Shown here one piece after another: positions 1 to 64,000 of a DNA stretch of 64,000 bases; the stretch's first letter is position 1; the number at the start of each line of letters is the position of its first letter. Both the position numbers and the translations under genes were made by a program. The notes under the pieces were generated by a model, which saw nothing but the letters and a program-made list of their open reading frames with translations, was not told the origin of the DNA and did no database searches. The DNA is taken from contig CBDHGH010000003.1 in NCBI GenBank assembly GCA_965263065.1, positions 1,156,537 to 1,220,536 on the forward strand, written 5' to 3'. This DNA comes from Dehalococcoidia bacterium. GTDB lineage: Bacteria; Chloroflexota; Dehalococcoidia; Bin125.

Positions 1-1104
1 GAGTGCCTGCGCCAGCATCCGCAGGCGCGGGTGGCCTGCGAAACCTCGATCACGACGGGGCTGGTGATGGTCTACGGCGAGATCAGCACCGAGGCCTACG
101 TGGACGTCGACGCGATCGTGCGCGACGTGGTGCGCGAGATCGGCTACACGGACTCGCGCCTGGGCTTCGACGCCGACACGTGCGGCGTGGTCTCGTCGAT
201 CAAGGAGCAGTCCCCGGACATCTCGCTCGGGGTGGACCGATCCTGGGAGCAACGCGAGGAGGAGCGGGCCGACGATCGCTACGAGCGCCAGGGCGCCGGC
301 GACCAGGGCATGATGATCGGCTTCGCGTGCGGGGAGACCGAGGAACTGATGCCGCTGCCGATCGCGCTGGCGCACCAGCTTGCGCAGCGATTGTCGCGCG
401 TGCGGCGCGACGGCACGCTGCCCTGGCTGCGGCCCGACGGCAAGTCGCAGGTGACCGTCGAGTACGCACAGGGCGTGCCGAAGCGGGTCCACACCGTGGT
501 CATCGCCGCCCAGCACGACGACGCGGTCAGCAGCCAGGAGATCCGCAATCAGATCCAGCGCCACGTGATCGAGGCGGTCGTGCCGGCGGCGCTGATGGAC
601 GCCGGCACGCAGGTCTACATCAACCCCACCGGGCGCTTCGTGGTGGGCGGGCCCCGCGGCGACGCCGGGCTGACCGGCCGCAAGATCATCGTCGATACGT
701 ACGGCGGCGTGGCGCGGCACGGCGGCGGCGCGTTCTCGGGCAAGGACCCCTCGAAGGTCGACCGCTCGGCCGCCTACGCCGCGCGCTGGGTGGCGAAGAA
801 CCTGGTCGCCGCGGGGCTGGCCGACCGGCTCGAGATTCAGCTGTCGTACGCGATCGGCGTCGCGCGGCCCACCTCCGTGTCGATCGAGACGTTCGGCACG
901 GCGCGCGTCGCGGAGGAGACCCTCGCGACGCTCGTGGACGAGCACTTCGACCTGCGCCCGGGCGCGATCATCGAAGCGCTGGACCTGCTGCGGCCGATCT
1001 ATCGCCAGACGGCGGCCTTCGGGCACTTCGGGCGCACAGATGTCGAACTGCCCTGGGAGAGCACGGCGATGGCGCTGGGGCTGCGGGCGGCGGCGGGACT
1101 CTGA
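1..1104 (+). CDS. metK: S-adenosylmethionine synthetase, 5'-truncated at window edge
   Basis: Frame 1 reads from base 1 without a start ([30 protein letters not shown]..., cf. MetK 'VACETLVTTGL'). The central and C-terminal MetK domains are present. The stop is at 1104. Confidence 0.9.
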
Positions 1105-1154
1105 AGACTCGCGAATGGGGCCGGGCGAACCCGCGTCGGCGACGACGCCGGCGG

Positions 1155-2546
1155 TTAGGGCGCCAGCGCCAACTCCCGCTCCAAGGCCCCCTGCCAGCGC
1201 GCGTCCAGATCCGCGGCGCGGACCGTCTCCAGGACGTAGTCGCCGAACTCGCGCGATGTCGCGCCGCTGGAGCGGCCGGTCATCGTGATCCGCTTCTCGT
1301 ACTGACCGCAGAGGTCCATCGCCATGTCGAGCTTGCGCCCAAGGTCGGGGAAGCCGATGTGGCTGAGGAGCATCGCGGAGGCGCGAATCATGGAGGAGGG
1401 GTCGGCGTACTGGGCGCGGCCCTCGCGGACCATGCGCGGGGCGGAGCCGTGGATCGCCTCGAACATCGCGTACTGGGTGCCGATGTTGGCGCTGCCGGCG
1501 GTGCCGACGCCGCCCTGGAACTCGGCCGCCTCGTCGGTCAGGATGTCGCCGTAGAGGTTGGGCAGCACCATGACCTGGAAGCTCGATCGCCGCTTGGGGT
1601 CGATCAGCTTCGCGGTCATGATGTCGATGTACCAACCCTCCCAGCGGATGTCCGGGAAGTCCTGCGCGACGAGGCGCGCGGCGTCGAGGAAGGCGCCGTC
1701 GGTCGTCTTGACGACGTTGGCCTTCGTCACGACCGTCACCCACTCCTTGGCGTTGGCCCGCGCGAACTCGAAGGCCAGGCGGATGATGCGCTCGGCGCCG
1801 GGGTCCGAGATGATGCGGAAGTCCATATTGATATCGCCCAGGGACAACCCCTGGCTGCCCAGCGCGTAGATGCCCTCCGTGTTCTCGCGGAAGAAGATCC
1901 AGTCGATGCCCAGGCGCGGCACGCGGACGGGGCGGACGTTGGCGAACAGGTCCAGCTCCTTGCGCATGGCGACGTTGGCGCTCTCGATGTTCGGCCACTC
2001 GTCGCCCTGCTCGGGGGTGGTGGTGGGGCCTTTGAGCGTGACGTGGTAGTCGCGGATCTCGGCTAGCACGTCGTCCGGGATGGCCTTGAGTTGGGCGGCG
2101 CGATTCTCGATCGTGAGGCCGTCGATCGTGCCGAACTGCACCTTGCCGGCGGCCACCTGCCCGGCGAGCAGCTCCTCGAGCAGGCGTCGCGCCTCGGCGG
2201 CGATCGCCGGGCCGATGCCGTCGCCGCCGATGATGCCGATCTTGATCGATTGCAGCGCGCTGAAGTCGGTCGGGGGCGGGGCCAGCCGAATCTTCGCCAC
2301 CCGATCGGCTTGCTCCGCCAGGATCGCGCCGAAACGCTCCTGGGCCTCCGCAATGCTGTGGACATCCGCCACGCTGTCCCCCCTGGTGCTGTCCGCCCCG
2401 CCGGTCAGCGCCGCCCGCACCCGCGCGCGCCCTGCCCCGCTGGGAGCCAAACGGCCGGTGAATTCCCCCAACACCGCCGTCGCCCGGCCGATCGGAGTGT
2501 GCTGCAAGACGGGGCGCGGCGCAATCGCGCCGCGCTCAGACGCCAT
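1155..2546 (-). CDS. icd: isocitrate dehydrogenase (NADP, prokaryotic Icd type); N-terminus uncertain
   Basis: Icd motifs are present: IKIGIIGGDGIGP, YHVTLKGPTTTP, VAMRKELDLFANVRPVR, FFRENTEGIY, SANIGTQYAMFEAIHGSAP. The ATG at 2546 lies 2 nt after the M3-peptidase stop. This gives ~100 residues ahead of the GDGIG motif, longer than in E. coli Icd, so an internal start is possible. Confidence 0.75.
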   Translation of the reverse strand: MASERGAIAPRPVLQHTPIGRATAVLGEFTGRLAPSGAGRARVRAALTGGADSTRGDSVADVHSIAEAQERFGAILAEQADRVAKIRLAPPPTDFSALQSIKIGIIGGDGIGPAIAAEARRLLEELLAGQVAAGKVQFGTIDGLTIENRAAQLKAIPDDVLAEIRDYHVTLKGPTTTPEQGDEWPNIESANVAMRKELDLFANVRPVRVPRLGIDWIFFRENTEGIYALGSQGLSLGDINMDFRIISDPGAERIIRLAFEFARANAKEWVTVVTKANVVKTTDGAFLDAARLVAQDFPDIRWEGWYIDIMTAKLIDPKRRSSFQVMVLPNLYGDILTDEAAEFQGGVGTAGSANIGTQYAMFEAIHGSAPRMVREGRAQYADPSSMIRASAMLLSHIGFPDLGRKLDMAMDLCGQYEKRITMTGRSSGATSREFGDYVLETVRAADLDARWQGALERELALAP

Positions 2547-2548
2547 CC

Positions 2549-4576
2549 TCAGGAGGGGGCCTCCGGGTCGAGGCCGAGGTCGCGCAGGAACGCCACCGGC
2601 GACGGCTCCCGCCCCAGGAACTCGCGCACCAGGGCGTCGCCGTCGCGGGTCCCGCCGGCTTCCAGGATGCCCCGGCGGTAGGCCCGGCCGATGTCCGGCG
2701 CGGGCAGCCCGGCCTCCTCGAAGCGGGTGAACATGTCGTCGCCGGCGACCTTCGACCAGAGGTAGCCGTAGTAGCCGGCGTCGTAGCCGAAGAGGTGCCC
2801 GAAGCCGGCCTGGAAGTGCGTCCCCTCGGGGAACGGGAACCCGGTGATGGCGTGCAACTCCCGCGCGATGGCGTCCGTGTCCTTGCGGGCGCCGTCGCCG
2901 GGCGCGCCGTCGCCGGGCAAGGGCGGCCCGTGGTAGGCCATGTCGAGTCGCGAGAAGTAGATCTGGCGCAGCGTCGCGATGCCGCTGCTGGCATTCTTGG
3001 CGGCGATCATGCGCCGCACGAGGTCGTCGGGGATGGGGTCGCCGGTGCGGTGGTGGCGGGTGAAGCCGCGCAACACCTCGGGCTGCCAGCACCAGTGCTC
3101 CAGCATCTGCGACGGCGCCTCGACGAAGTCCCGCTCGACGCTGGTGCCCGAGAAGCGCAGGTAGCGCGCCCGCGTCAGCGTCTGGTGCAGGATGTGCCCG
3201 AACTCGTGGAACAGCGTCACGACCTCGGAGTGCTGCAGCAGCGAGGGCGTGGTCGGCGTCGGCTTGGTGAAATTCGCGACGATGGCGCTCACGGGGGCTT
3301 GGTATCCCGATCCGGCGGGCTGCGCCCGCCCGCCCTGCAACGAGAACGCGGCCGCGTGCCCGAACTTGCCGGGGCGGGGATGCAGGTCCATGTAGAAGTG
3401 CCCCACCACGCCGCCCCCGGCCTGACCATCGGTGTCCCGGTCCTCGATGTCGAAGAAGCGCACGTCGGGGTGCCAGGCGCCGGCGCCGTCGCGGGGCAGG
3501 AAGCGCACGCCGGTGAGCCCCTCGTAGACGCGGAAGAGGCCGTCGAGGACGGCGTCGAGGGGGAAGTACTCGGCGACCTCGAAGGCATCGACTTGGTACT
3601 CCTCGCGCAGCAGGCGCTGCGTCAGGTAGCGCCAGTCCCAGATCGCGAAGTCGGCCCCGGCCAGCGCGCGCAGGCGCGCCATGTCGGCCGCCGCCTTGGG
3701 GCGCACGCGGGCCTCGAGATCGCTCAGGAACTCCAGCACGATCTCGGGCGAGCGGGCCACGCGGATCTCGGTCTGGTAGTCGGCCCACGAGCGGTAGCCC
3801 AGGATCGACGCGATCTCGGCGCGCAGGCCGATCGCCTCCTCCAAGAGCGGCAGGTTGGCCTGGGCGGCCTTGTTGTGGTTCTTGCGGAACAGCTCCTCGC
3901 GCAGGCCGCCGTCGTGGGCGTTCTCCATGAAGGGGACCATGTCGGGGTAGTCGAGCGACACGCGATAGCGGGTCTCGCCGTCCCGCTGCTCCGTGGCGAG
4001 CCCGTCGATGTAGGCGTCCGGCAGGCCGTCGAGCTGGGCGCGCGACACGACGATCGCGTCCTCGTACTCGTCGATGTTGCGGCGGAAGGCGATGCCCAGC
4101 TGCACCAAGCGCTCCTTGAGGTCGCGCAGGCGGCGGCGGCGCGCCGCGTCCAGCGACATCCCGTTGCGACGGAAGTCGCGCAGGCCGAAGTCCAGGTAGC
4201 GCGACGCCTCGGGCTCCGTCGCGCGGTCCTGGGAGACGCCGTCGAGCGCGCGCAGGGCGGCGTCGAGCTCCTCGCGGAAGCCCAGCCCGGTCGCGAAGGT
4301 GTCCAGCTTCTCCTCGGCCGCGTGCGCGGTCTCGCGCAGGGCGGCGTCGGGCGAGACCTGGGAGAGGAAGCCGTAGCGGCCGCCGGCCTGCATCAGCAGG
4401 TCGCTGATCTCGTCCACGGGGTGCAGCGTGTTCGCCACGCTGCGCGCGGCGTCGGGCACGGCCGCGATCTCGCCCACGAGCGATTCCGCGCGCACGATCG
4501 CCGAGTCGATGCCCGCCTGCACGTCGGCGGGCGTGACCGACGCGTAGTCGAAGGGGACGGCGTGTGCGGGATCCAT
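2549..4576 (-). CDS. dcp: M3-family zinc metallopeptidase (peptidyl-dipeptidase Dcp / oligopeptidase A-like)
   Basis: 675 aa with the HEFGHILHQ zinc motif. The length is typical of Dcp. The ATG at 4576 is checked in sequence. Confidence 0.85.
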   Translation of the reverse strand: MDPAHAVPFDYASVTPADVQAGIDSAIVRAESLVGEIAAVPDAARSVANTLHPVDEISDLLMQAGGRYGFLSQVSPDAALRETAHAAEEKLDTFATGLGFREELDAALRALDGVSQDRATEPEASRYLDFGLRDFRRNGMSLDAARRRRLRDLKERLVQLGIAFRRNIDEYEDAIVVSRAQLDGLPDAYIDGLATEQRDGETRYRVSLDYPDMVPFMENAHDGGLREELFRKNHNKAAQANLPLLEEAIGLRAEIASILGYRSWADYQTEIRVARSPEIVLEFLSDLEARVRPKAAADMARLRALAGADFAIWDWRYLTQRLLREEYQVDAFEVAEYFPLDAVLDGLFRVYEGLTGVRFLPRDGAGAWHPDVRFFDIEDRDTDGQAGGGVVGHFYMDLHPRPGKFGHAAAFSLQGGRAQPAGSGYQAPVSAIVANFTKPTPTTPSLLQHSEVVTLFHEFGHILHQTLTRARYLRFSGTSVERDFVEAPSQMLEHWCWQPEVLRGFTRHHRTGDPIPDDLVRRMIAAKNASSGIATLRQIYFSRLDMAYHGPPLPGDGAPGDGARKDTDAIARELHAITGFPFPEGTHFQAGFGHLFGYDAGYYGYLWSKVAGDDMFTRFEEAGLPAPDIGRAYRRGILEAGGTRDGDALVREFLGREPSPVAFLRDLGLDPEAPS

Positions 4577-4741
4577 CGCGTGCCTCTCCGCGGCGCGGCC
4601 AGTGGCAACTTAGGTGGCGCCGTCGGCAAGCAGGCTACCAGCGGGCCCCGTCGGCGCTCGACGGCGAGGGCAGGGGCGCTAGTCTCATCCCGCGCGACCA
4701 CCACCTCGTCGTCGCATGCCCGTCCGGAAGGCGGACCCCCC

Positions 4742-6145
4742 ATGACCGACACCGACCTCAACTTCGCGTCGATACGGCAGTTGGCGGCGCTCGTGCGCGA
4801 GAAGCGGATCTCGCCACTGGAGCTGATGGAGCACACGCTGGCGCGCGTCGAGGCACTCAACCCGCGGCTCAACGCACTCGTGCAGTTGGATGCGGAGACC
4901 GCGCGCGCCGAAGCGGCGGCGCAGACGGCGCGGCTCGCCGCCGGCGAGGACCTGGGGCCGCTGGGCGGCGTGCCCGCCGGGGTCAAGGACCTGGAGAACG
5001 CGACGGGGTTCATCACGACACAGGGCTCGCCGCTGCACGCCCACGACGCGCCGGCCGACTTCGACGACGTACACATCGAGCGGCTCAAGGCGGCGGGGGC
5101 GATCGTCGTCGGGAAGACGAACACGCCCGAGTTCGGCCTGGTGCCCTACACCGACAACGAGGTCTTCGGGGTGACGCGCAACCCCTGGAACCTGGAGCGC
5201 ACGCCGGGCGGCTCCAGCGGCGGCTCCTCCGCCGCCCTGGCGTCGGGGATGCTGGCCCTGGCGACGGCCTCGGACGGGGGCGGCTCGATCCGGATTCCGG
5301 CCTGCTACACGGGGCTGTACGGGCTGAAGCCGTCGTTCGGGCGGGTGCCGATCGCGCCGCGGCGGCACGACGCCTGGATGGACACGAGCGTCTACGGGCC
5401 ACTGACGCGGACGGTGGCCGACGCCGCCCTGCTGATGGACGTCATGGCGGGCCCCGACGCGCGCGACCGCAACACGCTGCCGGCGGAGCCGCGGTCGTAC
5501 GGGGAGCGGCTGGCGGAGCCGCTGCCGCGGCTGCGGATCGCGTTCAACCGCACGCTGGGCGTCACGCGGCTGCAGACCGACGTCGAGCGGGAGGTCGAGG
5601 CGGCGGTATCGGTCTTCCGCGAGCTGGGCCACGAGGTGGAGGAGAACCAGGACGCGATCCCGGAGACGGGCCGCTTCTGGAACGACGTGACCGCCTGGAA
5701 CAACGTCGCGATGCACTGGCAGGACTACACGACGCGCCACAACGAGTACGGCGAGACGGTCGTGCAGATCCTCGACCACGGCCTGGGCCTCGACCCGGAG
5801 CGGATGGGGCGCTTCATGGAGCTGCGGCAGACGATCACGGCCTGGACGGCGGAGCTGTTCGGGGACTACGACCTGCTGCTGACCCCGACCCTGCCGACGG
5901 AGGCGTTCGCGGCCTCGGGGCCGGTCCCGCGCACGCTGTACGGCGAGAAGTTCCCCACCATTGCGCTGACCTACCCCTTCAACTTCAGCGGGCATCCGGC
6001 GGCCAGCGTGCCTGCGGGCCTGACCGACGCGGGCCTGCCCTGCGGCTTGCAGATCGTCGGGCCGCGCTTCCGCGACGACCTGGTGCTGCGGGCCTCGCTG
6101 GCCTACGAGGAGGCGCGGCCCTGGGATCGCTGGCCGCGGCTCTGA
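4742..6145 (+). CDS. amidase-signature family amidase (GatA-like)
   Basis: MTDTDLNFASIRQL... carries the amidase signature GGSSGGSSAALASG ... GGSIRIPA and the KDLENATG motif. The ATG at 4742 lies inside the longer spurious ORF 2795..6145. Confidence 0.85.
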   Translation: MTDTDLNFASIRQLAALVREKRISPLELMEHTLARVEALNPRLNALVQLDAETARAEAAAQTARLAAGEDLGPLGGVPAGVKDLENATGFITTQGSPLHAHDAPADFDDVHIERLKAAGAIVVGKTNTPEFGLVPYTDNEVFGVTRNPWNLERTPGGSSGGSSAALASGMLALATASDGGGSIRIPACYTGLYGLKPSFGRVPIAPRRHDAWMDTSVYGPLTRTVADAALLMDVMAGPDARDRNTLPAEPRSYGERLAEPLPRLRIAFNRTLGVTRLQTDVEREVEAAVSVFRELGHEVEENQDAIPETGRFWNDVTAWNNVAMHWQDYTTRHNEYGETVVQILDHGLGLDPERMGRFMELRQTITAWTAELFGDYDLLLTPTLPTEAFAASGPVPRTLYGEKFPTIALTYPFNFSGHPAASVPAGLTDAGLPCGLQIVGPRFRDDLVLRASLAYEEARPWDRWPRL

Positions 6146-6224
6146 CGACCGACCGTGGGCGAGAGCGTCGATATACTCGATGCTCGCCAAGGCACGGGCA
6201 GACGACCACCACATTGAGGGCGCG

Positions 6225-8867
6225 ATGATCACTCACGACGACGCTTCCGGTCCGAACGTTCTCACGCAGGTCGAGGCCGCCGATCGCGCGGCCCTGATCC
6301 ACGGGGTCGAGTACGACCTCGCGCTCTCGCTGCGCGCCGGTCGGCCCGACTACGAGGGCGACGTCACGATCCGCTTTGAGCACCGCGACCCGGCGGCCGG
6401 GGTTTTCCTCGACTGCACGGGCGAGGAGATCGTGCGGCTCGACGTCAACGACGCCGACGCGCTGGAGTCGGAGGGCGTGCGCTGGTCGCGCAACCGGCTG
6501 ACGTTGCCCGGGTCGCTGCTGCGAGCGGGGAACATCGTGCGGGTGGTGTATCGCAACGCCTACGACCACAGCGGCGTGGGGCTGCATCAGTTCCGCGACC
6601 CCGAGGACGGCGCCGAGTACCTCTACACGCAGTTCGAGCCGTACGAGGCGCATCGCATGCTGCCCTGCTTCGACCAGCCCGACATCAAGGCGCGCTACCG
6701 GCTGCGGGTGGCGGCGCCGGCCGACTGGTCGGTGGTGTCGAACGCGCCCGAGACGGGCGCCGCGCCCGCCCCCGGCGCCGACGGCGAGCCGTCGCGCAGG
6801 CTGCACGAGTTCGCCCGGACGCAGCTCTTCAGCCCCTACCTGCTGGCGCTGATCGCGGGGCCGTACCACGTGTTCACCGACCTCCATGTCAGCGATGGGC
6901 ATGTCAGCGATGGGCAGGGCGAGACGCCGCTGGGCATCTACTGCCGCAAGTCGCTGGCGGCGCACATGGACCCTGAGGAGTTCTTCGAGATCACGAAGCA
7001 GGGGCTGACCTTCTTCGCGGAGTTCTTCGACTGGCCCTACCCGTTCGAGAAGTACGACCAACTCTTCGTGCCCGAGTTCAACTTCGGGGCGATGGAGAAC
7101 GTCGGCGCGATCACGTTCAGCGAGCGCATGGTCTTCCGCGACCCGCCCACCGACCTGCAGCGCCTCAACCGGGCGGAGGTCGTGCTGCACGAGATGGCGC
7201 ACATGTGGTTCGGCGACCTGGTGACGATGCGCTGGTGGAACGACCTCTGGCTCAACGAGAGCTTCGCGACGTACATGTCGTACCTGGCGATGCAGGAGGC
7301 GACGCGCTTCCGCGGCGGGGCCTGGCCGGCCTTCCACGCGCGCATGAAGGCCTGGGCCTACGAGCAGGACCAGCTGGTCACGACGCACCCGATCTCGGGC
7401 GAGGTGCCCGACACCGACGCGACCTTCCTCAACTTCGACGGCATCACCTACGGCAAGGGCGCGTCGGTGCTGAAGCAACTCGTCGCCGCGATCGGGCGCG
7501 AGGGCTTCCGCGACGGCATGCGCCACTACTTCCGCACGCACGCCTGGGGCAACACGACGCTGGCCCAATTCCTGGCCGCGCTCTCGCACGGGGCGGGCCG
7601 CGACCTGGAGGAGTGGTCGCAGCTGTGGCTGGAGCAGGCGGGGCTGAACACGCTGAGCGCCGAGTGGGAGGCGCCGGATGGGCGCCTGTCGGCGTTCACG
7701 GTGGCGCAGGGCGCGCCGCCCGACCACCCGACGCTGCGCCCGCACCGCGTCGAGATCGCCCTCTTCGACGTCGGCGCCGACGGCGCGCCGGCGCTGCGCA
7801 CGGCCGTGCCGGCCGATGTCGCCGGCGCGCGCACAGTCATCGAGGAGTTGGTGGGGGCGGCGGCGCCGTCGGCCGCGTTCCCCAACCACGACGACCACGG
7901 CTACGCGAAGATCGCGCTGGACCCGGCGTCGCTGGACTTCGTCCGGGAGCGGCTGGAGCGCTTCGACGATCCGCTGCTGCGGCTGCAGCTCTGGCAGTCG
8001 CTGTGGGAGATGGTGCGGGACCAGCAGTTCCGCTCGACGGAGTGGCTGGCGATGGTGCACGCCAAGCTGCCGCACGAGCCGGCGCTGGAGCTGGTCGCGA
8101 CGACGCTGGCGCACGCGCAGCACGTGATCGGCGCCTACGTGCCGGAGTCGCGCCGCCTGACGGAGGCGCGGGCGCTGTTCGATCTGGCGGCCGAGCAGCT
8201 GCCGCGGGTCGCGAGTCAGGACCTGCGGATCACCTGGGCCCGCAACCTGGTGGGCGTGGCGGCGGAGCCGGCATCGGTGACGGCGGCCTGGCGGCTCGTC
8301 GATGAGGGCAGCGGGATCGAGGGCTTTGAGCTGGACCAGGACATGCGCTGGTCGCTCGCGATCCGGGCCGCGGCGCAGGCGGCGCCCGACGCGGGCGCCC
8401 GCCTGGCCGGCGAGCGCGCGCGGGACGGCAGCGACCGCGGGCAGCGGGCGCTCGAGACGGCCGCGGTGGCGCGCCCGGATGCGGACGTGAAGGCCGAAGC
8501 CTGGACCCGCTTCCGCGAGGACCGCGACTCGTCGCTGCACATCGTCCGATCGGCGATGGGCGGCTTCTGGGCCAACCGCGACTGGTGGCTGGAGAATCCG
8601 GCGCTGCTGAGCGAGTACGTCACGCGTTTCTTCGCCGAGATCCGCGGGATCTTCGAGGGCCGCGACAAGGACTTCGCGACCAGCTTCTTCCGCCAGCTCT
8701 ACCCGTCGCAGATCCCGACCGAGGACACGATCAGCCGCACGCGGGCGGTGCTCGACTCGCTGACGGAGGGCGAGGTGCTGCTGCGCCGCAGCCTGCGCGA
8801 GGCGCTGGACGAGGCGCAGCGGGCGCAGGCCTGCCGGGCCTTCGCGATCTCAAAAGCCAAGAGTTAA
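6225..8867 (+). CDS. pepN: aminopeptidase N (M1 family)
   Basis: The gluzincin motif HEMAHMWFGDLVTMRWWNDLWLNESFATY (HExxH...E) is present, and the size is ~880 aa. An alternative ATG exists at 6180. The one at 6225 follows a GAGGG Shine-Dalgarno. Confidence 0.85.
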   Translation: MITHDDASGPNVLTQVEAADRAALIHGVEYDLALSLRAGRPDYEGDVTIRFEHRDPAAGVFLDCTGEEIVRLDVNDADALESEGVRWSRNRLTLPGSLLRAGNIVRVVYRNAYDHSGVGLHQFRDPEDGAEYLYTQFEPYEAHRMLPCFDQPDIKARYRLRVAAPADWSVVSNAPETGAAPAPGADGEPSRRLHEFARTQLFSPYLLALIAGPYHVFTDLHVSDGHVSDGQGETPLGIYCRKSLAAHMDPEEFFEITKQGLTFFAEFFDWPYPFEKYDQLFVPEFNFGAMENVGAITFSERMVFRDPPTDLQRLNRAEVVLHEMAHMWFGDLVTMRWWNDLWLNESFATYMSYLAMQEATRFRGGAWPAFHARMKAWAYEQDQLVTTHPISGEVPDTDATFLNFDGITYGKGASVLKQLVAAIGREGFRDGMRHYFRTHAWGNTTLAQFLAALSHGAGRDLEEWSQLWLEQAGLNTLSAEWEAPDGRLSAFTVAQGAPPDHPTLRPHRVEIALFDVGADGAPALRTAVPADVAGARTVIEELVGAAAPSAAFPNHDDHGYAKIALDPASLDFVRERLERFDDPLLRLQLWQSLWEMVRDQQFRSTEWLAMVHAKLPHEPALELVATTLAHAQHVIGAYVPESRRLTEARALFDLAAEQLPRVASQDLRITWARNLVGVAAEPASVTAAWRLVDEGSGIEGFELDQDMRWSLAIRAAAQAAPDAGARLAGERARDGSDRGQRALETAAVARPDADVKAEAWTRFREDRDSSLHIVRSAMGGFWANRDWWLENPALLSEYVTRFFAEIRGIFEGRDKDFATSFFRQLYPSQIPTEDTISRTRAVLDSLTEGEVLLRRSLREALDEAQRAQACRAFAISKAKS

Positions 8868-8875
8868 GGACTGAC

Positions 8876-9733
8876 ATGGAACGCTTCGCTGCCATTGATG
8901 TCGAAACCGCGAATGAGCGGCTCGAGTCAATCTGCTCGGTCGGACTGGCTCTATTCGAGAACGGCGAAGTCACTGACGAGTTGTACACAGTCATTGATCC
9001 TCACGAAGAGTTCTCCGGGATGAACATCATGATCCACGGTATCCACCCGGAAGATGTGCAGGGAGCCCCAACCTTTGCGGAGGTACTGCCGAAGCTGATT
9101 GAGTTCGTTGGTGATGCACCGGTCATCCATCACACGCATTTCGATCGGACCGCAGTGCGACAGGCGGCCTCGCGATGGAACATCCAAGCACCCCAATGGG
9201 AATGGATCGATTCTGCGAGAGTGACGCGACGAGTGTGGCCAGATCGCCGCAAGCGCGGGTACGGGCTCATGCCGGTATGCGAGATGATCGGGTACGATTT
9301 TGAGCACCACCACGCCTTGGAAGACGCCAAAGCGGCGGGGCACATCATTCTTGCCGCTTTGGAGAAGGTCGGCACGGATATTCCGCTGACCGCGATGCTC
9401 GACATCAATCCGACTGCGAGGAGCCGCGAGCGATTCGCGGGCCAGGCCACCGGTGAAGGGCCCCTGGACGGCGAAGTCGTCGTGTTCACTGGGACACTGG
9501 TCATCCCACGACGGGAGGCCTCGGCCATAGCGCGCGGCTTGGGCTGCACAGTAGCGGACGCTGTGAATCGAAAAACGACCCTTGTGGTTGTAGGTGATCA
9601 GGATCTGAGTAAACTCGCGGGGGCAGAGAGGAGCAGCAAACATCGGCGTGCCGAAGCGTTGATCGCCGACGGATACGACATCCGTATCCTGTCAGAGGCT
9701 GATTTCATCGCCATGCTGCCTGAGAACGGGTAG
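8876..9733 (+). CDS. DnaQ-like DEDDh 3'-5' exonuclease fused to a C-terminal BRCT domain
   Basis: The N-terminal exonuclease motifs are FAAIDVETAN (Exo I), IHHTHFDR (Exo II) and HHALEDAKA (Exo III, DEDDh). The C-terminal ~90 aa (VVFTGTL...TLVVVGD...) has the BRCT pattern. The gene is ~52 % GC against ~72 % around it. Confidence 0.8.
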   Translation: MERFAAIDVETANERLESICSVGLALFENGEVTDELYTVIDPHEEFSGMNIMIHGIHPEDVQGAPTFAEVLPKLIEFVGDAPVIHHTHFDRTAVRQAASRWNIQAPQWEWIDSARVTRRVWPDRRKRGYGLMPVCEMIGYDFEHHHALEDAKAAGHIILAALEKVGTDIPLTAMLDINPTARSRERFAGQATGEGPLDGEVVVFTGTLVIPRREASAIARGLGCTVADAVNRKTTLVVVGDQDLSKLAGAERSSKHRRAEALIADGYDIRILSEADFIAMLPENG

Positions 9734-9922
9734 CTACCATGCAGATCACCACCTGTTGCAAGTGTCCGGTCAAAGGCATGACTACCAACTTGGCGCCCTC
9801 GTCGACGCTTCGCGGTGTTCAACGCGAGCCAGTCCGCTTGCGCAGCCTAATCCGAGTCACTTATTAGCGGTCTCGACATCGGCGGCGCATCAACCGTTGT
9901 CGAGGAGCTAGCAGGGCAAGGC

Positions 9923-10690
9923 ATGGATCGCTTTCCCGACCGCGCGTGGGATCCCGGCCGCGCCGACATCGCGCGGCTGCTGCGCGACGCCGTCGTGACG
10001 GACTCCGGCCTGATCCCCTCCGCGTCGAACTACGTCTTCGTGCTGAGCCTGGCCGCCCCCGGCGACGCGGACGGCGATCCGGGCCCCGGCGCGGCGGTCT
10101 ACAAGCCCGCGCGCGGGGAAGCGCCGCTGTGGGACTTCCCGCCCGACATCTACCGCCGCGAGGTCGCCAGCTACGTCGTCTGCGAGGCGATCGGCTGGCG
10201 GCTGGTGCCGCCCACGATCGTGCGCGACGACGGCCTGCCGCACGGCCCGGGCTCGCTGCAAGCCTTCATCCCCAGCGACTACACGCGCACCTACTTCGAG
10301 CTGCGCGACGTGCACGCCGACGCGATGCGCCGCATGGCGACGTTCGACTGGCTGACGAACAACGCCGACCGCAAGGGCGGCCACGTTTTGCTGGGCGAGG
10401 ACGGCACGATCTGGGGCATCGACAACGCGCTCTCGTTCCACGTCGAGGACAAGCTGCGCACCGTGATCTGGGACTACGCCGGCGAGCCGGTGCCCGAGCC
10501 CCTGCTGTCCGACGTGGAGGCGTTCCTGCCGCAGCTGCGCCCGGAGTCCGCCCTGTGGGCGTCGTTGTCGGAGTACCTGGACGCGGCCGAGTGCGCCGCG
10601 CTGCGCGGCCGGGCCGAGCAGATCCTGGAGTCGCGCGTCTTCCCGCAGCCGCCCGAGGGGCGCCGTCCCTACCCCTGGCCGCTGATCTAG
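9923..10690 (+). CDS. SCO1664-family protein (PI3/PI4-kinase-like / HipA_C-like fold)
   Basis: 255 aa with ASNYVFVLSL, DWLTNNADRKGGHVLL and GIDNALSFH (DNxDRH-like catalytic loop). The family name is from memory of TIGR03843. Confidence 0.6.
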   Translation: MDRFPDRAWDPGRADIARLLRDAVVTDSGLIPSASNYVFVLSLAAPGDADGDPGPGAAVYKPARGEAPLWDFPPDIYRREVASYVVCEAIGWRLVPPTIVRDDGLPHGPGSLQAFIPSDYTRTYFELRDVHADAMRRMATFDWLTNNADRKGGHVLLGEDGTIWGIDNALSFHVEDKLRTVIWDYAGEPVPEPLLSDVEAFLPQLRPESALWASLSEYLDAAECAALRGRAEQILESRVFPQPPEGRRPYPWPLI

Positions 10691-10776
10691 GTCGCCCTCT
10701 GCTTGGACGCCCACAAGGGGCGCCCCGACAGTGTCCCCGCCGTCCGTCGGGGCGACCCTTGTGGTCGCCCACGAAC

Positions 10777-11544
10777 TCAGACGTCGTGGGCGTTGCGGAC
10801 GAGGATGCGCCCGGGCCCGCCGTCGAGGGGGATCGTCTTGACAGCCAGGGCGACGCGGTTGCCCGCGTCGAGGGCGTCCCAGTAGGTCGCGAGCACGTGG
10901 CCGACGCCGCCCGCGAGCGGCAGCCAGAGCGGATCGCCGCGGAACGGCGGCAGCGGATCGCCGTCGCCGGCGTAGGTCGTGATGCCCAGGCCCAGGCCGG
11001 GCGGCGGCAGCGCCGGGCGCGTCGTGATGCGGTCCGACTGCGCGGCGTCGGCGTCGGCGGCGCGCAGGATGCTGATCGCCATCCGTGGGGACACGCCGTG
11101 CATGTGGCCGCGCAGGTCGAGCAGACCGCTGATGCGGGGCGTGTAGTTGGGGGCGTCGTCCTCGCGCTCGCGGGTGGCGAGGGCGTCCTCGAAGCTCCCG
11201 CCCGCGGCCAGCCCCTCGACGATCGTGCGCGACTGGTCGCCGTTGGAGACGACGTAGAGGTCGGGCAGTTCGAGCATCGCCTCGTAGATCACGTTGGTCG
11301 GATCGCTGAGCTTGCCGGGGTCGACGGCCTCGGTGCGCATCGACGAACCGTCCACGACGAAGCGGCGGTTCCGGCTGTTCTCGCTGCGCCCCATGATCCA
11401 GTAGACCTGCAGCCAGGCCGCCCCGTCGGCGCTGCGACCGATGACGAGGCCGCGGCCCGGATAGGGGTTCTCGCGCAGGTGGCGCTGCAGATTGCCCTCG
11501 GCCACGGCGGGCAGGCCCGCGTCGGGGATGGGCATGGCGGACAT
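10777..11544 (-). CDS. purO: PurO-like IMP cyclohydrolase (archaeal type), translationally coupled to purH
   Basis: 255 aa, N-terminus ...ENPYPGRGLVIGRSADGAAWLQVYWIMGRSENSRNRRF. Its ATG overlaps the upstream AICARFT-only purH stop (TGATG). The context (purH lacking its cyclohydrolase domain) supports the call; sequence memory of PurO is weak. Confidence 0.55.
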   Translation of the reverse strand: MSAMPIPDAGLPAVAEGNLQRHLRENPYPGRGLVIGRSADGAAWLQVYWIMGRSENSRNRRFVVDGSSMRTEAVDPGKLSDPTNVIYEAMLELPDLYVVSNGDQSRTIVEGLAAGGSFEDALATREREDDAPNYTPRISGLLDLRGHMHGVSPRMAISILRAADADAAQSDRITTRPALPPPGLGLGITTYAGDGDPLPPFRGDPLWLPLAGGVGHVLATYWDALDAGNRVALAVKTIPLDGGPGRILVRNAHDV

Positions 11545-12720
11545 CAGTGCCGGAACAATCGCAGGCCCGAGAGGGCCATGGTCATGCCGTACTCGTCGGC
11601 GGCGGCGGTGACGCCCGCGTCGGCGATGCTGCCGCCGGGCTGCAGGACGTAGCGCACGGCGCTGGCCTGCGCGCGGTCGATGTTGTCGCGGAAGGGCAGG
11701 AAGGCGTCGTGACTGAGGACGGTGCGGAAGCCCGTAATCCAGTCGCGGCGTTCGGCGTCGGAGAGGGGCTCGACGGGGGCGGTGAAGTGGTCGCGGAGGT
11801 GGGCGCGCTCGGGCTCGGACAGCTCCGCCCAGGCGATGAACTGCTCGCGGGCGGTGAAGCGCTCGGGCCGCTTGATGCCGGCGACGAAGGGCAGCGCCAG
11901 CACGCGCGGGTGCTGTTGCAGCATCCAGCGGTCGGCCTTGCCGCAGGCGATGCGCGAGCAGTGAATGCGCGACTGCTGCCCCGCGCCCAGCCCGATCACC
12001 TGACCGTCGGCGGCGAGGCAGACGGAGTTCGACTGCGTGTAGCGCAGCGCGATCGTCGCGACCATGAGGTCGCGGACGGCGTCGGGCGGGAAGTCGCGCT
12101 CACGGGTGACGACGTTGCCCAGCAGGTCCGGCGTGATGGGCGCGCTGTCGGCGGGCGCCTCCAGCGTCAGCCCGAAGGCCGAGCGGCGCTCGATGGCGGG
12201 CGTCTCGAAGTCGGGGTCGGCCTGGATGACCAGGTAGCGGCCGCCCTTCTTGGCGCGCAGGATCTCCAGGGCGTCGTCGTCGAAGGCGGGGGCGACGATG
12301 CCGTCCGACACCTCGCGCTTGAGCACCTGCGCAAGCGACACGTCGACGCGGTCGCTGACGGCCGCGACGTCGCCGTAGGAGGAGACGAGGTCGCCGCCGC
12401 GGGCGCGCACGTAGGCCGTCGCGACGGGGGAGAGTTCGCGGTCGCCGACCTGGTAGGCCGCGCGCAGGGCGTCGGAGAGGGGCAGCCCGATGGCGGCCCC
12501 GGCGGGGCTGACGTGCTTGAAGCTGGCCCCGGCGGGCTCGCCCAGCGCGGCGCGCAGCTCCCGCACGAGTTGCCAGGCGGAGATCGCGTCGAGCAGGTTG
12601 ATGTAGCCGGGGGCCCCGTTGAGGACGCGGAACGGACCGGGACCGTCCCCATCGACGACGGCGCGGGCCGGCGTCTGATGCGGGTTCAGGCCGTAGCGCA
12701 GCGCGATCTCGCGATCCATG
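11544..12720 (-). CDS. purH: phosphoribosylaminoimidazolecarboxamide formyltransferase (AICARFT domain only, no IMPCH/MGS domain)
   Basis: MDREIALRYGLNPHQ, FKHVSPAGAA and SHDAFLPFRDNID ... GGSIAD motifs are present. It is ~390 aa from the ATG at 12720 (GGAGGA 7 nt upstream). The ORF extends to 12806 but that start lacks a Shine-Dalgarno. Confidence 0.85.
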
Positions 12721-12802
12721 CCAGCCGTCCTCCGCGCCGTGGTTCGGGCCGCCGGTCCAGCCGGCGCCGCCGATCCCTGGGTACCGAGGCGCGGCCCGCC
12801 CG

Positions 12803-13678
12803 TCAACCGACGAGGTCGCGCAGCGCCCCGCCGATCTCCGCGTGCCGGAACGCGTAGCCCGACTCCCGCGCCCGATCGGCGCTCACGCGCTGGCTCGCGG
12901 TGAGCACGCCGGCGCGCTCACCGAGCAGCAGCCGCAGCGCGATCGGGGGTGTCGGCATCAGGGCGGGACGGCGCAGCGCCGCGCCCAGCGCCTTGCCGAA
13001 GGCGGCGTTGGTCACCGGCGCCGGCGCGACGCCGTTCAGCGGCCCGTCCAGGCTGGGGCTGTCGATGGCGTGCAGGATCAGCCCCACGATGTCGTCGCGG
13101 TGGATCCAGGGCATGTACTGCCGCCCGCGACCGATGGGCCCGCCGGCGCCCAGCTTGAACGGCGGCAGCAGCTTCGCCAGCGCGCCGCCCTCGCGCGCCA
13201 GCACGACGCCGGTGCGCAGGGTCACGGTGCGCACTCCGGCCCCCTGCGCGGCCGCCTCCCAATCGACGCAGAGCCGCGCCAGGAAGTCGTCGCCGGGCGC
13301 GCTCGCCTCGGTCAACAGTTCGTCGCCGCGCGATCCGTAGATGCCGACGGCGGAGCCGGCGACGAGCACGGCCGGCTTCCCGGCCGTGGCCTGGATGGCA
13401 GCGACGATCCGCCGGGCCGTGTCGATGCGGCTGTCGCGCAGCTCCCGCTTGCGCCCGGCCGACCAGCGCTTGTCGGCGACGCCGGCCCCGGCCAGATGCA
13501 CGACCGCGTCCGCCTCGGCGATCGCGGCCGGGAGATCGTCCCAGGATCGCCAGTCGATGTCGCCGCCGTGGGCCCTGGGCGCGCGGGTGATGCCGGCCAC
13601 GTCATCGCCGCGGTCGCGCAGCGCCCCCGCCAGCGCCCCGCCGATCGTCCCGCTCGCGCCCGTCACGACCACACGCAT
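12803..13678 (-). CDS. TIGR01777-family NAD-dependent epimerase/dehydratase (YfcH-like, DUF1731 C-terminus)
   Basis: MRVVVTGASGTIGGAL Rossmann motif is present. The start is the internal ATG at 13678; the upstream ORF extension is Arg/Pro low-complexity. Confidence 0.8.
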   Translation of the reverse strand: MRVVVTGASGTIGGALAGALRDRGDDVAGITRAPRAHGGDIDWRSWDDLPAAIAEADAVVHLAGAGVADKRWSAGRKRELRDSRIDTARRIVAAIQATAGKPAVLVAGSAVGIYGSRGDELLTEASAPGDDFLARLCVDWEAAAQGAGVRTVTLRTGVVLAREGGALAKLLPPFKLGAGGPIGRGRQYMPWIHRDDIVGLILHAIDSPSLDGPLNGVAPAPVTNAAFGKALGAALRRPALMPTPPIALRLLLGERAGVLTASQRVSADRARESGYAFRHAEIGGALRDLVG

Positions 13679-13724
13679 GCGCCCATCCTTTCGCGTTGAC
13701 TGCCCGGCGCCCCGGCGACGCCGC

Positions 13725-14213
13725 TCAGGCCGGCGCCTTCGGCTCCTCGTCCGGCCCATCGGAGACGTCGTCGGGCGCGTCGTCGGACGCGGGCGCGGGC
13801 GGGGGCGGCCAGTCCGGCAGGCCGCCGGGGGGAACGTCCAGCCCAAGCGCTTTCCCGAGTTGCTCGGCCGTGGCGTCGTCGAGGCCGCCCAGGTCCTGGA
13901 ACTGGCGCGCGAGATCCCGCAGCTGGTCCTGCGTCACGCCCATGCTCTGCATCGTCTCGCGCACGAGCCGGCGGACCTCGTCGGTGTCGCCGCGGATCAG
14001 CGCGTCGGCCAGCTCGAGCTGCGTCTCGACGGCGCGGAAGCCGGCCCGGCGCTCGGTCTCGTTCTCGGTCGCGAGGAGGGTCGAGGCGAGGCGGGTGAAC
14101 AGGGTGGTGGTGCGGGCGATGCGCATGCGGTCGTCGGGGTGGGGCGGGAACTGCCCCGTGACCGTGACTTCGACCCCGGTGCGCTTGTCGGATGCGACGT
14201 ACTGATCTGCCAT
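13725..14213 (-). CDS. hypothetical protein with acidic Pro-rich C-terminus
   Basis: 162-aa ORF with no recognisable motif, sitting between the epimerase gene and ABC operon 1. Coding-like composition. Confidence 0.45.
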   Translation of the reverse strand: MADQYVASDKRTGVEVTVTGQFPPHPDDRMRIARTTTLFTRLASTLLATENETERRAGFRAVETQLELADALIRGDTDEVRRLVRETMQSMGVTQDQLRDLARQFQDLGGLDDATAEQLGKALGLDVPPGGLPDWPPPPAPASDDAPDDVSDGPDEEPKAPA

Positions 14214-14270
14214 GCCCCCAGCATATCCCCGTGGGGCATCGTGGGGGCGCGGCGTCCCCGCCCCTTCCGG

Positions 14271-15167
14271 CTAGTCGGCGCCGCGCAGGCGCGGATCCAG
14301 GAGGTCGCGCAGGACGTCCCCCAGCAGATTGAAGGATAGCACCGTCAGCACGATGGCCATCCCCGGGAAGATCGCCGGCCAGGGGTGCGTGGCCAGGTAG
14401 AGCTGTCCCCCCTTGAGCATGGTCCCCCAGGAGGGGTCGGGGGGCTGCGTCCCCAGTCCCAGGAAGGAGAGGGCCGCCTCGATGATGATCGCGAAGCCGA
14501 TGCCCAGCGACATCTGCACCAGCACGGGCGCCAGCACGTTCGGCGCGATGTGCCGGAAGAGGATGCGCGGGGTGGCCGCCCCCATCGCCTCGGCCGCCAT
14601 GACGTAATCGTTCTCCTTGGCCGACAGGGTGCTGCCGCGCACGATGCGGGCGTACAGGGGAACGAACACGACGCCGATCGCGATCATCACGTTGACCGAG
14701 CTGGAGCCCAACACGGCGATCATGATCAGGGCCAGCAGCAAGGCCGGGTAGGCGTACAGCGCGTCCATCACGCGCATCAGCCCCTCGTCCTTGCGGCCGC
14801 CGACGTAGCCCGCGACCAGGCCGTAGGGCAGCCCGATGCCCACCCCGATGCCCACGGAGATCAGCCCCACGACCAGGGCGGTCCGCGAAGCGTGGACGAG
14901 GCGGGAGTAGGTATCGCGGCCCAGCTTGTCGGCGCCGAACCAATGCTCCCCCGTCGGCGGGCTGAGGCCCGCGTCGCCGTCGAGCGCGATGGGATCATGG
15001 GTGGCGACGACCCCCGGGATGATCGCCGCGACGAGGACCACCAGCACGATCGCCAGGCTCACGACCCCCGCGGGCCGCTGACGGAAGCGCCGCGCGAACT
15101 CCCGCTCGCGCGCCCCACGGCGCTCGCGGAGTTGCAGGGGCGGGGCGCCGGTCTGCCGGTCACTCAT
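14271..15167 (-). CDS. ABC transporter permease (DppC/OppC-like)
   Basis: Six predicted TM segments, the EAA-like loop (AAEAMGAATPRILFRHIAPN) and an N-terminal cytoplasmic extension. It overlaps the upstream permease by 8 nt. Confidence 0.85.
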   Translation of the reverse strand: MSDRQTGAPPLQLRERRGAREREFARRFRQRPAGVVSLAIVLVVLVAAIIPGVVATHDPIALDGDAGLSPPTGEHWFGADKLGRDTYSRLVHASRTALVVGLISVGIGVGIGLPYGLVAGYVGGRKDEGLMRVMDALYAYPALLLALIMIAVLGSSSVNVMIAIGVVFVPLYARIVRGSTLSAKENDYVMAAEAMGAATPRILFRHIAPNVLAPVLVQMSLGIGFAIIIEAALSFLGLGTQPPDPSWGTMLKGGQLYLATHPWPAIFPGMAIVLTVLSFNLLGDVLRDLLDPRLRGAD

Positions 15168-16104
15168 AGCGGATCCGCGGATCCAGGAACGCGTAGGACA
15201 CGTCGACGGCCAGATTCGTCAGGGCGACGGCGCCGGCCAGCATGACCCCGATCGCCTGCACCGTCTGGAGCTCACGGTTGAAGACGGAGTCGACCAAGAG
15301 CTTGCCGACGCCCGGCAAGTTGAACACGCTCTCGATGATGACGAAGCCGCCCACGATCGTGGAGACCTGGATCCCCATCACCGTGACGACGGGGATGAGC
15401 GCGTTGCGGAACGCGTGCCGCACGATCACGCTCCGCTCGCGCAGGCCCTTGGCGTAGGCGGTGCGCACGTAGTCCTGCCGCAGCACGTCCACCAGGGCGG
15501 CGCGGGTCTGCCGCGCCAGGATCGCCGCCTGGGTCACACCGACCGCGAAGGCCGGCAAGGCGACCGAGCGCAAGTTCTGGACCGGGTCGTCGAGGAAGCT
15601 GGTGAAGCCGACGGCCGGGAACCAGCGGAATTGCACCGAGAAGAGCAGAATCAGCATCAGCGCCAGCCAGAAGTTCGGGATGGCGGCCCCCAGCACGGCG
15701 AGCGCGGTGCCCCCGTAGTCGAGGATGGTGTTCGGCCGCGCCCCGGCGAGCAGCCCCAGCGGGATCCCGATCGCGGTCGCGATCAGCATCGCCAGGATGC
15801 CCAGTTCGATACTGACCTCCAGGCGCTTGGCGATCAGGTCGCTGACTTCCTTGCCCGCGCGCGCACTCCGGCCGAGGTCACCCTGCAGCGCGTCCCCCAC
15901 CCAGTCGAAGTAGCGCACGACGACCGGCCGGTTGAGTCCCAGTTGCTCCCGCAGCGCCTCCAGGTGCCGGGTATCCGCCTCCATGCCCAGCATGGCGATG
16001 GCCAAGTCGCCGGGCAGCAGCGCCACGGCGAAGAACGTGATCGCCGAGATCAGGATGAGGACCGGGATCGTGACCAGGAACCGCCGGGCGATGTAGGTGG
16101 TCAT
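15160..16104 (-). CDS. ABC transporter permease (DppB/OppB-like)
   Basis: MTTYIARRFLVTIPVLILIS..., the RTAYAKGLRERSVIVRHAFRNAL EAA motif, 314 aa. Confidence 0.85.
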   Translation of the reverse strand: MTTYIARRFLVTIPVLILISAITFFAVALLPGDLAIAMLGMEADTRHLEALREQLGLNRPVVVRYFDWVGDALQGDLGRSARAGKEVSDLIAKRLEVSIELGILAMLIATAIGIPLGLLAGARPNTILDYGGTALAVLGAAIPNFWLALMLILLFSVQFRWFPAVGFTSFLDDPVQNLRSVALPAFAVGVTQAAILARQTRAALVDVLRQDYVRTAYAKGLRERSVIVRHAFRNALIPVVTVMGIQVSTIVGGFVIIESVFNLPGVGKLLVDSVFNRELQTVQAIGVMLAGAVALTNLAVDVSYAFLDPRIRYE

Positions 16105-16109
16105 CGTGT

Positions 16110-16360
16110 GCCCTCATGGGGGGCCTCGCTCCCTGACCCCCTCTCCCTGAGGGAGGGGGGGGGGGTGAGGGGGCCTCGGCGGGCGCGGGCCCTCCCCCTA
16201 GCCCTCTCCCAGAGGGAGAGGGAACCGGAGCCCCCTCTCCCTCTGGACGATGGAGAGGGGGAACGTGAAGCGTGCGCCATCACCCCTCCTCCTCCGGTCC
16301 CCCCTCTCCATTGCTCCGCAATGGAGAGGGGGTTAGGGGGTGAGGTCGGGGGGGCCGGCG
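16110..16360. repeat. cluster of GC-rich palindromic (REP-like) hairpin repeats, stem core CCCCTCTCC/GGAGAGGGG
   Basis: Examples: CCCTCTCCC-AGA-GGGAGAGGG (perfect), CCCCCTCTCC-(11 nt)-GGAGAGGGGG, CCCCCTCTCCATTGC-TCC-GCAATGGAGAGGGGG (15-bp stem), and an 11-G run. The cluster sits between the substrate-binding-protein and DppB genes. Confidence 0.75.
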
Positions 16361-16362
16361 GG

Positions 16363-18706
16363 CTACGTCGCCCAGCGGACGTCGTCCTGCCCGAAGTGGA
16401 ACTTGACGTCGCCGAAGAGCTCGAACTGGAGACCGGGGTCATGAGCGACGACGGCTTTGTAGTGGACGGTCTTCACCTGGTAGGAGCGTGATTCGGCGAC
16501 GCGGTTGAGTTCGCGCATCGCCTCGATCCTCGCCTGCAGTTCGAACGTCTCCTCCACCTTGACGAGGGCAGCCTGCACCTCCGGATCTTTGTCGGGCGGC
16601 AGCATGTGGTCATGGGGCCCGCCCTCGCCGACGTTCCAGAAGACCTGCTGCCAGATGTCGCCTCGCATCGACATGCCACCCATGAAGCCCCCGACTTCCT
16701 CCGCATACCACTCCGACCAGAAGGCGGGGTGGGGCTTCGCATCGATGTTCATCGTGATGCCGACCTGGGCGAGCGCGGCCTGGACGAACAGCGACTGGTC
16801 GATGTAGAGCGGGTCGTCGGCTTTGACATTCATGTTGAACTCGAGGCCGTCCTCGAAGCCGCCGGCGGCAAGGTGCATTTGCACGACCTCCGGGTCGAAC
16901 TCCCAGAAGCGCTCGTTCGGGTCGTGATAGATGACCGACGGACCATACCAGCCCCACAGCGCCGGCGTGTGGTAGCCGCCGAAGACCGTGTCGTTCAGTT
17001 CGGTGCGATCGAAGCCGGCGTTGAACGCATGGCGGGCGTGCGGATTGTTCCAGGGCTCGATGTTCGTGTTCATATTATAGAAGCCGGTGGTGTTCGATGG
17101 CTGGATGATGAGCTCGTACCCCGCATCCCTGATGCGGTCATGGTCCTCTTCCGCCGGGAAGCGGATGGCGTCGTAATCGCCGGCGAGGAGAGCGTTGGTG
17201 GCCCCAAACGTGGCATCCTCGCCCGCGTTGAAGGTGACGCCCTCGATGTGGGGCGCGTTGGGCTTCCAGTAGTTGGGGTTGGCGTCCATGACGAAGGGGC
17301 CGTCGAGGGACTCCTCGACGAAGACGTGGGCCCCGGTGCCAACGGGCGTGTTGCGGTTATTCAGCTCCGTGAAGTCGTCGAAGGAGTTCGGCGAGAGGAT
17401 CAGGCCGGCGCGGTCCCCGAGGATCCAGAGCAGCGGCGAGAACGGCCGATCCATCCGGAACGCCGCCGTCATCGTGTCGGTCTCTTCGACGCTCCCCACG
17501 GCGGCGAGGTCGCCCTTGATGGTCGAGGCCTCCAGCGTCTTGCCGCGCTCGATCCAGAGCCGCACCGCCTCCGCGGTGAGCGGCAGGCCGTCGTGGAACT
17601 GCACGTTCTCGCGGATGCTGAAGATCACGTTGAGCGGGTCCGGGGTCTCCCAGCTCTGGGCCAGGCTGCGGTCCGGCTGGGGCGTCAGGGACGCGTCGTA
17701 GGACACGAGGGGGTCGTAGAGACACCAGAGCATCGCGTGATCGTTGCCGTTCGTCCCGGTCCCCGCCTCGGTCCCGCCGAAGTTCGGCGTTGGGATGCGG
17801 ACACGGGGGCCCCGGAGGGCGGCGGCCGCCGTGGCCTGCGCCGCGGAGGCGGACTCGGCGGCCGTGGCGGCGGTGTCGGCGGCCTCCTGGGCCGCGTCGG
17901 CGGCCTCTTCGGCGGCGGCGACGGCGGCGGCGGCGGTCTCGGCCGCGGCTTCGGCGGCCTCTTCGGCGGCGGCGACGGCCGCGGCGGCGGTCGCGGCGGC
18001 AGTGGATGCGGCGGCTTCCGCGGCTGCGGACGCCTCCCCGGCTGCGGCCGCGGCCGCCGCCGCCGCCTCGGCAGCGTTGTCGATGGCGGCCTGGGCGGCC
18101 GCCGCGGTGGCCGTGCCGGCTTCGACGGCCGCGGCGACGTCGCGGGCGGCCTGGGCAGCGGCCTCGGCGGCCTGCGCGGCGGCGTCCGCGACGGCCGCGG
18201 CCGCGGCGTCACCGGCCGCGGATGCGGCGTCGGCAGCCTGGGCGGCAGCCGCAGCCGCGGCTTCCGCGGCGGCGGCCGCGTTGGCGGCGTCCTCCGACTC
18301 AGCGGCCTCGGCGGCCAAGGCGGCGGCCGCATCGGCGGCGCTGGCCGCCTGCGAGGCGGCGGCGGAGGCCTCGCCGGCGGCGTCTGCCGCGTCGGCCGCG
18401 GCGGCGGAGGCCTCGCCTGCGGCGTCTGCCGCGTCGGCCGCGGCGTCTGCCGCGCCGGCCGCGGTGGCGGCCGCGGCCTCGGAGTCGGCGGCGCGCGCCT
18501 CCCCGGCGGCGACCGCCGCGGCGGCGGCCTCTTCCGCGGCCGCGGCGGCCCGTTCGGCCGCCACGGCGCCGGCGTCGGGCCCGTCGTCGTCGCCGCAGCC
18601 GACCAGGGCCAGCCCGGCGGCCCCAACGCCCGCTTTGGCGCTGGCTCCCAACATGGTGCGGCGTGAGATCTTCCGCTGTCGCAGGGCGGTCCAGTAGTTG
18701 CTCATG
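16363..18706 (-). CDS. ABC transporter substrate-binding lipoprotein (family 5, peptide/nickel/opine type) with Tat signal and ~290-aa poly-Ala/Glu/Asp linker
   Basis: MSNYWTALRQRKISRRTMLGASAKAGVGAAGLALVGCGDDD has the Tat RR motif and a lipobox. Roughly 290 residues of A/E/D-rich low complexity follow, then the family-5 SBP domain. The ATG at 18706 is confirmed in sequence. Confidence 0.85.
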
Positions 18707-18897
18707 GTCGATTCCTTTCTGTGGAACGCGGGTGCCGCCCACCTGGGGACGGGCTCGCGAAACCAGAGCGGGCGCATTGTGACGCAAGGGGAGGGGGCAG
18801 TCAAGGTTTTGGGAAAGTTCTTTTTTACACTGTGGATAATCGGGATGCAGGGAACCTGCCCCCCTCTGTATCTCTGCATCAGGGTGTGGAGAGGGGG

Positions 18898-20085
18898 TCA
18901 GGGGGTGAGGTCGAGCGCCGCCGACAGCGCCGCGTCGTCGGTGGGCAGCGCCTCCACGACCCCCACCGCGTCGATCAGCACGTACGTCACGCTGGCCCCC
19001 GCCCCGAACAGCGCCGCGGCGTCGCGCTCCCAGACCAGGCTCGTGTACGCCGCGACCGTCGCCAGCGGCGCCGAGGGTGTGCGGGCAATCGCCGCCTCGA
19101 TCCCGGCCGCCGCCGCCGACTCCACGGCCCGGCGCAGTTCGTCGTCGCACTGCGTGCAGTTCGGGCGGGCGAAGACCAGCAGCACGGCCCGCCCGCGCTG
19201 GTCCGAGAGGCGCCAGCGCCGCCCCGGGTCGTCCGCGCTCGCCAGCACGCTGTCGTCCGCGCTCGCCAGCACGAGGTCCGGCGCGAGCGACCCCACCCGC
19301 ACCCCAATGCGCACCGCGTCGCCGGCCGCCGCCAGCAGCGCCGCCGGCAGCGCCTTCGGGCCCGGCGCCAGCAGCGGCCCCACCGGCTCGGCCAGCGTCG
19401 CGACCAGATCGGCCATCGCCTCCTCGAAGCTCGCGTCGGGCGCCTGGCCGCGGAAGATCGTGCGGATCACGCCGTCGGGCCCCAGGAACATCGTGTGCGG
19501 CGGCCCCAGCGTCCCGCCGATGCCGTAGCGCCGCGTGACGGCGCCGTCGAAGTCCATGGGCAGCGCGAAGTTGATCCCGAACTCCGCCGCGAAGTCCCCC
19601 GCCGGCGACCGCGCCTCCTCGATGTTGACCCCCACGACGATCAGCCCGGCCTCGCGGTACTGCTCCTGCAGCCGGATCAAGACCGGCATCTCGCGGCGGC
19701 AGGGGGCGCACCACGACGCCCAGAAGTTCAGCACCACCGGGTGCCCCGCCCAGTCCGACAGGCGGAAGCGCCCGCCGTCGAGGGTCTCCAGTTCGAAGTC
19801 GGGCGCGAGCCGGCCGATGGCGTCGTCAGGCGGCAGGGCCGCGTCGGGCAGGTCCGGGGGCAGCAGGTACGCCGGACGCGCCGCCGGCCCCAGGTCGCCG
19901 CCGCGGTCGGGCCCGGCGCCGTCGCCCAGCGTCAGCCAGAGCGGGATCGCGACCGCCAGCAGCACCAGCAGCGCCACGACCAGCGTGCGCGCGCCGTGGT
20001 ACTCGCGCGGGCGGGTGGGATGCTCGTCGGGGAAGCCGGCGCCGGCGCCGTCCGCCGCTGCGCTGTCCGAGTCGTCGCTGCTCAT
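18898..20085 (-). CDS. membrane-anchored TlpA/ResA-like thiol-disulfide oxidoreductase with a second degenerate redoxin-like domain
   Basis: An N-terminal TM helix, then LNFWASWCAPCRREMP (CxxC thioredoxin fold), then a second half carrying FARPNCTQCDDE. The ATG at 20085 follows GGGAG. Confidence 0.75.
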   Translation of the reverse strand: MSSDDSDSAAADGAGAGFPDEHPTRPREYHGARTLVVALLVLLAVAIPLWLTLGDGAGPDRGGDLGPAARPAYLLPPDLPDAALPPDDAIGRLAPDFELETLDGGRFRLSDWAGHPVVLNFWASWCAPCRREMPVLIRLQEQYREAGLIVVGVNIEEARSPAGDFAAEFGINFALPMDFDGAVTRRYGIGGTLGPPHTMFLGPDGVIRTIFRGQAPDASFEEAMADLVATLAEPVGPLLAPGPKALPAALLAAAGDAVRIGVRVGSLAPDLVLASADDSVLASADDPGRRWRLSDQRGRAVLLVFARPNCTQCDDELRRAVESAAAAGIEAAIARTPSAPLATVAAYTSLVWERDAAALFGAGASVTYVLIDAVGVVEALPTDDAALSAALDLTP

Positions 20086-20214
20086 AGGGGCTGTGCTCCC
20101 GCACGATTCTACGGCCGGACGGCTGCCGCGGCCCTCCGCGCCGCCCGGTCGCCATTCGTCAGCAGCCCCAGGCCGCATCTCCGGCTATCCTCGCCGCGCT
20201 GGAGGGACCGCCCG

Positions 20215-20727
20215 ATGACGACGACCGCGCAGTCGATCCCCGCCGCGACGCTCCTGCAGGCCCTGCTCGACGCCGGCGTGCAGGACATCGTCGCCGTGCC
20301 CGACACGCACCAGCGCACGCTCATCGCGGCGATCGAGGCGCGCCCCGAGCTGCGCTTCATCCAGGCCACGACCGAGGACGAGGCGACCGCCATCTGCGCC
20401 GGCCTGATCGTCGGCGGGCGGCGGCCGCTGCTGCAGATCCAGCACGCGGGGCTCTACGCCTGCGTCAACAACCTGCGCGGGCTCGGCATCGACGGCGGCT
20501 TCCCCATCGTGCTGCTGGCCGGCCTGCTGGGCCGCGACCCGGCCAAGGCGCCCGGCGACGACTTCGGCTCGATGGTGCGGCTGGCGGCGCCGCTGCTCGA
20601 CGCGCTGGAGATCCCGCACCGCCTCATCGACGGTCCGGCCGACCTGCCCCATCTGGCCGCCGCCTACAACGAAGCCGAGGCGCGCGGCGGCCCCGTCGCG
20701 CTGCTGCTCGGCGCGGAGACCAGCTAA
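20215..20727 (+). CDS. comD: TPP-dependent decarboxylase, alpha (N-terminal Pyr-domain) subunit; sulfopyruvate/phosphonopyruvate decarboxylase ComD-like
   Basis: 170 aa with a TPP-enzyme N-terminal domain (LIAAIEARPELRFIQATTEDEATAICAGL). GGAGGG lies 8 nt upstream. The stop sits 2 nt before the partner gene. Confidence 0.7.
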   Translation: MTTTAQSIPAATLLQALLDAGVQDIVAVPDTHQRTLIAAIEARPELRFIQATTEDEATAICAGLIVGGRRPLLQIQHAGLYACVNNLRGLGIDGGFPIVLLAGLLGRDPAKAPGDDFGSMVRLAAPLLDALEIPHRLIDGPADLPHLAAAYNEAEARGGPVALLLGAETS

Positions 20728-20729
20728 CG

Positions 20730-21338
20730 ATGCCCGGCCCCGCCCCCGAACGCCGCATGCCCCGCGACGCCGCCCTCGACGTCCTCGCCCGCCGCCGCAC
20801 CGATCAGGTGGTCGTCTCCGCCATGACCGCGCTGGGCCCCTGGCGGCGGCGCTCCCCCAGCGACCGCAACCTGTTCAACCTCGGCTTCATGGGCGGCGCC
20901 TCGACCTACGCCCTGGGCGTCGCCCTGGCGCGGCCCGACGTGCCCGTCTGGGTCATCGACGGCGACGGGTCGCTGCTCATGCAACTCGGCTCGCTGGCCA
21001 CCATCGCGCACGCCGCCCCGGCCAACTTCCTGCACGTCGTGATGCACAACGGCGTCTACGAGACCAGCGGCGCGCAGCCGATCCCCGGCGAGGGGCGGCT
21101 GTCGTTCGCGGGCATGGCGCGCGAGGCCGGCTACGCGCAGACCGCCCGCTTCGACGACGTGGAGGCCTTCGACGCCGACCTGGACGACCTCCTGCGTCGC
21201 GACGGCCCCACGCTCGTCGAGCTGATCACCGCCCCCGCCGGCGCCTTCTATTCCCCGGCGCCGCCGCCCGCGACCCGTCCCACCCCCGCCGTCGCTCGCA
21301 ACTGGCCGACAGTGCGGGACGCGCTCAGCACTGACTAG
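20730..21338 (+). CDS. comE: TPP-dependent decarboxylase, beta (TPP-binding) subunit; ComE-like
   Basis: The TPP-binding motif VIDGDGSLLMQLGSLATIA...N (GDG...N) is present, and the gene pairs with the upstream alpha subunit. Confidence 0.7.
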   Translation: MPGPAPERRMPRDAALDVLARRRTDQVVVSAMTALGPWRRRSPSDRNLFNLGFMGGASTYALGVALARPDVPVWVIDGDGSLLMQLGSLATIAHAAPANFLHVVMHNGVYETSGAQPIPGEGRLSFAGMAREAGYAQTARFDDVEAFDADLDDLLRRDGPTLVELITAPAGAFYSPAPPPATRPTPAVARNWPTVRDALSTD

Positions 21339-21394
21339 CGCCTAGTGACAGTGCCCCGGCGTCGTGGCAGTGCGCCGATTCCCGGCCGCCCCAG

Positions 21395-22300
21395 CTAGCG
21401 CACGTTGCGCAGCCGCGGATCGAGCGCGTCGCGCAGCCAGTCGCCCATCAGGTTGCCGGTCAGCGCGATCGTCAGCAGGGCCAGCCCCGGCAGCCAGATC
21501 GGCCACCAGGCGACGTTCATGAATTCGCGGCCCTCCGAGATCATCACCCCCCACGACGGCGTGCCCGCCGGCGCGCCGACGCTGAGGAAACTCAGCGCGG
21601 CCTCGGCCAGGATCACCAGCGCGACCTCCAGCGTCATGATGATCACGACGGTGTTGACGACGTTCGGGAACAGGTGCTTGCGCATGATCCAGGCCGGCCC
21701 CGCGCCCACCGCCCGGGAGGCCGTCACGAAGTCGCGCTCCCGCAGCGAGAGCACGTCGGCCCGCACCAGCCGGGCGTACGCGGGCCAGGTCCAGATCAGC
21801 AGGATGATGATCACGTTGCGCAGGCTCGGCCCCACCAAGCTCGCCAGCAGCACCGCGAAGAGCATCGCCGGCAGCGCCAGCTGCACGTCCACCAGCCGCA
21901 TCAGCAGCTGGCCGGTGAGGCCGCCCACCCAGCCCGCGACCAGCCCGATCAGCGTCCCCACCAGCGCCGCGCCCGGCACGACGAGGAAGACCACGATCAG
22001 CGCGATGCGCGCGCCGTACAGCAGCCGGCTGAAGATGTCCCGCCCCACGTGGTCCGTGCCCAGGACATGGTCCCAACTGCCCCCGTCGAAGACGGGCGGC
22101 TGCAGGCGCCCGCCCAGGTTGAGGAACTCCGGGTCGTGCGTCGCCAGCCAGTCCGCCCCCACACCCGCCACGAGCAGCGCCAGCGCGATCAGGGCGGGGA
22201 CGGACAGCCCCAGCCGGCGCCGCCAGCGCCTGCCGCCCCGTCGCCGCTCGACGGCAACAACCGGAGCCTGCGCCGCGGTCTCCGCCGTCGGCCGGGCCAT
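21395..22300 (-). CDS. ABC transporter permease (DppC-like), copy A
   Basis: 301 aa and ~90 % nucleotide identity to 31045..31938. It has an N-terminal Arg-rich cytoplasmic tail and the EAA motif. Confidence 0.85.
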   Translation of the reverse strand: MARPTAETAAQAPVVAVERRRGGRRWRRRLGLSVPALIALALLVAGVGADWLATHDPEFLNLGGRLQPPVFDGGSWDHVLGTDHVGRDIFSRLLYGARIALIVVFLVVPGAALVGTLIGLVAGWVGGLTGQLLMRLVDVQLALPAMLFAVLLASLVGPSLRNVIIILLIWTWPAYARLVRADVLSLRERDFVTASRAVGAGPAWIMRKHLFPNVVNTVVIIMTLEVALVILAEAALSFLSVGAPAGTPSWGVMISEGREFMNVAWWPIWLPGLALLTIALTGNLMGDWLRDALDPRLRNVR

Positions 22301-23238
22301 CAGGCGGCCCCCGCCCGGATGCGCGGGTCGATCAGCCGGTACGACACGTCCACCAGCAGGTTGGTCACCGCGATCGACGCCGCCAGCACGATGATCGACG
22401 CCTGCACCATCGGGTAGTCACTCTGGACGATCGAGTCGACGATCAACCGGCCGATCCCCGGCCAGGCGAACACCAACTCGATGATCACCGAGCCGCCGAT
22501 GAGGCGGCCGAGCGAGAGGCCCAGCAGCGTCACGACCGGCAGCAGCGCGTGCCGCACGGCGTGCCGCCGGATCACCAGCCGCTCGCTCAGCCCCTTGGCC
22601 CGCGCCGTGCGAATGAAGTCGGTGTCCAGCACGTCGATCATCCCCGACCGGGTCAGCCGCATGATCGCGACCAGCTCCAGCAGCCCCAGCGACAGCGCCG
22701 GCAAGATCAAGGACCGGAAGCCGTCCTCCGCGCCGGCGGTCGGGAACCAGCCGAGCCGCACGGAGAAGAAGAAGATCAGCATCAGGCCCAGCCAGAAGCT
22801 CGGCGTGGCCTGCCCGATCACGGCCAGGAAGCGGGCCAGCCAGTCGACGGCCCGGCCCCGCCGCAACGCCGCCACGAGCCCCAACGGCGCCCCCAGCGCG
22901 ATCGCGAACACCATGCCGGCCGCCCCCAGCTTGAACGTGTTCAGCGCCCGGTCGCCGATCGCGCCGATCGCCGGTTTGCCCCCGCCCCGAAACGAGGTCC
23001 CCAAGTCCCCTTGCGCCAGGTCCCAGAGGAACTTGCCGTACTGGACGAACAGCGGGTCGTTCAGCCCCAGGGTCTCCTTCAGCTGCTCGACGTCGGCGGC
23101 CCGCCGCGACTCCATCGGCAACAGGGTCGCCACGGGATTCCCCACGAGGCGCGAGACGAAGAAGACGATCGTCACGACGAGGAAGACGACGAAGAAGGCC
23201 TGCGTGAGCCGGATCGCGAAATAGTGCCAGAACTGCAT
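22300..23238 (-). CDS. ABC transporter permease (DppB-like), copy A
   Basis: MQFWHYFAIRLTQAFF..., 312 aa, paralogue of 31938..32876. ATGA overlap with the downstream permease. Confidence 0.85.
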   Translation of the reverse strand: MQFWHYFAIRLTQAFFVVFLVVTIVFFVSRLVGNPVATLLPMESRRAADVEQLKETLGLNDPLFVQYGKFLWDLAQGDLGTSFRGGGKPAIGAIGDRALNTFKLGAAGMVFAIALGAPLGLVAALRRGRAVDWLARFLAVIGQATPSFWLGLMLIFFFSVRLGWFPTAGAEDGFRSLILPALSLGLLELVAIMRLTRSGMIDVLDTDFIRTARAKGLSERLVIRRHAVRHALLPVVTLLGLSLGRLIGGSVIIELVFAWPGIGRLIVDSIVQSDYPMVQASIIVLAASIAVTNLLVDVSYRLIDPRIRAGAA

Positions 23239-23365
23239 CAGGTCCCTTGCCGATCACGCGCCGGCGGTCCCGGGGGCGTGTGCCGCGGGCGTCGGCGCCC
23301 GCGGCGTCTCGCCGGCTCCGATCCCGGTGGGCGCATCCGACAGGGGCGCGTTCGGCGGGGGCCGC

Positions 23366-24280
23366 CTACGCGAACTGGTCGCGGCCGGCGACCTCGAGTG
23401 CCGCGGTGCGCCCCGGCTCTTCCTCGTACTTGAACGGGTAGAGGTGCTCGAGGCCCAAGAGGCGCGGCAACTCGGGGTGGCGGTCGAGGAGATTGGGGTC
23501 GCTCTCCCGCCAATCCTGGATCGGCTTCATGTACGCGCGCATCCACATCAGAGCCAGGGTGACGCGCAGGCCGGGCGTGGTGCGGGGCAGCGCGCCGTGC
23601 CAAGTCGCGCCGTGCCAGACGACCAGGGAGCCCTCGCGCGCGCTCAGCGGCACGACGCGGTAGGGGTTGTCCTCCCGCGTGAAGTCCTGCTCGTGGAGGA
23701 AGGGGGCGCGACCGAAGAGGTGGCTGCCCGGCACGTAGACCGTGGGGCCGTCCTCCTCATTGCTGTAGTCGCTCAGCACCCAGGAGGTGTTGCAGAAGTG
23801 GGCGTTCTGGGACATGGGCGGCGGCACGGCTAGGGCGTCGCAGTGGAGCAAGAGGGGCTTCGTCTGGTCGTCCGTGCTGATCCCGGGAGCCTTGTTGCTC
23901 CCCTTGAGCAGCCAGGTGGCGCCGGTCATGACCGCGCTCTGGCCGCACATCCAGCGGGCGATCGCCAGGGCCGCCGGGTTGAGGACAGCTTCGACGAAGG
24001 CCTCGTCCTCCTCGAGCAGCCACCAACTGTTCCGGAACCCCGCCTTGAGCTCGGCCGTGCGGTAGTCGTCGATCGGATCATCGTTGCGGGCGCCGTGCGT
24101 GCGCAGGATGGCGTCGCGCAGGCGCTCCACGAAGCCGGGCGCGGCCACCGTCTTCTCCGGCGGGATGACGGTGAAGCCGTAGGCGTCGAGCTCGACGACG
24201 TTGTGCTCCAAGCCGTAGCGGGTGATCTCGCTGACGGCGGCGTCGGCGGCGGGGGAGGCGTGCAGAGCGGTGATGTCCAT
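23366..24280 (-). CDS. phytanoyl-CoA dioxygenase (PhyH) family Fe(II)/2-oxoglutarate dioxygenase
   Basis: 304 aa from the ATG at 24280 (GGAAGG upstream). The PhyH-like HCD...H pattern (LLLHCDAL ... GSHLFG ... VVWHGATWHGALP) is present. The gene is embedded between the substrate-binding-protein and DppB genes of operon 2. Confidence 0.75.
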   Translation of the reverse strand: MDITALHASPAADAAVSEITRYGLEHNVVELDAYGFTVIPPEKTVAAPGFVERLRDAILRTHGARNDDPIDDYRTAELKAGFRNSWWLLEEDEAFVEAVLNPAALAIARWMCGQSAVMTGATWLLKGSNKAPGISTDDQTKPLLLHCDALAVPPPMSQNAHFCNTSWVLSDYSNEEDGPTVYVPGSHLFGRAPFLHEQDFTREDNPYRVVPLSAREGSLVVWHGATWHGALPRTTPGLRVTLALMWMRAYMKPIQDWRESDPNLLDRHPELPRLLGLEHLYPFKYEEEPGRTAALEVAGRDQFA

Positions 24281-24330
24281 GATCGGGTCTTCCCTTCCGA
24301 AAGTCGCGGGAGGTTCCGGGACGTCGCGCG

Positions 24331-26727
24331 TTAGATGTGCCGCTGCACGGCGTAGGTGCTGCCCCCAAACAGATATCCGGCGCGCCCGCCCTTGGGCCAG
24401 TTGACGTCGCCGCGGGTCAGCACGGCGTCCGGGGCCTCGACGATGAAAATCAACCACGCTTGGCGCGCGTGCTCCAGGAACAGCTCCGTGATCAGCTCCA
24501 GGCGCCGCGCCGGATCTTGCTCGGCCCTCTGCGCGAGGTACAGCTCCTGCAGGGCCGGATCGTGGACCCCCTCGCCGTTGAGCTCGAAGAAGTCGGATTC
24601 GCCCGAGGCGCAGCAATCCCACATCGATCCGACGTCGCGGTTGTTGTTGGCCCAGAACCAGTAGAGGCCCGGCGGGGAGTCGCGGCCGCCCCTCACGTAA
24701 GCGTCGGTCAAGTACTCGGCCAGGAGGGTCGACTCTTCGTGCGCGCGGATGCCGACCGCGGTCAGGTCCTGCACCACCGCCAGCACCATGTCCGCCTCGT
24801 ACGCGCCGCCCCAGTCGGTCGTCCAGTACAGAGGGATGTCGAAGCCGTCCGCGTAGCCCGCCTCTGCCAGCAGTTGCTTGGCCCGCTCGGGGTCGTAGTC
24901 GTACTGGACTTCCTGCTTCTGCTCCGGGCTGGGATAGCCGTTGACGCCGGTGAACGCGAAGAGTGGATACGTGCCCTGGCCGAGCAGGAGGTTGTCGATG
25001 ATGGATTGGCGGTTGATCGCGTGGTTCGCGGCTTGGCGGACGCGGAGGTCCAGGAACGGGTTCGGGCTGCCGTCCGGCATCGTCTCGGGGAACAGGTTGG
25101 GATAGAGGACCTGGATGGCCCACGGTCCGGCGGGCTGGAACTGCACGGCGAAGTCGGGGTCGTCCGCGTACGGCGCCACGTGATTGGGGCCCAGTTCCGC
25201 CACCATGTCGATCTCACCGGCCTCCAGGCCGGCGAGCCGCGACTGGATCTCGGGCCGTATCACGACCCTCAGGTGTTTGTTGTGGGCGTAGTGCGGCACC
25301 ACGAGGGGGTGGTCGACCGGGCGGAACTGGTCCTCGAAGCGCTCGAAGACGAAGTCCGTGTCGTCTTCGTGGCTGACGAAGCGGTAGGGGCCGGTGCCCA
25401 TCGCCTCCTGATCCACCGCGGCGTCGCCGCGCCGCTCCACGTCCGCTTGCGACATGATGCCGATCTCCAAGGTCGAGGCCAGGTCGATGATGAAGTAGGC
25501 CGGATTGAACGCCGGCAACTCGAACGACCACGTGCGGTCGTCCACGGCCTCGTTCCGGACCCAGTCCCGGGCGCTGGCCCGGTTGGGGTTCCAGGGGGCC
25601 CAGCCGCCGGGGTGATCGCTCGTCTCGCCGCCCTGGTGGTATTCGGCGAGACCGCCCTTGCGGTCGAAGTTGAACACCATGTCGTGGGCGGTGAGGATCG
25701 AGCCGTCGTGGAACGGCGCCGGCACAACCGACGCCACGATCGACGTGGCGTCGATCCACTCCGGCGCGGCGAGGTCTGGGATCGGCAAGCCATCGCGGGG
25801 ATCTATCGCCATGGGCGCGTTGAAGACGGCGCCGTGCGAGTAGTGGTTCGTGATGCTGGCGGAGCGGTGCTGATCCACCCCCCCCTGGTCGGAGGGGACC
25901 ACCCCGACGATCGAGGCGTCCAGATCGACCTGGTCGAGCGGCCAGGGGACGGTGAACTCGGCGGCCTCGGATATGGCCATGCCGGCCTCGACGGCCGCCG
26001 CAGCCGCGCTGGCGGCCTCCCCGGCCGCCTCGGCGGCCTCTTGGGCGGCGGCAACGGCCGCCGCGGCGGTCTCGGCGGCGGCTTCGGCGGTCTCCTGGGC
26101 CGTGGCGGCGGCCGCCCCGGCGGCGGCGGACGCCTCCCCGGCCGCGGCGGCAGCCGCAGCGGCCGCGTCGGCGGCCGCGTCGATGGCGGCCTGGGCGGCC
26201 GCCGCGGTGGCGGTGCCGGCCTCGACCGCGGCGGCCGCATCACGGGCGGCCTGGGCGGCGGCCTCGGCGGCCTGAGCGGCGGCGTCCGCGACGGCCGCGG
26301 CCGCGGCGTCACCGGCTGCGGATGCGGCGTCGGCGGCCTGGGCGGCCGCCGCAGCCGCGGCTTCCGCGGCGGCGGCCGCGTTGGCGGCGTCCTCCGATTC
26401 GGCCGCCTCGGCGGCCAGGGCGGCGGCGGCATCGGCGGCATCGGCGGCCTGCGAAGCCGCGGCGGCGGCCTCGGATGCGGCGGCCGACGCTTCGGACGCC
26501 GCGGCCGACGCCTCACCCGCGGCGCTGGCCGCAGCGCTCGCGTCACCCGCTGCGGCGTCAATCGCCGACGTATCGACCGCGGCCGGCGCGGCGTCATCGT
26601 CGTCGTCGCCGCAGCCGACCAAGGCCAGCCCGGCTGCTCCAACCCCAGCCTTCGCGCTGGCTCCCAACATGGTGCGGCGCGAGATCTTCCGCTGTCGAAG
26701 GGTCGTCCAATAGTTGCGGTCGCTCAT
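24331..26727 (-). CDS. ABC transporter substrate-binding lipoprotein (family 5) with Tat signal and ~330-aa poly-Ala/acidic linker, paralogue 2
   Basis: MSDRNYWTTLRQRKISRRTMLGASAKAGVGAAGLALVGCGDDDDD, then an Ala/Glu/Asp/Ser-rich low-complexity stretch of ~330 aa, then the SBP domain. The ATG at 26727 is confirmed. Confidence 0.85.
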   Translation of the reverse strand: MSDRNYWTTLRQRKISRRTMLGASAKAGVGAAGLALVGCGDDDDDAAPAAVDTSAIDAAAGDASAAASAAGEASAAASEASAAASEAAAAASQAADAADAAAALAAEAAESEDAANAAAAAEAAAAAAAQAADAASAAGDAAAAAVADAAAQAAEAAAQAARDAAAAVEAGTATAAAAQAAIDAAADAAAAAAAAAGEASAAAGAAAATAQETAEAAAETAAAAVAAAQEAAEAAGEAASAAAAAVEAGMAISEAAEFTVPWPLDQVDLDASIVGVVPSDQGGVDQHRSASITNHYSHGAVFNAPMAIDPRDGLPIPDLAAPEWIDATSIVASVVPAPFHDGSILTAHDMVFNFDRKGGLAEYHQGGETSDHPGGWAPWNPNRASARDWVRNEAVDDRTWSFELPAFNPAYFIIDLASTLEIGIMSQADVERRGDAAVDQEAMGTGPYRFVSHEDDTDFVFERFEDQFRPVDHPLVVPHYAHNKHLRVVIRPEIQSRLAGLEAGEIDMVAELGPNHVAPYADDPDFAVQFQPAGPWAIQVLYPNLFPETMPDGSPNPFLDLRVRQAANHAINRQSIIDNLLLGQGTYPLFAFTGVNGYPSPEQKQEVQYDYDPERAKQLLAEAGYADGFDIPLYWTTDWGGAYEADMVLAVVQDLTAVGIRAHEESTLLAEYLTDAYVRGGRDSPPGLYWFWANNNRDVGSMWDCCASGESDFFELNGEGVHDPALQELYLAQRAEQDPARRLELITELFLEHARQAWLIFIVEAPDAVLTRGDVNWPKGGRAGYLFGGSTYAVQRHI

Positions 26728-26880
26728 CACATGTTCCCTTCTGGTCCCCGGCTGTCCCGTTGTGGGACCGCTCGGTGCGTGAGCGCGCACAGTATGGCAG
26801 GTTAAGAGAGTACCCGCCACTCTCGTTATGTCACATCGAAAAGAACTATTGATGCTCCCATGGAATTTATCGGTGCCGGG
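26728..26880 (-). promoter_or_regulatory. conserved structured 5' leader / promoter region of SBP paralogue 2 (near-identical copy at 35447..35600)
   Basis: ~150 nt is >90 % identical between the two loci. It includes an AT-richer segment (AATAGTTCTTTTCGATGTGACATAACGAG), three predicted hairpins and a GAAGGGAA Shine-Dalgarno. Confidence 0.6.
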
Positions 26881-26917
26881 CGCCGCGACCGCCTCCGCGA
26901 TCCCCCGATCGACGCTG

Positions 26918-26937
26918 CCCCCCCCCCCCCCCCCCCC
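26918..26937. repeat. homopolymeric tract, 20 consecutive C (G20 on the transcribed strand)
   Basis: Read directly: gacgctgccc cccccccccc cccccccgcc. It sits immediately 3' of the DUF2064 gene stop and at the upstream edge of the SBP2 promoter/leader. Confidence 0.9.
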
Positions 26938-26942
26938 GCCAG

Positions 26943-27641
26943 TCAGCGCCGCGACGCCAGCGACCGCACGACCGGCGTCGTCCGCCGTCCGGCGACCCGG
27001 GTGCCCGGCGCCGCCCGGCCGATCCGCGCCCGCAGGTCCGCGAGGTCGTCCGCCGTGTCGATGTCGTGCAGCGTCTCGACGCGGGCGCTGCGCAGCCCCG
27101 CCGCCGCGGCCGCCGCCTGGGACCGCGCCAGCACGTCCGGCCCGCCCCACGGGATCGACGCCGCGAACAGCGTCGCTTCGCGGTCGTCGCGCAGGCGGCG
27201 CAGTGCGACCAGGTAGTAGCCCCCGTCGGCGGCCGGCCCGAAGACGACGTCGGCCGCCGGCGGGGCGCCGAGCGCCCGCTGCGCCCGCTCGACCTGCGAC
27301 GCGCGCAGCGCCGGGATGTCGGTCCCGACCAGGGTCACCGGCCCCGCCCCGGCCGCGAACAGCGCCGCCGCCGCCGCCCGCATGCGCGCGCCGATATCGC
27401 CCGGCGCTTGCGGCAGGACGTCGTCGTGGCCGGTGAGCGCGCGGACGGCGTCGACCGTCCCGGCCGGCTCGACGAACACGACCGTGCGCCAGGGCCCCGC
27501 CGCGATCGCCTCCACCGTGTCGCGCAGCATCGCCGTCGCCAGCGCCACGGCGGCGGCGTCGCCGATCGTGCGGGCGAGCCGGGTCTTCGTGCGGCCGGGC
27601 GCCGGGGCGCGCGTCAGGATGCCGACGGCGGGGCCCGGCAT
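26943..27641 (-). CDS. TIGR04282-family protein (DUF2064, MobA/CofC-like nucleotidyltransferase fold)
   Basis: 232 aa, MPGPAVGILTRAPAPGRTKTRL..., with a GTDIP motif. Its ATG overlaps the stop of the upstream GT2 gene (ATGA). The family assignment is from memory. Confidence 0.65.
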   Translation of the reverse strand: MPGPAVGILTRAPAPGRTKTRLARTIGDAAAVALATAMLRDTVEAIAAGPWRTVVFVEPAGTVDAVRALTGHDDVLPQAPGDIGARMRAAAAALFAAGAGPVTLVGTDIPALRASQVERAQRALGAPPAADVVFGPAADGGYYLVALRRLRDDREATLFAASIPWGGPDVLARSQAAAAAAGLRSARVETLHDIDTADDLADLRARIGRAAPGTRVAGRRTTPVVRSLASRR

Positions 27642-28321
27642 CAGCGGATGTGCCGGTACAGCCGCGCCAGCCGATGCGGCGAGACGCCGGCGCAGTAGCC
27701 GAGCTGAATCACGACCCACGACGCCCAGGTGCGCGCGAGGCCCCCCCGCTCCCAGCGCCGCGGCGAGGCGCGGACGGCGGCTCGCAGGTACGCCATCCGC
27801 CCCATCCGGTGCAGCCGCCGCACGAACGCCAGATCCTCCATCAGCGGGACGGGCGGGAAGCCCCCGCACGCCGCGAAGGCGCCGGCCCGGCAGAAGAGCG
27901 CCGAGTCGCCGTAGTACACCCGGCAGCGCCGCATCACGTGGTAGAGCGCGGCCAGGAAGCGACCGTGCGCGCTGGGCCCGAAGTCGACGCGGTGGTTGCC
28001 CCCCACGACGCGGGCGTCGCGCAGGGCGGCCCGCATCGCGCGGCCCGCGGCCGGATGCAGGCGGGCGTCGGCGTGCAGGAAGCAGTAGATCTGGCCGCGC
28101 GCCGCCTCGGCCCCCCGATTGAGCTGCGGCCCCCGCCCGCGTGCGCCCGTCACGACCCGCGCGCCCAGCGATTCCGCGATCGGCGCCGTCGCGTCGTGGG
28201 ATCCCGCGTCGCTGACGATGACCTCGTCGGCCCCGGCCGCGAGGGCGCTCGACACGGCGCCGGCGATCGCCTCCGCCTCGTTGAGGGTGGGAATGATCAC
28301 GCTCAGCATCGGCTGCGACAC
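27641..28321 (-). CDS. family 2 glycosyltransferase (TIGR04283-like), partner of the DUF2064 protein
   Basis: LSVIIPTLNEAEAI....VIVSDAGSHD is a GT-A fold with a DxD-like motif. The start is GTG at 28321 or ATG at ~28309. Confidence 0.75.
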   Translation of the reverse strand: MSQPMLSVIIPTLNEAEAIAGAVSSALAAGADEVIVSDAGSHDATAPIAESLGARVVTGARGRGPQLNRGAEAARGQIYCFLHADARLHPAAGRAMRAALRDARVVGGNHRVDFGPSAHGRFLAALYHVMRRCRVYYGDSALFCRAGAFAACGGFPPVPLMEDLAFVRRLHRMGRMAYLRAAVRASPRRWERGGLARTWASWVVIQLGYCAGVSPHRLARLYRHIR

Positions 28322-28382
28322 GATGTCCTCCCCCGCGCAGGCCGACCCGCGGAGGGCCGCCCGGCTCGGCTACGATAGATGC

Positions 28383-29228
28383 ATGGCTACCGCGCCGGCT
28401 GCCGCACCCCTGCTTCCCGTCGATCCGCCCCGCCGCGCGACCTTCGCCCACGCGACCGCCTTCGTCGCCGGCTTCTCGGTGGTCTTCGTGGTGCTGGGCG
28501 CGTCGCTGGGGGTCGTGGGCTTCGCGCTGCAGGAGCAGATGATTTGGTTCCAGCGCGTGGCCGGGGTGGCGCTGATCATCCTCGGCCTGCACCTGGCCGA
28601 GCTGATCACCATCCCCTTCCTCTGGCGCACCTACCAGTTCGGCGCCGATGGACCCCCGCCGGCGACGCCGGCCGCCCCCCGCGGTCGCCTGCGCAAGTAC
28701 GGCCACTCGCTGTTCGTCGGCTCCGCCTTCTCGCTCGGCTGGACGCCCTGCGTGGGGCCGATCCTGGCCGGCATCCTGACGCTCGCCGCCGACGGCGCCT
28801 CCGTCGCGCAGGGCACGCTGCTGCTGCTCTTCTACGCCGCCGGCCTGGGCATCCCCTTCCTCATCGTTGGCGCCGCCCTGGGGTCGGCGACGGCCCTGCT
28901 GCGCCGGCTGGGCCCGTACATGTCGCTCATCTCCATCGCCAGCGGCGTGCTGCTGGTCTTCATGGGCATGCTGATCGTCCTCGACAACGTGCGCGTCCTC
29001 AACGACAGCTTCACCTTCATCCCCAGCACCGAGGACACGGGCGCCGCGACGGTGACGGGCGCGTTCGGCTTCGGCATCGCCTTCCTGGGCGGGCTGCTGT
29101 CGTTCCTGTCCCCGTGCGTGCTGCCGCTGGTGCCCGTCTACCTGGGCCACCTGGCGGGCGTCGGCGCGCAGGAGGCGTCGCGGCAGGCGCAGCGCGACGC
29201 CGCCGCGCCGCCCCTCGGGGCGGGCTGA
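28383..29228 (+). CDS. ccdA: cytochrome c-type biogenesis protein CcdA (DsbD-family transmembrane thiol-disulfide electron carrier)
   Basis: Six TM helices and both conserved Cys (LGWTPCVGPILAG and LSFLSPCVLPLVPVY). The ATG at ~28383 follows GGAGGG. Confidence 0.8.
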   Translation: MATAPAAAPLLPVDPPRRATFAHATAFVAGFSVVFVVLGASLGVVGFALQEQMIWFQRVAGVALIILGLHLAELITIPFLWRTYQFGADGPPPATPAAPRGRLRKYGHSLFVGSAFSLGWTPCVGPILAGILTLAADGASVAQGTLLLLFYAAGLGIPFLIVGAALGSATALLRRLGPYMSLISIASGVLLVFMGMLIVLDNVRVLNDSFTFIPSTEDTGAATVTGAFGFGIAFLGGLLSFLSPCVLPLVPVYLGHLAGVGAQEASRQAQRDAAAPPLGAG

Positions 29229-29308
29229 GTCAGCCGCCGTTGAAGCGCGGCAGGCCCTTGCGCCGCCCGCGCCTCGACAACATTTGCCAAGCTGTCTAGC
29301 ATTGCCGT

Positions 29309-29548
29309 ATGAGGACGATGAACATCTCGCTCCCCGCGGCCCTCCGATCCTTCGTGGAGCGGCAGGTCAGCGCCCGCAGTTACAGCTCGTTAAGCGAGTA
29401 CGTCCGCGAGTTGATCCGCAAGGACCGGGATCGCCAGCGCCTGCACGATCTGCTCCTCAAAGGCGCGGCGTCGCCGCCGGCGGTCACCGCCGATGCCGAC
29501 TACATCGGCCGGCTTCGCGATCAGGTCCGCGAAGCCAACCAGCGGTGA
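29309..29548 (+). CDS. parD: type II antitoxin, ParD/CopG (ribbon-helix-helix) family
   Basis: 79 aa, MRTMNISLPAALRSFVERQVSARSYSSLSEYVRELIRKD. Its stop overlaps the start of the downstream toxin gene. Confidence 0.8.
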   Translation: MRTMNISLPAALRSFVERQVSARSYSSLSEYVRELIRKDRDRQRLHDLLLKGAASPPAVTADADYIGRLRDQVREANQR

Positions 29549-29904
29549 CCGAAAAACCGATCGTCCTTCGCGAGCGGGCCCTGCGCGATGTCGAGGCGGC
29601 CGTCGAGCACTATCTGGCCCTGGCGCCGCCGGCCCTGGCGCCGGCGGCCCTAGCGCCGGCGGCCGCCGCGCTCGCCTTCATCGACGCGCTGGACGCCGCC
29701 TTCCAGCGGATGCGCGAGCAGCCTGGAAGCGGTGAGCCCCGTTATGCGCGAGAACTGGATCTCTCCGGCCTGCGCACGACGCTCGTGACCGGGTTCCCGT
29801 ACCTCGTCTTCTACGTTGCGGGGGAGGCGGACATCGACGTCTGGAGGATCCTGCATGCAGCGCCGGACATCCCGGCGTGGCCGCAGGATCCACTCGAGGA
29901 CTGA
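29545..29904 (+). CDS. parE: type II toxin, ParE/RelE family, with an internal Ala/Pro tandem-repeat insertion
   Basis: GTG start overlapping the parD TGA. The C-terminus ...LVTGFPYLVFYVAGEADIDVWRILHAAPDIPAWP is ParE-like. The N-terminal third contains PPALAPAALAPAAAALA, encoded by ~15-nt tandem repeats. Confidence 0.6.
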   Translation: MTEKPIVLRERALRDVEAAVEHYLALAPPALAPAALAPAAAALAFIDALDAAFQRMREQPGSGEPRYARELDLSGLRTTLVTGFPYLVFYVAGEADIDVWRILHAAPDIPAWPQDPLED

Positions 29905-29976
29905 TCCTGGGCGCCGGCCGGTACGCTGCGGCCATCCGACCCACCCCATCGGACCCAGCGAGGAAAGGACCGTGCG

Positions 29977-30339
29977 ATGTTCGTCGCCATGAACCGATTC
30001 CGCGTCGTGCCCGCGCGCGAGCGCGATTGGGAGCGCATCTGGAAGGAGCGCGAGACCTACCTCGAGGCCGTCCCCGGCTTCGTGCAGTTCGCGCTGCTGC
30101 GCGGCGACGACGAGGGCGACTACGTCAGCCACAGCATCTGGCGCGACCGCGCCGCCTTCGAGGCCTGGACCCGCTCCGACGCCTTCCGCAAGGGCCACGC
30201 GCAGGGATCGCTGGAGGGCGTGCTGGCCGGCCCGCCGCAACTCGGCCTCTTCCAGGCCGTCATCCATGAGGCCCCCGGCGGCCTGCGCGAGGTCGACGAC
30301 AGCGACCCCGTGCCCGGCCGCCGCGGCCCCCGCCACTGA
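29977..30339 (+). CDS. antibiotic-biosynthesis-monooxygenase (ABM) family protein
   Basis: 120 aa, MFVAMNRFRVVPARERDWERIW...FVQFALLRG..HSIW, a typical ABM fold signature. Confidence 0.7.
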   Translation: MFVAMNRFRVVPARERDWERIWKERETYLEAVPGFVQFALLRGDDEGDYVSHSIWRDRAAFEAWTRSDAFRKGHAQGSLEGVLAGPPQLGLFQAVIHEAPGGLREVDDSDPVPGRRGPRH

Positions 30340-30350
30340 CGCGCACCCTG

Positions 30351-30920
30351 CTAGCCGAAGCGCGGCGTCTCGGGGTCGGCGAGCGCGGCCTCGCCGTCGC
30401 GCGGCAGAACGTCGAGGTGGTTCAGCGCCGCGTCGACGTCGCCCTGCCACTGCTCGGCCGGCAGCGAGTACAGCAACTCCACGCCGTGCCCGTCGGGGTC
30501 CTCGACGTAGACGCTGTGGCTGGTGCCGTGGTTGACCCGGCTGCCGAACTCGACCCCCGCCGCCTGCAGGCGTCGCAGCTGCGCCAGCCAGGCCGCCTGA
30601 TCGCCGTACTCGACCGCCAGATGGTTGAGCCCCGGCCCCCGCGACGCCGCCTCCGCCTCCGCCTCGGCGGCCCCGTCGGGCAGCTGCATCAGCGCCACGT
30701 CGTGATGGTTGCCGCCGCGGCCGGCGTAGAAGCGCATCCGCCGCGCCCGCGACGGGTCCGACTCCGCCACCTGACGGAAGCCCAGCACGTCGGTCCAGAA
30801 CCCGTGCGCGCGCTCGAGATCGCGCACGTTGAGCACGATGTGGTTGAGACCGACCGGCCCGGGCGGGGCTGATCCTGCGCCGGCCTCCGGGCCGGCGTCC
30901 AGCGTTGGGTTTCTGGGCAT
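30351..30920 (-). CDS. VOC (glyoxalase/bleomycin-resistance/extradiol dioxygenase) family protein
   Basis: LNHIVLNVRDLERAHGFWTDVLGF ... LNHLAVEY ... HSVYVEDPDGHGVEL, two beta-alpha-beta-beta-beta modules. Confidence 0.75.
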   Translation of the reverse strand: MPRNPTLDAGPEAGAGSAPPGPVGLNHIVLNVRDLERAHGFWTDVLGFRQVAESDPSRARRMRFYAGRGGNHHDVALMQLPDGAAEAEAEAASRGPGLNHLAVEYGDQAAWLAQLRRLQAAGVEFGSRVNHGTSHSVYVEDPDGHGVELLYSLPAEQWQGDVDAALNHLDVLPRDGEAALADPETPRFG

Positions 30921-31044
30921 GACGACTCCTCGCGGGCATCCGGTCGGCGCCTCGGGCGCGACCGTTTGCCGGCAGTTTAGCCCAGCGCCCGTGCGGCGGC
31001 GCGCCTGGGTTGCGGCCGCGTGCGGATGGTCGGGCGCCCCGACG

Positions 31045-31938
31045 CTAGCGCACGTGGCGCAGGCGCGGATCGAGGGCGTCGCGGAGCCAATCGCCCATCA
31101 GGTTGCCGGTCAGCGAGATCGTCAGCAGGGCCAGGCCCGGCAGCCAGATGGGCCACCAGGCGACGTTCATGAAGTCCCGGCCCTCCGAGATCATCACCCC
31201 CCACGACGGCGTGCCCGGCGGCGCGCCCACGGTCAGGAAGCTCAGCGCCGCCTCGGCCAGGATCACCAGCGCCACCTCCAGCGTCATGATGATCACGACG
31301 GTGTTGACGACGTTCGGGAACAGGTGCCGGCGCATGATCCAGACGGGGCCTGCCCCGGTCGCCCGCGATGCCGTGACGAAGTCGCGCTCCTTGAGCGTGA
31401 GCACGTCGGCGCGCACCAGCCGCGCGTACGCGGGCCAGGTCCAGATCAGCAGGATGATGATCACGTTGCGCAGGCTGGGCCCGACCAGGGCCGCCAGCAG
31501 CACCGCGAACAGGATGCCCGGCATGGCCAGCTGCACGTCGACCAGGCGCATCAGCAGTTGGCCGGTGAGGCCGCCCGCCCAGCCCGAGATCAGCCCCACC
31601 AGCGTCCCGAGCAGCGCCGCGCCCGGCACCACGGCCCCGACGACGATCAAGGAGATCCGCGCGCCGTACAGCAGCCGGCTGAAGATGTCCCGCCCCACTT
31701 GGTCGGTGCCCAGGAAGTAGTCCCAGCTGCCCCCGGCGAAGACGGGCGGCTCCAAGCGCCCGCCCAGGTTGATGAACTCCGGGTCGTGCGGCGCCAGCCA
31801 GTTCGCCCCCAGGCCCGCGACGAGCAGCGCCAGCGCGATCGCGCCGGGCACGGACAGCCCCAGCCAGCGCCGCCAGCGGATGCCGCGCCGCCGCTGCGCC
31901 AGGGGCGTCGCCGTCTGGCCCGCCGCTTGGCCCGCCAT
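31045..31938 (-). CDS. ABC transporter permease (DppC-like), copy B
   Basis: 297 aa, paralogue of 21395..22300 (~90 % nucleotide identity). Confidence 0.85.
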   Translation of the reverse strand: MAGQAAGQTATPLAQRRRGIRWRRWLGLSVPGAIALALLVAGLGANWLAPHDPEFINLGGRLEPPVFAGGSWDYFLGTDQVGRDIFSRLLYGARISLIVVGAVVPGAALLGTLVGLISGWAGGLTGQLLMRLVDVQLAMPGILFAVLLAALVGPSLRNVIIILLIWTWPAYARLVRADVLTLKERDFVTASRATGAGPVWIMRRHLFPNVVNTVVIIMTLEVALVILAEAALSFLTVGAPPGTPSWGVMISEGRDFMNVAWWPIWLPGLALLTISLTGNLMGDWLRDALDPRLRHVR

Positions 31939-32876
31939 CAGGCGGCCCCCGCCCGGATGCGCGGGTCGATCAGCCGGTACGACACGTCGACCAGCAGGTT
32001 CACGACCGCGATCGAGGCCGCCAGCACGATGATCGAGGCCTGCACCATCGGGAAGTCGTTCTTGAAGATCGAGTCGACGATCAGCCGGCCGACCCCGGGC
32101 CAGGCGAACACCATCTCGATGATCACCGAGCCGCCGATCAACCGGCCCAGCGAGAGGCCCAGCATCGTCACGACCGGCAGCAGCGCGTGCCGCACGGCGT
32201 GCCGCCCGATGACCACCCGCTCGCTCAGCCCCTTGGCCCGCGCCGTGCGAATGAAGTCGGTGTCCATGACCTCGATCATCCCCGAGCGGGTGAGCCGCAT
32301 GATCGCGACCAATTCAAACAGGCCGAGTGCGATCGCGGGCAGGATCAACGAGCGGAAGCCCGCGTCTTCACCGCCGGTCGGGAACCAGCCCAACTGGACG
32401 GCGAAGAAGAAGATCATCATCAGGCCCAGCCAGAAGCTCGGCGTGGCCTGCCCGATCACCGCCACGAAGCGCGCCAGCCAGTCGATGACCGTGCCCCGCT
32501 TCAACGCCGCGAGGATGCCCAGCGGGACCGCCAGCGCGAGCGCGAACACCACGCCCGCCACCCCCAGCTTGAGCGTGCTCACCGCCCGGTCGCCGATCGC
32601 GGCGAGCGCCGGCGTGCCCCCGCCCAGCCACGAACTCCCGAAGTCGCCTTGCGCCAACTTCCCCAGGAAGATGGCGTATTGGACGTGGAGCGGGTGGTGC
32701 AGCCCGAGATCCTCCCGCAGGCGCTCGACGGCTTCGGGCCGTCGCTGGTCGGGCGCCAGCAGGGTCGCCTCGGGATTGCCCACGAGGCGCGAAACGAAGA
32801 AGACGGTCGTCGCGACGATGAAGACGACGAAGAACGCCTGGACCAGCCGGATCGCGAAGTAGCTCCAGAACTGCAT
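31938..32876 (-). CDS. ABC transporter permease (DppB-like), copy B
   Basis: MQFWSYFAIRLVQAFF... The start is the internal ATG; the ORF extension to 32930 starts at TTG. ATGA overlap with the downstream permease. Confidence 0.85.
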   Translation of the reverse strand: MQFWSYFAIRLVQAFFVVFIVATTVFFVSRLVGNPEATLLAPDQRRPEAVERLREDLGLHHPLHVQYAIFLGKLAQGDFGSSWLGGGTPALAAIGDRAVSTLKLGVAGVVFALALAVPLGILAALKRGTVIDWLARFVAVIGQATPSFWLGLMMIFFFAVQLGWFPTGGEDAGFRSLILPAIALGLFELVAIMRLTRSGMIEVMDTDFIRTARAKGLSERVVIGRHAVRHALLPVVTMLGLSLGRLIGGSVIIEMVFAWPGVGRLIVDSIFKNDFPMVQASIIVLAASIAVVNLLVDVSYRLIDPRIRAGAA

Positions 32877-32934
32877 CAGTCCCCCTGCGGTGCGGGCGCT
32901 GGTGGTCCGGCGGCAGTGTAGCGGAGGCAACCAT

Positions 32935-33210
32935 GCCGGCGGGCCGCCGGAATCTGACCCCCGAACCGAACCCCCTCTCCGTTGCAGAGCATAGGAGAGG
33001 GAATCGGATCCCCTCTCCCCAGGGGAGAGGGTGAGGGTGAGGGGGACCCGGCGCCCGCGCCCCTGTCCCCCTCTCCATCCTTCTGGATGGAGAGGGAATC
33101 GGATCCCCTCTCCCCCTTGGGGGAGAGGGTTCGGGTGAGGGGGTCTCCGCGACCGCGGACCCTCACCCTAGCCCTCTCCCAGGGGGAGAGGGGACCGGAG
33201 GTTCCGGCGC
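32935..33210. repeat. second cluster of CCCCTCTCC/GGAGAGGGG palindromic hairpin repeats (REP-like)
   Basis: At least six hairpins, for example CCCCTCTCCCC-A-GGGGAGAGGG, CCCTCTCCATCC-TTCT-GGATGGAGAGGG, CCCCTCTCCCCC-TT-GGGGGAGAGGG and GGGTGAGGG...CCCTCACCC. The position (SBP to DppB intergenic) matches 16110..16360. Confidence 0.75.
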
Positions 33211-33211
33211 C

Positions 33212-35446
33212 TTAGGTGGCCTTGCGCCGCTGGATGGCGTAGGCCGAGCCGCCCCACGCGAAGCCGGTGCTCCCGCCCTTGGGCCAGTTGACGTCCGCCG
33301 GGGTTAGCACCGCGTCCGGCGCCTCGACGATGAAGATGAGCCACGCTTGGCGCGCGTGCTCCAGCATCAGTTCCGCGGTCATCGCGCTGCGCCGTGCGGG
33401 ATCGAGCTCGGCGCGCTGTGCGAGGTACAGCTCGTGCAGGGCCGGATCCATAACCCCCTCGCCGCCGAGCTTCGTGAAGTAGGATTCGGGCCCGACGCAG
33501 CAATCCCACATCGATCCGATGTCGCGGACGATGTTGGCCCACATCCAATAGAGGCCCACCGGGCGGTCGCGGCCGCCGACGAGGTAGGCGTCGGAGAAGT
33601 ACTCGGAGACGAGGGCCGCCTCCGGCTGCGTGCGGATGCCGATCGCGGCCAGGTCCTGGGCCACGGCCGGCACCATGTCCGCCATGGCCTGGCCGCCCCA
33701 GTCGGTCGTCCAGTACAGCGGAACCTCGAAGCCGTCCGCGTAGCCGGCCTCCGCCATCAACTGCCGCGCCAGTTCGGGGTCGTAGTGGTACTCGACTTCC
33801 GCCCGCTGCTCCGGGGTCGGGTAGCCGTACACGCCGGCGAACGTGAACAGAGGATAGTGGCCCTGGCCGAGCAGGAGGTTGTCGATGATGGCTTGGCGGT
33901 TGATCGCGTGGTTCGCGGCCCGGCGGACGCGGAAGTCGAGGAACGGGTTCGGGCTGCCGTCCGGCATCGTCTGGGGGTACAGGTTGGGATAGAGCACCTG
34001 GATGGCCGCCCCGTTGATGCCGGGTTGGTATTGCACCGTGAAGTCGGGGTCGTCCAGGTACGGCTGCACGTTGTTGGGGCCCAGGTCCGGCACCACGTCG
34101 ATCTCCCCGGCCTCGAGGCCGGCCAGCTGCGACTGGATCTCGGGCCGCACCACGACCCGCTGGTGCTTGTGGTGGGCGTAGCGCGACACGACGACGGGAT
34201 GGTCGACCGGGAGGAAGTGCTCCTCGAAGCGCTCGAAGACGAAGTCCGTGTCGTCTTCGTGGCTGACGAAGCGGAAGGGGCCAGTACCCATCGGTGAGGT
34301 GTCCATCGCGAGGTCGCCGCGCGCCTCCGTGTCCGCCTGCGACATGATGACGACCTCGCCGGTCCCGGCCAGGTTGACGACGAAGAAGCCCGCATCGGGC
34401 AACGGCAACTCGATCGACCAGGTGCGGTCGTCCACGGCCTCGTTGCGGACCCAGTTCGCGGAGCTCCGGCCGAAGTTCGAGGGGGTCCAGCCGCTGGGGT
34501 GATCGGTCGTCTCGCCGCCCTGGTGGTAGGCGGCCTTCCCGGCCATGCGGTCGTAGCTGAACACGATGTCGTGGGCGGTGAGGATCGAGCCGTCGTGGAA
34601 CGGCGCCGGCACCACCGACGCCACGATCGACGTTTGGTCGACCCACTCCGGCGCGGCGAGATGCGGGATCGCCACGGCGGCGGCGGGCTCCCATTCCATG
34701 GTCGGACTGAAGACGGCGCCGTGCGAGTACTGGTTCGTCTTGCTGCCGGTCCGCATCTGGTCCAGCCCCCCCGCGTCGGAGGGGACCACCGGGATGATCG
34801 TGGCGTCCAGGTCGACCTGGTCGAGCGGCCAGGGCACGGAGAAGTCCTCGGTGTCGCCCAGGACGGCGACGGCGGCGACGGCTTCGACGGCCTCGCGGGC
34901 TGCGTCGGCGGCCTCCTCGGCGGCCGTGGCGGCGACCGCCGCGGCCTCAGCGGCGGCCTGGGCCGCGGCGGCGGCGGCGGCCGTGTCCTCGGCGCCCACC
35001 TCCCGCGCGGCGGCGGCCGCGGCCCCGGCGGCATCGGCGGCCGCCTGCGCGACGGCCGCGGCGCCCGCGTCCCCCGCGGCCCGGGCCGCGTCGGCGGCGT
35101 CGGCCGCGGCGTCGGCGGCGGCCTGAGCGGCGGCGGCCGCGGCCGCGGCGTCATCGGAGCTGGCGGCTTCGGCCGCCATCGCGGAGGCGGCTTCGGCGGC
35201 TTCGGCGGCGCGGCCCGCGGCATCGGCGGCGTCGCTCGCGGCCTCCGCCGCAGCCGCGGCGTCGCCCGCGGCGGCGTCGATCGCCGACGTATCGACCGCG
35301 GCCGGCGCGGCGTCATCGTCGTCGTCGCCGCAGCCGACCAAGGCGAGGCCGGCGGCCCCAACCCCAGCCTTCGCGCTGGCTCCCAACATGGTGCGGCGTG
35401 AGATCTTCCGCTGTCGCAGGGTCGTCCAATAGTTGCGGTCGCTCAT
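33212..35446 (-). CDS. ABC transporter substrate-binding lipoprotein (family 5) with Tat signal and ~250-aa poly-Ala/acidic linker, paralogue 3
   Basis: The signal peptide is identical to paralogue 2 (MSDRNYWTTLRQRKISRRTML...LVGCGDDDDD). An Ala/Asp/Glu-rich linker of ~250 aa follows, then an SBP domain closely related to paralogue 2. The ATG at 35446 is confirmed. Confidence 0.85.
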   Translation of the reverse strand: MSDRNYWTTLRQRKISRRTMLGASAKAGVGAAGLALVGCGDDDDDAAPAAVDTSAIDAAAGDAAAAAEAASDAADAAGRAAEAAEAASAMAAEAASSDDAAAAAAAAQAAADAAADAADAARAAGDAGAAAVAQAAADAAGAAAAAAREVGAEDTAAAAAAAQAAAEAAAVAATAAEEAADAAREAVEAVAAVAVLGDTEDFSVPWPLDQVDLDATIIPVVPSDAGGLDQMRTGSKTNQYSHGAVFSPTMEWEPAAAVAIPHLAAPEWVDQTSIVASVVPAPFHDGSILTAHDIVFSYDRMAGKAAYHQGGETTDHPSGWTPSNFGRSSANWVRNEAVDDRTWSIELPLPDAGFFVVNLAGTGEVVIMSQADTEARGDLAMDTSPMGTGPFRFVSHEDDTDFVFERFEEHFLPVDHPVVVSRYAHHKHQRVVVRPEIQSQLAGLEAGEIDVVPDLGPNNVQPYLDDPDFTVQYQPGINGAAIQVLYPNLYPQTMPDGSPNPFLDFRVRRAANHAINRQAIIDNLLLGQGHYPLFTFAGVYGYPTPEQRAEVEYHYDPELARQLMAEAGYADGFEVPLYWTTDWGGQAMADMVPAVAQDLAAIGIRTQPEAALVSEYFSDAYLVGGRDRPVGLYWMWANIVRDIGSMWDCCVGPESYFTKLGGEGVMDPALHELYLAQRAELDPARRSAMTAELMLEHARQAWLIFIVEAPDAVLTPADVNWPKGGSTGFAWGGSAYAIQRRKAT

Positions 35447-35600
35447 CACATGTTCCCTTCTGGTCCCCGGCTGTCCCGTTGTGGGATCACTCGGTGCGTG
35501 AGCACGCACAGTATGGCAGGTTAAGCGAGTACCCGTCACTCTCGTTATGTCACATAGAAAAGAACTATTGATGCTTCCATGGAATTTATCGGTGCCGGGC
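35447..35600 (-). promoter_or_regulatory. conserved structured 5' leader / promoter of SBP paralogue 3 (copy of 26728..26880)
   Basis: Near-identical to the SBP2 leader with a few substitutions. It carries the same AT-richer box and the GAAGGGAA Shine-Dalgarno. Confidence 0.6.
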
Positions 35601-35870
35601 GCCGGAACCTCACCCCCTAACCTCCTCTCCATTGCCGAGCAACGGAGCGGCGGGATCGGAGGGGAGAGGGGGCTAGGCGGTGGCGCCGACCCCGGACTCT
35701 CGCCCCCATTGCCCTTCCGGTCCCCCCTCTCCAGCGCTTCAGCTGGAGAGGGGGCTAGGGGGTGAGGTTCCCCCGCCGGTCCCCCCTCTCCATCGCTTCC
35801 GATGGAGAGCCCCAGGCGCGCGACCGCACCCCGTCGTATCGGAAGTCAGGGGGTGAGGTCGGGCCGTGCG
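35590..35870. repeat. third cluster of CCCCTCTCC/GGAGAGGGG palindromic hairpin repeats
   Basis: Examples: CCCCCCTCTCCAGCGCTTCAGCTGGAGAGGGGG (13-bp stem) and CCCCCCTCTCCATCG-CTTCC-GATGGAGAG. It lies between the SBP3 promoter and the 3' end of cysN. Confidence 0.7.
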
Positions 35871-35874
35871 GCGG

Positions 35875-37185
35875 TTACGAGGGTTCGGCCAGCACCATGC
35901 CCGCCGCGACGGTGTTCGACGTCGCCTCGTCGATCAGGATGAAGCTGCCTGTCGTGCGGTTGCGCGCGTAGGCGTCGGGGAACAGCGCCGTCGTGCAGCG
36001 CAGGCGCACGCGCCCGATGTCGTTCAGCGACAGCGCCTCCACGCCGGGCTCCGGCCGGAGCGAGTTGACGTCCAGCCGGTACGTGATCGCGTCCGCGACC
36101 ACGCGCGCCGTCCGCGTCGTGTGCTTGATGCCCAGGCGCCGCCCCGGCGCGAGCGTGCCCGCCTCCGACATCCAGCAGACCATCGCGTCGAAGGTCTGCC
36201 GCGCGGCCGGCCGCGTGGCGCTGTGGCAGATCAGGTCGCCGCGCGAGACGTCCAGGGCGTCGCGCAGGGTCACCGTCACCGACAGCGGCGGTCGCGCCGA
36301 CTCGACCGCCACGCCGCCCACCGCGATCTCGCCAATCGTGGTTTCCCGCCCCGAGGGCAGCACCGTCACCGGGTCGCCGGGGCGCAGGATCCCGCCGGCC
36401 ACGACGCCCGCGTAGCCGCGGTAGTCGGACCCCACGGGCCGGATGACGTATTGCACCGGCAGGCGGCCGTCGTCGAGGTTGTGATCCCAGGCCACCTCCA
36501 CCGACTCCAGGTAGTCGAGCAGGGCGGGGCCGTCGTACCAGGGCATCGCCGCGGACCGATCGACGACGTTGTCACCGCGCAGCGCCGAGATCGGGATCGC
36601 CCCCACGTCGATCGTGCGCCCGTGCGTCGCGCGCAGCTTGACGGCGAACGCCGCGAAGTCGGCCCGGATGCGGTCGAAGACGGCCTGCTCGTAGCCGGCC
36701 AGGTCCATCTTGTTCACGCACAGCACCAGGTGCGGGATGCCCAGCAGCGTCGCCAGCGAGGCGTGGCGCCGGGTTTGCTCGAGCAGCCCGTGGCGCGCGT
36801 CGACCAGGATCAGCGCCAGGTCCGCCGTCGATGCGCCGGTCACCATGTTGCGCGTGTACTGCACGTGGCCGGGCGTGTCGGCGAGGATGAACTTGCGGCG
36901 CGGCGTCTGGAAGTAGCGGTACGCCACGTCGATCGTGATGCCCTGTTCGCGCTCGGCGCGCAGCCCGTCCGTGAGCAGCGCCAGATCGACGTAGGCGTCG
37001 CCGCGCGCCTTGCTGGTCCGCTCGATCGCCTGCAGCTGGTCGTCGAACGTCTGCTTGGCGTCGTACAGCAGCCGCCCGATCAGCGTGCTCTTGCCGTCGT
37101 CGACCGACCCGGCCGTCGAGAAGCGCAGCAGGTCCGACGCGCCGTAGCGGCCGGCCGCGCCGTCCGTCGCCGCCTCGCTCGTCAT
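35875..37185 (-). CDS. cysN: sulfate adenylyltransferase subunit 1 (GTPase), no fused APS-kinase domain
   Basis: The GTPase motifs GSVDDGKST, DTPGH and NKMD are present, followed by EF-Tu-like domains II/III. 436 aa. Confidence 0.85.
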   Translation of the reverse strand: MTSEAATDGAAGRYGASDLLRFSTAGSVDDGKSTLIGRLLYDAKQTFDDQLQAIERTSKARGDAYVDLALLTDGLRAEREQGITIDVAYRYFQTPRRKFILADTPGHVQYTRNMVTGASTADLALILVDARHGLLEQTRRHASLATLLGIPHLVLCVNKMDLAGYEQAVFDRIRADFAAFAVKLRATHGRTIDVGAIPISALRGDNVVDRSAAMPWYDGPALLDYLESVEVAWDHNLDDGRLPVQYVIRPVGSDYRGYAGVVAGGILRPGDPVTVLPSGRETTIGEIAVGGVAVESARPPLSVTVTLRDALDVSRGDLICHSATRPAARQTFDAMVCWMSEAGTLAPGRRLGIKHTTRTARVVADAITYRLDVNSLRPEPGVEALSLNDIGRVRLRCTTALFPDAYARNRTTGSFILIDEATSNTVAAGMVLAEPS

Positions 37186-37206
37186 CCCGCGCCCAGGGTC
37201 GGGCGG

Positions 37207-38142
37207 CTAGAAGTAGCCCTCACGCTTGCGGTCCTCCATGCCCGTCTCCGAGATGCGATCGTCGGCGCGCGTCTCGCCGCGCTCCGTGATGCGCGTGGCC
37301 GCGATCTCGCCCACGACCGCCGTCAGCGTCGTGGCGTCCGACTGCACCGCCGCCGTGCAGGTCATGTCGCCCACCGTGCGGTAGCGCACCCGCGCCCGGA
37401 ACGGCGCCTCGTTCGGCAACAGCGTGACGTGCGGCCCCAGCGCGTACAGCATCCCGTCGCGACGGAAGACCTCGCGCTCGTGCGCGAAGTAGAGCGGCGG
37501 CAACTCGAGCCCCTCCGCGTCGATGTACTCCCAGATGTCGAGCTCGGTCCAGTTGGACAGCGGGAAGACGCGCATGTGCTCGCCCAGGCGGTGCCGGGCG
37601 TTGTACAGCGTCCAGACCTCGGGCCGCTGATTCTTGGGGTCCCACTGGCCGAAGTCGTCGCGCAGCGAGAAGACCCGCTCCTTCGCCCGCGCCTTCTCCT
37701 CGTCGCGGCGCGCGCCGCCGAACACCGCGTCGAAGCGATGCTCCTGGATCGCGTCCAGCAGGGTCACGGTCTGCAGGCGGTTGCGCGACGCCCGCGGCCC
37801 CGTCTCCTCGATCACGCGCCCCGCGTCGATGCTCTCCTGCACCGACGCCACCACCAGCTCCACGCCCAGCTCCGCCACCTGCCGGTCGCGGAAGCGCAGC
37901 ACCTCGGGGAAGTTGTGGCCCGTGTCGATGTGCATCGCCGGGAAGGGGATGCGTCCCGGCGCGAAGGCCTTGGCCGCGACCGCCAGCATCACGATGGAAT
38001 CCTTGCCGCCGGAGAACAGCAGCACCGGCCGCTCGAACTCGGCCGCGACCTCGCGCATGATGTGGATCGCCTCGGCCTCCAGCTGGCGCAGGTGGGGGAT
38101 GCGATTGGCGGCGGGAAGCCGGGCCGGCGCGGCGGCTGCCAT
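37207..38142 (-). CDS. cysD: sulfate adenylyltransferase subunit 2
   Basis: The PAPS-reductase-like ATP-PPase fold is present (LLFSGGKDSIVMLAVA). It is ~310 aa from the ATG at 38142 and lies 21 nt upstream of cysN. Confidence 0.85.
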   Translation of the reverse strand: MAAAAPARLPAANRIPHLRQLEAEAIHIMREVAAEFERPVLLFSGGKDSIVMLAVAAKAFAPGRIPFPAMHIDTGHNFPEVLRFRDRQVAELGVELVVASVQESIDAGRVIEETGPRASRNRLQTVTLLDAIQEHRFDAVFGGARRDEEKARAKERVFSLRDDFGQWDPKNQRPEVWTLYNARHRLGEHMRVFPLSNWTELDIWEYIDAEGLELPPLYFAHEREVFRRDGMLYALGPHVTLLPNEAPFRARVRYRTVGDMTCTAAVQSDATTLTAVVGEIAATRITERGETRADDRISETGMEDRKREGYF

Positions 38143-38343
38143 GTCGTGACACTTTCGGGCGGCTCGACGATCGCGGGGCGCGGCGCCCTGTGCGTCGTCG
38201 TGGCCGCGCATCAAACAACACTAAGATAACCGGAATTATCAAGATTGCCGAGCGCGCGGTGTAACACTGGGCGATCGCCCAGGGAGAGTCAGGCGTCGCC
38301 CTTGGCCCTGAGCCGTCGCGACCTCGCCCCCTAGACTCGCCAC

Positions 38344-41028
38344 ATGCCGCAGGACGAATTCGACCTCGCTGCCCTGGAAGAGGGCCAGGTGTTGGGGCCG
38401 CCGCCGCCCCGGCCGGGTCAATCGCCCGCTCCCGTTCCCCCGGCCGCGGCGACCCCGCCGCCGCCTGCGGCGCCCCCGCCGCCCCCTACGGCGCCCCCGC
38501 TGACCCCCACGGCGCGCCCGCCCTCGTTCGACGCCCCGGTCCCGGCGCACGCCCAGCGGGGTCTGAGCGCGGCGGAGGTCGCCGACCGCCTGCAACGCGG
38601 CCTCGTCAATCGCGACGACAGCAAGCAGCGCCGCGACCGCGACGTCGTCCGCGAGAACGCGCTCACCTACTTCAATCTCGTGCTCTTCTCCCTGATCCTG
38701 ATCCTGTTCATCCTGGCCATCGTCGATCGGGACACGGGCCACGCGCAGGACGCCTTCTTCGTCGGCATCGTCGTCGCGGCGAACATCACCATCGGCACCT
38801 GGCAGGAGATCCGCGCCACGCGCACGCTGCGCGCCCTGCAGGCGCTCGCCGCCCCCCGCGCGACGGTCGTGCGGGACGGCGCCGAGTCGCAGATCCTGGC
38901 CACCGAGGTCGTCCAGGGTGACCTCCTGCTGATCGGTCCGGGCGACCAGGTGGTGGCCGACGGTCGCGTCGTCGTCGACGTGGCCGAAATCGACGAATCG
39001 CTGCTGACCGGCGAATCGGCGTCCGTGCGCCGGGTCCCCGGCGAGACCGTGCTCTCGGGCAGCTTCTGCACCGCCGGCCGCCTCGGCTACGTCGCGGAGC
39101 GCGTGGGCGCCGAGTCCTATGCGCTCCAGCTCACCGCCGACGCCCGCCAACTCGTCCGCCGCGCCACGCCGTTGCAGATCCGCTTCCGGCGCATCGTGCG
39201 CATCCTGCTCATCGCGACGGCGGCGCTGGGGGCGCTGCTGCTCGTCTCGGCCGCCGTCGCGCACGACGACCTGGCCGACGCGATCAAGAACACGACCGCC
39301 ACGATCTCGTCCGTCGTGCCCGAGGGCCTGCTGCTGGGCATGACCGTCGCCTTCGCCGTCGGCGCCGTGCGCCTCTCGCGCCGGGGCGCGATCGTCCAGG
39401 ACATCAACGCCGTGGAGGCGATGAACTACCTCGACGTGGTCTGCCTCGATAAGACGGGCACCATCACGGCCAACGAACTCAGCCTGCAGGAGACGCTCTG
39501 GCTCGGCCACGACGATGAGCCGGATGCGGGAACCAGGGCCGCCCAGATCGCGACCGGCCGCGGCTGGCTGGGCGCGTTCGCCGCCGCCGGGGCGAACGAG
39601 AGCGGGACCGGCGCCGCCCTCGCCACCGGGCTGGGGGCGGAGTCCAACGGCGCCCAGCCCGTCGCACGCGTGCCCTTCAACTCGGAGCGACGCTGGAGCG
39701 CGCTGACGCTGGAACGGCGCGGCGTGCGGCGGCACTTCGTGCTGGGCGCGCCCGAGACCGTCCTGCCCTACGCGGACGACGACGGCCGTCTGGGCGATCG
39801 CTACGCGGAGGCGGCGCGGATCGGCCTGCGCGGGCTCATCTTCGCGGAGGCCGCGGCGCTGCCCGACCCCGAGACCGGCCTGCGCGACGTGCGGGCCCTG
39901 GCCCTCGTCACCGTCGCCGACGTGCTGCGCGACGAGGTCGCCGACGCCTTCCAGTTGATGGACGAGATCGGCATCGAGCCGAAGATCATCAGCGGCGACA
40001 ACCCCGCGACCGTCGACGCGCTCGTGCGGCAGCTCGGCATCGAGCTGCCGGGTGGCCACATCTCCGGCGCCGAGCTGGCCGCCCTGGACGAGGCCGACTT
40101 CCACGACGCCGTGGAACGCCACAGCGTGTTCGGCCGCATCGCGCCCGAACAGAAGGCGCGCATCGTCACGGCGCTGCGCGACAACAAGCACTTCGTCGCG
40201 ATGATCGGCGACGGCGCCAACGACGTGCGCGCGCTGCGCGCCGCCGACGTCGCCGTCGCGATGGAGTCCGGCACCCAGACGGCGCGCGCCGTGGCCGGCA
40301 TCGTCCTGCTCAACGACTCCTTCGCGGCCTTCGTCAGCGGCACGGCCGAGGCGCAGTCGGTGCTGGGCAACAGCGCCCAACTCAGCAAACTCTTCATCAC
40401 CAAGAGCTTCTACGCGTTCCTCATCATCATCGCCTCCGACATGCTCCAGCTCGACTTCCCCTTCCTGCCCCGCCACGGCTCGCTGACGTCGCTCTTCACG
40501 CTCGGCCTGCCCACGCTGTTCATCGCGCTGACCAAGCCGCCGCCCCGCGCCGGCGCCGACTGGACGAACACGGTCCTGCGCTTCGCGCTGCCCGCCGCCT
40601 TCGCGCTCGCCGCCGCCAGCGTCGCCGTGCACCTGCTCACCGAGGGCTTCCTCAACCGCCCCATCGAGGACTCGCGCACGCTGGTCTCGCTGACGATCGC
40701 CATCGTCGGCATCTACTTCATGGTGCTGGTCATCGGCTTCGACGGGATCACGCGCGACATGCGCGGCCGCGAGCTCGTGCGGCCCGTGATGACGTCCTTC
40801 TTCGGGGTCGCGCTCGTCGGCCTCTTCGTCCTGACCCTCTACACCCCGCCCATCCGCGACTTCTTCGACTTCGTCCCGGTGGGCGCCACCGAATGGGGCA
40901 TCGTCATCCCGGCCGTGATCATGGGCATCATCGGCCAGTACGTGCTGAGCCGGAACTGGCGCCAGATCCTGGCCTGGATCATCAAGCAGCCGGAGGCCGA
41001 GGAGCTGGAGCGCGGCCGCGCCGTCTGA
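38344..41028 (+). CDS. P-type cation-transporting ATPase (P2-like) with ~75-aa Pro-rich N-terminal extension
   Basis: CLDKTGTITANEL (phosphorylation site), the TGES actuator motif, MIGDGANDVRALRAADVAVAM and ~10 TM segments. Confidence 0.85.
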   Translation: MPQDEFDLAALEEGQVLGPPPPRPGQSPAPVPPAAATPPPPAAPPPPPTAPPLTPTARPPSFDAPVPAHAQRGLSAAEVADRLQRGLVNRDDSKQRRDRDVVRENALTYFNLVLFSLILILFILAIVDRDTGHAQDAFFVGIVVAANITIGTWQEIRATRTLRALQALAAPRATVVRDGAESQILATEVVQGDLLLIGPGDQVVADGRVVVDVAEIDESLLTGESASVRRVPGETVLSGSFCTAGRLGYVAERVGAESYALQLTADARQLVRRATPLQIRFRRIVRILLIATAALGALLLVSAAVAHDDLADAIKNTTATISSVVPEGLLLGMTVAFAVGAVRLSRRGAIVQDINAVEAMNYLDVVCLDKTGTITANELSLQETLWLGHDDEPDAGTRAAQIATGRGWLGAFAAAGANESGTGAALATGLGAESNGAQPVARVPFNSERRWSALTLERRGVRRHFVLGAPETVLPYADDDGRLGDRYAEAARIGLRGLIFAEAAALPDPETGLRDVRALALVTVADVLRDEVADAFQLMDEIGIEPKIISGDNPATVDALVRQLGIELPGGHISGAELAALDEADFHDAVERHSVFGRIAPEQKARIVTALRDNKHFVAMIGDGANDVRALRAADVAVAMESGTQTARAVAGIVLLNDSFAAFVSGTAEAQSVLGNSAQLSKLFITKSFYAFLIIIASDMLQLDFPFLPRHGSLTSLFTLGLPTLFIALTKPPPRAGADWTNTVLRFALPAAFALAAASVAVHLLTEGFLNRPIEDSRTLVSLTIAIVGIYFMVLVIGFDGITRDMRGRELVRPVMTSFFGVALVGLFVLTLYTPPIRDFFDFVPVGATEWGIVIPAVIMGIIGQYVLSRNWRQILAWIIKQPEAEELERGRAV

Positions 41029-41049
41029 CGGCCGCCGCCGATCGGGGCG

Positions 41050-42102
41050 CTACTCCGCGTACAGCGCCGCGACCTCGGGGTCTTTGCGCGCGATCAGTTC
41101 CGCCGTCTCGAGCAGCACGCGCGCCTGCTTGTAGGTCGCGTCGTCCTGCATCTTGCCGTCCACGACGGCCACCCCCGACCCCCCCGCGCCGATCGCCGCG
41201 ACCACGCGCCGCGCGAAGTCGACCGCCTCCGGGTCGGGCCGGAAGACGCGCCGCGCGATCGCGATCTGGCGCGGGTGCAGCGTCCACGCCCCCACGCAGC
41301 CCAGGATGAAGGCGTCGCGGAACTGGTCCTCGCAGGCCGCGTCGTCGGAGAAGTCGCCGAAGGGGCCGTAGAACGGGAAGATGCCGCTGCCCGCACAGGC
41401 GTCGACCATGCGCGCCAGGGTGTAGTGCCACGGGTCCTGCATGTAGGTCGCGCGGGGCGCGTTGGGCCGCGCGGGGTCGGCGTCGTCGCGAACGATGTAG
41501 CCGGGGTGCGGGCCGCCCACCCGCGTCGTTTTCATCCGCCGCGACGCGGCCAGGTCCGACGGCCCCAGGCTCATGCCCTGCATGCGCGGGCTGGCCGTCG
41601 CGATCGCCTCCACGTTGGCCACCCCGGCCGCCGTCTCCAGGATCGCGTGCAGCATGATCGGCCGCGAGAGCTCCCGCCGCGCCTCCAACTGCGCCAGCAG
41701 CTGATCGACGTACTGCACGTCCCAAGGGCCGTTCACCTTGGGCAGCATGATCACGTCCAGGCGGTCGCCGATGGCGTCGACGAGGTCCAGCATGTCGTCC
41801 AGGAACCAGGGGCTGTCGAGGCTGTTGACGCGCGTCCAGAGCTGCGTGTCGCCGAAGTCGTGGGCCCGCGCCACCGCGATCAGGCCCTCGCGGGCCGCCT
41901 CCTTGCGCTCGACCGGGATCGCGTCCTCGAGGTTGCCCAGCAGGATGTCGACCTCGCCCAGCATCCGCGGGACGCGGCCCCGCATCTTCTCGCTGCTGGG
42001 GTCGAAGAAGTGCACCATCCGCGAGGCGCGTGTGGGGATCTCCGCGAGCGGCGTCGGCGCGCCGACGGCGAGCGGCTGCAGGAAGTCGCGGGGGTTGCGC
42101 AT
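41050..42102 (-). CDS. HpcH/HpaI aldolase - citrate-lyase beta (CitE)-like CoA-ester lyase
   Basis: 350 aa with a CitE/malyl-CoA-lyase-like TIM-barrel pattern (VMLPKV ... [14 protein letters not shown]). Confidence 0.65.
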
Positions 42103-42165
42103 GGGGACTCCTTCGCCGGGCGGCGCGCGTCGATCCGTTCGCGCCCGACGATACCCCAGCCGCCG

Positions 42166-43287
42166 CTAGTTCGCTCCCAGCAGGTCGTCGAGCGGCGTGT
42201 GATCGCGGCCCAGCGACGCCGCCACGGCCGGATGCGTGATCTGTCCGCGGTAGGTGTTGACGGCCCGCCACAACTGGCGATCGCCCCGCACCGCCGCCTC
42301 GAATCCCGCGCCCGCCACCTTGAGGATGTAGGGCAGCGTGAGCCCCGTCAGCGCCCGCGACGACGTGCGCGGCACCGACCCCGGCATGTTCGGCACCGCG
42401 TAGTGCACCACCCCCTCCTCGACGTAGATCGGGTTGCGGTGGTCGGTGGGGCGCGTGGTCTCGACGCAGCCGCCCTGGTCGACCGCGACATCGACGATCA
42501 CGGCGCCCGGGTGCATGGAGCGCACCATCGGCCGCGTCACCACGACCGGGGCGCGGCGCCCCGGCGCCAGCACCGCGCCGATCACGACGTCGGCCTCGGC
42601 CACCGCCTGGCCCACGCTCTGCCCGCTGGCCAGCACCGTTTCGATCCGGCCCGTGTACAACTCCTCCAGGCTGCGCAGTTGGTCCTCGTTGATCGAGAGC
42701 ACCGTCACCCGCGCCCCCGCCCCCACCGCCGCCCGGCAGGCGTTCTTGCCCACCGTGCCGGAGCCCACCACGACGACGTGCGCGGGCGGTACGCCGGGTA
42801 ATCCGCCCAGCAGCTGGCCGCTGCCGGGGCCGGGCTTCTTGAGGAACTGCGCCGCCATCTCGACGGCCATCCGCCCCGCCACCTCCGACATCGGCGCCAG
42901 CAGCGGCAGGAAGCCGTCGTCGCGTTCCACCGTCTCGTAGCCGATCGCCGTGCAGCCGGACGCCAGCAGGGCGTCGGTGACCGCTTCCGCCGCCGCCAGG
43001 TGCAGGTAGGTGAACAGCATCTGGCCGTCGCGCAGCAGCGCGTACTCGGAGGGCTGCGGCTCCTTCACCTCGCAGAGCAGCTCGGCGCACTCGAAGACGG
43101 CCTCGGCGTCCGGCGCCAGCCGCGCCCCGGCGGCGACGTACTCCGCGTCCGAGAAGTTCGATCCCGCCCCCGCCCCCGCCTCGACCAGCACCGTATGCCC
43201 CGCGCTCACGATGTCGGCCACGCCCTGCGGCGTCAGCGCGACGCGGTACTCCTCCGTCTTCGTCTCGGTCACCGTGCCGACGATCAC
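42166..43287 (-). CDS. ald: alanine dehydrogenase
   Basis: VIVGTVTETKTEEYRVALTPQ... matches Ald (MIIGVPKEIK.E.RVA.TP). The NAD motif VVVVGSGTVG is present. GTG start at 43287 with a GGGGAGGAG Shine-Dalgarno. Confidence 0.85.
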   Translation of the reverse strand: MIVGTVTETKTEEYRVALTPQGVADIVSAGHTVLVEAGAGAGSNFSDAEYVAAGARLAPDAEAVFECAELLCEVKEPQPSEYALLRDGQMLFTYLHLAAAEAVTDALLASGCTAIGYETVERDDGFLPLLAPMSEVAGRMAVEMAAQFLKKPGPGSGQLLGGLPGVPPAHVVVVGSGTVGKNACRAAVGAGARVTVLSINEDQLRSLEELYTGRIETVLASGQSVGQAVAEADVVIGAVLAPGRRAPVVVTRPMVRSMHPGAVIVDVAVDQGGCVETTRPTDHRNPIYVEEGVVHYAVPNMPGSVPRTSSRALTGLTLPYILKVAGAGFEAAVRGDRQLWRAVNTYRGQITHPAVAASLGRDHTPLDDLLGAN

Positions 43288-43345
43288 GTCCGGCTCCTCC
43301 CCATTCAGTCCGCCCTTCAGTCCGCCCGCTCCGTCCCCGCTGGCG

Positions 43346-43795
43346 TCAGGGCCGCGCCACCGGGCTCGCGTGGTGGTGCAGCAACTTCCAACCGTCCCTC
43401 TGACGAAGAAACGTGTTGCTGACCGCGATCGGATGCCCCCCCACCAGCTCCCGCCCCACCACCAGTGCCACCTCGCCGACAATCTGGGCCGTCTCCGCGG
43501 CCCCCACGATCTTGGCCTGCTCGGCGTTGCCCAGAATCGATCGCCAGCTCTCCAGCACCGCCTCGCGACCGCGCAGGATGTTCCAGCCCGGATGCACGCA
43601 GGTGACCTCGGCGGCGGTCGCCCAGAGCGCCGCCATCGCGTCGCTGTCGCGCGCGTTGAAGGCCGCGTAGAAAGCGGCGTTGGCGGCGAGCACGGCCGCC
43701 TCGTCGTGCTGCGGCATGGGGCTCTGGGGCATGGGGCTCTGGGGCATGCGCTCGCCCCCGTCGGAGGCGGAGCCCGGCGGATGCGGGGTCGTCAC
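43346..43795 (-). CDS. SnoaL-like / NTF2-fold (DUF4440-like) protein with N-terminal MPQSP tandem repeat
   Basis: ...AVLAANAAFYAAFNARDSDAMAALWA..., a typical SnoaL_2 pattern. The true start is probably an internal Met. Confidence 0.6.
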   Translation of the reverse strand: MTTPHPPGSASDGGERMPQSPMPQSPMPQHDEAAVLAANAAFYAAFNARDSDAMAALWATAAEVTCVHPGWNILRGREAVLESWRSILGNAEQAKIVGAAETAQIVGEVALVVGRELVGGHPIAVSNTFLRQRDGWKLLHHHASPVARP

Positions 43796-43804
43796 GGCGG
43801 GCCG

Positions 43805-44137
43805 TCAGCCCGGCGTGTCCGAGCGCCGACGGCGCGGTCGCCGCTGCCGGGGCGCCGACGGCCGCAGCCAATCCTGTAGCTCGCCCGAATACGCCCCCAC
43901 GATCAGCACCACGATCGACGCCGCCCGCGTCCCTCCCGGTGCGCCGACGTCATCCAGGAACGTCTTGTAGGGATCGGTCGCGACCATGCCCACGTCGAAG
44001 TGCAGGATCGCCAGGACCGTCAGCAGGACCAGGCTCAGGCCCGCGATCGGGTGCGCGCGGTAGTGCGCCCGCTGCGCCCACAGCACCACGATGAAGACCA
44101 GCGGCACACCGAACGCGATGTACTCCAGCACCGACAC
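43805..44137 (-). CDS. small membrane protein (2-3 TM), hypothetical
   Basis: 110 aa with hydrophobic helices (YIAFGVPLVFIVVLWA, LSLVLLTVLAILHF, IVVLIVGAY) and an Arg-rich tail. Confidence 0.5.
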   Translation of the reverse strand: MSVLEYIAFGVPLVFIVVLWAQRAHYRAHPIAGLSLVLLTVLAILHFDVGMVATDPYKTFLDDVGAPGGTRAASIVVLIVGAYSGELQDWLRPSAPRQRRPRRRRSDTPG

Positions 44138-44210
44138 GCCCCACCTCCAACCGCGTGCGCCGCTCGCGGAGTCGCGGCGTTCACCAGCCTAGCGATCGCA
44201 GGGGGAGGCC

Positions 44211-45833
44211 GTGAAGCCGCCGCGGTGCGACAATACCCCGATGCAGTGGAGCAAGGCGCTGTCGAGCAAGGCGATCGCGTGGCGACGACGGCACGCCGCG
44301 CCCATCGGGGTGGCGGCGGTGACGACCGTCGCGCTGCTGGCGTTCGCCTGCGGCTCCGACGGCGCCGACCCGGGCGCGCAGGCCGTCCGCGAGGTCGCCC
44401 CCGCGCAGGCCGCCGCCGAGGAGGCGCCCGCCGAGCAGGCCGCTGCCGAGCAGGCCGCTGCCGAGCAGGCCGCCGCCGAAGCTACCGAAGAGGCCCCCGC
44501 GGAGGCCACACCAGAGGACGAGCCCGAGGCCCCCGCGGAGGCCGCCGCCGAGGAGGCGCCCGCCGAGCAGGCCGCCGCCGAGAGCCAGCCCCAGCCCGAG
44601 GATCGCGCCGAGACCCAGGCCGAGGCCGAGACCGAGACCGAAGCCACCGCAGAGGCCCCCGCGGAATCCACCGCAGAGGACGAGCCGGCGTCCGACCCCC
44701 CGCCCCCCGACTCAGGCACGTTCCTGCCGCTCGACGCCGACCTCACGCCCGCCGGCGAGCCGATCCTGCGCGACCTCGGCGCGCCGTCGCACTTCGGGCG
44801 CACCTGGAACACCAACTTCGACATCAGCCTGGTGGACTACTCGGAGATCCTCTCCGGCGGCGTCCCCCGCGACGGCATCCCCACCATCCGCGACCCCCGC
44901 TTCATCTCCATCGCCGAGGCCGACGCGCTGTATGCCGGCAGCAGCCCGGTCATGGAGGTCAGCCTCAACGGCGACGCCCGCGCCTATCCGCTCGAGATCC
45001 TGATCTGGCACGAGATCGTCATCGACGTCGTGGGCGGCGTGCCGGTCGCCGTGACCTACTGCCCGCTCTGCAACACCGCCATCACCTTCGACCGCACGAT
45101 CGGCGGCACGACCTACGACTTCGGGGTCAGCGGGCTGCTGCGCAACAGCGATCTGATCATGTACGACAGCCAGACCGAATCGCTCTGGCAGCAGATCGGC
45201 GGCGTGGCGATCGTCGGTGACATGGTGGGCGCCCGGCTGACGGTCCTGCCATCCACCATCGTGGCCTGGGGCGACTTCAAGGCGCAGTACCCGGAGGGCA
45301 TCGTGCTCTCGCGCGAGACGGGCTACGCCCGGCGCTACGGCGCGAACCCCTACGCCGGCTACGACCGCATCGGGAACACCCCCTTCCTCTTCCGCGGCGA
45401 GATCGACGAGCGGCTCAGCGCCATGGAGCGCGTCGTCACGCTGGACCTGCCCGGCGACGCCGTGGCCTACCCCTTCACCCTGCTCGCCGAGCAGCGGGTC
45501 GTCGCGGACGTCCGCGACGGCCGGGAGATCGTGGTGTTCTGGACCCCCGGCGTGACCTCGGCGCTCGACGGGGCCGACATCGCGCGGTCCCGCGACGTCG
45601 GCACCACGGGCGTCTTCGAGCGCAGCGTCGACGGACGCCTGCTGGACTTCCAGCCCAACCCCGACGACCCGGCCACGTTCCTCGACGCCCAGACGCAGTC
45701 GGTCTGGAACATCTTCGGCTCGGCGCGCTCCGGGCCCCTGGCCGGCACGCAACTGACGCCCGTCGTGCACGCCAACCACTTCTGGTTCGCCTGGGCGGCC
45801 TTCCAGCCCGACACCGTTGTCTTTGGCGGCTGA
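44211..45833 (+). CDS. DUF3179-domain lipoprotein with ~150-aa Ala/Glu/Pro-rich linker
   Basis: A signal/lipobox (LLAFACGSDG), then an (AEQAAA)n/(EAPAEA)n acidic linker. The C-terminal domain has the YCPLCNTAITFDR motif characteristic of DUF3179. Confidence 0.75.
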   Translation: MKPPRCDNTPMQWSKALSSKAIAWRRRHAAPIGVAAVTTVALLAFACGSDGADPGAQAVREVAPAQAAAEEAPAEQAAAEQAAAEQAAAEATEEAPAEATPEDEPEAPAEAAAEEAPAEQAAAESQPQPEDRAETQAEAETETEATAEAPAESTAEDEPASDPPPPDSGTFLPLDADLTPAGEPILRDLGAPSHFGRTWNTNFDISLVDYSEILSGGVPRDGIPTIRDPRFISIAEADALYAGSSPVMEVSLNGDARAYPLEILIWHEIVIDVVGGVPVAVTYCPLCNTAITFDRTIGGTTYDFGVSGLLRNSDLIMYDSQTESLWQQIGGVAIVGDMVGARLTVLPSTIVAWGDFKAQYPEGIVLSRETGYARRYGANPYAGYDRIGNTPFLFRGEIDERLSAMERVVTLDLPGDAVAYPFTLLAEQRVVADVRDGREIVVFWTPGVTSALDGADIARSRDVGTTGVFERSVDGRLLDFQPNPDDPATFLDAQTQSVWNIFGSARSGPLAGTQLTPVVHANHFWFAWAAFQPDTVVFGG

Positions 45834-45874
45834 CGGAGTTCGGACTCGGCCAGCGACGACGTCACCGCCCGTCG

Positions 45875-46729
45875 TCAGCCCTGCGACATGAACACCTGCG
45901 GCCGGCCGTTGTCCGGGTGCGGCAGGATGCGCGCCTCGATGTCGTAGCAGCGCCGCAGGTTGTCCGGCGTCAGCACCGATCCCGGCGCGCCCTCGGCGAT
46001 GATGCGGCCCTCCGCCAGCATCAGCAGGCGATCGCACCAGCGCGCCGCCAGATTCACGTCGTGAATCACGATCAGCACGCCCAGCCCCCGCGCGTGCGTC
46101 ATTCGCTCCAGCGCCTGGAAGAACAGCGACTGCTGCGCCAGGTCCAGGTTGTGCGTCGGCTCGTCCAGCAGCAGCACCGCCGGCTCTTGGGCCAGCGCCA
46201 TCGCCAGCGCGACGCGCTGCTGCTCCCCGCCCGACAACTGCCGGTAGGGCCGCGACGCCAGCCCTTCGATGCCGACGGCCCGCATCGCCCCCCGGGCCGC
46301 GTCGGTGTCGGCCCGCGTGTGACCGCGCAGCCAGCCGACGTGCGGCCCCCGCCCCAGCAGCACCAGCTCCTCGGCGGTGAAGTCGAAGGCCACCTGTAGC
46401 TCCTGCGGCACGAGCGCCAGCCGTCGCGCCAGCTCGCGCCGCCCCCAGGCCGACCGGTCGCGCCCCCCCACCCGCACGGCGCCCGCCTGCGGCCGTCGCG
46501 TGCCCGTGATCAGACGCAGCGCCGTCGTCTTGCCGCAGCCGTTGCGTCCCAGCAGCCCCACCATCTCCCCCGCCGCGACCTCCATGCTCACCCCGTCGAG
46601 CAGCGGCGCGTCGCCGTAGCGGAAGTGGATGTCGTGCAGCGCCAGCGCCGGTGCGATGCCGAAGGGGCGCCCCGTGGCCGGGACCGCGCGAGCGTCCATG
46701 CTGCGAACGGAGGGGGCGCTAGAAGACAT
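45875..46729 (-). CDS. btuD: ABC transporter ATP-binding protein, FepC/BtuD type
   Basis: Walker A GRNGCGKTT, signature LSGGEQQRVALAMAL and Walker B LLLDEPT. It overlaps the upstream permease by 11 nt. Confidence 0.85.
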   Translation of the reverse strand: MSSSAPSVRSMDARAVPATGRPFGIAPALALHDIHFRYGDAPLLDGVSMEVAAGEMVGLLGRNGCGKTTALRLITGTRRPQAGAVRVGGRDRSAWGRRELARRLALVPQELQVAFDFTAEELVLLGRGPHVGWLRGHTRADTDAARGAMRAVGIEGLASRPYRQLSGGEQQRVALAMALAQEPAVLLLDEPTHNLDLAQQSLFFQALERMTHARGLGVLIVIHDVNLAARWCDRLLMLAEGRIIAEGAPGSVLTPDNLRRCYDIEARILPHPDNGRPQVFMSQG

Positions 46730-47867
46730 AGTGCCCCCGCGCCCGGCGCAGCAGCAGCAGGAAGAACGGCCCCCCCACGATGCCCGTGATCACGCCCAGC
46801 GGCACCTCCGTGGGCGAGATCAGCGTCCGCGCCACGAGGTCGGCCAGCACGACGAACAGCGCCCCGTACAGCGCCGACGCCCACAGCAAGCGCCGTTGGT
46901 CGGGGCCGATGAGCAGTCGCAGCACGTGCGGCGTCACCAGCCCCACGAACGCCACCAGCCCGGCCGCCGCGACGGCCGCCGCCGTCATCAGCGAGGAGGC
47001 GGCGATCAGGATCAGCTTCGTCTGCTCGACCCGCACGCCCAGCGCGTGCGCGTGCTCCTCGCCCAGCGCCAGCGCGTTCAGCGGCTGCGCCAGCGCCCGC
47101 GCCACGAGCAGCCCCGTCGCGACGAACGGCCCCAGCAGCAGGAATTGGTCCCAGCCCACCGTGCCCACGCCGCCCAGCAGCCAGGAGAAGATCGCGCCCA
47201 GCCGGAACTGCGAGTCGCTCTGCGTCAGCATCAAGAACGACATCGCCGCCGTCAGGAAGGCCCCCACCGCGACCCCCGCCAGCAGCAGCGTCGTGACCGC
47301 CACCCGGCCATCGGAGCGGGCCAGGAAGTAGACCAGCAGCACCGTCGCCAGGCTGCCGGCGAAGGCCAGCGCGGGCACCCACGAGAAGCCGTAGACGATG
47401 AACCCCGCCTGCGGCGCGATCAGGAAGCCGATCACCGCGGCGAAGGCCGCCCCGCTGCTGGCCCCAATGATGAACGGGTCGACCAGCGGGTTGCGGAAGA
47501 CGCCCTGGAAGACCACGCCGGACGCGCTCAGCGCCGCCCCCACGACCGCCGCCGAGATCACGCGCGGCAGCCGGATCTCGCGCAGGATGGTCGCTTCCGC
47601 GTCGGTCCAGCGCTGGTCCAGATGCACGAGCGGCAACGAGTCGGCCAGGATGCGCAGCGTGTCCCCCAGCCCGATCGACGCCGACCCCACGGCCGTCGCC
47701 CCCGCCACCGCGCAGAGCAGCAGCAGCGTCCCCAGGCCGTAGAGCAGGGCCGCCCCGGGCACGCCCGGGCGGACGAGACGGCGCCCGCTCGCGAGGCGCG
47801 GCAGTGGCCGTTGCAGCGGCAGGCGCTGGGTGGTCATGGATCGCTCCGGGCCGTCATGCGGCGTCAT
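46719..47867 (-). CDS. btuC: FecCD-family ABC permease (BtuC-like)
   Basis: ~10 TM helices in a FecCD pattern. The start may be 47837 or 47867, both ATG. Confidence 0.8.
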   Translation of the reverse strand: MTPHDGPERSMTTQRLPLQRPLPRLASGRRLVRPGVPGAALLYGLGTLLLLCAVAGATAVGSASIGLGDTLRILADSLPLVHLDQRWTDAEATILREIRLPRVISAAVVGAALSASGVVFQGVFRNPLVDPFIIGASSGAAFAAVIGFLIAPQAGFIVYGFSWVPALAFAGSLATVLLVYFLARSDGRVAVTTLLLAGVAVGAFLTAAMSFLMLTQSDSQFRLGAIFSWLLGGVGTVGWDQFLLLGPFVATGLLVARALAQPLNALALGEEHAHALGVRVEQTKLILIAASSLMTAAAVAAAGLVAFVGLVTPHVLRLLIGPDQRRLLWASALYGALFVVLADLVARTLISPTEVPLGVITGIVGGPFFLLLLRRARGHYVF

Positions 47868-48915
47868 CCTCCAGCGCCTGGGCCTGCGCGAGGATCTCCG
47901 CGACCCGCTCCAGCGCGTCGAGCAAGCCCACCCCGACGTTGAACAGGGTGCTGGGCAGCGGCACGACCATCCCGTCCCGCACGGCCGCGATCTCCCCCCA
48001 GCCCGTGCGCTCGCCAACCTCCGGCACGGAGATGGGGTTGAACGACATCTCGTCCGCGAACTCTTTCGAGTTGAGCAGCAGGATCACCTGCGGGTCCGCG
48101 GCGATGATGCTCTCCCAGTTGACCTGTGGGAACGCGCCCTCCGCCCCCGCGAAGATGTTGGCGCCCCCCGCCAGCTCGATGATCTCCTGATGCAGCGACC
48201 CCGGCCCCACGCTGAACGGCTGCGCCGGCGTCGACTGATCGACCTCGAGGTAGACGCGCGCCGGCGATCCCGCTCCGGCGGCCACGGCCCGACTCACCGC
48301 CGCCAGCCGCTCGCCCAGATCCTCGGCCAGCGTCTCCCCCGCCGCCTGATCGCCCAGCAGCCGGCCGATGCTGCGCAGCTGCTCCAGCATCGTCGTCAGC
48401 CGGTCCGGGTAGGCCATCGCGTAGACCGGGAAGCCCAGCGCCCGCGATTGCTGCACCAACTCTTCCGTCCCCCCCACCGCGACCAGGATCAGGTCGGGCT
48501 GCAACTCCGCGATCACTTCGATGTTGAAGGTGAAGTTGTTCCCGCCCACGCTGACCGCGTTCGGCGCCTTGGCGAGCGAGAAGTCATCCACGCCCACCAG
48601 CCGATCGACCAGGCCCAGATCGGCGATCAGGTCCACGACTGACGGCAGCACCGCGACGACCCGCTCGGGGCGCGCCTCCAGGGTCAACTCGACGCCGGTG
48701 TCATCGGTCACGGTCAGCGGGAACGCGTTCAGGGCCGGCGCGACGCTCCGCTCCACGTCGGCCGCCGTCACCGGACCCGGCGGCGGCGGATCGTCCTCGC
48801 CGCCGCAGGCCGACAGCGCCGGCATCAGCAGCGCCAGCAGCCCGAGCAGCGCGAGCAGCGCGACCCCCCTCGACGCCCAACTCCGCTCCGCCGGCTGGTT
48901 CGTGTATCCGCGCAC
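47854..48915 (-). CDS. btuF: periplasmic-binding-protein (BtuF/FecB cluster-A) lipoprotein for cobalamin/siderophore ABC importer
   Basis: GTG at 48915 gives the signal peptide ...ALLALLGLLALLMPALSACGG with a lipobox. The PBP type-2 fold pattern is present. It sits downstream of a cobalamin riboswitch. Confidence 0.75.
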   Translation of the reverse strand: MRGYTNQPAERSWASRGVALLALLGLLALLMPALSACGGEDDPPPPGPVTAADVERSVAPALNAFPLTVTDDTGVELTLEARPERVVAVLPSVVDLIADLGLVDRLVGVDDFSLAKAPNAVSVGGNNFTFNIEVIAELQPDLILVAVGGTEELVQQSRALGFPVYAMAYPDRLTTMLEQLRSIGRLLGDQAAGETLAEDLGERLAAVSRAVAAGAGSPARVYLEVDQSTPAQPFSVGPGSLHQEIIELAGGANIFAGAEGAFPQVNWESIIAADPQVILLLNSKEFADEMSFNPISVPEVGERTGWGEIAAVRDGMVVPLPSTLFNVGVGLLDALERVAEILAQAQALEDDAA

Positions 48916-48974
48916 GCCATGCCCCTTTCCAGCCCTGGGGGGTCCGGACGTTGGGCGGTTCGCGGTGTCGGCGG

Positions 48975-49012
48975 GGCGAAAAAAACGACCCGGCCGGCGC
49001 GGCGGGGTCGCA
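48975..49012 (-). terminator. intrinsic terminator (expression platform of the cobalamin riboswitch)
   Basis: On the transcribed strand: GACCCCGCCGCGCCGGCCGGGUC hairpin (8 bp with one C/C mismatch), then UUUUUUU. On the + strand this reads cggggcgAAAAAAAcgacccggccggcgcggcggggtc. Confidence 0.65.
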
Positions 49013-49054
49013 CAGCGCCAAGCCCTTCCTCGAAGGCTTTTGCAGCGGTCGGGA

Positions 49055-49195
49055 CGACGCAGGTGTTCGGGCTTCCCCACCGGCCGCGGCGCGGCGGCGG
49101 GGCTACCGTTGCGGGACAGCGCCGGATTTCGACCGGCTTCCCCCGCGGCGTCCCAGTGATTGCGCGGTCAGTCTGGCAGCCGCTCCCCGGCCTGG
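49055..49195 (-). promoter_or_regulatory. cobalamin (AdoCbl) riboswitch aptamer
   Basis: The minus strand reads ...GCCAGACUGACCGCGCAAUCACUGGGACGCCGCGGGGGAAGCCGGUCGAAAUCCGGCGCUGUCCCGCAACGGUAGCC.... This matches the conserved cobalamin-riboswitch core (GGGAA-N-GGUGxGAAAUCCxxxGCUGxCCCGCAACGGUA) and a CACUGGGA element. Confidence 0.75.
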
Positions 49196-49650
49196 TCAAG
49201 CGCGCGGCCCGTCCCGGCCGGGCCGCCGTCGGCGCGCCAGACCGACACCCGCTCGACCCGCAGCCGGATGACGGGCCGATCGTCCAGCGCCATCGCGGCG
49301 TACTGCGCGTAGCGCGCCCGCAGCGCCGCGACGGCCGCCGCCTGCTCCGGGCCCGGCGCCAGCACCGACGCCGCGCCCCGCAGCATCGCCCAGCGCAGCC
49401 GCGACCAATCCTCGTCGTACACGTCGACCAGCAGCGCCGCCCGCGGGTTCTCCGCGATGTTGCGCAGCCGCCGCAGCCGCAGCGTCGTCTTCGGCTTCTC
49501 GTCGATGACCACGTACGCGTCGTCGTCCACCAGCGCGAAGACGACCGGCACGACGTGCGGCGCGCCGTCGGCGCCCGATGTCGCCAGCCGCCCCACGCGC
49601 TGCTCGTCGATGAAGCGCCGCGTCTCCGCGTCGATGGTCGGCCGGCTCAT
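49168..49650 (-). CDS. pyridoxamine-5'-phosphate-oxidase-like (PPOX-class, probably F420/FMN-binding) protein
   Basis: 160 aa, ...[33 protein letters not shown]..., a split-barrel FMN/F420 binding pattern. Confidence 0.7.
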
Positions 49651-49757
49651 GCTGGCTGCCTCATGCTGGCTACCTCACGCGGGCAGTATCGCGGCTATCA
49701 TCGACCTGCGCCGCTCGCCGCCCGCGCACGCACGGCTGCACACGATATGGAGTCGCC

Positions 49758-50051
49758 ATGGCCCGCCCCGAAAAACTCGATGACGCCACCGTCGCCCAAC
49801 GCGCCTCCGAACTGGCCGGCTGGTCCGTGGCCGACGGCAAGCTGCGCCGCGCCTTCCAGTTCGACGACTTCGTCGGCGCGTTCGCGTTCATGACCGCCGC
49901 GGCCCTGCAGGCCGAGAAGCTCGACCACCATCCGGAGTGGTTCAACGTTTACAACCGCGTTGTGGTCGATCTCTCGACCCACGACGCCGGCGGCGTCACC
50001 GACCTCGACTTCCAGCTCGCCGCGGCGATGAACGCCATCGCCGGCGAGTAG
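49758..50051 (+). CDS. phhB: 4a-hydroxytetrahydrobiopterin (pterin-4a-carbinolamine) dehydratase
   Basis: 97 aa with the PCD signature, including [14 protein letters not shown]...L.THD. Confidence 0.8.
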
Positions 50052-50071
50052 CCGCCGCCGGCCCGGCCCGA

Positions 50072-51046
50072 TCAGAGCATCGCCCGCAGTTGGTCGCGCG
50101 TCACGTTCGCGCCCGAGACGACCAGCACCACTCGCTTGCCCCGCAGGCGACCGCCGTCGCCTGAGTTCGCCTCGTGCAGCGCTGCTGCGGTGCTCGCCGC
50201 GCCGGAGGGCTCGGCCAGCACGTGCGCCAGGTCGAGCAGCGTCCGCACCCCCTCCTCGATCTCCGAGTCCTCGACCAGCAGGAAGTCGTCCAGCGACGCC
50301 AGGAGGCCCAGCGGATAGGCGAACGCGCCCGCCGTCGCCAGCCCCTCGGCGATCGTCGTGTTGGGCCGCTCCAGTGGCGTCCCCGCCCGCCACGAGTCGT
50401 GCAGCGCCGGCGCCTGCGCCGACTGCACTGCCCAGATCTGGGCCGGGTGCCCCAGCCCGTCGCGCACCGTCACCCAGCCGCACCCGCCCGACCCGCCCCC
50501 CGCCGGCACGATCACGACCTCCGTCTCCGGCCCCTGGTCCTCCAGCACCTCCAGCGCCGCCGTCCCCACCCCCGCCACCAGCAGCGGCTCGTCCGACGAG
50601 TGCACGTAGCGCAGCCCCCGCTCGGCCGCGAACTCGGCCGCCGCCCGCCGCGCGTCGTCGTAGCGCGCCCCGCGCAGCGTCACCGCCGCCCCCAGCCGCC
50701 GCATCGACGCCACCTTGTCGGCGTTCGCCCCCTCCGGCGCGAACACGTGCGCCCGCACCCCGAACAGCTGGGCGGCGTACGCGATCGACTGGCCGTGGTT
50801 CCCCGTCGATGCGACCACCACGCCCGTCTCGCGCTCGGCCGCCGGCAGCCGCGAGATCAGGTTGATGCCGCCGCGCAGCTTGAAGACGCTGATCGGGTTG
50901 GCCGTCTCGAGCTTCAGCGAGACGTGCGCCTCCAGCCGCTCCGACAGCCCCGGGCTGTAGACCAGCGGCGTCGGCAGCGGCACGTGCGCCGCGATCGTGT
51001 CGGCAGCGCGCCGCACGTCGTCGAGGGTGGGAGGTGGCGTCGTCAT
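50072..51046 (-). CDS. PLP-dependent threonine/serine dehydratase (fold-type II, catabolic-type, no ACT domain)
   Basis: The Lys motif region (ETANPISVFKLRGG), the glycine loop (SGANVTRDQ is Gly-rich) and the VASTGNHGQ motif are present. Its ATG overlaps the stop of the LRR gene (ATGA). Confidence 0.75.
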   Translation of the reverse strand: MTTPPPTLDDVRRAADTIAAHVPLPTPLVYSPGLSERLEAHVSLKLETANPISVFKLRGGINLISRLPAAERETGVVVASTGNHGQSIAYAAQLFGVRAHVFAPEGANADKVASMRRLGAAVTLRGARYDDARRAAAEFAAERGLRYVHSSDEPLLVAGVGTAALEVLEDQGPETEVVIVPAGGGSGGCGWVTVRDGLGHPAQIWAVQSAQAPALHDSWRAGTPLERPNTTIAEGLATAGAFAYPLGLLASLDDFLLVEDSEIEEGVRTLLDLAHVLAEPSGAASTAAALHEANSGDGGRLRGKRVVLVVSGANVTRDQLRAML

Positions 51047-54000
51047 CGGTACAGGCTACGCGCGATCGCGATTGCTATTTCCAGATCGTTGACGCTCGGG
51101 TGGATCGCGGTCACGGCGTATTCGATGCTCGTCTCCTCGTGGAAGATCTGCACCTTGGTCCGCGAGTCCGGCGAACCCCCCGGGTCGTATGACAGGAGCG
51201 CAGCGTGGCCGTCGATGATGCGCAACTCGGTAACCTGCCCAGCGACCGGGCGCGACGGGCCGCGCCTGCCCGCCGGGCGATAGTCGACCAGCCGGACTTC
51301 GGTCCAGAGCGCTTCGGCGCCGCCCGGTTCGTCGTATCGGGCCACTACCTGCACGGGGAGAGGTCCGTGTTCATCCCCCCCACCGTTTTGGGCCTGCGAG
51401 TGTGCCAAGGACCACCCCAGAGGCAGGTCCGGGTCGCGCCACAACGGGTGCTGCCGGTGCTGCGCGGGATCAAGCGATGGCCAACGGAGCGTTCCGTCGG
51501 GGGAGCGAGCGCCAGCGGGAGCAGCGATCGGAACCCAGCGCTCGAAGTGTCCGTCCCACCGCCGGGGATACAAGATGTATGGCCCGTGGCGGACTGGTGA
51601 CGTTATATCGGGAGAAGTGATGGTCGGGGGGCCCCACCGGATGCCGGCCGAGATATCGGCAGGGACGGAGCCCGTGCAGCCCGTGCCTGCGTAGGTGATC
51701 CAGTCGATCGCGAAGTGCTTGCGTGGCTCGGTGCCCGGCCGGTCCGGCATCAGGGCCGTGACTTCGTAGCGGATCCAGCAGTCGTCCGCCTCCCACCACT
51801 CGAAGACATCGCCCACCGTGGCCTCTTCGTAAGTGCTGGCGCGCGACATCCCCTCCGCATCAACCGGATGGATGCGCAACCCCGCGGCCTCCCCCCGCAA
51901 CCCCTCATACGTGGTGATCACGTCCCCGGCACTGTCCAGGAACGCGAAGCTGCCTGCGGTCGCCACCTCCCCCGACGCGTCGAGCCGGTTGTAAGGCGCG
52001 GTGCGGCGCGAGACCCTCGTCGCCGGGATCGGCCCCGTGAGTCGGTTGCCGTCCAGCCGCAGTTCCCGCAGCTTGGCTAGCCTGGCGAGTGATGCCGGCA
52101 CCGGGCCGCTGAAATGGTTGCCATCGAGGCGCAGTTCCCGGAGGTCGTGCAGGGATCCCAGAGCCTCGGGGACCACTCCGCCCAGTTGGTTGTCGCTCAA
52201 GTCCAGGAACCTCAGATTCGACAGGTCTCCCAACGCTCTCGGGATTGGGCCCGTAAGCTTGTTCCCGTCCAGACGCATGGACCACAGATTCGACAGGGCC
52301 CCAAGCCTCAGCGGGATCGATCCCGCGAGTTGGTTGTCGTGGAGCCTTAGGGACCACAGGTTGGACAGTTCTCCCAGTGCCGACGGGATCGGGCCCGTGA
52401 GTTGGTTACCGTCCAGCCACAAGTACTCCAGGGCGGACAGTTCTCCCAGTGTCGCCGGGATCGCGCCGCTCAACTGGTTCCCACTCAACCCCAGGACTTC
52501 GAGGTGGCGCAGATCTCCGAGTGCTCCCGGGATCGGGTTCCCGAGATCGTTGTCCTGCAACCGCAGTTCCCGCAGCCCACCCAGCGCACCGAGTTCCGCA
52601 GGGATCGTGCCCGCCAACTTGTTCCCACTCAGGTCCAAGTGCTCCAGTTCGCTCAAGGCCCCCAGTGCTGCCGGGATGGTCCCACTGAGTTGGTTATCGT
52701 TCAGCCGCAGTTCCCGCAGATTGGCTAGGGTTCCCAATTCCTCCGGGATTGTGCCTGTCAACCGGTTGCCGTCCAGCCGCAGATCCCACAGTCGGTCCAG
52801 CGCCCCCAGCTCCGCCGGGATTGCGCCCGCGAGTTCGTTGTCGCTCAGGTGAAGGGTTCCCAGCGTGCGCACGGCCCCGAGCTCGGCGGGAATCGGGCCA
52901 CTCAACTCGTTGTCGTTCAAGTCCAGACGCCACAGGTACGGAATGGCGGCCAACTCCGATGGGATCGGGCCGGTGAGCCGGTTGCCGTCCAGCCGCAGCC
53001 ACTCCAGGTTCGGCAGGGACCCCAACTCCGCCGGGATCGGGCCGCTCAGGCGGTTGTTGTGCAGCCACAGCGTTTGGGCGGGTAGCGCCCCTAGCTCTGC
53101 AGGGATTGGCCCACTCAGGTCGTTGTGGTCCAGCCAAAGATGCCGTGCGGACAGGCGCCCCAGCGATGCCGGGATCGGGCCGCCCAGCTGGTTGTGACCC
53201 AGATTCACCCAAGACAAGCGCGGCATGCCCCCCAGTTCCGCGGGGATTGGTCCGCTGAGTTGGTTGTCGTTGAGCCATAGCCACCACAGGCGTCGCAGAG
53301 ACCCCAACTCGGCGGGGATCGCTCCTGTCAGCAGATTGTCGCCCAGCCACAGGTCTCCCAGTTCGGCGAGTCCGCCTAGTCCCGGCGGGATCTGGCCTGT
53401 GAGTCCGCGCGACGTGAGATCCAGCCCGTGCACGCGCAGAGGCACTCCGCCGAGCGTGATGCCTTCCCACTCGATGATCGGGGTGTCGACGTCCCAGTTG
53501 AGCGTGGCCTTGCCGGCGAGCACATCCTGCACGGCGAGCAGGGTGGCACAGTCACTGACGAGGCCGGGGTGGACTCGGGGCTCGGCCACGACCGTGCCGT
53601 TCGCACACGGCTGCGCGGACACGCTCGGCGGGAGCGGCGGCGTCGGGCAGTCCTCGAGACCGACTTCGGCGAGGTCGTGACCGCGCACGTCCCGCAACTC
53701 CGGCGGGACGCAGCCCGTCAGCCCGGCGTTTCCCGCCAGATGCAGCCGCTCCAACCTGTTCAGGGACACCAACTCCGCCGGAATCGCGCCCGTCAACTGA
53801 TTGTCGTTCAGATGCAATTGCTGGAGTCTCCGCAGACGGCCCAGTTGCGGCGGGATTCGGCCCTTCAGACCTCTCGACGCCAGAGCCAGCCGCCACACGG
53901 GACCCCGCGACTCTCTGACATCGACCCCCTCCCACTCCCCCATCGGCCTCCCCGCATCCCAGTTCAACGACGCTTCGCCCGACAGCGCGTCCCGGATCGA

Positions 54001-54435
54001 CAGCAGGATCGCGCAGTCACCGACCAACTCGGGATTCTCCTCCGGCCTCGGAACCGCGATCCCGTTCTCGCACGACGCCCGTGCTTCCTCCTCTGTAGGC
54101 GGCTCCGGCTTCACTTCGGACGCTTCGACATCCCCCGAGGGCTCCTCCTCCACCGCCGACGCCGTCTCGACCTCTGTCTCCCCCTCCCCCTCTGCGACCT
54201 CAGCCGACTCGCTGGTCTCCTCTTCCGGCTCCTCCAGCTTCTCAATCTCTGCCTCGACCTCCGGCGCCTCAGCCTCCGCCTCCTGCGCCACGGCTTCGAC
54301 GACCTCGGCGGGCGCCTCCGCGACCTCCCGCTCCCCCGTCTCCTCCCCACTCCCCCGCAGCACCACCGCCGACACCGCGCCGGTTACCACCACCACCACC
54401 ACCAACAGCCCCAACACGACGGCGCGCACACGCAC
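51043..54435 (-). CDS. membrane-anchored giant leucine-rich-repeat protein, plant-specific (24-residue) LRR type with two LRRNT-like caps and unknown C-terminal domain
   Basis: An N-terminal TM (LGLLVVVVVVTGAVSAVVL), then a ~110-aa E/A/P acidic stalk. Two Cys-containing cap modules follow (CENGIAVP...DCAILLSIRDALSG...LNWD...WEGV and CANGTVVA...DCATLLAVQDVLAG...LNWD...WEGI). About 22 tandem repeats of LxxLxxLxLxxNxLSGPIPAELGx come next, then ~340 aa with no known motif. Confidence 0.8.
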   Translation of the reverse strand: MRVRAVVLGLLVVVVVVTGAVSAVVLRGSGEETGEREVAEAPAEVVEAVAQEAEAEAPEVEAEIEKLEEPEEETSESAEVAEGEGETEVETASAVEEEPSGDVEASEVKPEPPTEEEARASCENGIAVPRPEENPELVGDCAILLSIRDALSGEASLNWDAGRPMGEWEGVDVRESRGPVWRLALASRGLKGRIPPQLGRLRRLQQLHLNDNQLTGAIPAELVSLNRLERLHLAGNAGLTGCVPPELRDVRGHDLAEVGLEDCPTPPLPPSVSAQPCANGTVVAEPRVHPGLVSDCATLLAVQDVLAGKATLNWDVDTPIIEWEGITLGGVPLRVHGLDLTSRGLTGQIPPGLGGLAELGDLWLGDNLLTGAIPAELGSLRRLWWLWLNDNQLSGPIPAELGGMPRLSWVNLGHNQLGGPIPASLGRLSARHLWLDHNDLSGPIPAELGALPAQTLWLHNNRLSGPIPAELGSLPNLEWLRLDGNRLTGPIPSELAAIPYLWRLDLNDNELSGPIPAELGAVRTLGTLHLSDNELAGAIPAELGALDRLWDLRLDGNRLTGTIPEELGTLANLRELRLNDNQLSGTIPAALGALSELEHLDLSGNKLAGTIPAELGALGGLRELRLQDNDLGNPIPGALGDLRHLEVLGLSGNQLSGAIPATLGELSALEYLWLDGNQLTGPIPSALGELSNLWSLRLHDNQLAGSIPLRLGALSNLWSMRLDGNKLTGPIPRALGDLSNLRFLDLSDNQLGGVVPEALGSLHDLRELRLDGNHFSGPVPASLARLAKLRELRLDGNRLTGPIPATRVSRRTAPYNRLDASGEVATAGSFAFLDSAGDVITTYEGLRGEAAGLRIHPVDAEGMSRASTYEEATVGDVFEWWEADDCWIRYEVTALMPDRPGTEPRKHFAIDWITYAGTGCTGSVPADISAGIRWGPPTITSPDITSPVRHGPYILYPRRWDGHFERWVPIAAPAGARSPDGTLRWPSLDPAQHRQHPLWRDPDLPLGWSLAHSQAQNGGGDEHGPLPVQVVARYDEPGGAEALWTEVRLVDYRPAGRRGPSRPVAGQVTELRIIDGHAALLSYDPGGSPDSRTKVQIFHEETSIEYAVTAIHPSVNDLEIAIAIARSLYR
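51950..53450. repeat. tandem 72-nt coding repeats (24-aa plant-type LRR units)
   Basis: A periodic ...ctgttcccactcaggtccaag.../...ccgggatcgggcc... pattern every 72 nt within the LRR gene. Confidence 0.7.
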
Positions 54436-54499
54436 GGATCACTCCCGGTCCGTACACGCCTCCCCAACCCGCTCCCATCCTACGCCATCCGCGACGCCT

Positions 54500-55021
54500 T
54501 CACCGGTACTTCGACCGCTGCTCCTCCTGCAGGCCCGCGATCGTCTCCGCGGCGCGACCGTAGATGTCGGGCGGGTCCCAGCCGTTGATGCCGGCGTAGG
54601 TGTCGATCTGGCTGCGATGGTGGATGTCGTGCTCCGTCATCAGCAGCAGCACGCGCCAGCCCGACATCGCGCCGCCGCTGTCGATCATCTCCACCTTGCG
54701 ATGCAGCCACGCGTCCGGCGTCTCCGTGAGCAGCGACCACAGTTGCGCCGCGCTCTCCTCGAGCACCGGCAGCCAGCGCTGCCGCGTCGACACGTCGGCC
54801 TGCTCCGGGCTGACCCAGCCCTCGCCGCGGTAGGCGCTGGCGAAGTACAGCCGCGCCGTCGCCATGTGCCCCACGATGCCGTTGATCGTCCAGGCCTTCT
54901 CGCCCTCCCCCTGCGACGGCCGCCAGCCGTCGGCCTGCGGCGGCAGCGCCGCGACGTCGCGCAGCGCCCGCCGGTGCACGCCGCCGAAGTAGCGCAGGAA
55001 CTCGTCGATCGAAGTCAGCAT
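54500..55021 (-). CDS. DinB/YfiT-like (DinB_2) four-helix-bundle metalloprotein
   Basis: 173 aa with an H...H...H pattern (IVGHMATARLYF ... HDIHHRSQID), typical of the DinB_2 family. Confidence 0.65.
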   Translation of the reverse strand: MLTSIDEFLRYFGGVHRRALRDVAALPPQADGWRPSQGEGEKAWTINGIVGHMATARLYFASAYRGEGWVSPEQADVSTRQRWLPVLEESAAQLWSLLTETPDAWLHRKVEMIDSGGAMSGWRVLLLMTEHDIHHRSQIDTYAGINGWDPPDIYGRAAETIAGLQEEQRSKYR

Positions 55022-55064
55022 CGTGGCTCCCCTTCCGTCGCCCGCGCTTCGCGCCGGCGCCTGA

Positions 55065-55799
55065 TCACGAAAACAGTGCTCCCTGCCGCGTGCCCAGCGG
55101 CGTCTGCGTGGCCAGTTCCGCCTCGGGGTCGAGGGCCAGGCAATCGGGGTCGTCGTTGCGCACCGAGTTCACCCGGCGCGAGACCGCCTGCCCCACGAGC
55201 AGCGACTCCGGGGCCGGCCGCAGCAGCCCCAGCACGACCTCCGGCTCGTTGCCGGGGTACACCCACTCCGCCGCGTCGTCCGGGCTCAGGACGACCGGCA
55301 TGCGGTCGTGGATCGGCGCGACCGTGGCGTTGGCGGCGGTCGTCAGGATCGTGAACGTGCGCCGCCAGTCGTCGTCGCCCGCCCGCCACGACTCGTACAG
55401 CCCGGCCAGCAGGACCAGCCCCCCCTCGGGACGGTGGAACCAGACCGGGCGCCGCGCCGACTTGGGCCCCGTCCACTCGAAGAAGCCGTCCGCCGGCACC
55501 AGGCAGCGACGCCGCTTCTCCCACGCGGCCCGATAGGCCCGCCGCCGCGGCACGTCCTCGGCGCGCGCGTTGATCTGCGCCCCGGCCCGCTTGGCGTCGG
55601 TCGCCCAGGTGTTGACCAGCCCCCATCGGGCGGGCAGCGCCTGCCGCTCCTCCTGCCGCTCCCGCACGATGAAGTGCGGCTGCGTGGGCGCGATGTTGTA
55701 GCGCGGCCGGTACGCGATCGTCGCCAGCGCCGCCGGGTCGACGCCCAGCGCCTCCGCGACCGCTCGCACCCCGGCCGTCAGCGTGAATCGAGCGCACAT
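55065..55799 (-). CDS. yedK: SOS-response-associated peptidase (SRAP / YedK / HMCES family, abasic-site DNA-protein crosslink)
   Basis: Starts MCARF (the catalytic Cys2 signature). RYNIAPTQ, WGLV, ARAE and FFEW motifs are present. Confidence 0.85.
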   Translation of the reverse strand: MCARFTLTAGVRAVAEALGVDPAALATIAYRPRYNIAPTQPHFIVRERQEERQALPARWGLVNTWATDAKRAGAQINARAEDVPRRRAYRAAWEKRRRCLVPADGFFEWTGPKSARRPVWFHRPEGGLVLLAGLYESWRAGDDDWRRTFTILTTAANATVAPIHDRMPVVLSPDDAAEWVYPGNEPEVVLGLLRPAPESLLVGQAVSRRVNSVRNDDPDCLALDPEAELATQTPLGTRQGALFS

Positions 55800-55912
55800 A
55801 CCGGCAGTCTAGCGAGGCGTCGCGGCTTGCCACCGCCTGCGGCAGCCGCGACCATTGCCGGGCGCGCGGCCCCCGCCGGGGATCGCGGCCGCCGCCGCCC
55901 TGGAGACTGCAC

Positions 55913-56746
55913 TTGGAGGATGGGATGAACGATACCGTGCTCGTCGATCGCCGTGGCGACGGCGTCGCGCTGGTGACGCTGAATCGCCCCGAGTCGCTCA
56001 ACGCGATGAACACCGATCTGAGCGACGCCCTGCGGGCGGCCCTCGCCGATCTGGCCGCCGACCCCGCCGTGCGCTGCGTCGCGCTCACCGGCCAGGGCCG
56101 CGCCTTCTGCGCCGGCGGCGACGTCAAGTCGATGCGCGACCGCTCCATGCAGGAGGGCCTCGGCCCCGACGGCGAATACCACACGGACGTCGCGATCCGC
56201 GCCATGCAGGACCGCCAGCTCGAGACCAGCGGCCTCCTGCACACGATGCCCAAGCCCACCGTCGCGCTGGTCAACGGCTACGCCATGGGCGCCGGCTTCA
56301 GCTTCGCCCTCGCCTGCGACCTGCGCCTCTGCTCCGAGAAGGCGAAGTTCGGCATGGCCTTCCGCAACGTCGGCCTGCCCGGCGACTTCGGCGGCGCCTA
56401 CTTCCTGCCCCGCGTCGTCGGCCAGGGCCTCGCCCGCGAGATCTACTTCACCGGCGAGGTGATCGACGCCCAGCGCGCCCAGGCGATCGGCCTGGTCAAC
56501 CGCGTTTACCCCGCCGACGACTTCCTCGCCGAGGCCCTCGACTACGCCGGCCGCCTCGCGCAGGGGCCCACCAAGGCGCTCGGACGCATGAAGGCGAATC
56601 TCAACCGCTCCGGCGAGGGCGCCAGCATGGAGGAGGTGCTGATGTCCGAGGCGATCAACACGCGCATGTCGCGCCAGGACCACGATCACACCGGCGCCTT
56701 GGAAGCCTTCATCCGCGGCGACAAGCCCGTCTTCAGCGGGCGCTGA
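55913..56746 (+). CDS. enoyl-CoA hydratase/isomerase (crotonase) family protein 1
   Basis: VALVTLNRPESLNAMN...ALTGQGRAFCAGGDVK...VALVNGYAMGAGFSFALACDLRL. An alternative start (MNDTV) is at 55925. Confidence 0.85.
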   Translation: MEDGMNDTVLVDRRGDGVALVTLNRPESLNAMNTDLSDALRAALADLAADPAVRCVALTGQGRAFCAGGDVKSMRDRSMQEGLGPDGEYHTDVAIRAMQDRQLETSGLLHTMPKPTVALVNGYAMGAGFSFALACDLRLCSEKAKFGMAFRNVGLPGDFGGAYFLPRVVGQGLAREIYFTGEVIDAQRAQAIGLVNRVYPADDFLAEALDYAGRLAQGPTKALGRMKANLNRSGEGASMEEVLMSEAINTRMSRQDHDHTGALEAFIRGDKPVFSGR

Positions 56747-56788
56747 CCCCCGCCGCGCGCAGCGACCCGCGACACACCTGGAGGACCG

Positions 56789-57601
56789 ATGTCCGACTCC
56801 CCCATCCTTGTTGACACGCGTGACGACGGCGTCGCGCTGATCACGCTCAACCGCCCCGACCGGCTCAACGCCATGTCGGCCGACCTGCTGGCGCAACTCG
56901 CCGACGCGCTGCGCGCCGCCGCCGCCGACCCCGCCGTGCGCTGCGTGGCGATCACCGGCGCCGGCCGGGCCTTCTCGGCCGGCGGCGACGTCAAGGCCAT
57001 GGCCGCCGACCGCCGCGCCGTCACCTTCGGCGGCGAGACCGACGAGGAGGCGTCGGGCCTGCTGGCGCGGGCCGCCCAGAGCACCACCGGCGCGATCTAC
57101 GCCCTGCCCAAGCCCGTCGTCGCACTGGTCAACGGCGTCGTCGTGGGTGGGGCGCTGGGCCTGGTGCTGGCCTGCGACGTCCGGCTCGCCACGCGGCGGG
57201 CGCGGCTGGGGACGGCCTTCCGCAACGTCGGGCTGAGCGGCGACTTCGGCACGACCTACCTGCTGCCGCGCCTGGTCGGCTGGGGACGCGCGCGGGAGCT
57301 CTTCCTCAGCGGCGACCTGCTCGGCGCCGACGCCGCGCAGCAACTGGGCCTCGTGACCGCCGTCTACGACGACGACACGTTCCTCAGCGACGGCCTCGCC
57401 TACTGCGCCCGGCTGGCGCAGGGCCCAACCCTCGCCTTCGGCCGCATGAAGGCCAACCTCAACTTCGGCGAGGGGCACTCGCTCACCCAGGCCCTGGCGC
57501 ACGAGGCGCTGAACCAGCGCTTCAGCGCTCTCGACAGCGACCACCACGACGCCGCGGTCGCCTTCGCCAACAAGCAGGAGCCCGCCTTCCGGGGGCGATA
57601 A
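56789..57601 (+). CDS. enoyl-CoA hydratase/isomerase family protein 2
   Basis: VALITLNRPDRLNAMS...AITGAGRAFSAGGDVK...VALVNGVVVGGALGLVLACDVRL. Confidence 0.85.
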   Translation: MSDSPILVDTRDDGVALITLNRPDRLNAMSADLLAQLADALRAAAADPAVRCVAITGAGRAFSAGGDVKAMAADRRAVTFGGETDEEASGLLARAAQSTTGAIYALPKPVVALVNGVVVGGALGLVLACDVRLATRRARLGTAFRNVGLSGDFGTTYLLPRLVGWGRARELFLSGDLLGADAAQQLGLVTAVYDDDTFLSDGLAYCARLAQGPTLAFGRMKANLNFGEGHSLTQALAHEALNQRFSALDSDHHDAAVAFANKQEPAFRGR

Positions 57602-57647
57602 TCCAGTCGGGGCCGCTGAGTGACCCCGCGCAGCAAAGGAGATCGAC

Positions 57648-58535
57648 ATGGAATTCGGCAACTTCCGCGGCTTCGAGGTCAGCCTGCGCGACCCCGGCAT
57701 CGCCTGGGTGCGGTTCAACCAGCCCGAGCGGCTGAACGGCATGACCCACCACCTCAAGCGCGACCTGCGCGAGGCGCTGCTCCAGGCCCAGTTCGACGAC
57801 GCCGTGCGCGTCGTCGTCATCACGGGCTCGGGCCGCGCCTTCTCAGCCGGCGATGACATCACCGGCCGCCCGATCACCTTCGCCGACGACGCCCGGCCGC
57901 TCGTCGGCCCCATCGACAGCGGCCATCACAACCCCATGGCGACCTACTACGGCCTGCGCATGATCTCGCAGCCGCTCAACAAGGCCGTGCGGGAGTTGGA
58001 CAAGATCACCATCGCCGCGATCAACGGCGTCGCCGTGCAGACCGGGCTCTCGCTGGCCCTCGCCTGCGACTTCCGCATCGCCGCCCAGAGCGCCCGCCTG
58101 ACCAGCGGCACGCTGCGCTTCGGCCTGCTGCCCGACGAGGGCGGCCACAAGCTGATGGTGCAGCACATGGGCGTCACCAAGGCGATGGAGTTCTGCCTGC
58201 GCATGCGCTTCGCCGGCGCCCAGGAGGCGCTCGAACTCGGCATGCTGAACGAGGTCGTCCCCGACGACGAGCTCGAAGAGCGCACTATGGCGCTCGCCAC
58301 CGAGATCGCCAACGGTCCCCAGGTCGCCATGCGCCTGCTCAAGCGCACGATGTACAACGCCGACGAGATGACCTGGGACCAGGCCTGCGACGACATCGCG
58401 ACCAAAACCGCCATCGCCGACTGGGATCCCGACGCCAAGGAGGGCGGCCGCTCGTTCAAGGAGAAGCGCGCGCCCGTCTTCAACCAGCAGCTGGGCGCGG
58501 CGCGCGGCGCGCAGCCGTGGGCGTCGCCGTCGTAG
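57648..58535 (+). CDS. enoyl-CoA hydratase/isomerase family protein 3
   Basis: AWVRFNQPERLNGMT...VITGSGRAFSAGDDI...IAAINGVAVQTGLSLALACDFRI. Confidence 0.85.
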   Translation: MEFGNFRGFEVSLRDPGIAWVRFNQPERLNGMTHHLKRDLREALLQAQFDDAVRVVVITGSGRAFSAGDDITGRPITFADDARPLVGPIDSGHHNPMATYYGLRMISQPLNKAVRELDKITIAAINGVAVQTGLSLALACDFRIAAQSARLTSGTLRFGLLPDEGGHKLMVQHMGVTKAMEFCLRMRFAGAQEALELGMLNEVVPDDELEERTMALATEIANGPQVAMRLLKRTMYNADEMTWDQACDDIATKTAIADWDPDAKEGGRSFKEKRAPVFNQQLGAARGAQPWASPS

Positions 58536-59550
58536 CCTCCGCCGTCGCGATGCCCGCCGCCTCCGCCAGCAACTCGTACGAGCGGCGGCGGGCGGCCGGG
58601 TCGTGCGTGATCGTCAGCACGACGAACTCGTCCACGTCGTACGTGGCGCTCAACTCCTCCAGCCGCGCGACGCACTGCGCCGGCGAGCCATGGATCGATA
58701 GCCCCTGCATGTGCTCGATGTAGGCCAGCTCGCGCTCGGTGTAGGAGAACGTGCGGGCCGTCTGCACCGACGGGATGCCCCCGCCCATGCCGCGGTTGCT
58801 CATGATGCGCCAGCACCAGCGGCTCCAGGAGAGCGCCAGCGCCTCCTCCTCGGTCTCCGCGCAGGTCACCGAGACGCCCATGTTGGCGCGCGGCTGCGCC
58901 AGCCCCGGCGAGGGACGGAAGCGCTCGCGGTAGTTGCGGATCACCGCCTCGCCGCCCTCCGGGCTGATGAAGTGCGCGAACGAGAAGGCCCAGCCCAGCT
59001 CGGCCGCGTACGTCGCGCTCACCGTCGACGACCCAAGCAGCCACAGCTCCGGCATCCCGCTCACCTCCGGGGTGGCGCGCACGCCGCGGAACGGATGCTC
59101 GGCCGGCAGGTCGCCTGCCAAGTAGCCGTACAGGTCCATCAGCTGCTCCGGGTAGTGCTCGATGCCCAGCGCGCCCGGCCCGTGCGCCAGCGCGCGCGCG
59201 GTGCGACCGTCGCTGCCCGGCGCGCGCCCCACTCCCAGGTCGATGCGGCCGGGGTGCATCGCCTCGATCACGTGGAACGACTCCGCCACCTTGAGCGGGC
59301 TGTAGTGGCTCAGCATCACCCCGCCCGAGCCGACCCGGATGCGCTGCGTGCGCGCCGCGACCTGCGGGATCATCACCTCCGGCGCCGGGCAGGCCAGCGC
59401 CGTCGTGTTGTGGTGCTCGGCCAGCCAGTAGCGCTCGTAGCCCAGCTGGTCCGCCAACTCCGCCAGGGCGAGCGTCTCCCGGATCGCCTGCGCACCGTCG
59501 CCGCCCGCCGTGATCGGAATCTGGTCCAGGACGCTCAGTCGCATGCGCAC
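58480..59550 (-). CDS. LLM-class (luciferase-like) flavin-dependent oxidoreductase
   Basis: MRLSVLDQIP...ELADQLGYERYWLAEHH... is a TIM-barrel LLM pattern. The C-terminal 20 aa are low-complexity and overlap the convergent crotonase gene by 56 nt, so the true stop may be earlier. Confidence 0.7.
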   Translation of the reverse strand: MRMRLSVLDQIPITAGGDGAQAIRETLALAELADQLGYERYWLAEHHNTTALACPAPEVMIPQVAARTQRIRVGSGGVMLSHYSPLKVAESFHVIEAMHPGRIDLGVGRAPGSDGRTARALAHGPGALGIEHYPEQLMDLYGYLAGDLPAEHPFRGVRATPEVSGMPELWLLGSSTVSATYAAELGWAFSFAHFISPEGGEAVIRNYRERFRPSPGLAQPRANMGVSVTCAETEEEALALSWSRWCWRIMSNRGMGGGIPSVQTARTFSYTERELAYIEHMQGLSIHGSPAQCVARLEELSATYDVDEFVVLTITHDPAARRRSYELLAEAAGIATAEATTATPTAARRAPRPAAG

Positions 59551-59627
59551 AGCCTAGAGACTGCCCGCCGCCCGGTCCCGGCGCTGGCGCCCGCCCCCGC
59601 ACTCCGTACACTGCCCGGGGAGGCGCG

Positions 59628-60926
59628 ATGACCACCGAGACGCCCGACCTGGAGGCCGAACTGCACGCCGTCGCCGCCCGCAGCGGCGCGCGCTGGGGCG
59701 ACCGCGACCCCGCCGACTTCCAGAGCGCGCGCCTGCGCGGCCTGTCCGGCGGCACCATGACCGACTGGGGCCTGGCCGGCGGCGGCGTCAAGTCGAAGCG
59801 GCCGCCGATCTCCATGGCCGGCGGCATCCCCGACGCCGCCTCGCAGCCCAAGCAGGGCCTCCTGCGCGCCATGGAGCGCGCTCTCGCCGTCCCCGACGAC
59901 AGCCCACTCGTCTACGGCGGCCCCGTGGGCTACGAGCCCCTGCGGGCCGAGATCGGCAAGTACTTCGCCCGCGACCACGCCGAGATCCCCGGCGCGGACC
60001 ACTTCATCCTCACCAACGGGGCCGCCGGCGCGATCGACATGGCCGCGACGCTCCTGCTCGACCCCGGCGACGTCGTGATCTCCGAGATGCCCACCTTCGC
60101 CGGCTCGCTGCGCACCTTCCGCGGGCACGGCGTCGAGGTCGTGGGCGTGCACCTGGACGACGAGGGCATGCGGCTCGACCAGCTGGAGGCCCAGATCGCC
60201 CGCCTGCGGGCCGACGGCCGCGCGCCCAAGCTGATCTACACGATCCCCACCTACCACAACCCCACCGGCGTCACGATGTCGCTGCAGCGCCGCGTCGACC
60301 TGGTCGACCTGGCCGCCCGCGAGGGCATCCACATCCTCGAGGACACCGCCTACAACGAACTCTTCTTCACGCCCGAGCGCCCGCCCACGCTCTCGGCCGT
60401 GGCCGGCGGTCGCGGCGTGCTGCTGGCGGGCACGTTCTCGAAGGTGATCGCGACCGGACTCCGCGTCGGCTGGCTGCAGGCCGAGCCGACCCTCATCAAC
60501 CTGCTGCTGCCCGGCCGCTTCGACATGGGCAACAGCCCCCTGCTGCACCGGATGCTGCACGAGTACATGGTGAGCGGCGAGTTCGCGCCGCACGTCGCGC
60601 GCATGCGCGGCATCTACGCGGCCAAGCTCGACGCCCTCGCCAGCACCCTGCGCGACGCCGGCGAGCCCTACTTCGACTTCACGACCCCGGAGGGCGGCTT
60701 CTTCCTCTGGCTGCGCCTGCGCGACGGCCTGCGCGGTCGCGACGTGCAGCGGGCCGGCTTCGAGGAGGGCGCCATCTTCCCGCCCGGCGCCGGCTTCTAC
60801 CCCGGCGGCGACCTCGACGGCGATCCCGAGGCCGTGCGCCTAGCCTACTCCTGGACCAGCGCCGCCGACATCGCCGCCGGAGGGGAGCGCATCCTCGCCG
60901 CCTGTGCCCGCGTCGCCGGCGCCTGA
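59628..60926 (+). CDS. PLP-dependent aminotransferase, class I/II (AAT-like fold type I)
   Basis: 432 aa. TYHNPTG and the SKVIATGLRVGW region (Lys for PLP) resemble 2-aminoadipate/aromatic aminotransferase-like enzymes. Confidence 0.75.
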   Translation: MTTETPDLEAELHAVAARSGARWGDRDPADFQSARLRGLSGGTMTDWGLAGGGVKSKRPPISMAGGIPDAASQPKQGLLRAMERALAVPDDSPLVYGGPVGYEPLRAEIGKYFARDHAEIPGADHFILTNGAAGAIDMAATLLLDPGDVVISEMPTFAGSLRTFRGHGVEVVGVHLDDEGMRLDQLEAQIARLRADGRAPKLIYTIPTYHNPTGVTMSLQRRVDLVDLAAREGIHILEDTAYNELFFTPERPPTLSAVAGGRGVLLAGTFSKVIATGLRVGWLQAEPTLINLLLPGRFDMGNSPLLHRMLHEYMVSGEFAPHVARMRGIYAAKLDALASTLRDAGEPYFDFTTPEGGFFLWLRLRDGLRGRDVQRAGFEEGAIFPPGAGFYPGGDLDGDPEAVRLAYSWTSAADIAAGGERILAACARVAGA

Positions 60927-60954
60927 CTCGCCCCGTCCTCCGACCTGCCAGTCG

Positions 60955-61896
60955 TCAGGCCCGCTCCGGCCAGCGCGCCGGCGCCTGCGCGCGCAGGAAC
61001 TCCCCGATCTTCGCCATCACTTCCTGCGACTCCGGCAGCGCCGGGAAGGCCGGGAAGACGTGCGGCATCTCGGGGTAGATCTCCGCCTGCACCGTGACGC
61101 CCATCATCCGCGCCAGCGCCGCGATCCGCGTCGTGTCGTCGCGCAGCACCTCGTGGTCGCCGGCGATCAGGTACAGCGGCGGCAGGTCCTCCAGATCGGC
61201 GAACACCGTCGAGACGAGCGGGAAGCTCGGCCGCAGCGGCCCGGGCAGGATCCAGTCGATCATCCGCTCCGTCGTGGCCCGCTGCACGAGCAGATCCTCC
61301 GCGACCCGCGTCCGCCACGACTCGCCGCTGAGCGTCAGGTCGGCCCAGGGCGAGAGGAGCACGGCGGCGTCGGCCTGCCGGTCGTCCAGATCGCGGATCT
61401 TCACGAGCGTGCCCAGCGCCAGCCCGCCCCCCGCCGAATCCCCCGCGATGAAGGCGGCCTCCGCGTTCGCGGCCCCCGACGGCCCGTGCTGCGTCATCCA
61501 GGCGAAGGCCGGGACCGAGTCGCGCACCGCGGCCGGGCAGGGATGCTCGGGTGCCAGCCGGTAGTCGAGCGACAGCACCGCCATGCCCGTCGCGGCCGAC
61601 AGCCGGCTGGTCAGGTTGCGATGCGTCGCCGGGCTGCCCAGGCAGTAGCCGCCGCCGTGCAGGTAGAGGATGCGCCGCGCCGCGTCGGCACCCGGCGCGA
61701 GCACCCACTCCGCCGGCGTCTCGTCGGGCCCGCCGCCCGACGCGCCCGGCCCGGCTGCCATCACCGGCGCGATCGTCGTGCCCGCGATCGCCGGCGAGGG
61801 CGCCACCCAGGCCCGCATCTCCTCGATGCTCGCATCGGCCGGCAGTTGGTTCTCGCGCAGCCAGGTCCGCGCCCGCTCCAGCGCTTCCGACGTCAT
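60955..61896 (-). CDS. alpha/beta-hydrolase (esterase/lipase, HSL-like family)
   Basis: The HGGGY oxyanion-hole motif, GDSAGG nucleophile elbow and ...DH...HVF catalytic-triad region are present. Confidence 0.8.
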   Translation of the reverse strand: MTSEALERARTWLRENQLPADASIEEMRAWVAPSPAIAGTTIAPVMAAGPGASGGGPDETPAEWVLAPGADAARRILYLHGGGYCLGSPATHRNLTSRLSAATGMAVLSLDYRLAPEHPCPAAVRDSVPAFAWMTQHGPSGAANAEAAFIAGDSAGGGLALGTLVKIRDLDDRQADAAVLLSPWADLTLSGESWRTRVAEDLLVQRATTERMIDWILPGPLRPSFPLVSTVFADLEDLPPLYLIAGDHEVLRDDTTRIAALARMMGVTVQAEIYPEMPHVFPAFPALPESQEVMAKIGEFLRAQAPARWPERA

Positions 61897-61927
61897 CGCG
61901 CTGCCCCGCTGGCCGACGGCGGCCGGA

Positions 61928-63244
61928 TCACGTGCACATCCGTCGCACGATCTCGTACGTCAGCTCGACGCCCATGTTGAGGTTGTCGACCGTCAGGAAC
62001 TCGTCGTTGCCGTGGAAGCCGGCCGCCTCCTCGGGGCTCAGCAGGCAGGGGATGAAGCCGTAGGCCGGGATGCCCTTCGCCCGCAGGAAGCGATTGTCGG
62101 TGCCGCCGGTGCACAGGTTGGGCGCGACCACCGCGTCCTCCGACGCCTCCTTCATCACCGACTCGATCGTGCGGTAGAGCTCCGTGTCCCAGGGGATCGG
62201 CTCGGGCACATCCTGGCCCCAGTCCGTGTAGAAGCCCACCTCCACGCGCGGATCGTCGACCACTGCCGCCACCTCCTGCCGCCACGCCTCGCGATCCTGG
62301 CCGGGCAGCAGCCGGCAGTCGATCACGGCCGTGCTCTCCGCCGGGATCACGTTGGCCTTGATGCCGCTGCGGATCATCGTGATGTTGAGCGTGTTCTGGA
62401 ACGCCGCCTGCTGCCCCGGGCTGCTGCGGATCAGCGCCTCCAACTCCGCCTCCGATGCCGCAGCGGGCATCAGCCCCTCCTCCTGCAGCCGCTCGATCGT
62501 GTAGCGCGTCTCGGGGATGAATTCGAGCGGGCGTTCCCAGTCGGCCAGGCGCTGCAGCGCGCGCGTCAGATGCACCGCCGAGTTGTCGGCGTGCGGCCGG
62601 CTGCCGTGCCCCGGCGCGCCGACCGCCCGCAACTCCAGCCAGCACATCGTCTTCTCGTTCGTCGCGACGTTGAACAGTTGCACGTCCTGCTCCAGGAAGC
62701 GCGACGTGCCGGAGCCCCCCTCGCTCAGCTCGAACTCCACGTCCACCAGCTCCGGATGCCGCTCCGACAGCCACTGCATCCCCCAGACGCTGCCCGCCTC
62801 CTCGTCGGGCACGGCGCAGAACACGAGGTCGCGGCGCAGGGGCGCGCCCTGCCGCTTCAGCAGCAGCATCGTCAGCAGCTGCATCACCGCCGCGCCCTTC
62901 ATGTCCACCGCCCCCCGGCCGTAGATGCGGCCGTCCTCCACCAGCCCCTCAAAGGCCGGCTTCGTCCAGTACGACGCCTCCACCGGTACGACGTCCGTGT
63001 GATTGCACAGCATCATCGGCCGCTTGCCGCCGTCGCCGGGCAGCGTCGCCAGCAGGATGTCGCGCCCCGGCTGCGGCTCGAGGTACGTGCAGTCGAAGCC
63101 CTCCGCCGCCAGCAGGTCGCCCAGGAAGTGCGCCGCCGGCGCCTCCCGCCCCGGCGGATTCGACGTGTCGATGCGCAGGTACCGCGTCAGCACGTCGAGC
63201 GCCTCCGCGTGCACCGCCGCCCAGTCGATGGGGGAGTGGGTCAT
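61928..63244 (-). CDS. M20-family metallopeptidase (ArgE/DapE/carboxypeptidase G2-like)
   Basis: 438 aa from the ATG at 63244 (GGAGGA Shine-Dalgarno). HTDVVP, GRGAVDMKG and AVPDEE metal-binding motifs are present. Confidence 0.8.
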   Translation of the reverse strand: MTHSPIDWAAVHAEALDVLTRYLRIDTSNPPGREAPAAHFLGDLLAAEGFDCTYLEPQPGRDILLATLPGDGGKRPMMLCNHTDVVPVEASYWTKPAFEGLVEDGRIYGRGAVDMKGAAVMQLLTMLLLKRQGAPLRRDLVFCAVPDEEAGSVWGMQWLSERHPELVDVEFELSEGGSGTSRFLEQDVQLFNVATNEKTMCWLELRAVGAPGHGSRPHADNSAVHLTRALQRLADWERPLEFIPETRYTIERLQEEGLMPAAASEAELEALIRSSPGQQAAFQNTLNITMIRSGIKANVIPAESTAVIDCRLLPGQDREAWRQEVAAVVDDPRVEVGFYTDWGQDVPEPIPWDTELYRTIESVMKEASEDAVVAPNLCTGGTDNRFLRAKGIPAYGFIPCLLSPEEAAGFHGNDEFLTVDNLNMGVELTYEIVRRMCT

Positions 63245-63401
63245 GCGTCGTCCTCCACTGGCCGCTGCGGTCGGGCCGCTGCTCGCGACGCTACCACCCG
63301 CCGTGGCTGCGCGAGAGGCGGCTGCTCGGCCGGCCGCTTGTGTTTGACCGGAATTCCCGTCGACGGCTCGGGCCGTCAGGGCGCCGGCGACGTCACACGC
63401 G

Positions 63402-64000
63402 TCACGCTCTCGCCCCCACGGCCGGCAACTCATCCCACGTGCGACCATCGAGCACCCGGCCCGACGCCTTCTTCCCGCGGCGGACGCCCGCCTCGTCGTG
63501 GGCGCCCCACTGCTTGAAGAAGAACGGCACGCCCGCGGCCTCGCACTGATCCCGCACCGACGTCGCCCACGACAGCTGCATCGGTCGCGCGCCGTGGCCG
63601 CTCTCGCCGCCCACGATCACCCAAGCGATGCCCCGCAGATCGAGCTGCAGCGGGCCCAGCAGGGGCTCGCACGAGAGGAATCGCACCGCCGCCGGAACCG
63701 CGCGCAGCTCCTCGATCCGCGACGTCCAGCGCTGGTTCTCGACCGACACCCCCATCCACACGTTGTCGGGCCAGGGCAGCCGATCGGCCAGCGCCCGCAC
63801 TCGCTCCGGCCGCTTCGTCAGCACCTGGAAGACGTGCCAGTGCGCCCGCCGCATGACGTCGAATACGTCCGCGATGTACTCATCCGGCACGCCCTCGTGG
63901 AACAGGTCGCTCATGCTGTTGACGAAGATCACCCGCGGCCTCTTCCAGGCCAGCGGCTGCTGCAACCGCTCCGGGCGCAGCGTCAGGTCGAAGCCGGGCT
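63402..64000 (-). CDS. phage Gp37/Gp68-family (DUF5131) protein, 5' end beyond window
   Basis: ...RPRVIFVNSMSDLFHEGVPDEYI... matches the central conserved block of the family. The in-frame reading continues to the window edge, and the ORF-track start is only a TTG. Confidence 0.65.
   Translation of the reverse strand, partial: PGFDLTLRPERLQQPLAWKRPRVIFVNSMSDLFHEGVPDEYIADVFDVMRRAHWHVFQVLTKRPERVRALADRLPWPDNVWMGVSVENQRWTSRIEELRAVPAAVRFLSCEPLLGPLQLDLRGIAWVIVGGESGHGARPMQLSWATSVRDQCEAAGVPFFFKQWGAHDEAGVRRGKKASGRVLDGRTWDELPAVGARA

What the first reader, a model, noticed from the sequence alone, without database searches (positions are those of the whole stretch)
8868..9922. ~1 kb low-GC island carrying a DEDDh exonuclease-BRCT fusion gene
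From the pepN stop to the next gene, GC content drops from ~72 % to ~50-55 %. This is visible by eye: 'gagttaaggactgacatggaacgcttcgctgccattgatgtcgaaacc...'. The single gene encodes a DnaQ-like 3'-5' exonuclease with all three Exo motifs and an H-type motif III, fused to a BRCT domain.

The compositional anomaly argues for recent horizontal acquisition. Stand-alone proofreading-type exonucleases with a phosphopeptide/DNA-end-binding BRCT module are plausible DNA-repair or anti-phage factors. The 190-nt low-GC spacer downstream (9734..9922) contains a 41-codon Cys-rich ORF (9742..9867, MQITTCCKCPVKG...) of unknown significance.
Basis: seen in the sequence. Interest (0 to 1): 0.6.

Follow-up and report, generated by a model that had tools for sequence, protein, structure and literature searches.

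The report
Imported exonuclease–BRCT gene patch
A 1 kb stretch of lower-GC DNA carrying one intact DnaQ-like exonuclease–BRCT gene was recombined into this high-GC Dehalococcoidia genome from a related lineage, where the same gene comes and goes at the same spot; its domain make-up is known, but what it does is untested.

Summary
Window 8847-9909 (1,063 bp) has 59% GC, not 50-55%, against 72% for the window. The gene's GC3 is 68% versus 95-97% in both neighbours. It is the lowest-GC kilobase of the window.

The eight nearest sequenced species, down to 94% nucleotide identity in the flanks, have only 45-131 bp between pepN and the SCO1664-family gene. The patch is therefore a recent gain.

It holds one intact gene (8876-9733, 285 aa). 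The product is a DEDDh exonuclease (D8, E10, D90, H145, D150) fused to a BRCT domain (T205, G206, K255).

The donor was probably another Dehalococcoidia lineage whose locus reads pepN–exo–MOSC–SCO1664. The patch carries a donor-type pepN tail. The "Cys-rich ORF" is the first 25 codons of the donor's MOSC gene. Two further scrambled gene fragments follow it.

In the donor-type clade the gene is present in 7 of 34 species. It occurs in 0-2 copies and in at least three deep allele groups that disagree with host relatedness.

Relatives elsewhere sit on an ICE, prophages, plasmids and IS- or integrase-flanked islets. In Gram-positive temperate phages they lie between repressor and integrase.

The function is inferred only: a BRCT-targeted 3'-5' DNA exonuclease, probably involved in host–mobile-DNA conflict. 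It is a new member of a known kind.

The parts
8847..9909 (+). Whole imported patch (1,063 bp, about 59% GC). It replaces 37 bp that lie between pepN and the SCO1664-family gene in the closest genome.
   Evidence: blastn shows window 1-8846 = L001 1169-9950 (94.0% identity) and window 9910-14263 = L001 9988-14286 (93.4%).
6180..8867 (+). pepN (M1 aminopeptidase, 895 aa), the native left flank. Only its last 6 codons and stop are donor-derived.
   Evidence: Pfam Peptidase_M1_N, Peptidase_M1 and ERAP1_C. GC3 is 95.4%. It is 94% identical in amino acids to L001.
8847..8867 (+). Donor-type pepN tail (ISKAKS*). It is low in GC and unlike L001/L002 (ASADVE*), but like the far clade (L010 IAQTGS*, L020 ASQATS*).
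   Evidence: Junction listing: window GCGATCTCAAAAGCCAAGAGTTAA versus L010 GCGATCGCTCAAACTGGGAGTTAA.
8866..8870 (+). Shine-Dalgarno-like AAGGA, overlapping the pepN stop codon and 5 nt upstream of the ATG. It implies co-transcription with pepN.
   Evidence: Read directly from the sequence. No sigma-70-like promoter or intrinsic terminator was found in 8600-10100.
8876..9733 (+). Intact CDS of 285 aa: DEDDh 3'-5' exonuclease fused to BRCT.
   Evidence: The window protein retains all 61 columns that are invariant across the 46 aligned family members. The AF2 model has pLDDT 85.
8882..9370 (+). Exonuclease domain (residues ~3-165), with catalytic D8, E10, D90, H145 and D150.
   Evidence: Pfam RNase_T at 6-154. 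Alignment to the T. maritima PolC exonuclease domain 2p1j. Foldseek TM-scores (target-normalised) are 0.82 to ExoX and 0.80 to E. coli epsilon.
9455..9718 (+). BRCT domain (residues ~194-281), with conserved T205-G206 and K255.
   Evidence: Pfam BRCT at 194-254. Matches the LigA BRCT domain 1l7b. F204, G206 and K255 are invariant and T205 is conserved in at least 90% of sequences.
9739..9813 (+). Remnant of the first 25 codons of a MOSC-domain gene.
   Evidence: tblastn with the L020 MOSC protein gives 16/25 identical residues, E 2e-4, the best hit in the window. blastn gives 74-89% identity to the MOSC 5' ends of many far-clade loci. The L020 gene matches PF03473.
9808..9886 (-). Inverted, degenerate copy of the first ~30 codons of an exonuclease gene. 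It translates as AADVETANK*LGLGCASGLARVEHREAS.
   Evidence: Inverted repeat 8897-8969 / 9808-9880, 71% complementary. Local alignment score is 41, against 14.8±2.3 (maximum 27) in shuffles, and tblastn gives 50% identity to residues 6-33.
9873..9909 (+). 37-nt fragment of the interior of a far-clade-type pepN (LDIGGASTVVEEL).
   Evidence: 32/37 identical to L019 and L035 pepN, against 24/34 to the window's own pepN at the homologous position.
9923..10690 (+). SCO1664-family gene (255 aa), the native right flank.
   Evidence: NCBIfam TIGR03843 at 237.6 bits, above the 172.4-bit cutoff. It is 97% identical to L001. GC3 is 96.9%.

Best explanation
SHOWN. Window 8847-9909 is a recently imported patch of DNA in a 72%-GC Dehalococcoidia (Chloroflexota) chromosome. 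It carries one intact gene for a 285-aa DnaQ/epsilon-type DEDDh 3'-5' exonuclease fused to a C-terminal BRCT domain. The gene sits directly behind pepN with its own ribosome-binding site.

INFERRED FROM ANATOMY.
- The donor was another Dehalococcoidia lineage in which this gene lies at the same place (pepN–exo–MOSC–SCO1664).
- Integration used the conserved 3' end of pepN as a homologous anchor on the left and an illegitimate, patchwork join on the right (homology-facilitated illegitimate recombination).
- That join left a donor-type pepN tail, a 25-codon MOSC stub, an inverted exonuclease stub and a pepN-interior scrap.
- The gene belongs to a flexible, mobile family. In the donor-type clade it is gained, lost, duplicated, swapped between deep allele lineages and left to decay at this one site. 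Elsewhere it rides on an ICE, prophages, plasmids and IS- or integrase-flanked islets.

INFERRED FUNCTION, by homology to DEDDh enzymes and to BRCT domains that bind 5'-phosphate DNA ends or partner proteins.
- The BRCT domain positions the protein at DNA ends or nicks, or on a DNA-bound partner.
- The Mg2+-dependent exonuclease domain then removes nucleotides from the adjacent 3' end.
- I consider a role in conflict between host and incoming mobile DNA the most likely biological purpose. This could be exclusion or defence expressed from the resident genome or prophage, or the mirror-image establishment or counter-defence role.

Confidence by layer: about 0.85 for the origin and integration story, 0.8 for the biochemical class, and only about 0.35-0.4 for the conflict role.
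For: Recent import:
- The site is empty (45-131 bp) in all 8 nearest species, including L001 at 94% nucleotide identity in the flanks.
- GC3 is 68%, against 95-97% in both neighbours and 0.93-0.98 in native genes.

Donor synteny:
- The pepN tail is of the donor type.
- The MOSC stub matches at protein and DNA level.
- In 34 far-clade species MOSC always follows pepN, and the exonuclease gene lies between them in 7. The L093 metagenome contig shows the same arrangement.
- The NJ tree places the window protein with the Dehalococcoidia sequences (bootstrap 65), apart from the alphaproteobacterial cluster.
- No tRNA gene, integrase or terminal repeats flank the patch.

Flexibility at the site:
- Hosts L012 and L020 are 92% identical in the SCO1664-family protein, but their exonuclease proteins are 43% identical.
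- L010 is 98% identical to L012 in that protein and lacks the gene.
- L016 and L093 carry tandem pairs.
- L014 carries a decayed copy and L036 carries different cargo.
- Within allele groups dN/dS is 0.09-0.12, so intact copies are under selection.

Mobile-element association:
- An ICE, between traG and trbB.
- A prophage, next to terminase and portal genes.
- IS or integrase neighbours.
- 148 plasmid records and 70 phage records hold a match.
- In S. pneumoniae IPP44 and S. aureus I73 the gene lies in the lysogeny module, between a cI-like HTH gene and the integrase.
- PHROG 192 matches at E 1.8e-41.
- One plasmid copy sits near ArdC-like, DUF736 and Fic genes, and another near a TIR-domain gene.

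Biochemical class: Pfam and NCBIfam hits, catalytic and BRCT pocket residues conserved, and a DEDDh fold in the model.
Against: - No experiment exists on this subfamily, and a literature search found none.
- The PADLOC candidate-defence hit (PDC-S48) covers only the exonuclease domain, so it is not evidence of membership.
- In this genome, and in the donor-type clade, the gene has no mobile-element or defence neighbours. It simply follows a housekeeping aminopeptidase.
- The one characterised bacterial exonuclease–BRCT protein, mycobacterial DnaQ, is a replication proofreader (PMC11348249).
- No close donor was found: the best hit among 5.8 billion clustered proteins is 55% identical. The donor lineage is inferred from synteny scars and a weakly supported tree node.
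- The microhomology joins are inferred without the parental sequences.
Confidence: 0.6

Rival explanations
1. The protein is an accessory replication proofreader or repair exonuclease, like mycobacterial DnaQ. Its BRCT domain would dock the exonuclease on the replicase and so improve fidelity or help forks through lesions. Transfer would be incidental.
For: It has the same two-domain architecture. [quoted passage not shown] NCBIfam's best model is a 'DNA polymerase III subunit epsilon' exonuclease–BRCT family, PRK06195, at 195 bits. The gene is under purifying selection.
Against: The gene is absent from the 8 nearest species and from 27 of 34 far-clade species, so it is not a core replication function. 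Homologues are repeatedly mobile-element cargo and lie in phage lysogeny modules. The score is below the PRK06195 cutoff (195 versus 373). The mycobacterial model PRK06063 scores only 48.7 bits, on the exonuclease domain alone. The C-terminus (…DFIAMLPENG) shows no clamp-binding-type motif by inspection.
Confidence: 0.22
2. The protein is an establishment or counter-defence factor of mobile elements. The nuclease would process or protect the incoming element's DNA, or destroy host defence nucleic acids. The chromosomal copies would then be domesticated or stranded cargo.
For: An ICE copy sits between traG and trbB. A plasmid copy lies next to ArdC-like zincin, DUF736 and Fic genes. Plasmid and phage carriage is widespread.
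Against: In temperate phages the gene is on the repressor/integrase strand, which is typical of lysogen-expressed genes rather than early entry genes. The Dehalococcoidia copies are chromosomal, sit behind pepN, have no mobile-element backbone nearby, and are still under purifying selection.
Confidence: 0.15
3. The gene is ancestral at this locus. It was retained here and lost from all sequenced close relatives, so this is not horizontal transfer.
For: Orthologues occupy the same locus in a sister clade.
Against: This needs independent clean deletions in 8 of 8 near species, including one at 94% nucleotide identity. A long-resident gene should have GC3 near 95%, not 68%. The donor-type pepN tail, and scraps that match far-clade pepN better than the window's own, argue for import.
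Confidence: 0.04
4. The patch is an assembly artefact: a metagenome chimera that spliced reads of a co-occurring relative into this contig.
For: The host lineage is known only from MAGs. The insert derives from a related lineage at a conserved locus, which is where chimeras tend to form.
Against: Both flanks return to the same high-GC genome. The insert ends in a mosaic of degenerate fragments (71% and 86% identity), including an inverted piece, which a read-switch would not create. The ORF is intact and retains all family-invariant residues.
Confidence: 0.04

Closest known systems
Mycobacterial DnaQ (Rv3711c / MSMEG homologue): exonuclease + BRCT + clamp-binding motif, a second replicative proofreader (PMC11348249)
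   Same: An N-terminal DEDDh exonuclease fused to a C-terminal BRCT domain, of similar size. The BRCT domain probably acts as the targeting module.
   Different: Sequence relationship is weak: NF004719 scores 48.7 bits on the exonuclease domain only, against a cutoff of 389. No C-terminal clamp-binding motif was seen. The window's family is accessory and mobile rather than a conserved chromosomal gene.
NCBIfam NF004844 / PRK06195 'DNA polymerase III subunit epsilon' (exonuclease–BRCT proteins of about 309 aa)
   Same: It is the best-scoring curated model, and both domains match in two stretches.
   Different: The score is 195 bits against a cutoff of 373, so the window protein is a related subfamily and not an equivalog. 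The model's name is an annotation, not a tested function.
PHROG 192 'DNA polymerase exonuclease subunit', and the exonuclease genes in the lysogeny modules of S. pneumoniae and S. aureus temperate phages
   Same: The match is full length (residues 1-281, E 1.8e-41). Identity is 30-38% over 98% of the protein. The architecture is the same.
   Different: Those copies lie in prophages between repressor and integrase. The window copy is chromosomal, sits behind pepN, and has no phage genes nearby.
PADLOC candidate system PDC-S48, and the Cas-associated DEDDh (Cas2–DnaQ) exonuclease
   Same: The exonuclease domain is closest to these models (E 7e-34 and 1e-25). The fold resembles the S. thermophilus DnaQ domain in PDB 8h2f, which I take from memory to be the Cas2-fused DnaQ.
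   Different: Only the first ~180 of 411 or 512 PDC-S48 model positions are matched, in this protein and in all homologues tested. The genes adjoining the patch are not cas genes.
Homology-facilitated illegitimate recombination, as described for natural transformation (named from my own knowledge, not from a paper read here)
   Same: One homologous anchor (the pepN 3' end), one illegitimate join, a small deletion of recipient DNA (37 bp), and foreign DNA from a relative.
   Different: The mechanism is inferred from scars only. The right junction is unusually complex: three scrambled fragments that abut or overlap by 5-8 nt.

Membership tests
DEDDh (DnaQ/RNase T) 3'-5' exonuclease superfamily, Pfam PF00929 | Exo I D-x-E, Exo II D, and Exo III H-x4-D | tested here: met
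   D8 and E10 (DVETAN), D90 (HFD), H145 and D150 (HHALED). These align to PolC exonuclease 2p1j and are invariant or at least 90% conserved in 46 homologues.
DEDDh (DnaQ/RNase T) 3'-5' exonuclease superfamily, Pfam PF00929 | HMM score above the gathering threshold, and an RNase H-like DEDD fold | tested here: met
   52.9 bits against a cutoff of 24. In the AF2 model the domain has pLDDT around 90. Foldseek TM-scores are 0.82 to ExoX and 0.80 to epsilon.
DEDDh (DnaQ/RNase T) 3'-5' exonuclease superfamily, Pfam PF00929 | Metal-dependent 3'-5' exonuclease activity | not testable with these tools
   This needs a biochemical assay.
BRCT domain, Pfam PF00533 | HMM score above the gathering threshold, and a beta-alpha-beta-beta-alpha-beta-alpha topology | tested here: met
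   31.4 bits against a cutoff of 21.3, at residues 194-254. The domain matches LigA BRCT 1l7b at E 2.5e-7. Model secondary structure is E201-205, H212-221, E236-239, H254-264, E270-273, H274-279.
BRCT domain, Pfam PF00533 | Phosphate-binding pocket residues: (S/T)-G after beta1 and K in alpha2. The correspondence to BRCA1 S1655, G1656 and K1702 is from my own knowledge. | tested here: met
   T205-G206 and K255 are present. G206 and K255 are invariant and T205 is at least 90% conserved across the family. Actual binding was not tested.
NCBIfam NF004844 (PRK06195), exonuclease–BRCT 'Pol III epsilon' equivalog | Whole-protein score at or above the curated cutoff of 373 bits | tested here: not met
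   195.3 bits.
Mycobacterial-type DnaQ (NF004719 / PRK06063) | Score at or above the 389-bit cutoff | tested here: not met
   48.7 bits, on residues 3-164 only.
Mycobacterial-type DnaQ (NF004719 / PRK06063) | C-terminal beta-clamp-binding motif | tested here: inconclusive
   By inspection the C-terminus (…ILSEADFIAMLPENG) is the last BRCT helix, with no extra tail. No formal motif search was run. In mycobacteria the motif is dispensable.
PADLOC PDC-S48 candidate defence protein | Match across the whole model (411 or 512 positions) | tested here: not met
   Only model positions ~4-182 are matched, in the window protein and in 8 homologues.
Cas-associated DEDDh (Cas2–DnaQ) | Fusion to, or adjacency with, cas genes or a CRISPR array | tested here: not met
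   The neighbours are pepN, an SCO1664-family gene, IMP-cyclohydrolase-like, AICARFT-like and epimerase genes. CRISPR arrays were not searched for across the whole window.
Classical genomic island or integrative element | Integrase or transposase, a tRNA or att site, and terminal direct or inverted repeats | tested here: not met
   There are no tRNA genes in the 64 kb. No integrase or transposase is among the neighbours. No terminal repeats occur at 8847 or 9909; the only long inverted repeat is the internal exonuclease stub.
PHROG 192 (phage 'DNA polymerase exonuclease subunit') | A significant full-length profile match. This library has no curated cutoff. | tested here: met
   E 1.8e-41, 143.8 bits, residues 1-281 against model positions 105-364 of 397.

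The most novel reading that the evidence does not exclude
The exonuclease–BRCT protein is a self-sufficient, single-gene immunity or exclusion module. Its BRCT domain would recognise 5'-phosphorylated ends or nicks of incoming linear DNA, and its DEDDh domain would resect them. The module would be traded as a cassette: at a fixed chromosomal hot spot behind pepN in marine or sponge Dehalococcoidia, and in prophage lysogeny modules, ICEs and plasmids in other phyla. Deep allele lineages would be maintained by conflict with mobile elements.
Probability: 0.25. Interest if true: 0.65.

Novelty: new member of a known kind. Interest (0 to 1): 0.42.

Why it matters
The domain architecture is already catalogued and one version has been characterised in mycobacteria, so the gene itself is not new.

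Three things are useful here:
- **Transfer scar.** This is a cleanly resolved, very recent gene transfer between uncultivated Dehalococcoidia lineages. The junction scars point to homology-anchored illegitimate recombination rather than to a mobile element.
- **Hot spot.** The pepN 3' end is shown to be a single-gene hot spot. It can be empty, hold one or two exonuclease–BRCT genes from deep allele lineages, hold a decaying copy, or hold other cargo.
- **Mobile family.** This widespread, uncharacterised subfamily is habitually carried by ICEs, plasmids and prophages, and sits in lysogeny modules in S. aureus and S. pneumoniae phages. Those phages offer tractable systems for testing whether it is a defence, counter-defence or fidelity factor.

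Tried and rejected
- **Site-specific insertion.** I looked for terminal repeats, target-site duplications, tRNA genes and an integrase or transposase. None was found. The one long inverted repeat turned out to be a degenerate inverted stub of an exonuclease gene.
- **The 42-codon Cys-rich ORF as a real small protein.** Rejected. It has no Pfam hit, and it matches the first 25 codons of the MOSC gene that follows the exonuclease gene in the donor-type clade.
- **An RNA element in the spacer.** There is no Rfam match at E≤1 in 8500-10200.
- **Own promoter or terminator.** The sigma-70 and intrinsic-terminator scans found nothing. These consensus patterns may not apply to Chloroflexota.
- **PADLOC PDC-S48 membership.** Rejected on coverage. 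No paper mentions PDC-S48 in the library.
- **Literature on exonuclease–BRCT in defence or prophages.** Nothing relevant was found beyond the mycobacterial DnaQ papers.
- **A close donor.** None exists among 5.8 billion protein clusters; the best is 55% identity. DNA-level matches to the loci are only 65-68% in the gene.
- **The MAFFT junction alignment** misplaced the left flank. It was replaced by blastn and manual junction listing.
- **dN/dS for the window allele.** It could not be estimated because dS is saturated against all relatives.
Full report
**1. The observation**

The window has 71.9% GC. The minimum over 1,055-bp windows is 58.6% at 8851, against a mean of 71.9% and sd of 3.0%.

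Only single 200-bp windows touch 55%.

Third-codon-position GC is far more telling. It is 67.8% in the gene, against 95.4% in pepN and 96.9% in the downstream gene. Native genes throughout the window have GC3 of 0.93-0.98.

The gene is 8876-9733 (+) and encodes 285 aa. An AAGGA ribosome-binding site overlaps the pepN stop codon.

**2. The gene product**

- Pfam finds RNase_T at residues 6-154 (52.9 bits) and BRCT at residues 194-254 (31.4 bits, above the 21.3 cutoff).
- The DEDDh residues are all present: D8 and E10 (DVETAN), D90 (HFD), and H145 and D150 (HHALED). They align to the PolC exonuclease domain 2p1j. In 46 homologues E10, D90, H145 and D150 are invariant and D8 is at least 90% conserved.
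- The BRCT domain keeps the T205-G206 and K255 positions. I recall these as the phosphate-pocket positions of BRCT domains. G206 and K255 are invariant in the family.
- An AlphaFold2 model has mean pLDDT 85, with a disordered linker at residues 177-187. Its N-terminal domain superposes on ExoX (TM 0.82) and E. coli epsilon (TM 0.80).
- No full-length exonuclease–BRCT match appeared in the sequence search or among the top 50 Foldseek hits.

**3. Host and the empty site**

A scan of species-representative genomes with the downstream SCO1664-family protein shows that the host is a high-GC Dehalococcoidia lineage known from MAGs. Several of the bins have names such as COS3, IRC, RHO and SB066x, which I take to be sponge-derived from the naming alone.

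The closest genome, L001, is colinear with the window:
- window 1-8846 matches L001 1169-9950 at 94.0% nucleotide identity;
- window 9910-14263 matches L001 9988-14286 at 93.4%.

Window 8847-9909 (1,063 bp) therefore replaces 37 bp of L001.

All eight species of this near clade have only 45-131 bp between pepN and the SCO1664-family gene (SCO1664-protein identity 97% down to 60%). None has an exonuclease gene there. Together with the un-ameliorated GC3, this makes the patch a recent gain in the window's lineage.

**4. Where the patch came from**

In a more distant clade (SCO1664-protein identity about 52-57%), the locus reads pepN–[exonuclease–BRCT]–MOSC–SCO1664. All 34 species have the MOSC-domain gene (PF03473). 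Seven have an exonuclease–BRCT gene directly after pepN.

The window's patch carries the scars of that arrangement:
- **pepN tail.** The last six pepN codons (ISKAKS*) are low in GC. They are unlike L001/L002 (ASADVE*) but like the far clade. The window reads GCGATCTCAAAAGCCAAGAGTTAA, and L010 reads GCGATCGCTCAAACTGGGAGTTAA.
- **MOSC stub.** It shares 16 of 25 residues with L020 (E 2e-4, the best hit in the window). At DNA level it is 74-89% identical to many far-clade MOSC 5' ends.
- **Inverted exonuclease stub.** Positions 9808-9886 on the minus strand are a degenerate copy of the first ~30 codons of an exonuclease gene (AADVETANK*LG…). The alignment score is 41, against 14.8±2.3 in shuffles.
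- **pepN interior scrap.** Positions 9873-9909 are a 37-nt piece of the interior of a far-clade-type pepN. It matches L019 and L035 at 32 of 37 positions, against 24 of 34 for the window's own pepN.

The fragments abut or overlap by 5-8 nt.

The window protein also groups with the Dehalococcoidia sequences in an NJ tree, rather than with the tight alphaproteobacterial cluster. Bootstrap support is only 65.

There is no tRNA gene, integrase, transposase or terminal repeat at the patch.

I infer integration by recombination anchored on the DNA-conserved pepN 3' end, with an illegitimate, template-switch-like join on the right. No close donor is sampled: the best protein identity among 5.8 billion clusters is 55%.

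**5. A flexible site**

In the far clade the exonuclease–BRCT gene behaves as a flexible gene at a fixed site.
- L010 and L012 are 98% identical in the SCO1664-family protein, yet only L012 has the gene.
- L012 and L020 are 92% identical in that protein but carry exonuclease proteins only 43% identical.
- At least three deep allele groups exist.
- L016 and the metagenome contig L093 carry two copies in tandem.
- L014 holds a decayed copy, and L036 holds unrelated cargo, an HTH/SEC-C protein.
- Within allele groups dN/dS is 0.09-0.12, so intact copies are under purifying selection.

The window copy retains all 61 columns that are invariant across the 46 aligned family members.

**6. The family elsewhere**

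Most of the top hits that carry a source name are alphaproteobacterial proteins of about 286 aa. All six contexts I inspected lie beside mobile-element genes:
- prophage terminase and portal genes in Roseobacter litoralis;
- an IS in Paracoccus;
- an ICE, between traG and trbB;
- IS110 and IS3 elements with an Xre-type gene;
- a tyrosine integrase;
- an IS5-like element.

tblastn finds matches in 148 plasmid records and 70 phage records, and PHROG 192 matches over the full length.

In S. pneumoniae phage IPP44 and S. aureus phage I73 the gene lies between the cI-like HTH gene and the integrase, on their strand. By general knowledge this is the position typical of lysogen-expressed accessory genes.

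On plasmids the gene neighbours ArdC-like, DUF736 and Fic genes, a thermonuclease gene, or a TIR-domain gene.

**7. How it probably works**

Shown:
- the catalytic and fold features of a DEDDh exonuclease;
- a BRCT domain with conserved pocket residues;
- tight placement behind pepN with its own RBS and no detectable promoter, which suggests co-transcription.

Inferred:
- BRCT tethers the enzyme to 5'-phosphorylated DNA ends or nicks, or to a DNA-bound partner.
- The exonuclease then trims the nearby 3' end.

Presence/absence variation, allele swapping and carriage by mobile elements lead me to favour a role in host–mobile-DNA conflict, either exclusion or defence, or conversely establishment. 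My confidence in that role is only about 0.35-0.4.

The main rival is an accessory proofreader like mycobacterial DnaQ, where the BRCT domain is essential (PMC11348249). The patchy distribution argues against it, as does the weak similarity to that family: 48.7 bits against a cutoff of 389.

**8. Comparison with known families**

The protein is a member of the DEDDh and BRCT superfamilies and matches PHROG 192. Three memberships fail:
- It is not an equivalog of PRK06195 (195 bits against 373).
- It is not an equivalog of mycobacterial DnaQ.
- It is not a member of the PADLOC candidate PDC-S48. Those models are matched only over their first ~180 of 411 or 512 positions, in this protein and in eight homologues.

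It is also not Cas-associated here.

**9. Verdict**

The low-GC patch and its gene are real, and recent horizontal gain is well supported. The patch is not a classical island. It is a recombinational import of a flexible locus from a related lineage, and the "Cys-rich ORF" is a junction scar.

The protein is a new member of a known but functionally uncharacterised subfamily. Interest is moderate. It comes from the hot-spot dynamics, and from the testable idea that exonuclease–BRCT genes in prophage lysogeny modules, ICEs and this chromosomal site act in DNA conflict.

Noticed in passing
window 51046-54435 (-): A 1,130-aa leucine-rich-repeat protein with many LRR_1, LRR_8 and LRR_4 hits. Its GC is lower than the window's (67%; GC3 0.81 versus ~0.95). 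It is the third low-GC stretch in the window (~51.6-53.5 kb). It looks like the eukaryote-like repeat proteins I associate with sponge symbionts, and it may be another acquired or fast-evolving gene.
   Followed up: partly
window ~14263-17850 (low-GC stretch 16026-17806): This region is not colinear with the closest genome L001. It covers two oligopeptide ABC permease genes and the long N-terminal extension of an 838-aa SBP_bac_5 solute-binding protein. It is a second variable region near the finding.
   Followed up: partly
L016 7525-8106 and 8354-9190; L093 3773-4798 and 5001-5876: Two exonuclease(–BRCT) genes lie in tandem behind pepN. In L016 the first is a 193-aa copy with only the exonuclease domain, from allele group A, and the second is a full-length group B copy. 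In L093 the two products are 341 aa and 291 aa. The site accumulates paralogues.
   Followed up: partly
L014 8773-9221: A decayed exonuclease–BRCT gene sits between pepN and MOSC. The Exo II motif (VVHHGHFDRSAI) and the BRCT C-terminus (…RILSETDFLTMIEG) survive in separate frames, and the middle is deleted. This shows loss in place.
   Followed up: partly
L036 1158-1865: Different cargo occupies the same pepN–MOSC site. It is a 235-aa protein with an HTH-like N-terminus and a C-terminal SEC-C-like CPCNSGKKxKxCH motif.
   Followed up: no
L018 7404-8176; L021 7549-7899: An extra 350-770 bp lies between pepN and the exonuclease gene. It contains internally repeated, REP/MITE-like sequence; in translation the motif PANAGVCSVPxAPTTAAR appears twice in L018.
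   Followed up: no
L090 (S. pneumoniae phage IPP44) 3989-4912; L091 (S. aureus phage I73) 3995-4915: Full-length homologues (30-34% identity) sit in the lysogeny module, between the cI-like HTH repressor gene and the integrase, on the same strand. These are tractable systems for testing function.
   Followed up: partly
L093 7874-8296: A weak-scoring PIN-domain gene and a small upstream ORF, which could be a toxin–antitoxin pair, lie just downstream of the SCO1664-family gene in one far-clade contig.
   Followed up: no

Follow-up and report, generated by a model that had tools for sequence, protein, structure and literature searches.

Two ABC-transporter operons of an uncultured Chloroflexota bacterium carry clusters of G+C-rich palindromes between their genes, which raises the question of what these repeats are and how they came to lie there. 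They were first described in an earlier note on the 64,000-nt stretch of Dehalococcoidia DNA analysed here (the window), which read them as a REP-like family. Overall, we found four repeat loci (16137-16345, 18868-18910, 32971-33193, and 35608-35858; i.e., cluster 1, a remnant, cluster 2, and cluster 3), marked by very stable CCCTCTCC/GGAGAGGG hairpins, a pattern that shuffling never regenerated. The clusters and the remnant are thus present as described, with details corrected (Table 1). The window has 30 copies of CCTCTCC, where shuffles give 13.8 ± 3.7; 23 of the 30 lie inside the four loci. GGGTGAGG occurs 11 times against 3.4 expected, with 10 copies inside. Perfect stems in the clusters measure 9–15 bp, and the longest agrees with the length first claimed. 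When folded as RNA, single hairpins reached -21 to -31 kcal/mol (z -3.7 to -5.4) and the inverted pair at 33100-33198 reached -83.8 kcal/mol (z -8.4), the exception being the decayed unit at 18868..18910, which folded no better than shuffles.

Table 1 Repeat units and neighbouring genes in the window.
Feature	Position	Strand	Description
Three-block unit (TM)	16137..16173	+	CCCCCTCTCCC, loop tga, degenerate G-block, third block GGGTGAGGGGG; TMECO with one mismatch; left half of inverted pair
Spacer of the pair	16174-16189		
Three-block unit, opposite orientation	16190..16222	-	CCCTCCCCC tag CCCTCTCCC aga GGGAGAGGG; strict TMECO 16190-16222; right half of pair
Hairpin of C-block and G-block, long loop, without third block	16231..16261	.	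Fold -24.1 kcal/mol, z -3.7
Long-register unit	16299..16345	+	CCCCCCTCTCC attgc-tcc-gcaat GGAGAGGGGG tta GGGGGTGAGG; 15-bp perfect stem, 100% complementary; fold -31.3 kcal/mol, z -5.4; identical in three other assemblies
Decayed unit	18868..18910	+	C-block eroded; G-block 18888-18897 and third block 18901-18910 intact
Hairpin without third block, then linker aatcggat	32971..33001	.	Fold -21.2 kcal/mol, z -3.9
Three-block unit	33010..33045	+	CCCCTCTCCCC a GGGGAGAGGG tga GGGTGAGGGGG; strict TMECO 33011-33043
Hairpin without third block	33067..33096	.	Fold -25.7 kcal/mol
Three-block unit	33105..33143	+	Strict TMECO 33106-33141; left half of pair, third blocks inward
16-nt spacer tctccgcgaccgcgga	33144..33159	.	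DUF559 ORF of ~350 nt here in relatives (alignment A8)
Three-block unit	33160..33193	-	CCCTCACCC tag CCCTCTCCC aggg GGGAGAGGGG, then accgga; strict TMECO 33160-33192; right half of pair
Decayed composite	35608..35682	-	CCTCACCCCC taa CCTCCTCTCC ... GGAGcGGcGG, then GGGGAGAGGGGG cta GGcGGTG; outer arms a 20-nt inverted repeat, 85% complementary
Long-register unit	35722..35767	+	CCCCCCTCTCC agc-gcttca-gct GGAGAGGGGG cta GGGGGTGAGG; fold -30.6 kcal/mol, z -4.1
Long-register unit, interrupted	35781..35858	+	~39 nt (35810-35848) between GGAGAG and third block GGGGGTGAGG; defined by comparison with the units at 16299 and 35722
SBP_bac_5 lipoprotein gene 1, 780 aa	16363..18705	-	Pfam; repeats on both sides
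Sigma-70-like promoter of SBP1	18804-18776		
SBP_bac_5 gene 2	33212..35446	-	Pfam; flanked by clusters 2 and 3
First permease gene, operon 1 (BPD_transp_1)	15160..16104	-	Pfam
First permease gene, operon 2 (BPD_transp_1)	31938..32876	-	Pfam
cysN-like gene	35875-37185	-	

In cluster 2, the hairpin at 33067..33096 and the unit after it copy the arrangement at 32971-33045, forming a ~95-nt imperfect tandem duplication (all block and linker columns identical, reported mean column identity 87%), which Tandem Repeats Finder left unreported though direct alignment reveals it. The remnant, claimed near ~18880, was located at 18868-18910, upstream of the SBP1 promoter and overlapping the end of an AhpC/TSA-like gene: read on the minus strand, its third block and linker supply the final codons of that gene (..DLTP) together with its TGA stop. 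The small ORF at 32982-33215(+) was judged repeat-derived, as the earlier note had proposed, because its codon-position G+C contrast is weak (GC3 of 0.76 versus ~0.95 in real genes). No Rfam family matched the clusters at the gathering threshold, a cobalamin riboswitch elsewhere being the sole match. Cluster 1 is identical across three assemblies (L001-L003), so that strain comparison was uninformative there.

A full unit consists of a C-block (CCCTCTCC), a complementary G-block (GGAGAGGG), and, at a fixed 2–3 nt beyond this hairpin, a third block (GGGTGAGG); GGGTGAGGG, previously taken for an alternative stem, is this third block. Units occur singly or as inverted pairs (16137-16222 and 33105-33193 in the window). 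This architecture is that of TMECO, the “intrastrand triplex motifs” of Escherichia coli, an alias of BoxC or PIT (Holder 2015, PMC4666352). The TMECO pattern, used here as CCCTCNCCC N3-6 GGGNGAGGG N3 GGGNGAGGG with one mismatch allowed, gave four strict matches and one with a single mismatch in the window, and none in 50 shuffles. BoxC/PIT elements, originally described in E. coli, were reportedly also treated by Bachellier and colleagues in the 1990s and by Hoyne and Maher in 2000. Judged by their sequence, the hairpin clusters of the window are copies of the BoxC/PIT/TMECO repeat, and the REP identity first proposed for them has to be given up in view of the three blocks and the four exact matches to the published pattern. 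REP elements follow a consensus of ~35 nt, an imperfect palindrome with a conserved 5′ tetranucleotide of the GTAG type; no such GTAG-type head was found in the window units, which carry C-, G-, and third blocks instead. A REP family specific to this lineage was likewise ruled out by the third block, the matches to the published pattern, and an occurrence in at least 15 bacterial phyla.

The likeness to E. coli BoxC extends to the same three blocks and spacing, short-spacer inverted pairs, the flank GGGGACCG, a multi-copy and intergenic distribution, and rearrangement-prone sites. The multi-copy, intergenic arrangement in close inverted pairs by which BoxC is recognized was found at the window loci as well, and the pair at 33105-33193 has a near-identical architecture to the BoxC pair between hrpB and mrcB, including the GGGGACCG flank. 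Differences concern the host, here an uncultured Chloroflexota bacterium of 72% G+C, and the arrays of 4–7 units rather than singles or pairs. In addition, while the published TMECO loop is 3–6 nt, several window units are of a longer register, with 10–11-nt blocks and an inner stem that varies, is perfectly palindromic, and reaches 15 bp. A three-block scan of public genome contigs returned at least 15 phyla among the matches listed, and a hairpin-core scan of viral contigs returned, among the matches listed, contigs of 31–74% G+C, both samples being arbitrary subsets of public contigs. In themselves, the repeats of the window are ordinary, and extend a known family to an uncultured Chloroflexota bacterium.

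What sets these repeats apart from published BoxC work, in which no associated gene was found, is a tie to DUF559. Of 119 loci retrieved with the repeat, 8 carry a DUF559 gene, with units on both sides in 8 out of 8. For loci retrieved with DUF559, a strict unit lies within 200 bp in 40/78 cases upstream and 42/76 downstream, and only 15 units occur >400 bp from the gene in 113 kb; since the query was itself made from repeat-bracketed genes and these 80 loci are its top matches, this result speaks for the YcjD-like clade only. The remaining DUF559 loci mostly show degenerate or variant three-block hairpins, the block variants being found in AT-rich genomes. The bracketing units form inverted pairs around a gene of ~115 aa whose stop codon falls in the linker of the 3′ unit, an arrangement spanning E. 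coli ycjD, Chloroflexota (including loci L126 and L330-L336), Bacteroidota, and Planctomycetota. This repeat-flanked gene is DUF559/MTES_1575, not a RAYT. Its proteins match PF04480 (Pfam E 1e-32 to 1e-34) and, by profile, PDB 3HRL (1e-34) and the homing endonuclease I-Bth0305I (3R3P, 1e-4), with a nuclease motif E..D..H......D in which E52, D54, and D65 are invariant and H58 is found in 9 of 10 bracketed proteins, suggesting a YcjD-like predicted nuclease of the Vsr/EDxHD type. Whole unit-DUF559-unit inserts also occur in frame within MetRS and LeuRS genes, and a 12-aa in-frame insert in an M19 dipeptidase (L220) is a translated unit. Inverted terminal units, as in MITEs, are present in the bracketed elements, and no target-site duplication was seen at five of them (L147, L166, L214, L224, and L227). 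Within the literature searched, no paper links BoxC/TMECO to DUF559.

The association can be followed within E. coli, where ycjD ends inside a decayed unit, followed by TMECO #9. Genomes with ycjD hold a median of 18 TMECO-type matches (11–27, n = 37) and those lacking it a median of 3 (1–14, n = 23; p = 1.7e-10), a comparison confounded by phylogeny. Among the latter, the ycjD site of BEN2908 is occupied by the eef operon, and just 2 TMECO-type matches were counted in SE15; we take both strains to belong to phylogroup B2. In an E. coli strain assumed to be B2, the fabI locus, which lacks ycjD, has no repeat and carries the eef efflux operon in its place.

The 64-kb window itself contains no DUF559 gene. 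Its cluster 2 is colinear with the DUF559 element of relatives, a 16-nt spacer replacing the ORF (alignment A8), and the unit at 33105..33143 is colinear with the 5′ flank of the elements in L330 and L336. In close Chloroflexota relatives (L330-L333 and L335), an SBP gene is followed by a repeat-bracketed DUF559 gene, and the order in L336 is SBP-TauD-(unit-DUF559-unit)-permease, i.e., the element takes the same kind of position as the window clusters, directly after SBP genes and directly before the (first) permease gene. Orthology between window operon 1 and the SBP-TauD-DUF559-permease operon of L126 and L336 was rejected: SBPs are 22% and permeases 37% identical, so the two are analogous. 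Another relative (L125, CysN 96% identical) is 92–95% identical to the window in the flanks and 74–83% identical across the ABC cassette, and identity breaks exactly at cluster 3 and at the unit pair of L125. An extra PhyH gene of L125 also ends at a unit pair.

We consider it reasonably probable that the clusters are BoxC/PIT/TMECO mosaics, representing either ORF-less derivatives of a DUF559 element or sites left unoccupied by it, and that they were spread by endonuclease-induced breaks. We take the window arrays to be ORF-less partners of this element, and infer how they were mobilised. Specifically, the DUF559 endonuclease would cut, and the breaks would be repaired from other copies, so that units spread and are kept in a process akin to homing or gene conversion. 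Units would survive only where an insertion is tolerated, i.e., after stop codons, in operon spacers, and occasionally in frame within genes, and could coincide with breakpoints of gene-cassette exchange between strains, here of ABC-transporter genes. Two points count against DUF559 moving the units: DNA integration is beyond a single PD-(D/E)XK-type nuclease acting by itself, and no target-site duplication was seen at the five elements named above. Alternatively, DUF559 genes could home into pre-existing repeat pairs without any role in the spread of the repeats. The broader proposition, that YcjD-type DUF559 endonucleases have BoxC/TMECO repeats as their non-autonomous partners, or as their homing sites, throughout bacteria, in a relationship comparable to REPIN-RAYT, seems to us about evenly balanced between true and false.

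Three known systems frame the proposed DUF559 partnership. REP/BIME and REPIN-RAYT systems likewise comprise short extragenic palindromes, arranged as mosaics after genes or inside operons (including ABC-transporter operons) and as inverted doublets; REPINs share an associated gene that is usually single-copy and repeat-flanked; their repeat numbers are lower where the gene is missing, and the E. coli medians may point the same way. These features were reportedly established by Higgins and Gilson, by Nunvar in 2010, and by Bertels and Rainey in 2011. BoxC-type units differ in sequence, in their third block, and in lacking a GTAG-type 5′ motif, and their partner is a Vsr/EDxHD-type PD-(D/E)XK nuclease rather than an IS200/IS605-like tyrosine HUH transposase. 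Rickettsia palindromic elements, said to insert in frame into genes by Ogata and colleagues in 2000, and MITEs resemble BoxC in that palindromic units are translated inside conserved proteins, whereas for BoxC units no signature of terminal repeats plus target-site duplication was seen, and their distribution is pan-bacterial where that of the Rickettsia elements is confined to a genus. With Vsr-like/EDxHD homing endonucleases (I-Bth0305I; Taylor et al. 2011, PMC3239194; Dassa et al. 2009, PMC2677866), the DUF559 element shares the nuclease fold and motif by its profile match to 3R3P, a gene mid-way in a symmetric site that is also found empty, and some copies in frame inside essential genes. 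Unlike the I-Bth0305I type, the DUF559 gene is embedded in neither an intron nor an intein and has no NUMOD/HTH DNA-binding extension, and the “site” is a dispersed repeat of tens to hundreds of copies.

The position of the repeats relative to genes bears on an alternative in which they are regulatory hairpins, kept at SBP/permease junctions to block 3′-5′ exonucleases and raise SBP over permease levels. REPs in malE-malF act in this way, blocking 3′-5′ exonucleases and raising expression of the upstream gene. The earlier claim of a placement exactly at such junctions holds for clusters 1 and 2, each of which separates an SBP gene from the first permease gene (Table 1), as units also do at the orthologous junction of L125, and in the mRNA sense the hairpins fold with extreme stability. 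It fails for cluster 3, which lies between the 3′ end of the cysN-like gene and an AT-rich stretch that presumably contains the SBP2 promoter, and it does not extend to the family: in other bacteria, no SBP enrichment was found upstream of units (4 of 108 genes, 228 Pfam families). The repeats are absent from a third SBP_bac_5 operon of the window (21395-~26730). Furthermore, the orthologous junction holds 3 units in L125 versus 6 hairpins in the window, and the L125 cysN/SBP gap has no counterpart of cluster 3, which is unlike a conserved regulatory site. The non-random placement expected of REP-like elements was partly recovered: with heuristic gene calls in the retrieved loci, units lie a median of 49 nt from the upstream stop, preferring gene 3′ ends, with convergent gaps enriched and divergent promoter gaps depleted (chi-square p 0.003–0.0006), but with no preference for SBP genes. 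Their orientation relative to the upstream gene showed no significant bias (81 vs 62, p = 0.13). Units are also found inside coding regions and around a nuclease gene, and an earlier study is cited as having seen neither promoter nor terminator activity for E. coli PIT elements, as relayed by Holder et al. (PMC4666352). We thus regard a primarily regulatory role as unlikely. In minus-strand transcripts, unit hairpins predicted at -21 to -84 kcal/mol would directly follow the SBP coding regions and could shield the SBP mRNA segment from 3′ exonucleases, so that mRNA stabilisation is plausible as a by-product.

A similarly improbable reading, following Holder et al., needs no enzyme: the G-rich strand would fold into an intrastrand purine-motif triplex (H-DNA) that stalls replication and provokes rearrangements. 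Block sequences do obey the purine-motif rules, the G-block and third block being mirror repeats that fit G.G-C, A.A-T, and T.A-T triads (e.g., GGAGAGGGGG tta GGGGGTGAGG at 16323-16345 and GGGAGAGGG ttc GGGTGAGGG at 33121-33141), and rearrangement breakpoints lie at units both here and in E. coli. The triplex forms in vitro, as shown with E. coli oligonucleotides only, but in vivo DMS footprinting detected none (PMC4666352). Structure alone also leaves unexplained the near-identical sequence and flanks from E. coli to Chloroflexota, across 31–74% G+C, and accounts neither for the precise bracketing of DUF559 nor for the copy-number gap between E. coli with and without ycjD. The same authors state that their own search found no mobility genes close to these repeats (PMC4666352).

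Intrinsic (Rho-independent) terminators separating SBP from permease transcription might be suspected from G+C-rich hairpins directly after stop codons; they are very improbable, given that no U-tract follows any hairpin, that a terminator scan of the clusters found none, that units are found in either orientation and group into arrays of 4–7, and that the work relayed by Holder et al. (PMC4666352) is cited as finding no terminator activity for the E. coli elements. Finally, the four loci within 20 kb and the tandem duplication in cluster 2 might suggest that there is no family at all, the hairpins having arisen by duplication in place or from base composition at 72% G+C. This is refuted by the shuffles, by SBP genes only ~28% identical outside a shared signal peptide (so that the two operons are not recent duplicates), and by units at other, non-homologous sites in relatives and across at least 15 phyla, upholding the repeat family that the earlier note had claimed.

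The DUF559 bracketing offers a new lead on BoxC/PIT/TMECO, which has gone ~30 years without an associated gene or mechanism, and makes both the spread of BoxC and the role of YcjD testable in E. coli K-12. If true, the proposed partnership would give E. coli YcjD a function, provide an enzymatic cause for genome instability at BoxC/TMECO repeats, and explain why the repeat, either alone or together with the nuclease, is inserted in frame in essential genes (e.g., those for MetRS and LeuRS). It would also give a concrete reason for repeats marking the boundaries of exchanged cassettes, e.g., the ABC-transporter genes here. For annotation, peptides of the PLSP..GERG..GVRG type mark a small ORF as repeat-derived, the repeat supplies the ends of some genes (e.g., the AhpC-like gene here, and YcjD), and long “fusion” ORFs in aminoacyl-tRNA synthetase genes may hold an inserted nuclease element.

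The three hairpin clusters and the remnant reported in an earlier note were all found in the window as described. CCTCTCC occurs 30 times against 13.8 ± 3.7 in dinucleotide-preserving shuffles, with 23 of the 30 copies inside these four loci; for GGGTGAGG there are 11 copies where 3.4 are expected. Perfect stems of 9–15 bp are present in all three clusters; when the proposed folding check was run in the mRNA sense, single hairpins gave -21 to -31 kcal/mol (z -3.7 to -5.4) and the inverted pair at 33100-33198 gave -83.8 kcal/mol (z -8.4). All genes flanking the clusters are encoded on the minus strand. Placement at junctions between a substrate-binding-protein (SBP) gene and a permease gene, as first claimed, is correct for clusters 1 and 2 by Pfam gene placement but not for cluster 3, which lies 3′ of the stop of a cysN-like gene and ahead of an AT-rich stretch (presumably the site of the SBP2 promoter), nor for the remnant, which extends over the 3′ end of an AhpC/TSA-like gene. 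Because of these positions, SBP1 and SBP2 both have repeats on either side; the third SBP_bac_5 operon of the window has no repeats of this kind.

Features of the window and in-frame DUF559 elements at loci from unrelated bacteria
Feature	Coordinates	Strand	Remarks
Permease gene	15160-16104	-	Pfam; beside cluster 1
Cluster 1	16137-16345		
Example long unit	16299-16345		CCCCCCTCTCC-loop-GGAGAGGGGG-tta-GGGGGTGAGG
SBP1 (SBP_bac_5)	16363-18705	-	Pfam; cluster 1 between it and permease gene
SBP1 promoter	18804-18776	-	remnant lies ahead of it
Remnant	18868-18910		decayed unit
Permease gene	31938-32876	-	Pfam; beside cluster 2
Cluster 2	32971-33193		
SBP2 (SBP_bac_5)	33212-35446	-	Pfam; cluster 2 between it and its permease gene
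Cluster 3	35608-35858		
cysN-like gene	35875-37185	-	Pfam; cluster 3 after its stop
Unit-DUF559-unit, L137	2110-2660		in frame
Unit-DUF559-unit, L147	6612-7085		in frame
Unit-DUF559-unit, L227	6922-7428		in frame
Unit-DUF559-unit, L214	4530-5027		in frame

The two SBP genes share a ~115-nt module, about 92% identical (18590-18705 and 35330-35446, minus strand), that encodes a Tat-like signal peptide and lipobox (NYWT.LRQRKISRRTMLGASAKAGVGAAGLALVGCG). Beyond it the proteins are only ~28% identical and the promoters differ, which suggests that the module spread by gene conversion. Between lipobox and SBP_bac_5 domain, SBP1 residues ~200-300 form a long Ala/Glu-rich low-complexity stretch (e.g., AAEAAAAAAAAAGEASAA, AVAAAEEAAEAAAETAAAAVAAAEE), which accounts for the ~780-aa length of these SBPs. 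The sole Rfam match in the window is a cobalamin riboswitch (RF00174, 49061-49143, minus strand; 32.6 bits, gathering score 31.5).

The sequence GGGTGAGG, previously read as an alternative stem, is instead a third block 2–3 nt past the hairpin. Holder et al. 2015 (PMC4666352) described this three-block layout under the name "TMECO" as an intrastrand triplex motif, CCCTCNCCC N3-6 GGGNGAGGG N3 GGGNGAGGG; TMECO, E. coli BoxC and the PIT elements are one and the same. The TMECO pattern has four exact matches and one with a single mismatch in the window, and none in fifty shuffles. The E. coli hrpB–mrcB BoxC pair and window 33105-33193 have a common layout, i.e., unit, short spacer, inverted unit, then GGGGACCG. 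The window repeats are BoxC/TMECO-type units, further members of a known family. One otherwise typical long-register unit of cluster 3 carries a 39-nt insertion between G-block and third block (35810-35848).

Units of this type are dispersed across bacteria. With the three-block pattern scanned against GTDB at one genome per species, the matches listed (an arbitrary sample) came from Chloroflexota, Planctomycetota, Bacteroidota, Ignavibacteriota, Pseudomonadota, Cyanobacteriota, Armatimonadota, Gemmatimonadota, Acidobacteriota, Myxococcota, Nitrospirota, Bipolaricaulota, and Methylomirabilota, as well as a Kiritimatiellia MAG, a Desulfamplus MAG, and a CPR bacterium; the proposal of a repeat family therefore holds far outside the source lineage, an uncultured Chloroflexota of 72% G+C from ENA metagenome assemblies. 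In IMG/VR, scanned with the hairpin core alone, the matches listed (likewise arbitrary) lie on contigs of 31–74% G+C, many copies also having the third block.

Next, we surveyed repeat clusters in the intergenic gaps of 119 repeat-seeded genome loci, using heuristic gene calls. Tandem gaps held 55 (~52–55 expected), convergent gaps 25 (~15.5 expected), and divergent gaps 6 (15.5–18.5 expected), a departure from expectation with chi-square p 0.003–0.0006. Units prefer gene 3′ ends, at a median of 49 nt from the upstream stop codon, and promoter-only gaps are avoided. Bias in repeat orientation was not significant across these loci. The 108 proteins encoded upstream of repeats span 228 Pfam families and include only four SBPs, i.e., the family has no special tie to SBP/permease junctions. 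One ORF-less single unit (TSPPTPSPTGEG; L220, 2576-2608) lies in frame within an M19 membrane dipeptidase, inside its conserved domain, an arrangement reminiscent of Rickettsia palindromic elements, which also insert in frame.

In many phyla, inverted unit pairs bracket YcjD-like genes of the endonuclease family DUF559 (PF04480). By profile searches of locus DNA, eight of the 119 repeat-seeded loci contain DUF559, as does the relative L126, and every copy with sequence on both sides was bracketed by such a pair, the third blocks facing either outward or inward. Reciprocally, among 80 metagenomic loci seeded by DUF559 similarity only (YcjD-like clade only), a strict unit lay ≤200 bp upstream in 40/78 and ≤200 bp downstream in 42/76, compared to 15 units in 113 kb at >400 bp. 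Most of the 25 remaining loci had degenerate or sequence-variant three-block hairpins, particularly in AT-rich DNA. At AT-rich L283, L288, L297, L299, and L301, hairpin and third-block repeats with altered blocks flank DUF559 (e.g., CCCCGACCC/GGGTTGGGG; CCCCTTCTCC/GGAGAAGGGG..GGGGGTTGAGG; CCTCTCTC/GAGAGAGA..GAGAGTGAGG), a sign that nuclease and repeat may have diverged together. Between phyla, bracketed proteins share 38–51% identity and retain an E..D..H......D motif in which E and both D are invariant and H is present in 9/10; a profile built from them hits PDB 3HRL (1e-34) and I-Bth0305I, a Vsr-like homing endonuclease (3R3P, 1e-4). In addition, 4 of 10 long ORFs containing units (crude calls) include in-frame PF04480 with a unit on either side. 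These elements, from unrelated bacteria (L137 is a betaproteobacterial MAG, L147 a Cytophagales MAG), are hosted by one MetRS, two LeuRS at different positions, and one Type ISP restriction-modification enzyme, with PSP..ERG..GGEV linkers encoded by their repeat parts.

The L126 DUF559 has close homologues (91–99% identical) in 72%-G+C Chloroflexota contigs. There, repeat-embedded DUF559 genes lie directly 3′ of an SBP_bac_5 gene (L330-L332, L335) or 3′ of a Peripla_BP_6 gene (L333); in L336 the operon reads SBP_bac_5-TauD-[unit-DUF559-unit]-permease, with DUF559 directly before the first permease gene. Orthology of this operon with the window's SBP1 operon was rejected, the two being analogous. 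The flanks form the same mosaic as in the window, i.e., long-loop hairpin, linker, unit, ORF, then inverted unit, and DUF559 takes its stop codon from the linker within the 3′ unit (..GEPSP*). On both sides of the ORF, the L330 and L336 elements align colinearly with window 33055-33215, which has a 16-nt spacer where they have the ~350-nt ORF. A profile search of the 64-kb window found no DUF559. Judged by alignment, the window's unit pair is the ORF-less counterpart of the relatives' DUF559 element. Repeat-derived gene ends like these and that of E. coli YcjD (..RRSPSP*) also occur at the AhpC/TSA-like gene, whose last codons (..DLTP) and TGA stop come from the decayed repeat's third block and linker (18898-18912, minus strand).

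E. coli K-12 ycjD, the sole annotated DUF559 gene examined, has its 3′ end inside a decayed unit, followed by a partial duplicate of that end and then TMECO #9. The gene was found in 3378/5426 complete E. coli genomes. Among 60 genomes sampled at even spacing, those with ycjD (n = 37) had a median of 18 BoxC-type matches (range 11–27) versus 3 (range 1–14) in those without (n = 23; Mann–Whitney p 1.7e-10), a contrast that is confounded by phylogeny. Upstream of fabI in ycjD-less strain BEN2908 (L334), which we take to be phylogroup B2, TetR and RND efflux genes (presumably the eef operon) occupy the fabI-proximal site that ycjD and TMECO #9 take up in K-12, with no repeat left at the junction.

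Within the source lineage, units coincide with cassette breakpoints. Cluster 1 is identical in three other same-species assemblies. The relative L125 (CysN 96% identical) has the window's gene order but no cluster between cysN and SBP, three units rather than six hairpins in the SBP–permease spacer, and an additional PhyH gene ending in an inverted unit pair that the window lacks. Identity across the ABC-transporter cassette (window 31009-35868, L125 11318-17259) is 74–83%, compared to 92–95% in the flanks, and drops at cluster 3 on one side and at L125's unit pair on the other. The operon is wholly absent from L126 (CysN 88%), and L127 (CysN 80%) has different genes at this site. Taken together, these identity drops and gene differences indicate that repeats lie at the borders where gene blocks were exchanged or inserted, in line with the raised variability around E. 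coli copies (Holder et al., PMC4666352). The cassette itself was apparently swapped between such borders. The cysN–SBP spacer of L125 has a run of ~17 G upstream of the SBP gene (11470-11495).

We propose that the predicted DUF559 nuclease acts on the units and that the repair of breaks, much as in homing or gene conversion, would maintain or spread them. The bracketing is explained equally well by the opposite direction, i.e., DUF559 merely homing into repeat pairs already there. Holder's triplex instability is possible as well but leaves both the sequence conservation and the association with DUF559 genes unexplained. A literature search covering few subscription journals found no DUF559/YcjD–BoxC link, and Holder et al. 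(PMC4666352), where ycjD goes unmentioned, state that mobility functions were never found near the repeats. ORF-less arrays would persist in gaps that tolerate insertion, e.g., SBP–permease spacers, where the transcribed hairpins may stabilise the upstream SBP mRNA as a by-product.

Follow-up and report, generated by a model that had tools for sequence, protein, structure and literature searches.

The window (the whole stretch of 64,000 nucleotides that was analysed, from a Dehalococcoidia MAG) carries three genes for family-5 ABC substrate-binding lipoproteins, here called P1, P2 and P3, in which a long Ala-rich acidic stalk separates a near-invariant leader from the binding domain. Judged from their sequences, these stalks are position-specifically conserved, heptad-phased cassettes common to many paralogues and genomes, and the best reading of their distribution is that they are homogenised by gene conversion. 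As to their role, we infer, with confidence somewhat above even, that they act as polyanionic helical spacers that would keep about 15-40 nm between the binding domains and the membrane, in an envelope of the S-layer type that has no wall.

The transporter loci include the following features:

16363..18705, minus strand: P1, family-5 ABC substrate-binding lipoprotein, 780 aa (ORF and translation, PF00496)
24331..26727, minus strand: P2, family-5 ABC substrate-binding lipoprotein, 798 aa (ORF, PF00496)
33212..35446, minus strand: P3, family-5 ABC substrate-binding lipoprotein, 744 aa (ORF, PF00496)
14271..16104, minus strand: permease gene pair that follows P1 (15160..16104 and 14271..15167; BPD_transp_1 with BPD_transp_1_N or OppC_N)
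21395..23238, minus strand: permease gene pair that follows P2 (22300..23238 and 21395..22300; BPD_transp_1)
31045..32930, minus strand: permease gene pair that follows P3 (31938..32930 and 31045..31938; BPD_transp_1)
23366..24283, minus strand: dioxygenase gene of the PhyH family, lying between P2 and the permease pair (PF05721, E 1.8e-20)
26728..26877, minus strand: promoter/5'UTR region of P2 (about 150 nt), conserved and with a second copy upstream of P3 at 35447..35596
16366..17814, minus strand: P1 binding domain, cluster C SBP fold (Pfam and PDB sequence matches)

That these are three paralogous family-5 substrate-binding genes was confirmed by their open reading frames and by matches to PF00496 (SBP_bac_5) with E values from 3e-52 to 6e-45; in P1 the match covers aa 347-679 (E 3.2e-52). 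Each gene is followed by two BPD_transp_1 permease genes identified with Pfam, and no ABC ATPase gene is adjacent to any of the three transporter loci. At P2 the order of the permease and dioxygenase genes is syntenic with that of locus L080, and the approximately 150 nt preceding the ATG are 93-98% identical between P2 and P3; an Rfam search with this upstream region matched no family. The nearest solved relatives of P1 by PDB sequence match are YliB/GsiB, NikA and AgaA, the top Foldseek matches of the P2 model are DppA (1dpe), AgaA (6hlx) and 5u4o, and no NCBIfam equivalog reaches its cut-off for these binding proteins. As originally proposed, the domains of P2 and P3 are close relatives (71% aa and 82% nt identity), whereas that of P1 is distant from both (24-25% aa identity).

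The N-terminal part of each protein is made up of a leader and a stalk:

18595..18705, minus strand: P1 leader with twin-arginine motif SRRTML, h-region and lipobox LVGC (Cys37), read from the sequence
26611..26727, minus strand: P2 leader with Tat motif and lipobox (Cys39), read from the sequence
17815..18594, minus strand: P1 stalk, aa 38-297, about 260 residues (164 Ala, 24 Glu, 19 Asp, no Lys; net charge -40)
25963..26610, minus strand: P2 stalk, aa 40-255, about 216 residues (counted over aa 40-252: 132 Ala, 17 Asp, 17 Glu; net charge -33)
34859..35329, minus strand: P3 stalk, aa 40-196, about 157 residues (93 Ala, 19 Asp, 11 Glu; net charge -26)

The three proteins share the start MS(DR)NYW..RQRKISRRTMLGASAKAGVGAAGLALVGC-GDDD, which is preceded in each gene by a GGA-type Shine-Dalgarno sequence 8-10 nt upstream. 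A single leader type (…SRRTML…LALVGC|GDDD) is present in all of them, and the Tat-lipoprotein signal that had been suggested for the three was read, with its lipobox Cys, in P1, P2 and P3. The leaders of P1 and P2 are 97% identical at the amino acid level, with synonymous differences, and those of P2 and P3 agree fully in amino acid sequence (100%) and to 95% at the nucleotide level. The same leader is matched by 387 representative protein clusters at E<=1e-3, and the predicted mature N-terminus of these lipoproteins is Cys-Gly-Asp(3-5).

Composition counts bore out an Ala-rich acidic segment after the lipidated Cys in all three proteins; its length had been put at 250-330 residues, which was overestimated for P2 and P3 and is corrected here to the values listed above. 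The stalks contain about 60-62% Ala, 16-19% Asp plus Glu and no Lys; Pro and Gly are rare, with about one Pro per stalk, and large hydrophobic residues are scarce (7-10 V/L/I/M per stalk). The acidic residues of the P1 stalk show a 3.6-residue periodicity (p about 0.003), which is weaker in P2 and absent in P3. The suggested AlphaFold check was carried out on full-length P2 and on the P1 stalk alone, and the stalks of P1-P3 are predicted to be α-helical. The model of the P1 stalk (mean pLDDT 80, range 75-97; pTM 0.47) has helices at 8-99, 103-158 and 164-260, that is, of 92, 56 and 97 residues, and its confidence is highest towards the two ends of the stalk (pLDDT 84-97). The model of full-length P2 (mean pLDDT 75; stalk 50-75) places stalk helices at residues 54-111, 114-137, 141-169 and 175-255, and its pLDDT falls below 50 in the first 55 residues and at the junction of stalk and domain. 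With straight geometry, a helix of 157-260 residues would reach 24-39 nm.

The original prediction also described a stalk-coding block of about 400 nt shared by P1 and P2 with more than 90% identity, attributed to recent gene conversion. The sharing and the exchange were upheld; identity of at least 90% extends over 340 nt only, and the recency of this block was not supported. Its two copies are:

18026..18365, minus strand: P1 copy, 340 nt, 90.0% identical in register
26126..26465, minus strand: P2 copy, in register with 18026..18365

The block is in register at an offset of 8100, against an out-of-register in-frame baseline of 58% (maximum 64%), and the segments 18060..18360 and 26160..26460 are exactly 90.0% identical. 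In a core of 103 codons (18019-18327), 100 of the 103 residues are identical (97%), with 23 synonymous and 3 non-synonymous differences (pN/pS about 0.06). Since 23 of the 100 identical residues use different codons, the exchange was not very recent; the block is an older exchange that was later held by purifying selection. The truly recent conversions are those between strains. In P0004, the P2 orthologue of a sister strain, nucleotide identity to P2 is approximately 100% from about nt 590 onward, and the stalk is of the P3 type, matching that of P3 at 97-100% identity between nt 148 and 530; in the P3 orthologue of OZ244557.1, pS is 0.014 in the domain and 0.34 in the stalk.

Beyond these cases, position-specific stalk conservation is 95-98% among proteins whose domains are 67-72% identical (in the pair W1 and P0124, 98% for the stalk and 67% for the domain), and one stalk type is found on domains merely 22-24% identical, across up to eight domain groups; at least about 13 paralogues are present per genome. 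When gaps of at least 4 aa between stalk types at least 85% identical were counted, 297 of 590 were multiples of seven; orthologue lengths also step by seven (798/805/812 aa), stalk length variants differ by whole codons, and the P1 stalk contains DNA repeats with periods of 21 and 42 nt. Heptad-phased indels and position-specific conservation do not agree with the initial description of the stalk as a generic low-complexity stretch. Bounded by the leader and a conserved junction sequence, the DNA that encodes the stalk behaves like a cassette; recombination among paralogues repeatedly replaces or resizes it in seven-residue steps, and the amino acid sequence of each stalk block is kept by selection. 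The heptad indels themselves could come from slippage of the 21-nt repeats instead of from selection for helical phase.

The comparison of linker lengths across homologues that had been proposed gave a range of 107-406 aa in the family. The 97 SBP genes found in related loci encode the same leader and DDDDD, to which a linker rich in Q, E or A is joined; in the three well-sampled GC bins the acidic fraction of these linkers is constant (about 0.18-0.20) and the basic fraction is about 0.02; the Ala fraction of the linker rises with domain GC (rho 0.44) and the Gln fraction falls (rho -0.33). In lower-GC Dehalococcoidia relatives the leader is followed by shorter Gln/Glu-rich linkers, and these bacteria carry the same device, shorter and with Gln/Glu in place of Ala. 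More distant leader-bearing proteins have P/T/G-rich linkers of 20-50 aa.

For the envelope, a thick wall or an S-layer had been guessed. As a class, Dehalococcoidia are reported to be monoderm, to lack genes for peptidoglycan synthesis and to have an outer layer resembling an S-layer (PMC10444878), which agrees with the S-layer and not with the thick wall. The proposed spacer would belong to a Tat-exported, lipid-anchored protein that begins with Cys-Gly-Asp(3-5), continues as a polyanionic Ala-rich helical stalk and ends with the binding domain. The stalk would be semi-rigid, with joints at its few Gly/Ser/Thr breaks, and its negative charge would repel the anionic membrane and neighbouring stalks and therefore keep the binding domain off the cytoplasmic membrane by roughly 15-40 nm. 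In a monoderm cell lacking peptidoglycan, this would place the domain inside or at the S-layer-type outer layer. There the domain would capture its solute, and the arm would then bend or tilt and dock on the cognate permease pair. Against this model, the binding domain is less concentrated locally at its permease when the tether is long, a cost that the model leaves unexplained, and stalk lengths that spread from 107 to 406 aa speak against a single fixed distance in the envelope. The low pTM of the P1 stalk model (0.47), its Foldseek search with no significant match, and an acidic periodicity that weakens in P2 and vanishes in P3 count against it too. Packing of the three AlphaFold helices into a bundle could also shorten the reach to about 14-20 nm, and a bundled stalk could be a folded domain with another role.

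It is unlikely, in our view, that the stalk is primarily such a folded domain, an Ala-rich helical bundle or coiled coil that has a function of its own, with distance from the membrane secondary; that function might be to bring the binding proteins together as oligomers or to attach them to an S-layer protein or some other partner in the envelope. Stalk conservation well above that of the domains, the low pN/pS of the P1/P2 core, indels in heptad multiples that preserve a coiled-coil register, and three predicted helices whose terminal parts reach pLDDT 84-97, as if packed, all favour it, as do the weak top Foldseek matches of the stalk model, namely Maxi (4ke2, 45% identity), ClyA and Tsr, all of them helical hairpins or bundles of elongated shape. 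However, none of these structural matches is significant (best E 2.3) and pTM is low at 0.47, there are hardly any large hydrophobic residues for a core, and the net charge of -26 to -40, together with the absence of Lys, makes tight self-association unfavourable without counter-ions. Moreover, whole blocks are deleted or duplicated while the gene is retained, and lower-GC relatives have a Gln/Glu-rich sequence of unrelated composition instead.

An intrinsically disordered entropic tether or surface brush, in which only an acidic, non-sticky composition and a rough length would matter and the Ala richness would have arisen as a by-product, from a linker once rich in Gln/Glu under a genomic GC of 72%, we likewise hold to be improbable. 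It would fit the dependence of Ala and Gln on GC at a constant acidic fraction, the extremely low-complexity composition, the wide variation in length, and the low-confidence regions of the P2 model. Nonetheless, the non-Ala positions were all kept while 23% of synonymous sites changed, and a constraint on composition alone is disfavoured because non-Ala residues would drift under it. Also against it are the strong helix-forming tendency of Ala and Glu together with AlphaFold helices at pLDDT 75-97, the heptad phasing of the indels, and the rarity of Pro and Gly, unlike typical disordered lipoprotein linkers.

The reading that GC-rich repeats produced the stalk as an artefact of annotation or assembly, and that translation truly starts downstream of it, draws on the long spurious ORFs that high-GC DNA yields in several frames and on a few database entries, P0057 and L009, that are frameshifted (PPPRP-frame) or truncated, but it is effectively refuted by the whole-codon length variants, by the agreement of GC3 and of the synonymous/non-synonymous pattern with the annotated frame, by a binding domain that has no signal peptide without the N-terminal leader, and by full-length proteins that recur, identical or nearly so, in many independent assemblies, including closed contigs of 2.65-2.9 Mb. 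GC3 in the annotated frame is 0.78-0.96 throughout the stalk, and no in-frame downstream start is followed by a basic n-region, hydrophobic core or lipobox; only one downstream ATG, codon 250 of P2, has an SD-like site, and it has no conserved counterpart in P3. The exact P1-P3 proteins are also encoded on a contig of 2,702,507 bp, at >=90% identity they fall into clusters of 10-17 members drawn from many assemblies, and the frame stays open through stalks of 107-406 aa in 214 full-length homologues. The stalk is, to all appearances, translated and exported as one protein with leader and domain.

A search of the literature found no description of a tether of this type, a long Ala-rich acidic helical stalk. 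Lipid-anchored SBPs of Gram-positive bacteria and archaea (DppA/OppA/NikA-type, cluster C) resemble P1-P3 in the family-5 fold (PF00496), the lipobox Cys anchor, and the operon with two DppB/C-type permeases. Their usual tethers are short and flexible, typically tens of residues, and rich in Ser/Thr/Pro/Gly; in contrast, those of P1-P3 have 157-260 aa (107-406 in the family), are about 60% Ala, predicted helical, and conserved position by position.

In streptococcal antigen I/II, the A-region forms a long α-helix, rich in Ala and with a heptad pattern, that places a binding domain tens of nm off the surface, an arrangement that the P1-P3 stalks resemble, their extension being predicted. Antigen I/II is sortase-anchored at its C-terminus and its A-helix is stabilised by a Pro-rich PPII region, whereas P1-P3 have no Pro-rich partner, an N-terminal lipid anchor, and a transporter component as cargo. 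The antifreeze protein Maxi (hyperactive type I, PDB 4ke2), the top Foldseek match to the stalk model, is non-significant (E 2.3, TM 0.2), and its 45% identity arises through Ala richness; both are very long Ala-rich helices, predicted in the case of the stalk. Maxi has an 11-residue periodicity and forms a water-filled four-helix bundle; it is not homologous and has neither anchor nor cargo. Braun's lipoprotein Lpp is also a long helical envelope spacer, a short trimeric coiled coil joined to peptidoglycan. TolA domain II is a long Ala-rich helix that spans the envelope or sets a distance (PMC12204202), like the stalks of P1-P3. It differs in being Lys/Glu/Ala-rich and zwitterionic with a transmembrane anchor; relative to TolA and Lpp, the P1-P3 stalks are without Lys, strongly anionic, found in a monoderm lineage, and attached to a solute-binding domain.

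In LirL of Acinetobacter baumannii, as in P1-P3, the lipobox is followed by an Ala-rich acidic segment, there with repeats of the type AAAS(E/D)(V/A/T), 48% Ala and a pI of about 4.5, for which a rigid-scaffold role was proposed (PMC9499571). LirL differs in its size (81-86 aa), its approximately six hexapeptide repeats, its lack of an attached domain and its location in a diderm inner membrane (PMC9499571), and no homology to the P1-P3 stalks is detectable. A similar spacer concept is found for DUF1735 of Bacteroidota PUL lipoproteins, a membrane-proximal module proposed to space the functional domain from the membrane (PMC11216935); it differs from the stalks as a defined, named domain family of Bacteroidota only, with carbohydrate-active enzymes as cargo.

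Three minus-strand genes of the window, whose GC content is 70-78%, encode substrate-binding lipoproteins (SBPs) of ABC family 5, referred to here as P1, P2 and P3, and each of them is followed by two permease genes of the DppB/C type.

Substrate-binding proteins and their permease genes
16363..18705, minus strand: P1, open reading frame of 780 aa
14271..16104, minus strand: two BPD_transp_1 genes, permease pair after P1
24331..26727, minus strand: P2, open reading frame of 798 aa
21395..23238, minus strand: two BPD_transp_1 genes, permease pair after P2
33212..35446, minus strand: P3, open reading frame of 744 aa
31045..32930, minus strand: two BPD_transp_1 genes, permease pair after P3

By every criterion tested these are ordinary family-5 SBP lipoproteins; it is the tether that is not ordinary. 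Their scores against PF00496 (SBP_bac_5) are 178, 154 and 157 bits for P1, P2 and P3, respectively, against a gathering cut-off of 32.4, and in the AlphaFold model of full-length P2 (59 homologues) the binding domain has the bilobed DppA/OppA-type fold with a pLDDT of 80-98. Foldseek matched this model to DppA (1dpe, E 3e-28) and, with a TMt of at most 0.87, to 5u4o and 1uqw; by sequence and predicted fold the domains resemble DppA, AgaA, YliB/GsiB and NikA. None of the NCBIfam equivalogs for DppA, OppA, NikA, GsiB, SapA or CntA reached its cut-off (the best scores were 92 bits against 594 for GsiB and 60 against 1005 for DppA), and therefore no ligand can be assigned to the three proteins. 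No ABC ATPase gene of the DppD/F type adjoins any of the three SBP and permease sets; the genes for the ATPases must therefore lie in another part of the genome, and the sets may share them. A PhyH-family gene (phytanoyl-CoA dioxygenase-like; 23366..24283, minus strand) lies between P2 and its permeases, an order kept in the sister-strain locus L080, and may hint at the substrate class of the P2 transporter.

The N-termini have the form MS(DR)NYW..RQRKISRRTMLGASAKAGVGAAGLALVGC-GDDD, in which a twin-arginine motif (SRRTML) is followed by the hydrophobic region GASAKAGVGAAGLALV that ends in the lipobox LVGC (Cys37 or Cys39). Both arginines (R17 and R18) are invariant among 59 homologues, and the cysteine is invariant in these and in 62 aligned sequences. 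Given this motif and lipobox, P1, P2 and P3 are predicted to be Tat-dependent lipoproteins. Each start has a GGA-type ribosome-binding site 8-10 nt on its 5' side. Between the lipobox cysteine and the first strand of the binding domain each protein carries an Ala-rich acidic segment, the stalk, with no lysine, no aromatic residues, about one proline, 7-10 glycines and 8-20 serines plus threonines.

Composition of the stalks
P1: aa 38-297, 260 residues, A164 E24 D19, net charge -40
P2: aa 40-255, ~216 residues, A132 D17 E17 (aa 40-252 counted), net charge -33
P3: aa 40-196, 157 residues, A93 D19 E11, net charge -26

The original prediction gave all three stalks 250-330 residues, which holds for P1; those of P2 and P3 are shorter. 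In 214 full-length homologues the stalk ranges from 107 to 406 aa.

AlphaFold modelling, which had been proposed as a check, predicted a helical stalk both in full-length P2 and in the P1 stalk taken alone. In P2 the stalk helices span residues 54-111, 114-137, 141-169 and 175-255 at a pLDDT of 50-75, and values below 50 are found only at aa 1-55 and 227-256. The P1 stalk, modelled with 15 stalks (mean pLDDT 80, pTM 0.47), forms helices at 8-99, 103-158 and 164-260, i.e. of 92, 56 and 97 residues with a pLDDT of 75-97, broken at S-E-D and E-A-G-T-A. As straight helices at 0.15 nm per residue the stalks of P1, P2 and P3 would span 39, 32 and 24 nm, respectively; as a three-helix zig-zag, that of P1 would span ~20 nm. 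Alternatively, the stalk might fold into a helical module that serves oligomerisation or docking, which we consider unlikely. Foldseek found no significant analogue of the P1 stalk model in the PDB; the best of its weak matches (the Ala-rich antifreeze protein Maxi, ClyA, Tsr) are helical hairpins or bundles of great length. An a/d hydrophobic register was sought by eye in the conserved core, and no clear pattern appeared, V, L and I being too few and irregular; the stalk is therefore not called a canonical coiled coil. The acidic residues follow a 3.6-residue period in P1 (p ~0.003 against shuffles), more weakly in P2 and not significantly in P3. A search with the stalk alone (HMMER with composition correction) left six matches, all of them truncated family-5 SBPs.

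It has also to be considered that the stalk could be a purely entropic tether shaped by composition, a reading to which we give little credence. Alanine and acidic residues do dominate the segment; on the other hand, the residues of a disordered linker (Pro, Gly, Ser and Thr) are few, and helix with a pLDDT of 75-97 is predicted in the P1 stalk. The pattern of substitution bears on the same point. The stalks align in blocks around an invariant core that includes ...GEASAAAG...AEAAAETAAAAVAAA..., and in the 103 codons of core shared by P1 and P2 (18019-18327 and 26119-26427) the protein is 97% and the DNA 90.6% identical: 23 of the 100 identical residues use different codons and three residues differ. 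Set against some 95 synonymous and 214 non-synonymous sites, these differences amount to a pS of ~0.24 and a pN of ~0.014, a ratio of ~0.06. A constraint on composition only would let the E, D, S, Q, N, G, T, V, I, L and R positions drift; since they have not drifted, the stalk is not filler.

Many of the changes in length follow a step of seven residues. In each of the three stalk regions Tandem Repeats Finder reported numerous repeats with periods of 21 and 42 nt. In pairwise alignments between stalk types at least 85% identical, which are not independent pairs, 297 of the 590 gaps of four or more residues (~50%) are multiples of seven, including 231 gaps of 7 and 54 of 14, a large excess over the 1/7 expected. 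In the same way, near-identical P2 orthologues are 798, 805 and 812 aa long, and the whole difference falls within the stalk. If it is a spacer, the segment would be a plain example from nature of purifying selection acting position by position, combined with heptad-phased cassette shuffling, in sequence that most pipelines mask as low complexity.

A true start below the stalk and an assembly artefact of poly-Ala had both been raised with the original prediction. GC3 is 0.78-0.96 along the stalk in the annotated frame, and no sequence resembling a signal peptide comes after any of the in-frame downstream starts; the sole downstream ATG with a Shine-Dalgarno-like site is codon 250 of P2, with no counterpart in P3, and a binding protein started there would have no signal peptide and hence could not be exported. 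The exact P1, P2 and P3 proteins are on record on a contig of 2,702,507 bp, their clusters at 90% identity or more have 10-17 members each from many assemblies, and the frame is open throughout the stalk in the 214 full-length homologues. The codon bias, the absent downstream signal peptide, the independent assemblies and the open frame together lead us to reject both an artefact and a wrong start. A gene on the opposite strand of the stalk DNA, or in another of its frames, was likewise discarded, given that GC3 and the synonymous/non-synonymous pattern suit the annotated frame only. As a separate observation, in locus L009 from another genome (5995.., CAXXCV010000001.1) and in the homologue P0057, the stalk DNA is frame-shifted (PPPRP-type, …PPRPPPPPRPPP…), resulting in truncated or chimeric products; these look like pseudogenes, or like indel or sequencing errors in the GC-rich repeats of long-read assemblies.

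The history of the stalk is decoupled from that of the binding domain. P1 and its homologue P0124 have stalks that are 98% identical (both 265) on domains that are 67% identical; P1 and P0122 are 88% identical in the domain and only 84% in the stalk (225 aa in P0122). The 214 stalks fall into 50 types when clustered at 88% identity, and single types are found on domains only 22-24% identical, in as many as eight domain groups. P0004 shows the exchange most clearly; it is encoded on a 2.90-Mb contig in a locus syntenic with that of P2, including the PhyH gene and both permeases. From nt ~590 through the stop it is ~100% identical to P2 at the nucleotide level; over nt 148-530 it matches the stalk of P3 at 97-100% identity and that of P2 at only 72-80%, with breakpoints directly past the leader/DDDDD and at the stalk/domain junction. 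The P3 orthologue of OZ244557.1 has a pS of 0.014 in the domain and 0.34 in the stalk, and P2 orthologues vary in the N-terminal stalk module that they carry. High-identity tracts with divergent flanks, together with the incongruence of stalk and domain, point to gene conversion. A recent conversion of the stalk-coding segment between P1 and P2, within a block of ~400 nt above 90% identity, had been proposed; identity is indeed 90.0% over 18060..18360, but the tract at 90% or more covers only 340 nt, with flanks of 20-50%, and the proposal is correct in kind, but the event is an older one that selection has since preserved.

The leader (Tat motif plus lipobox segment) also occurs without the Ala stalk. 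As a 45-residue query against 1.84 billion proteins it recovered 387 representative clusters with E<=1e-3. Past the conserved GCGDDDDD these proteins carry several types of linker, the commonest being Gln-rich ones of ~45-90 aa; others are Glu/Ala/Gln-rich or are Ala-rich stalks of 120-235 aa, and the most distant proteins have ordinary Pro/Thr/Gly linkers of 20-50 aa. Pfam assigned SBP_bac_5 to 49 of the 62 leader-bearing proteins of at least 330 aa; the remainder include a few in other SBP families (Peripla_BP_4, NMT1) and oddities (LTD, DUF6851), and the few inspected candidates that seem to fall outside family 5 have short Pro/Ala linkers. In the genome of OZ244557.1, which also has Ala stalks, an SBP with a near-identical leader carries a 57-aa Glu/Gln/Ala-rich linker (L035 6001..), and a 643-aa lipoprotein with essentially the same leader has no low-complexity linker (L036, minus strand, 7738), so the stalk is not obligatory for all proteins with this leader.

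Among 97 SBP genes taken from the retrieved loci, the Ala fraction of the linker rises and its Gln fraction falls with higher GC, and across the three well-sampled GC bins the acidic (~0.18-0.20) and basic (~0.02) fractions are steady. From this survey, the stalks of the window stand at the long, high-GC extreme of a device common to the whole lineage, whose constants, as judged from sequence, are negative charge, no basic residues and helix-favouring filler residues; with shifting genomic GC the same device is rebuilt, either out of Gln/Glu or out of Ala. The 2.70-Mb contig of the window encodes at least about 13 stalked family-5 SBPs (P0026, P0071, P0086, P0102, P0107, P0110, P0136, P0148, P0150, P0227 and P1, P2 and P3), a lower bound taken from the best 120 of ~490 matches per search. 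The related loci all come from Dehalococcoidia/Chloroflexota MAGs, some of them closed chromosomes of 2.65-2.9 Mb, which rules out the haloarchaeal origin that Tat lipoproteins and acidic proteins had brought to mind; several relatives are presumably bins from sponge metagenomes. In this uncultured lineage many SBPs per genome have their anchor joined to the binding domain by a linker that is conserved and strongly acidic, and which in the high-GC clade reaches 107-406 residues and is predicted to be helical.

To our knowledge, the distance of an SBP from the membrane and its return to the permease are normally treated as trivial. The analysis documents the architecture and frame of the stalk, its predicted helicity and its charge, together with cassette exchange, purifying selection and changes of length in heptad phase. 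That it serves as a spacer, semi-rigid and anionic, we infer. The envelope context favours this role, given that Dehalococcoidia are described as monoderm, as lacking genes for peptidoglycan synthesis and as having an S-layer-like layer (PMC10444878); a lipid-anchored SBP in such an envelope resembles the archaeal SBPs found beneath or within the canopy of an S-layer. The aspartates adjoining the lipid and a net charge of -26 to -40 would keep the arm off the anionic membrane, and the rare breaks at Gly/Ser/Thr could be hinges on which the arm bends to dock at the permease. Stalk lengths that differ so widely and the kinetic cost of a long tether are difficulties for the spacer model. If it is true, the stalk would be a sequence-encoded envelope ruler for peptidoglycan-less organisms that are hard to image, and would pose a puzzle for ABC importers, i.e. 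how a domain on a 20-40-nm arm docks with its permease.

SBPs usually rank among the most abundant surface proteins in oligotrophic marine bacteria. A broader reading, which we put forward as a speculation and hold to be improbable, is that the Ala stalks and their Gln/Glu counterparts in lower-GC relatives make up an undescribed envelope architecture of peptidoglycan-less Dehalococcoidia, in which dozens of abundant SBPs on rigid, polyanionic, heptad-phased masts of 15-40 nm would form a canopy or brush acting as a functional pseudo-periplasm, maybe part of the "S-layer-like" layer; cassette exchange would adjust the height of the masts and keep it even from one paralogue to the next. Were this true, the stalk blocks would be a new folded protein module and not low-complexity filler.

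Antigen I/II of streptococci bears an Ala-rich helical stalk. It is an analogue in concept and not a homologue, as are TolA domain II and Lpp, the small Ala-rich acidic lipoprotein LirL (PMC9499571) and the DUF1735 lipoprotein spacers of Bacteroidota (PMC11216935). None of these joins an N-terminal lipid anchor, a polyanionic Ala helix of 150-400 residues and a transporter binding domain. A full-text literature search did not find Ala- or Gln-rich stalks on SBPs of Dehalococcoidia or Chloroflexi, an absence that is no proof of novelty.

Upstream of P2 and P3, ~150 nt (26728..26877 and 35447..35596) are 93-98% identical and AT-richer than their surroundings (…CACCGATAAATTCCATGG.AGCATCAATAGTTCTTTTC.ATGTGACATAACGAGAG…), hence the duplication or conversion takes in the promoter and 5'UTR; the region upstream of P1 differs and shows a TTGACT…CACAAT pair. 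The Rfam scan of the window placed no family in the conserved P2/P3 region; it reported a cobalamin riboswitch aptamer at 49061..49143 (minus strand) with 32.6 bits, barely over the gathering score of 31.5. At the distal edge of the upstream region, ~190 nt 5' of the P2 start, the plus strand has a perfect run of 20 C (26918..26937; G20 in the coding direction), which may be a tract prone to slippage or else a homopolymer artefact of long-read sequencing.

Among the remaining genes, 18898..20178 (minus strand) encodes a 426-aa protein with a predicted N-terminal membrane segment and an AhpC/TSA-redoxin domain at aa 121-253; judging by sequence, the C-terminal half of the protein may be another thioredoxin-like region, a degenerate one. 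A direct repeat of 24 nt without mismatch is found at 19228..19273, and a DsbD_TM gene (28119..29228) lies near this redoxin gene. Directly 5' of P3, 35875..38220 (minus strand) encodes, from its translation, a CysN-like GTPase/sulfate adenylyltransferase subunit, and a PAPS_reduct-domain protein of the CysD or CysH type adjoins it.
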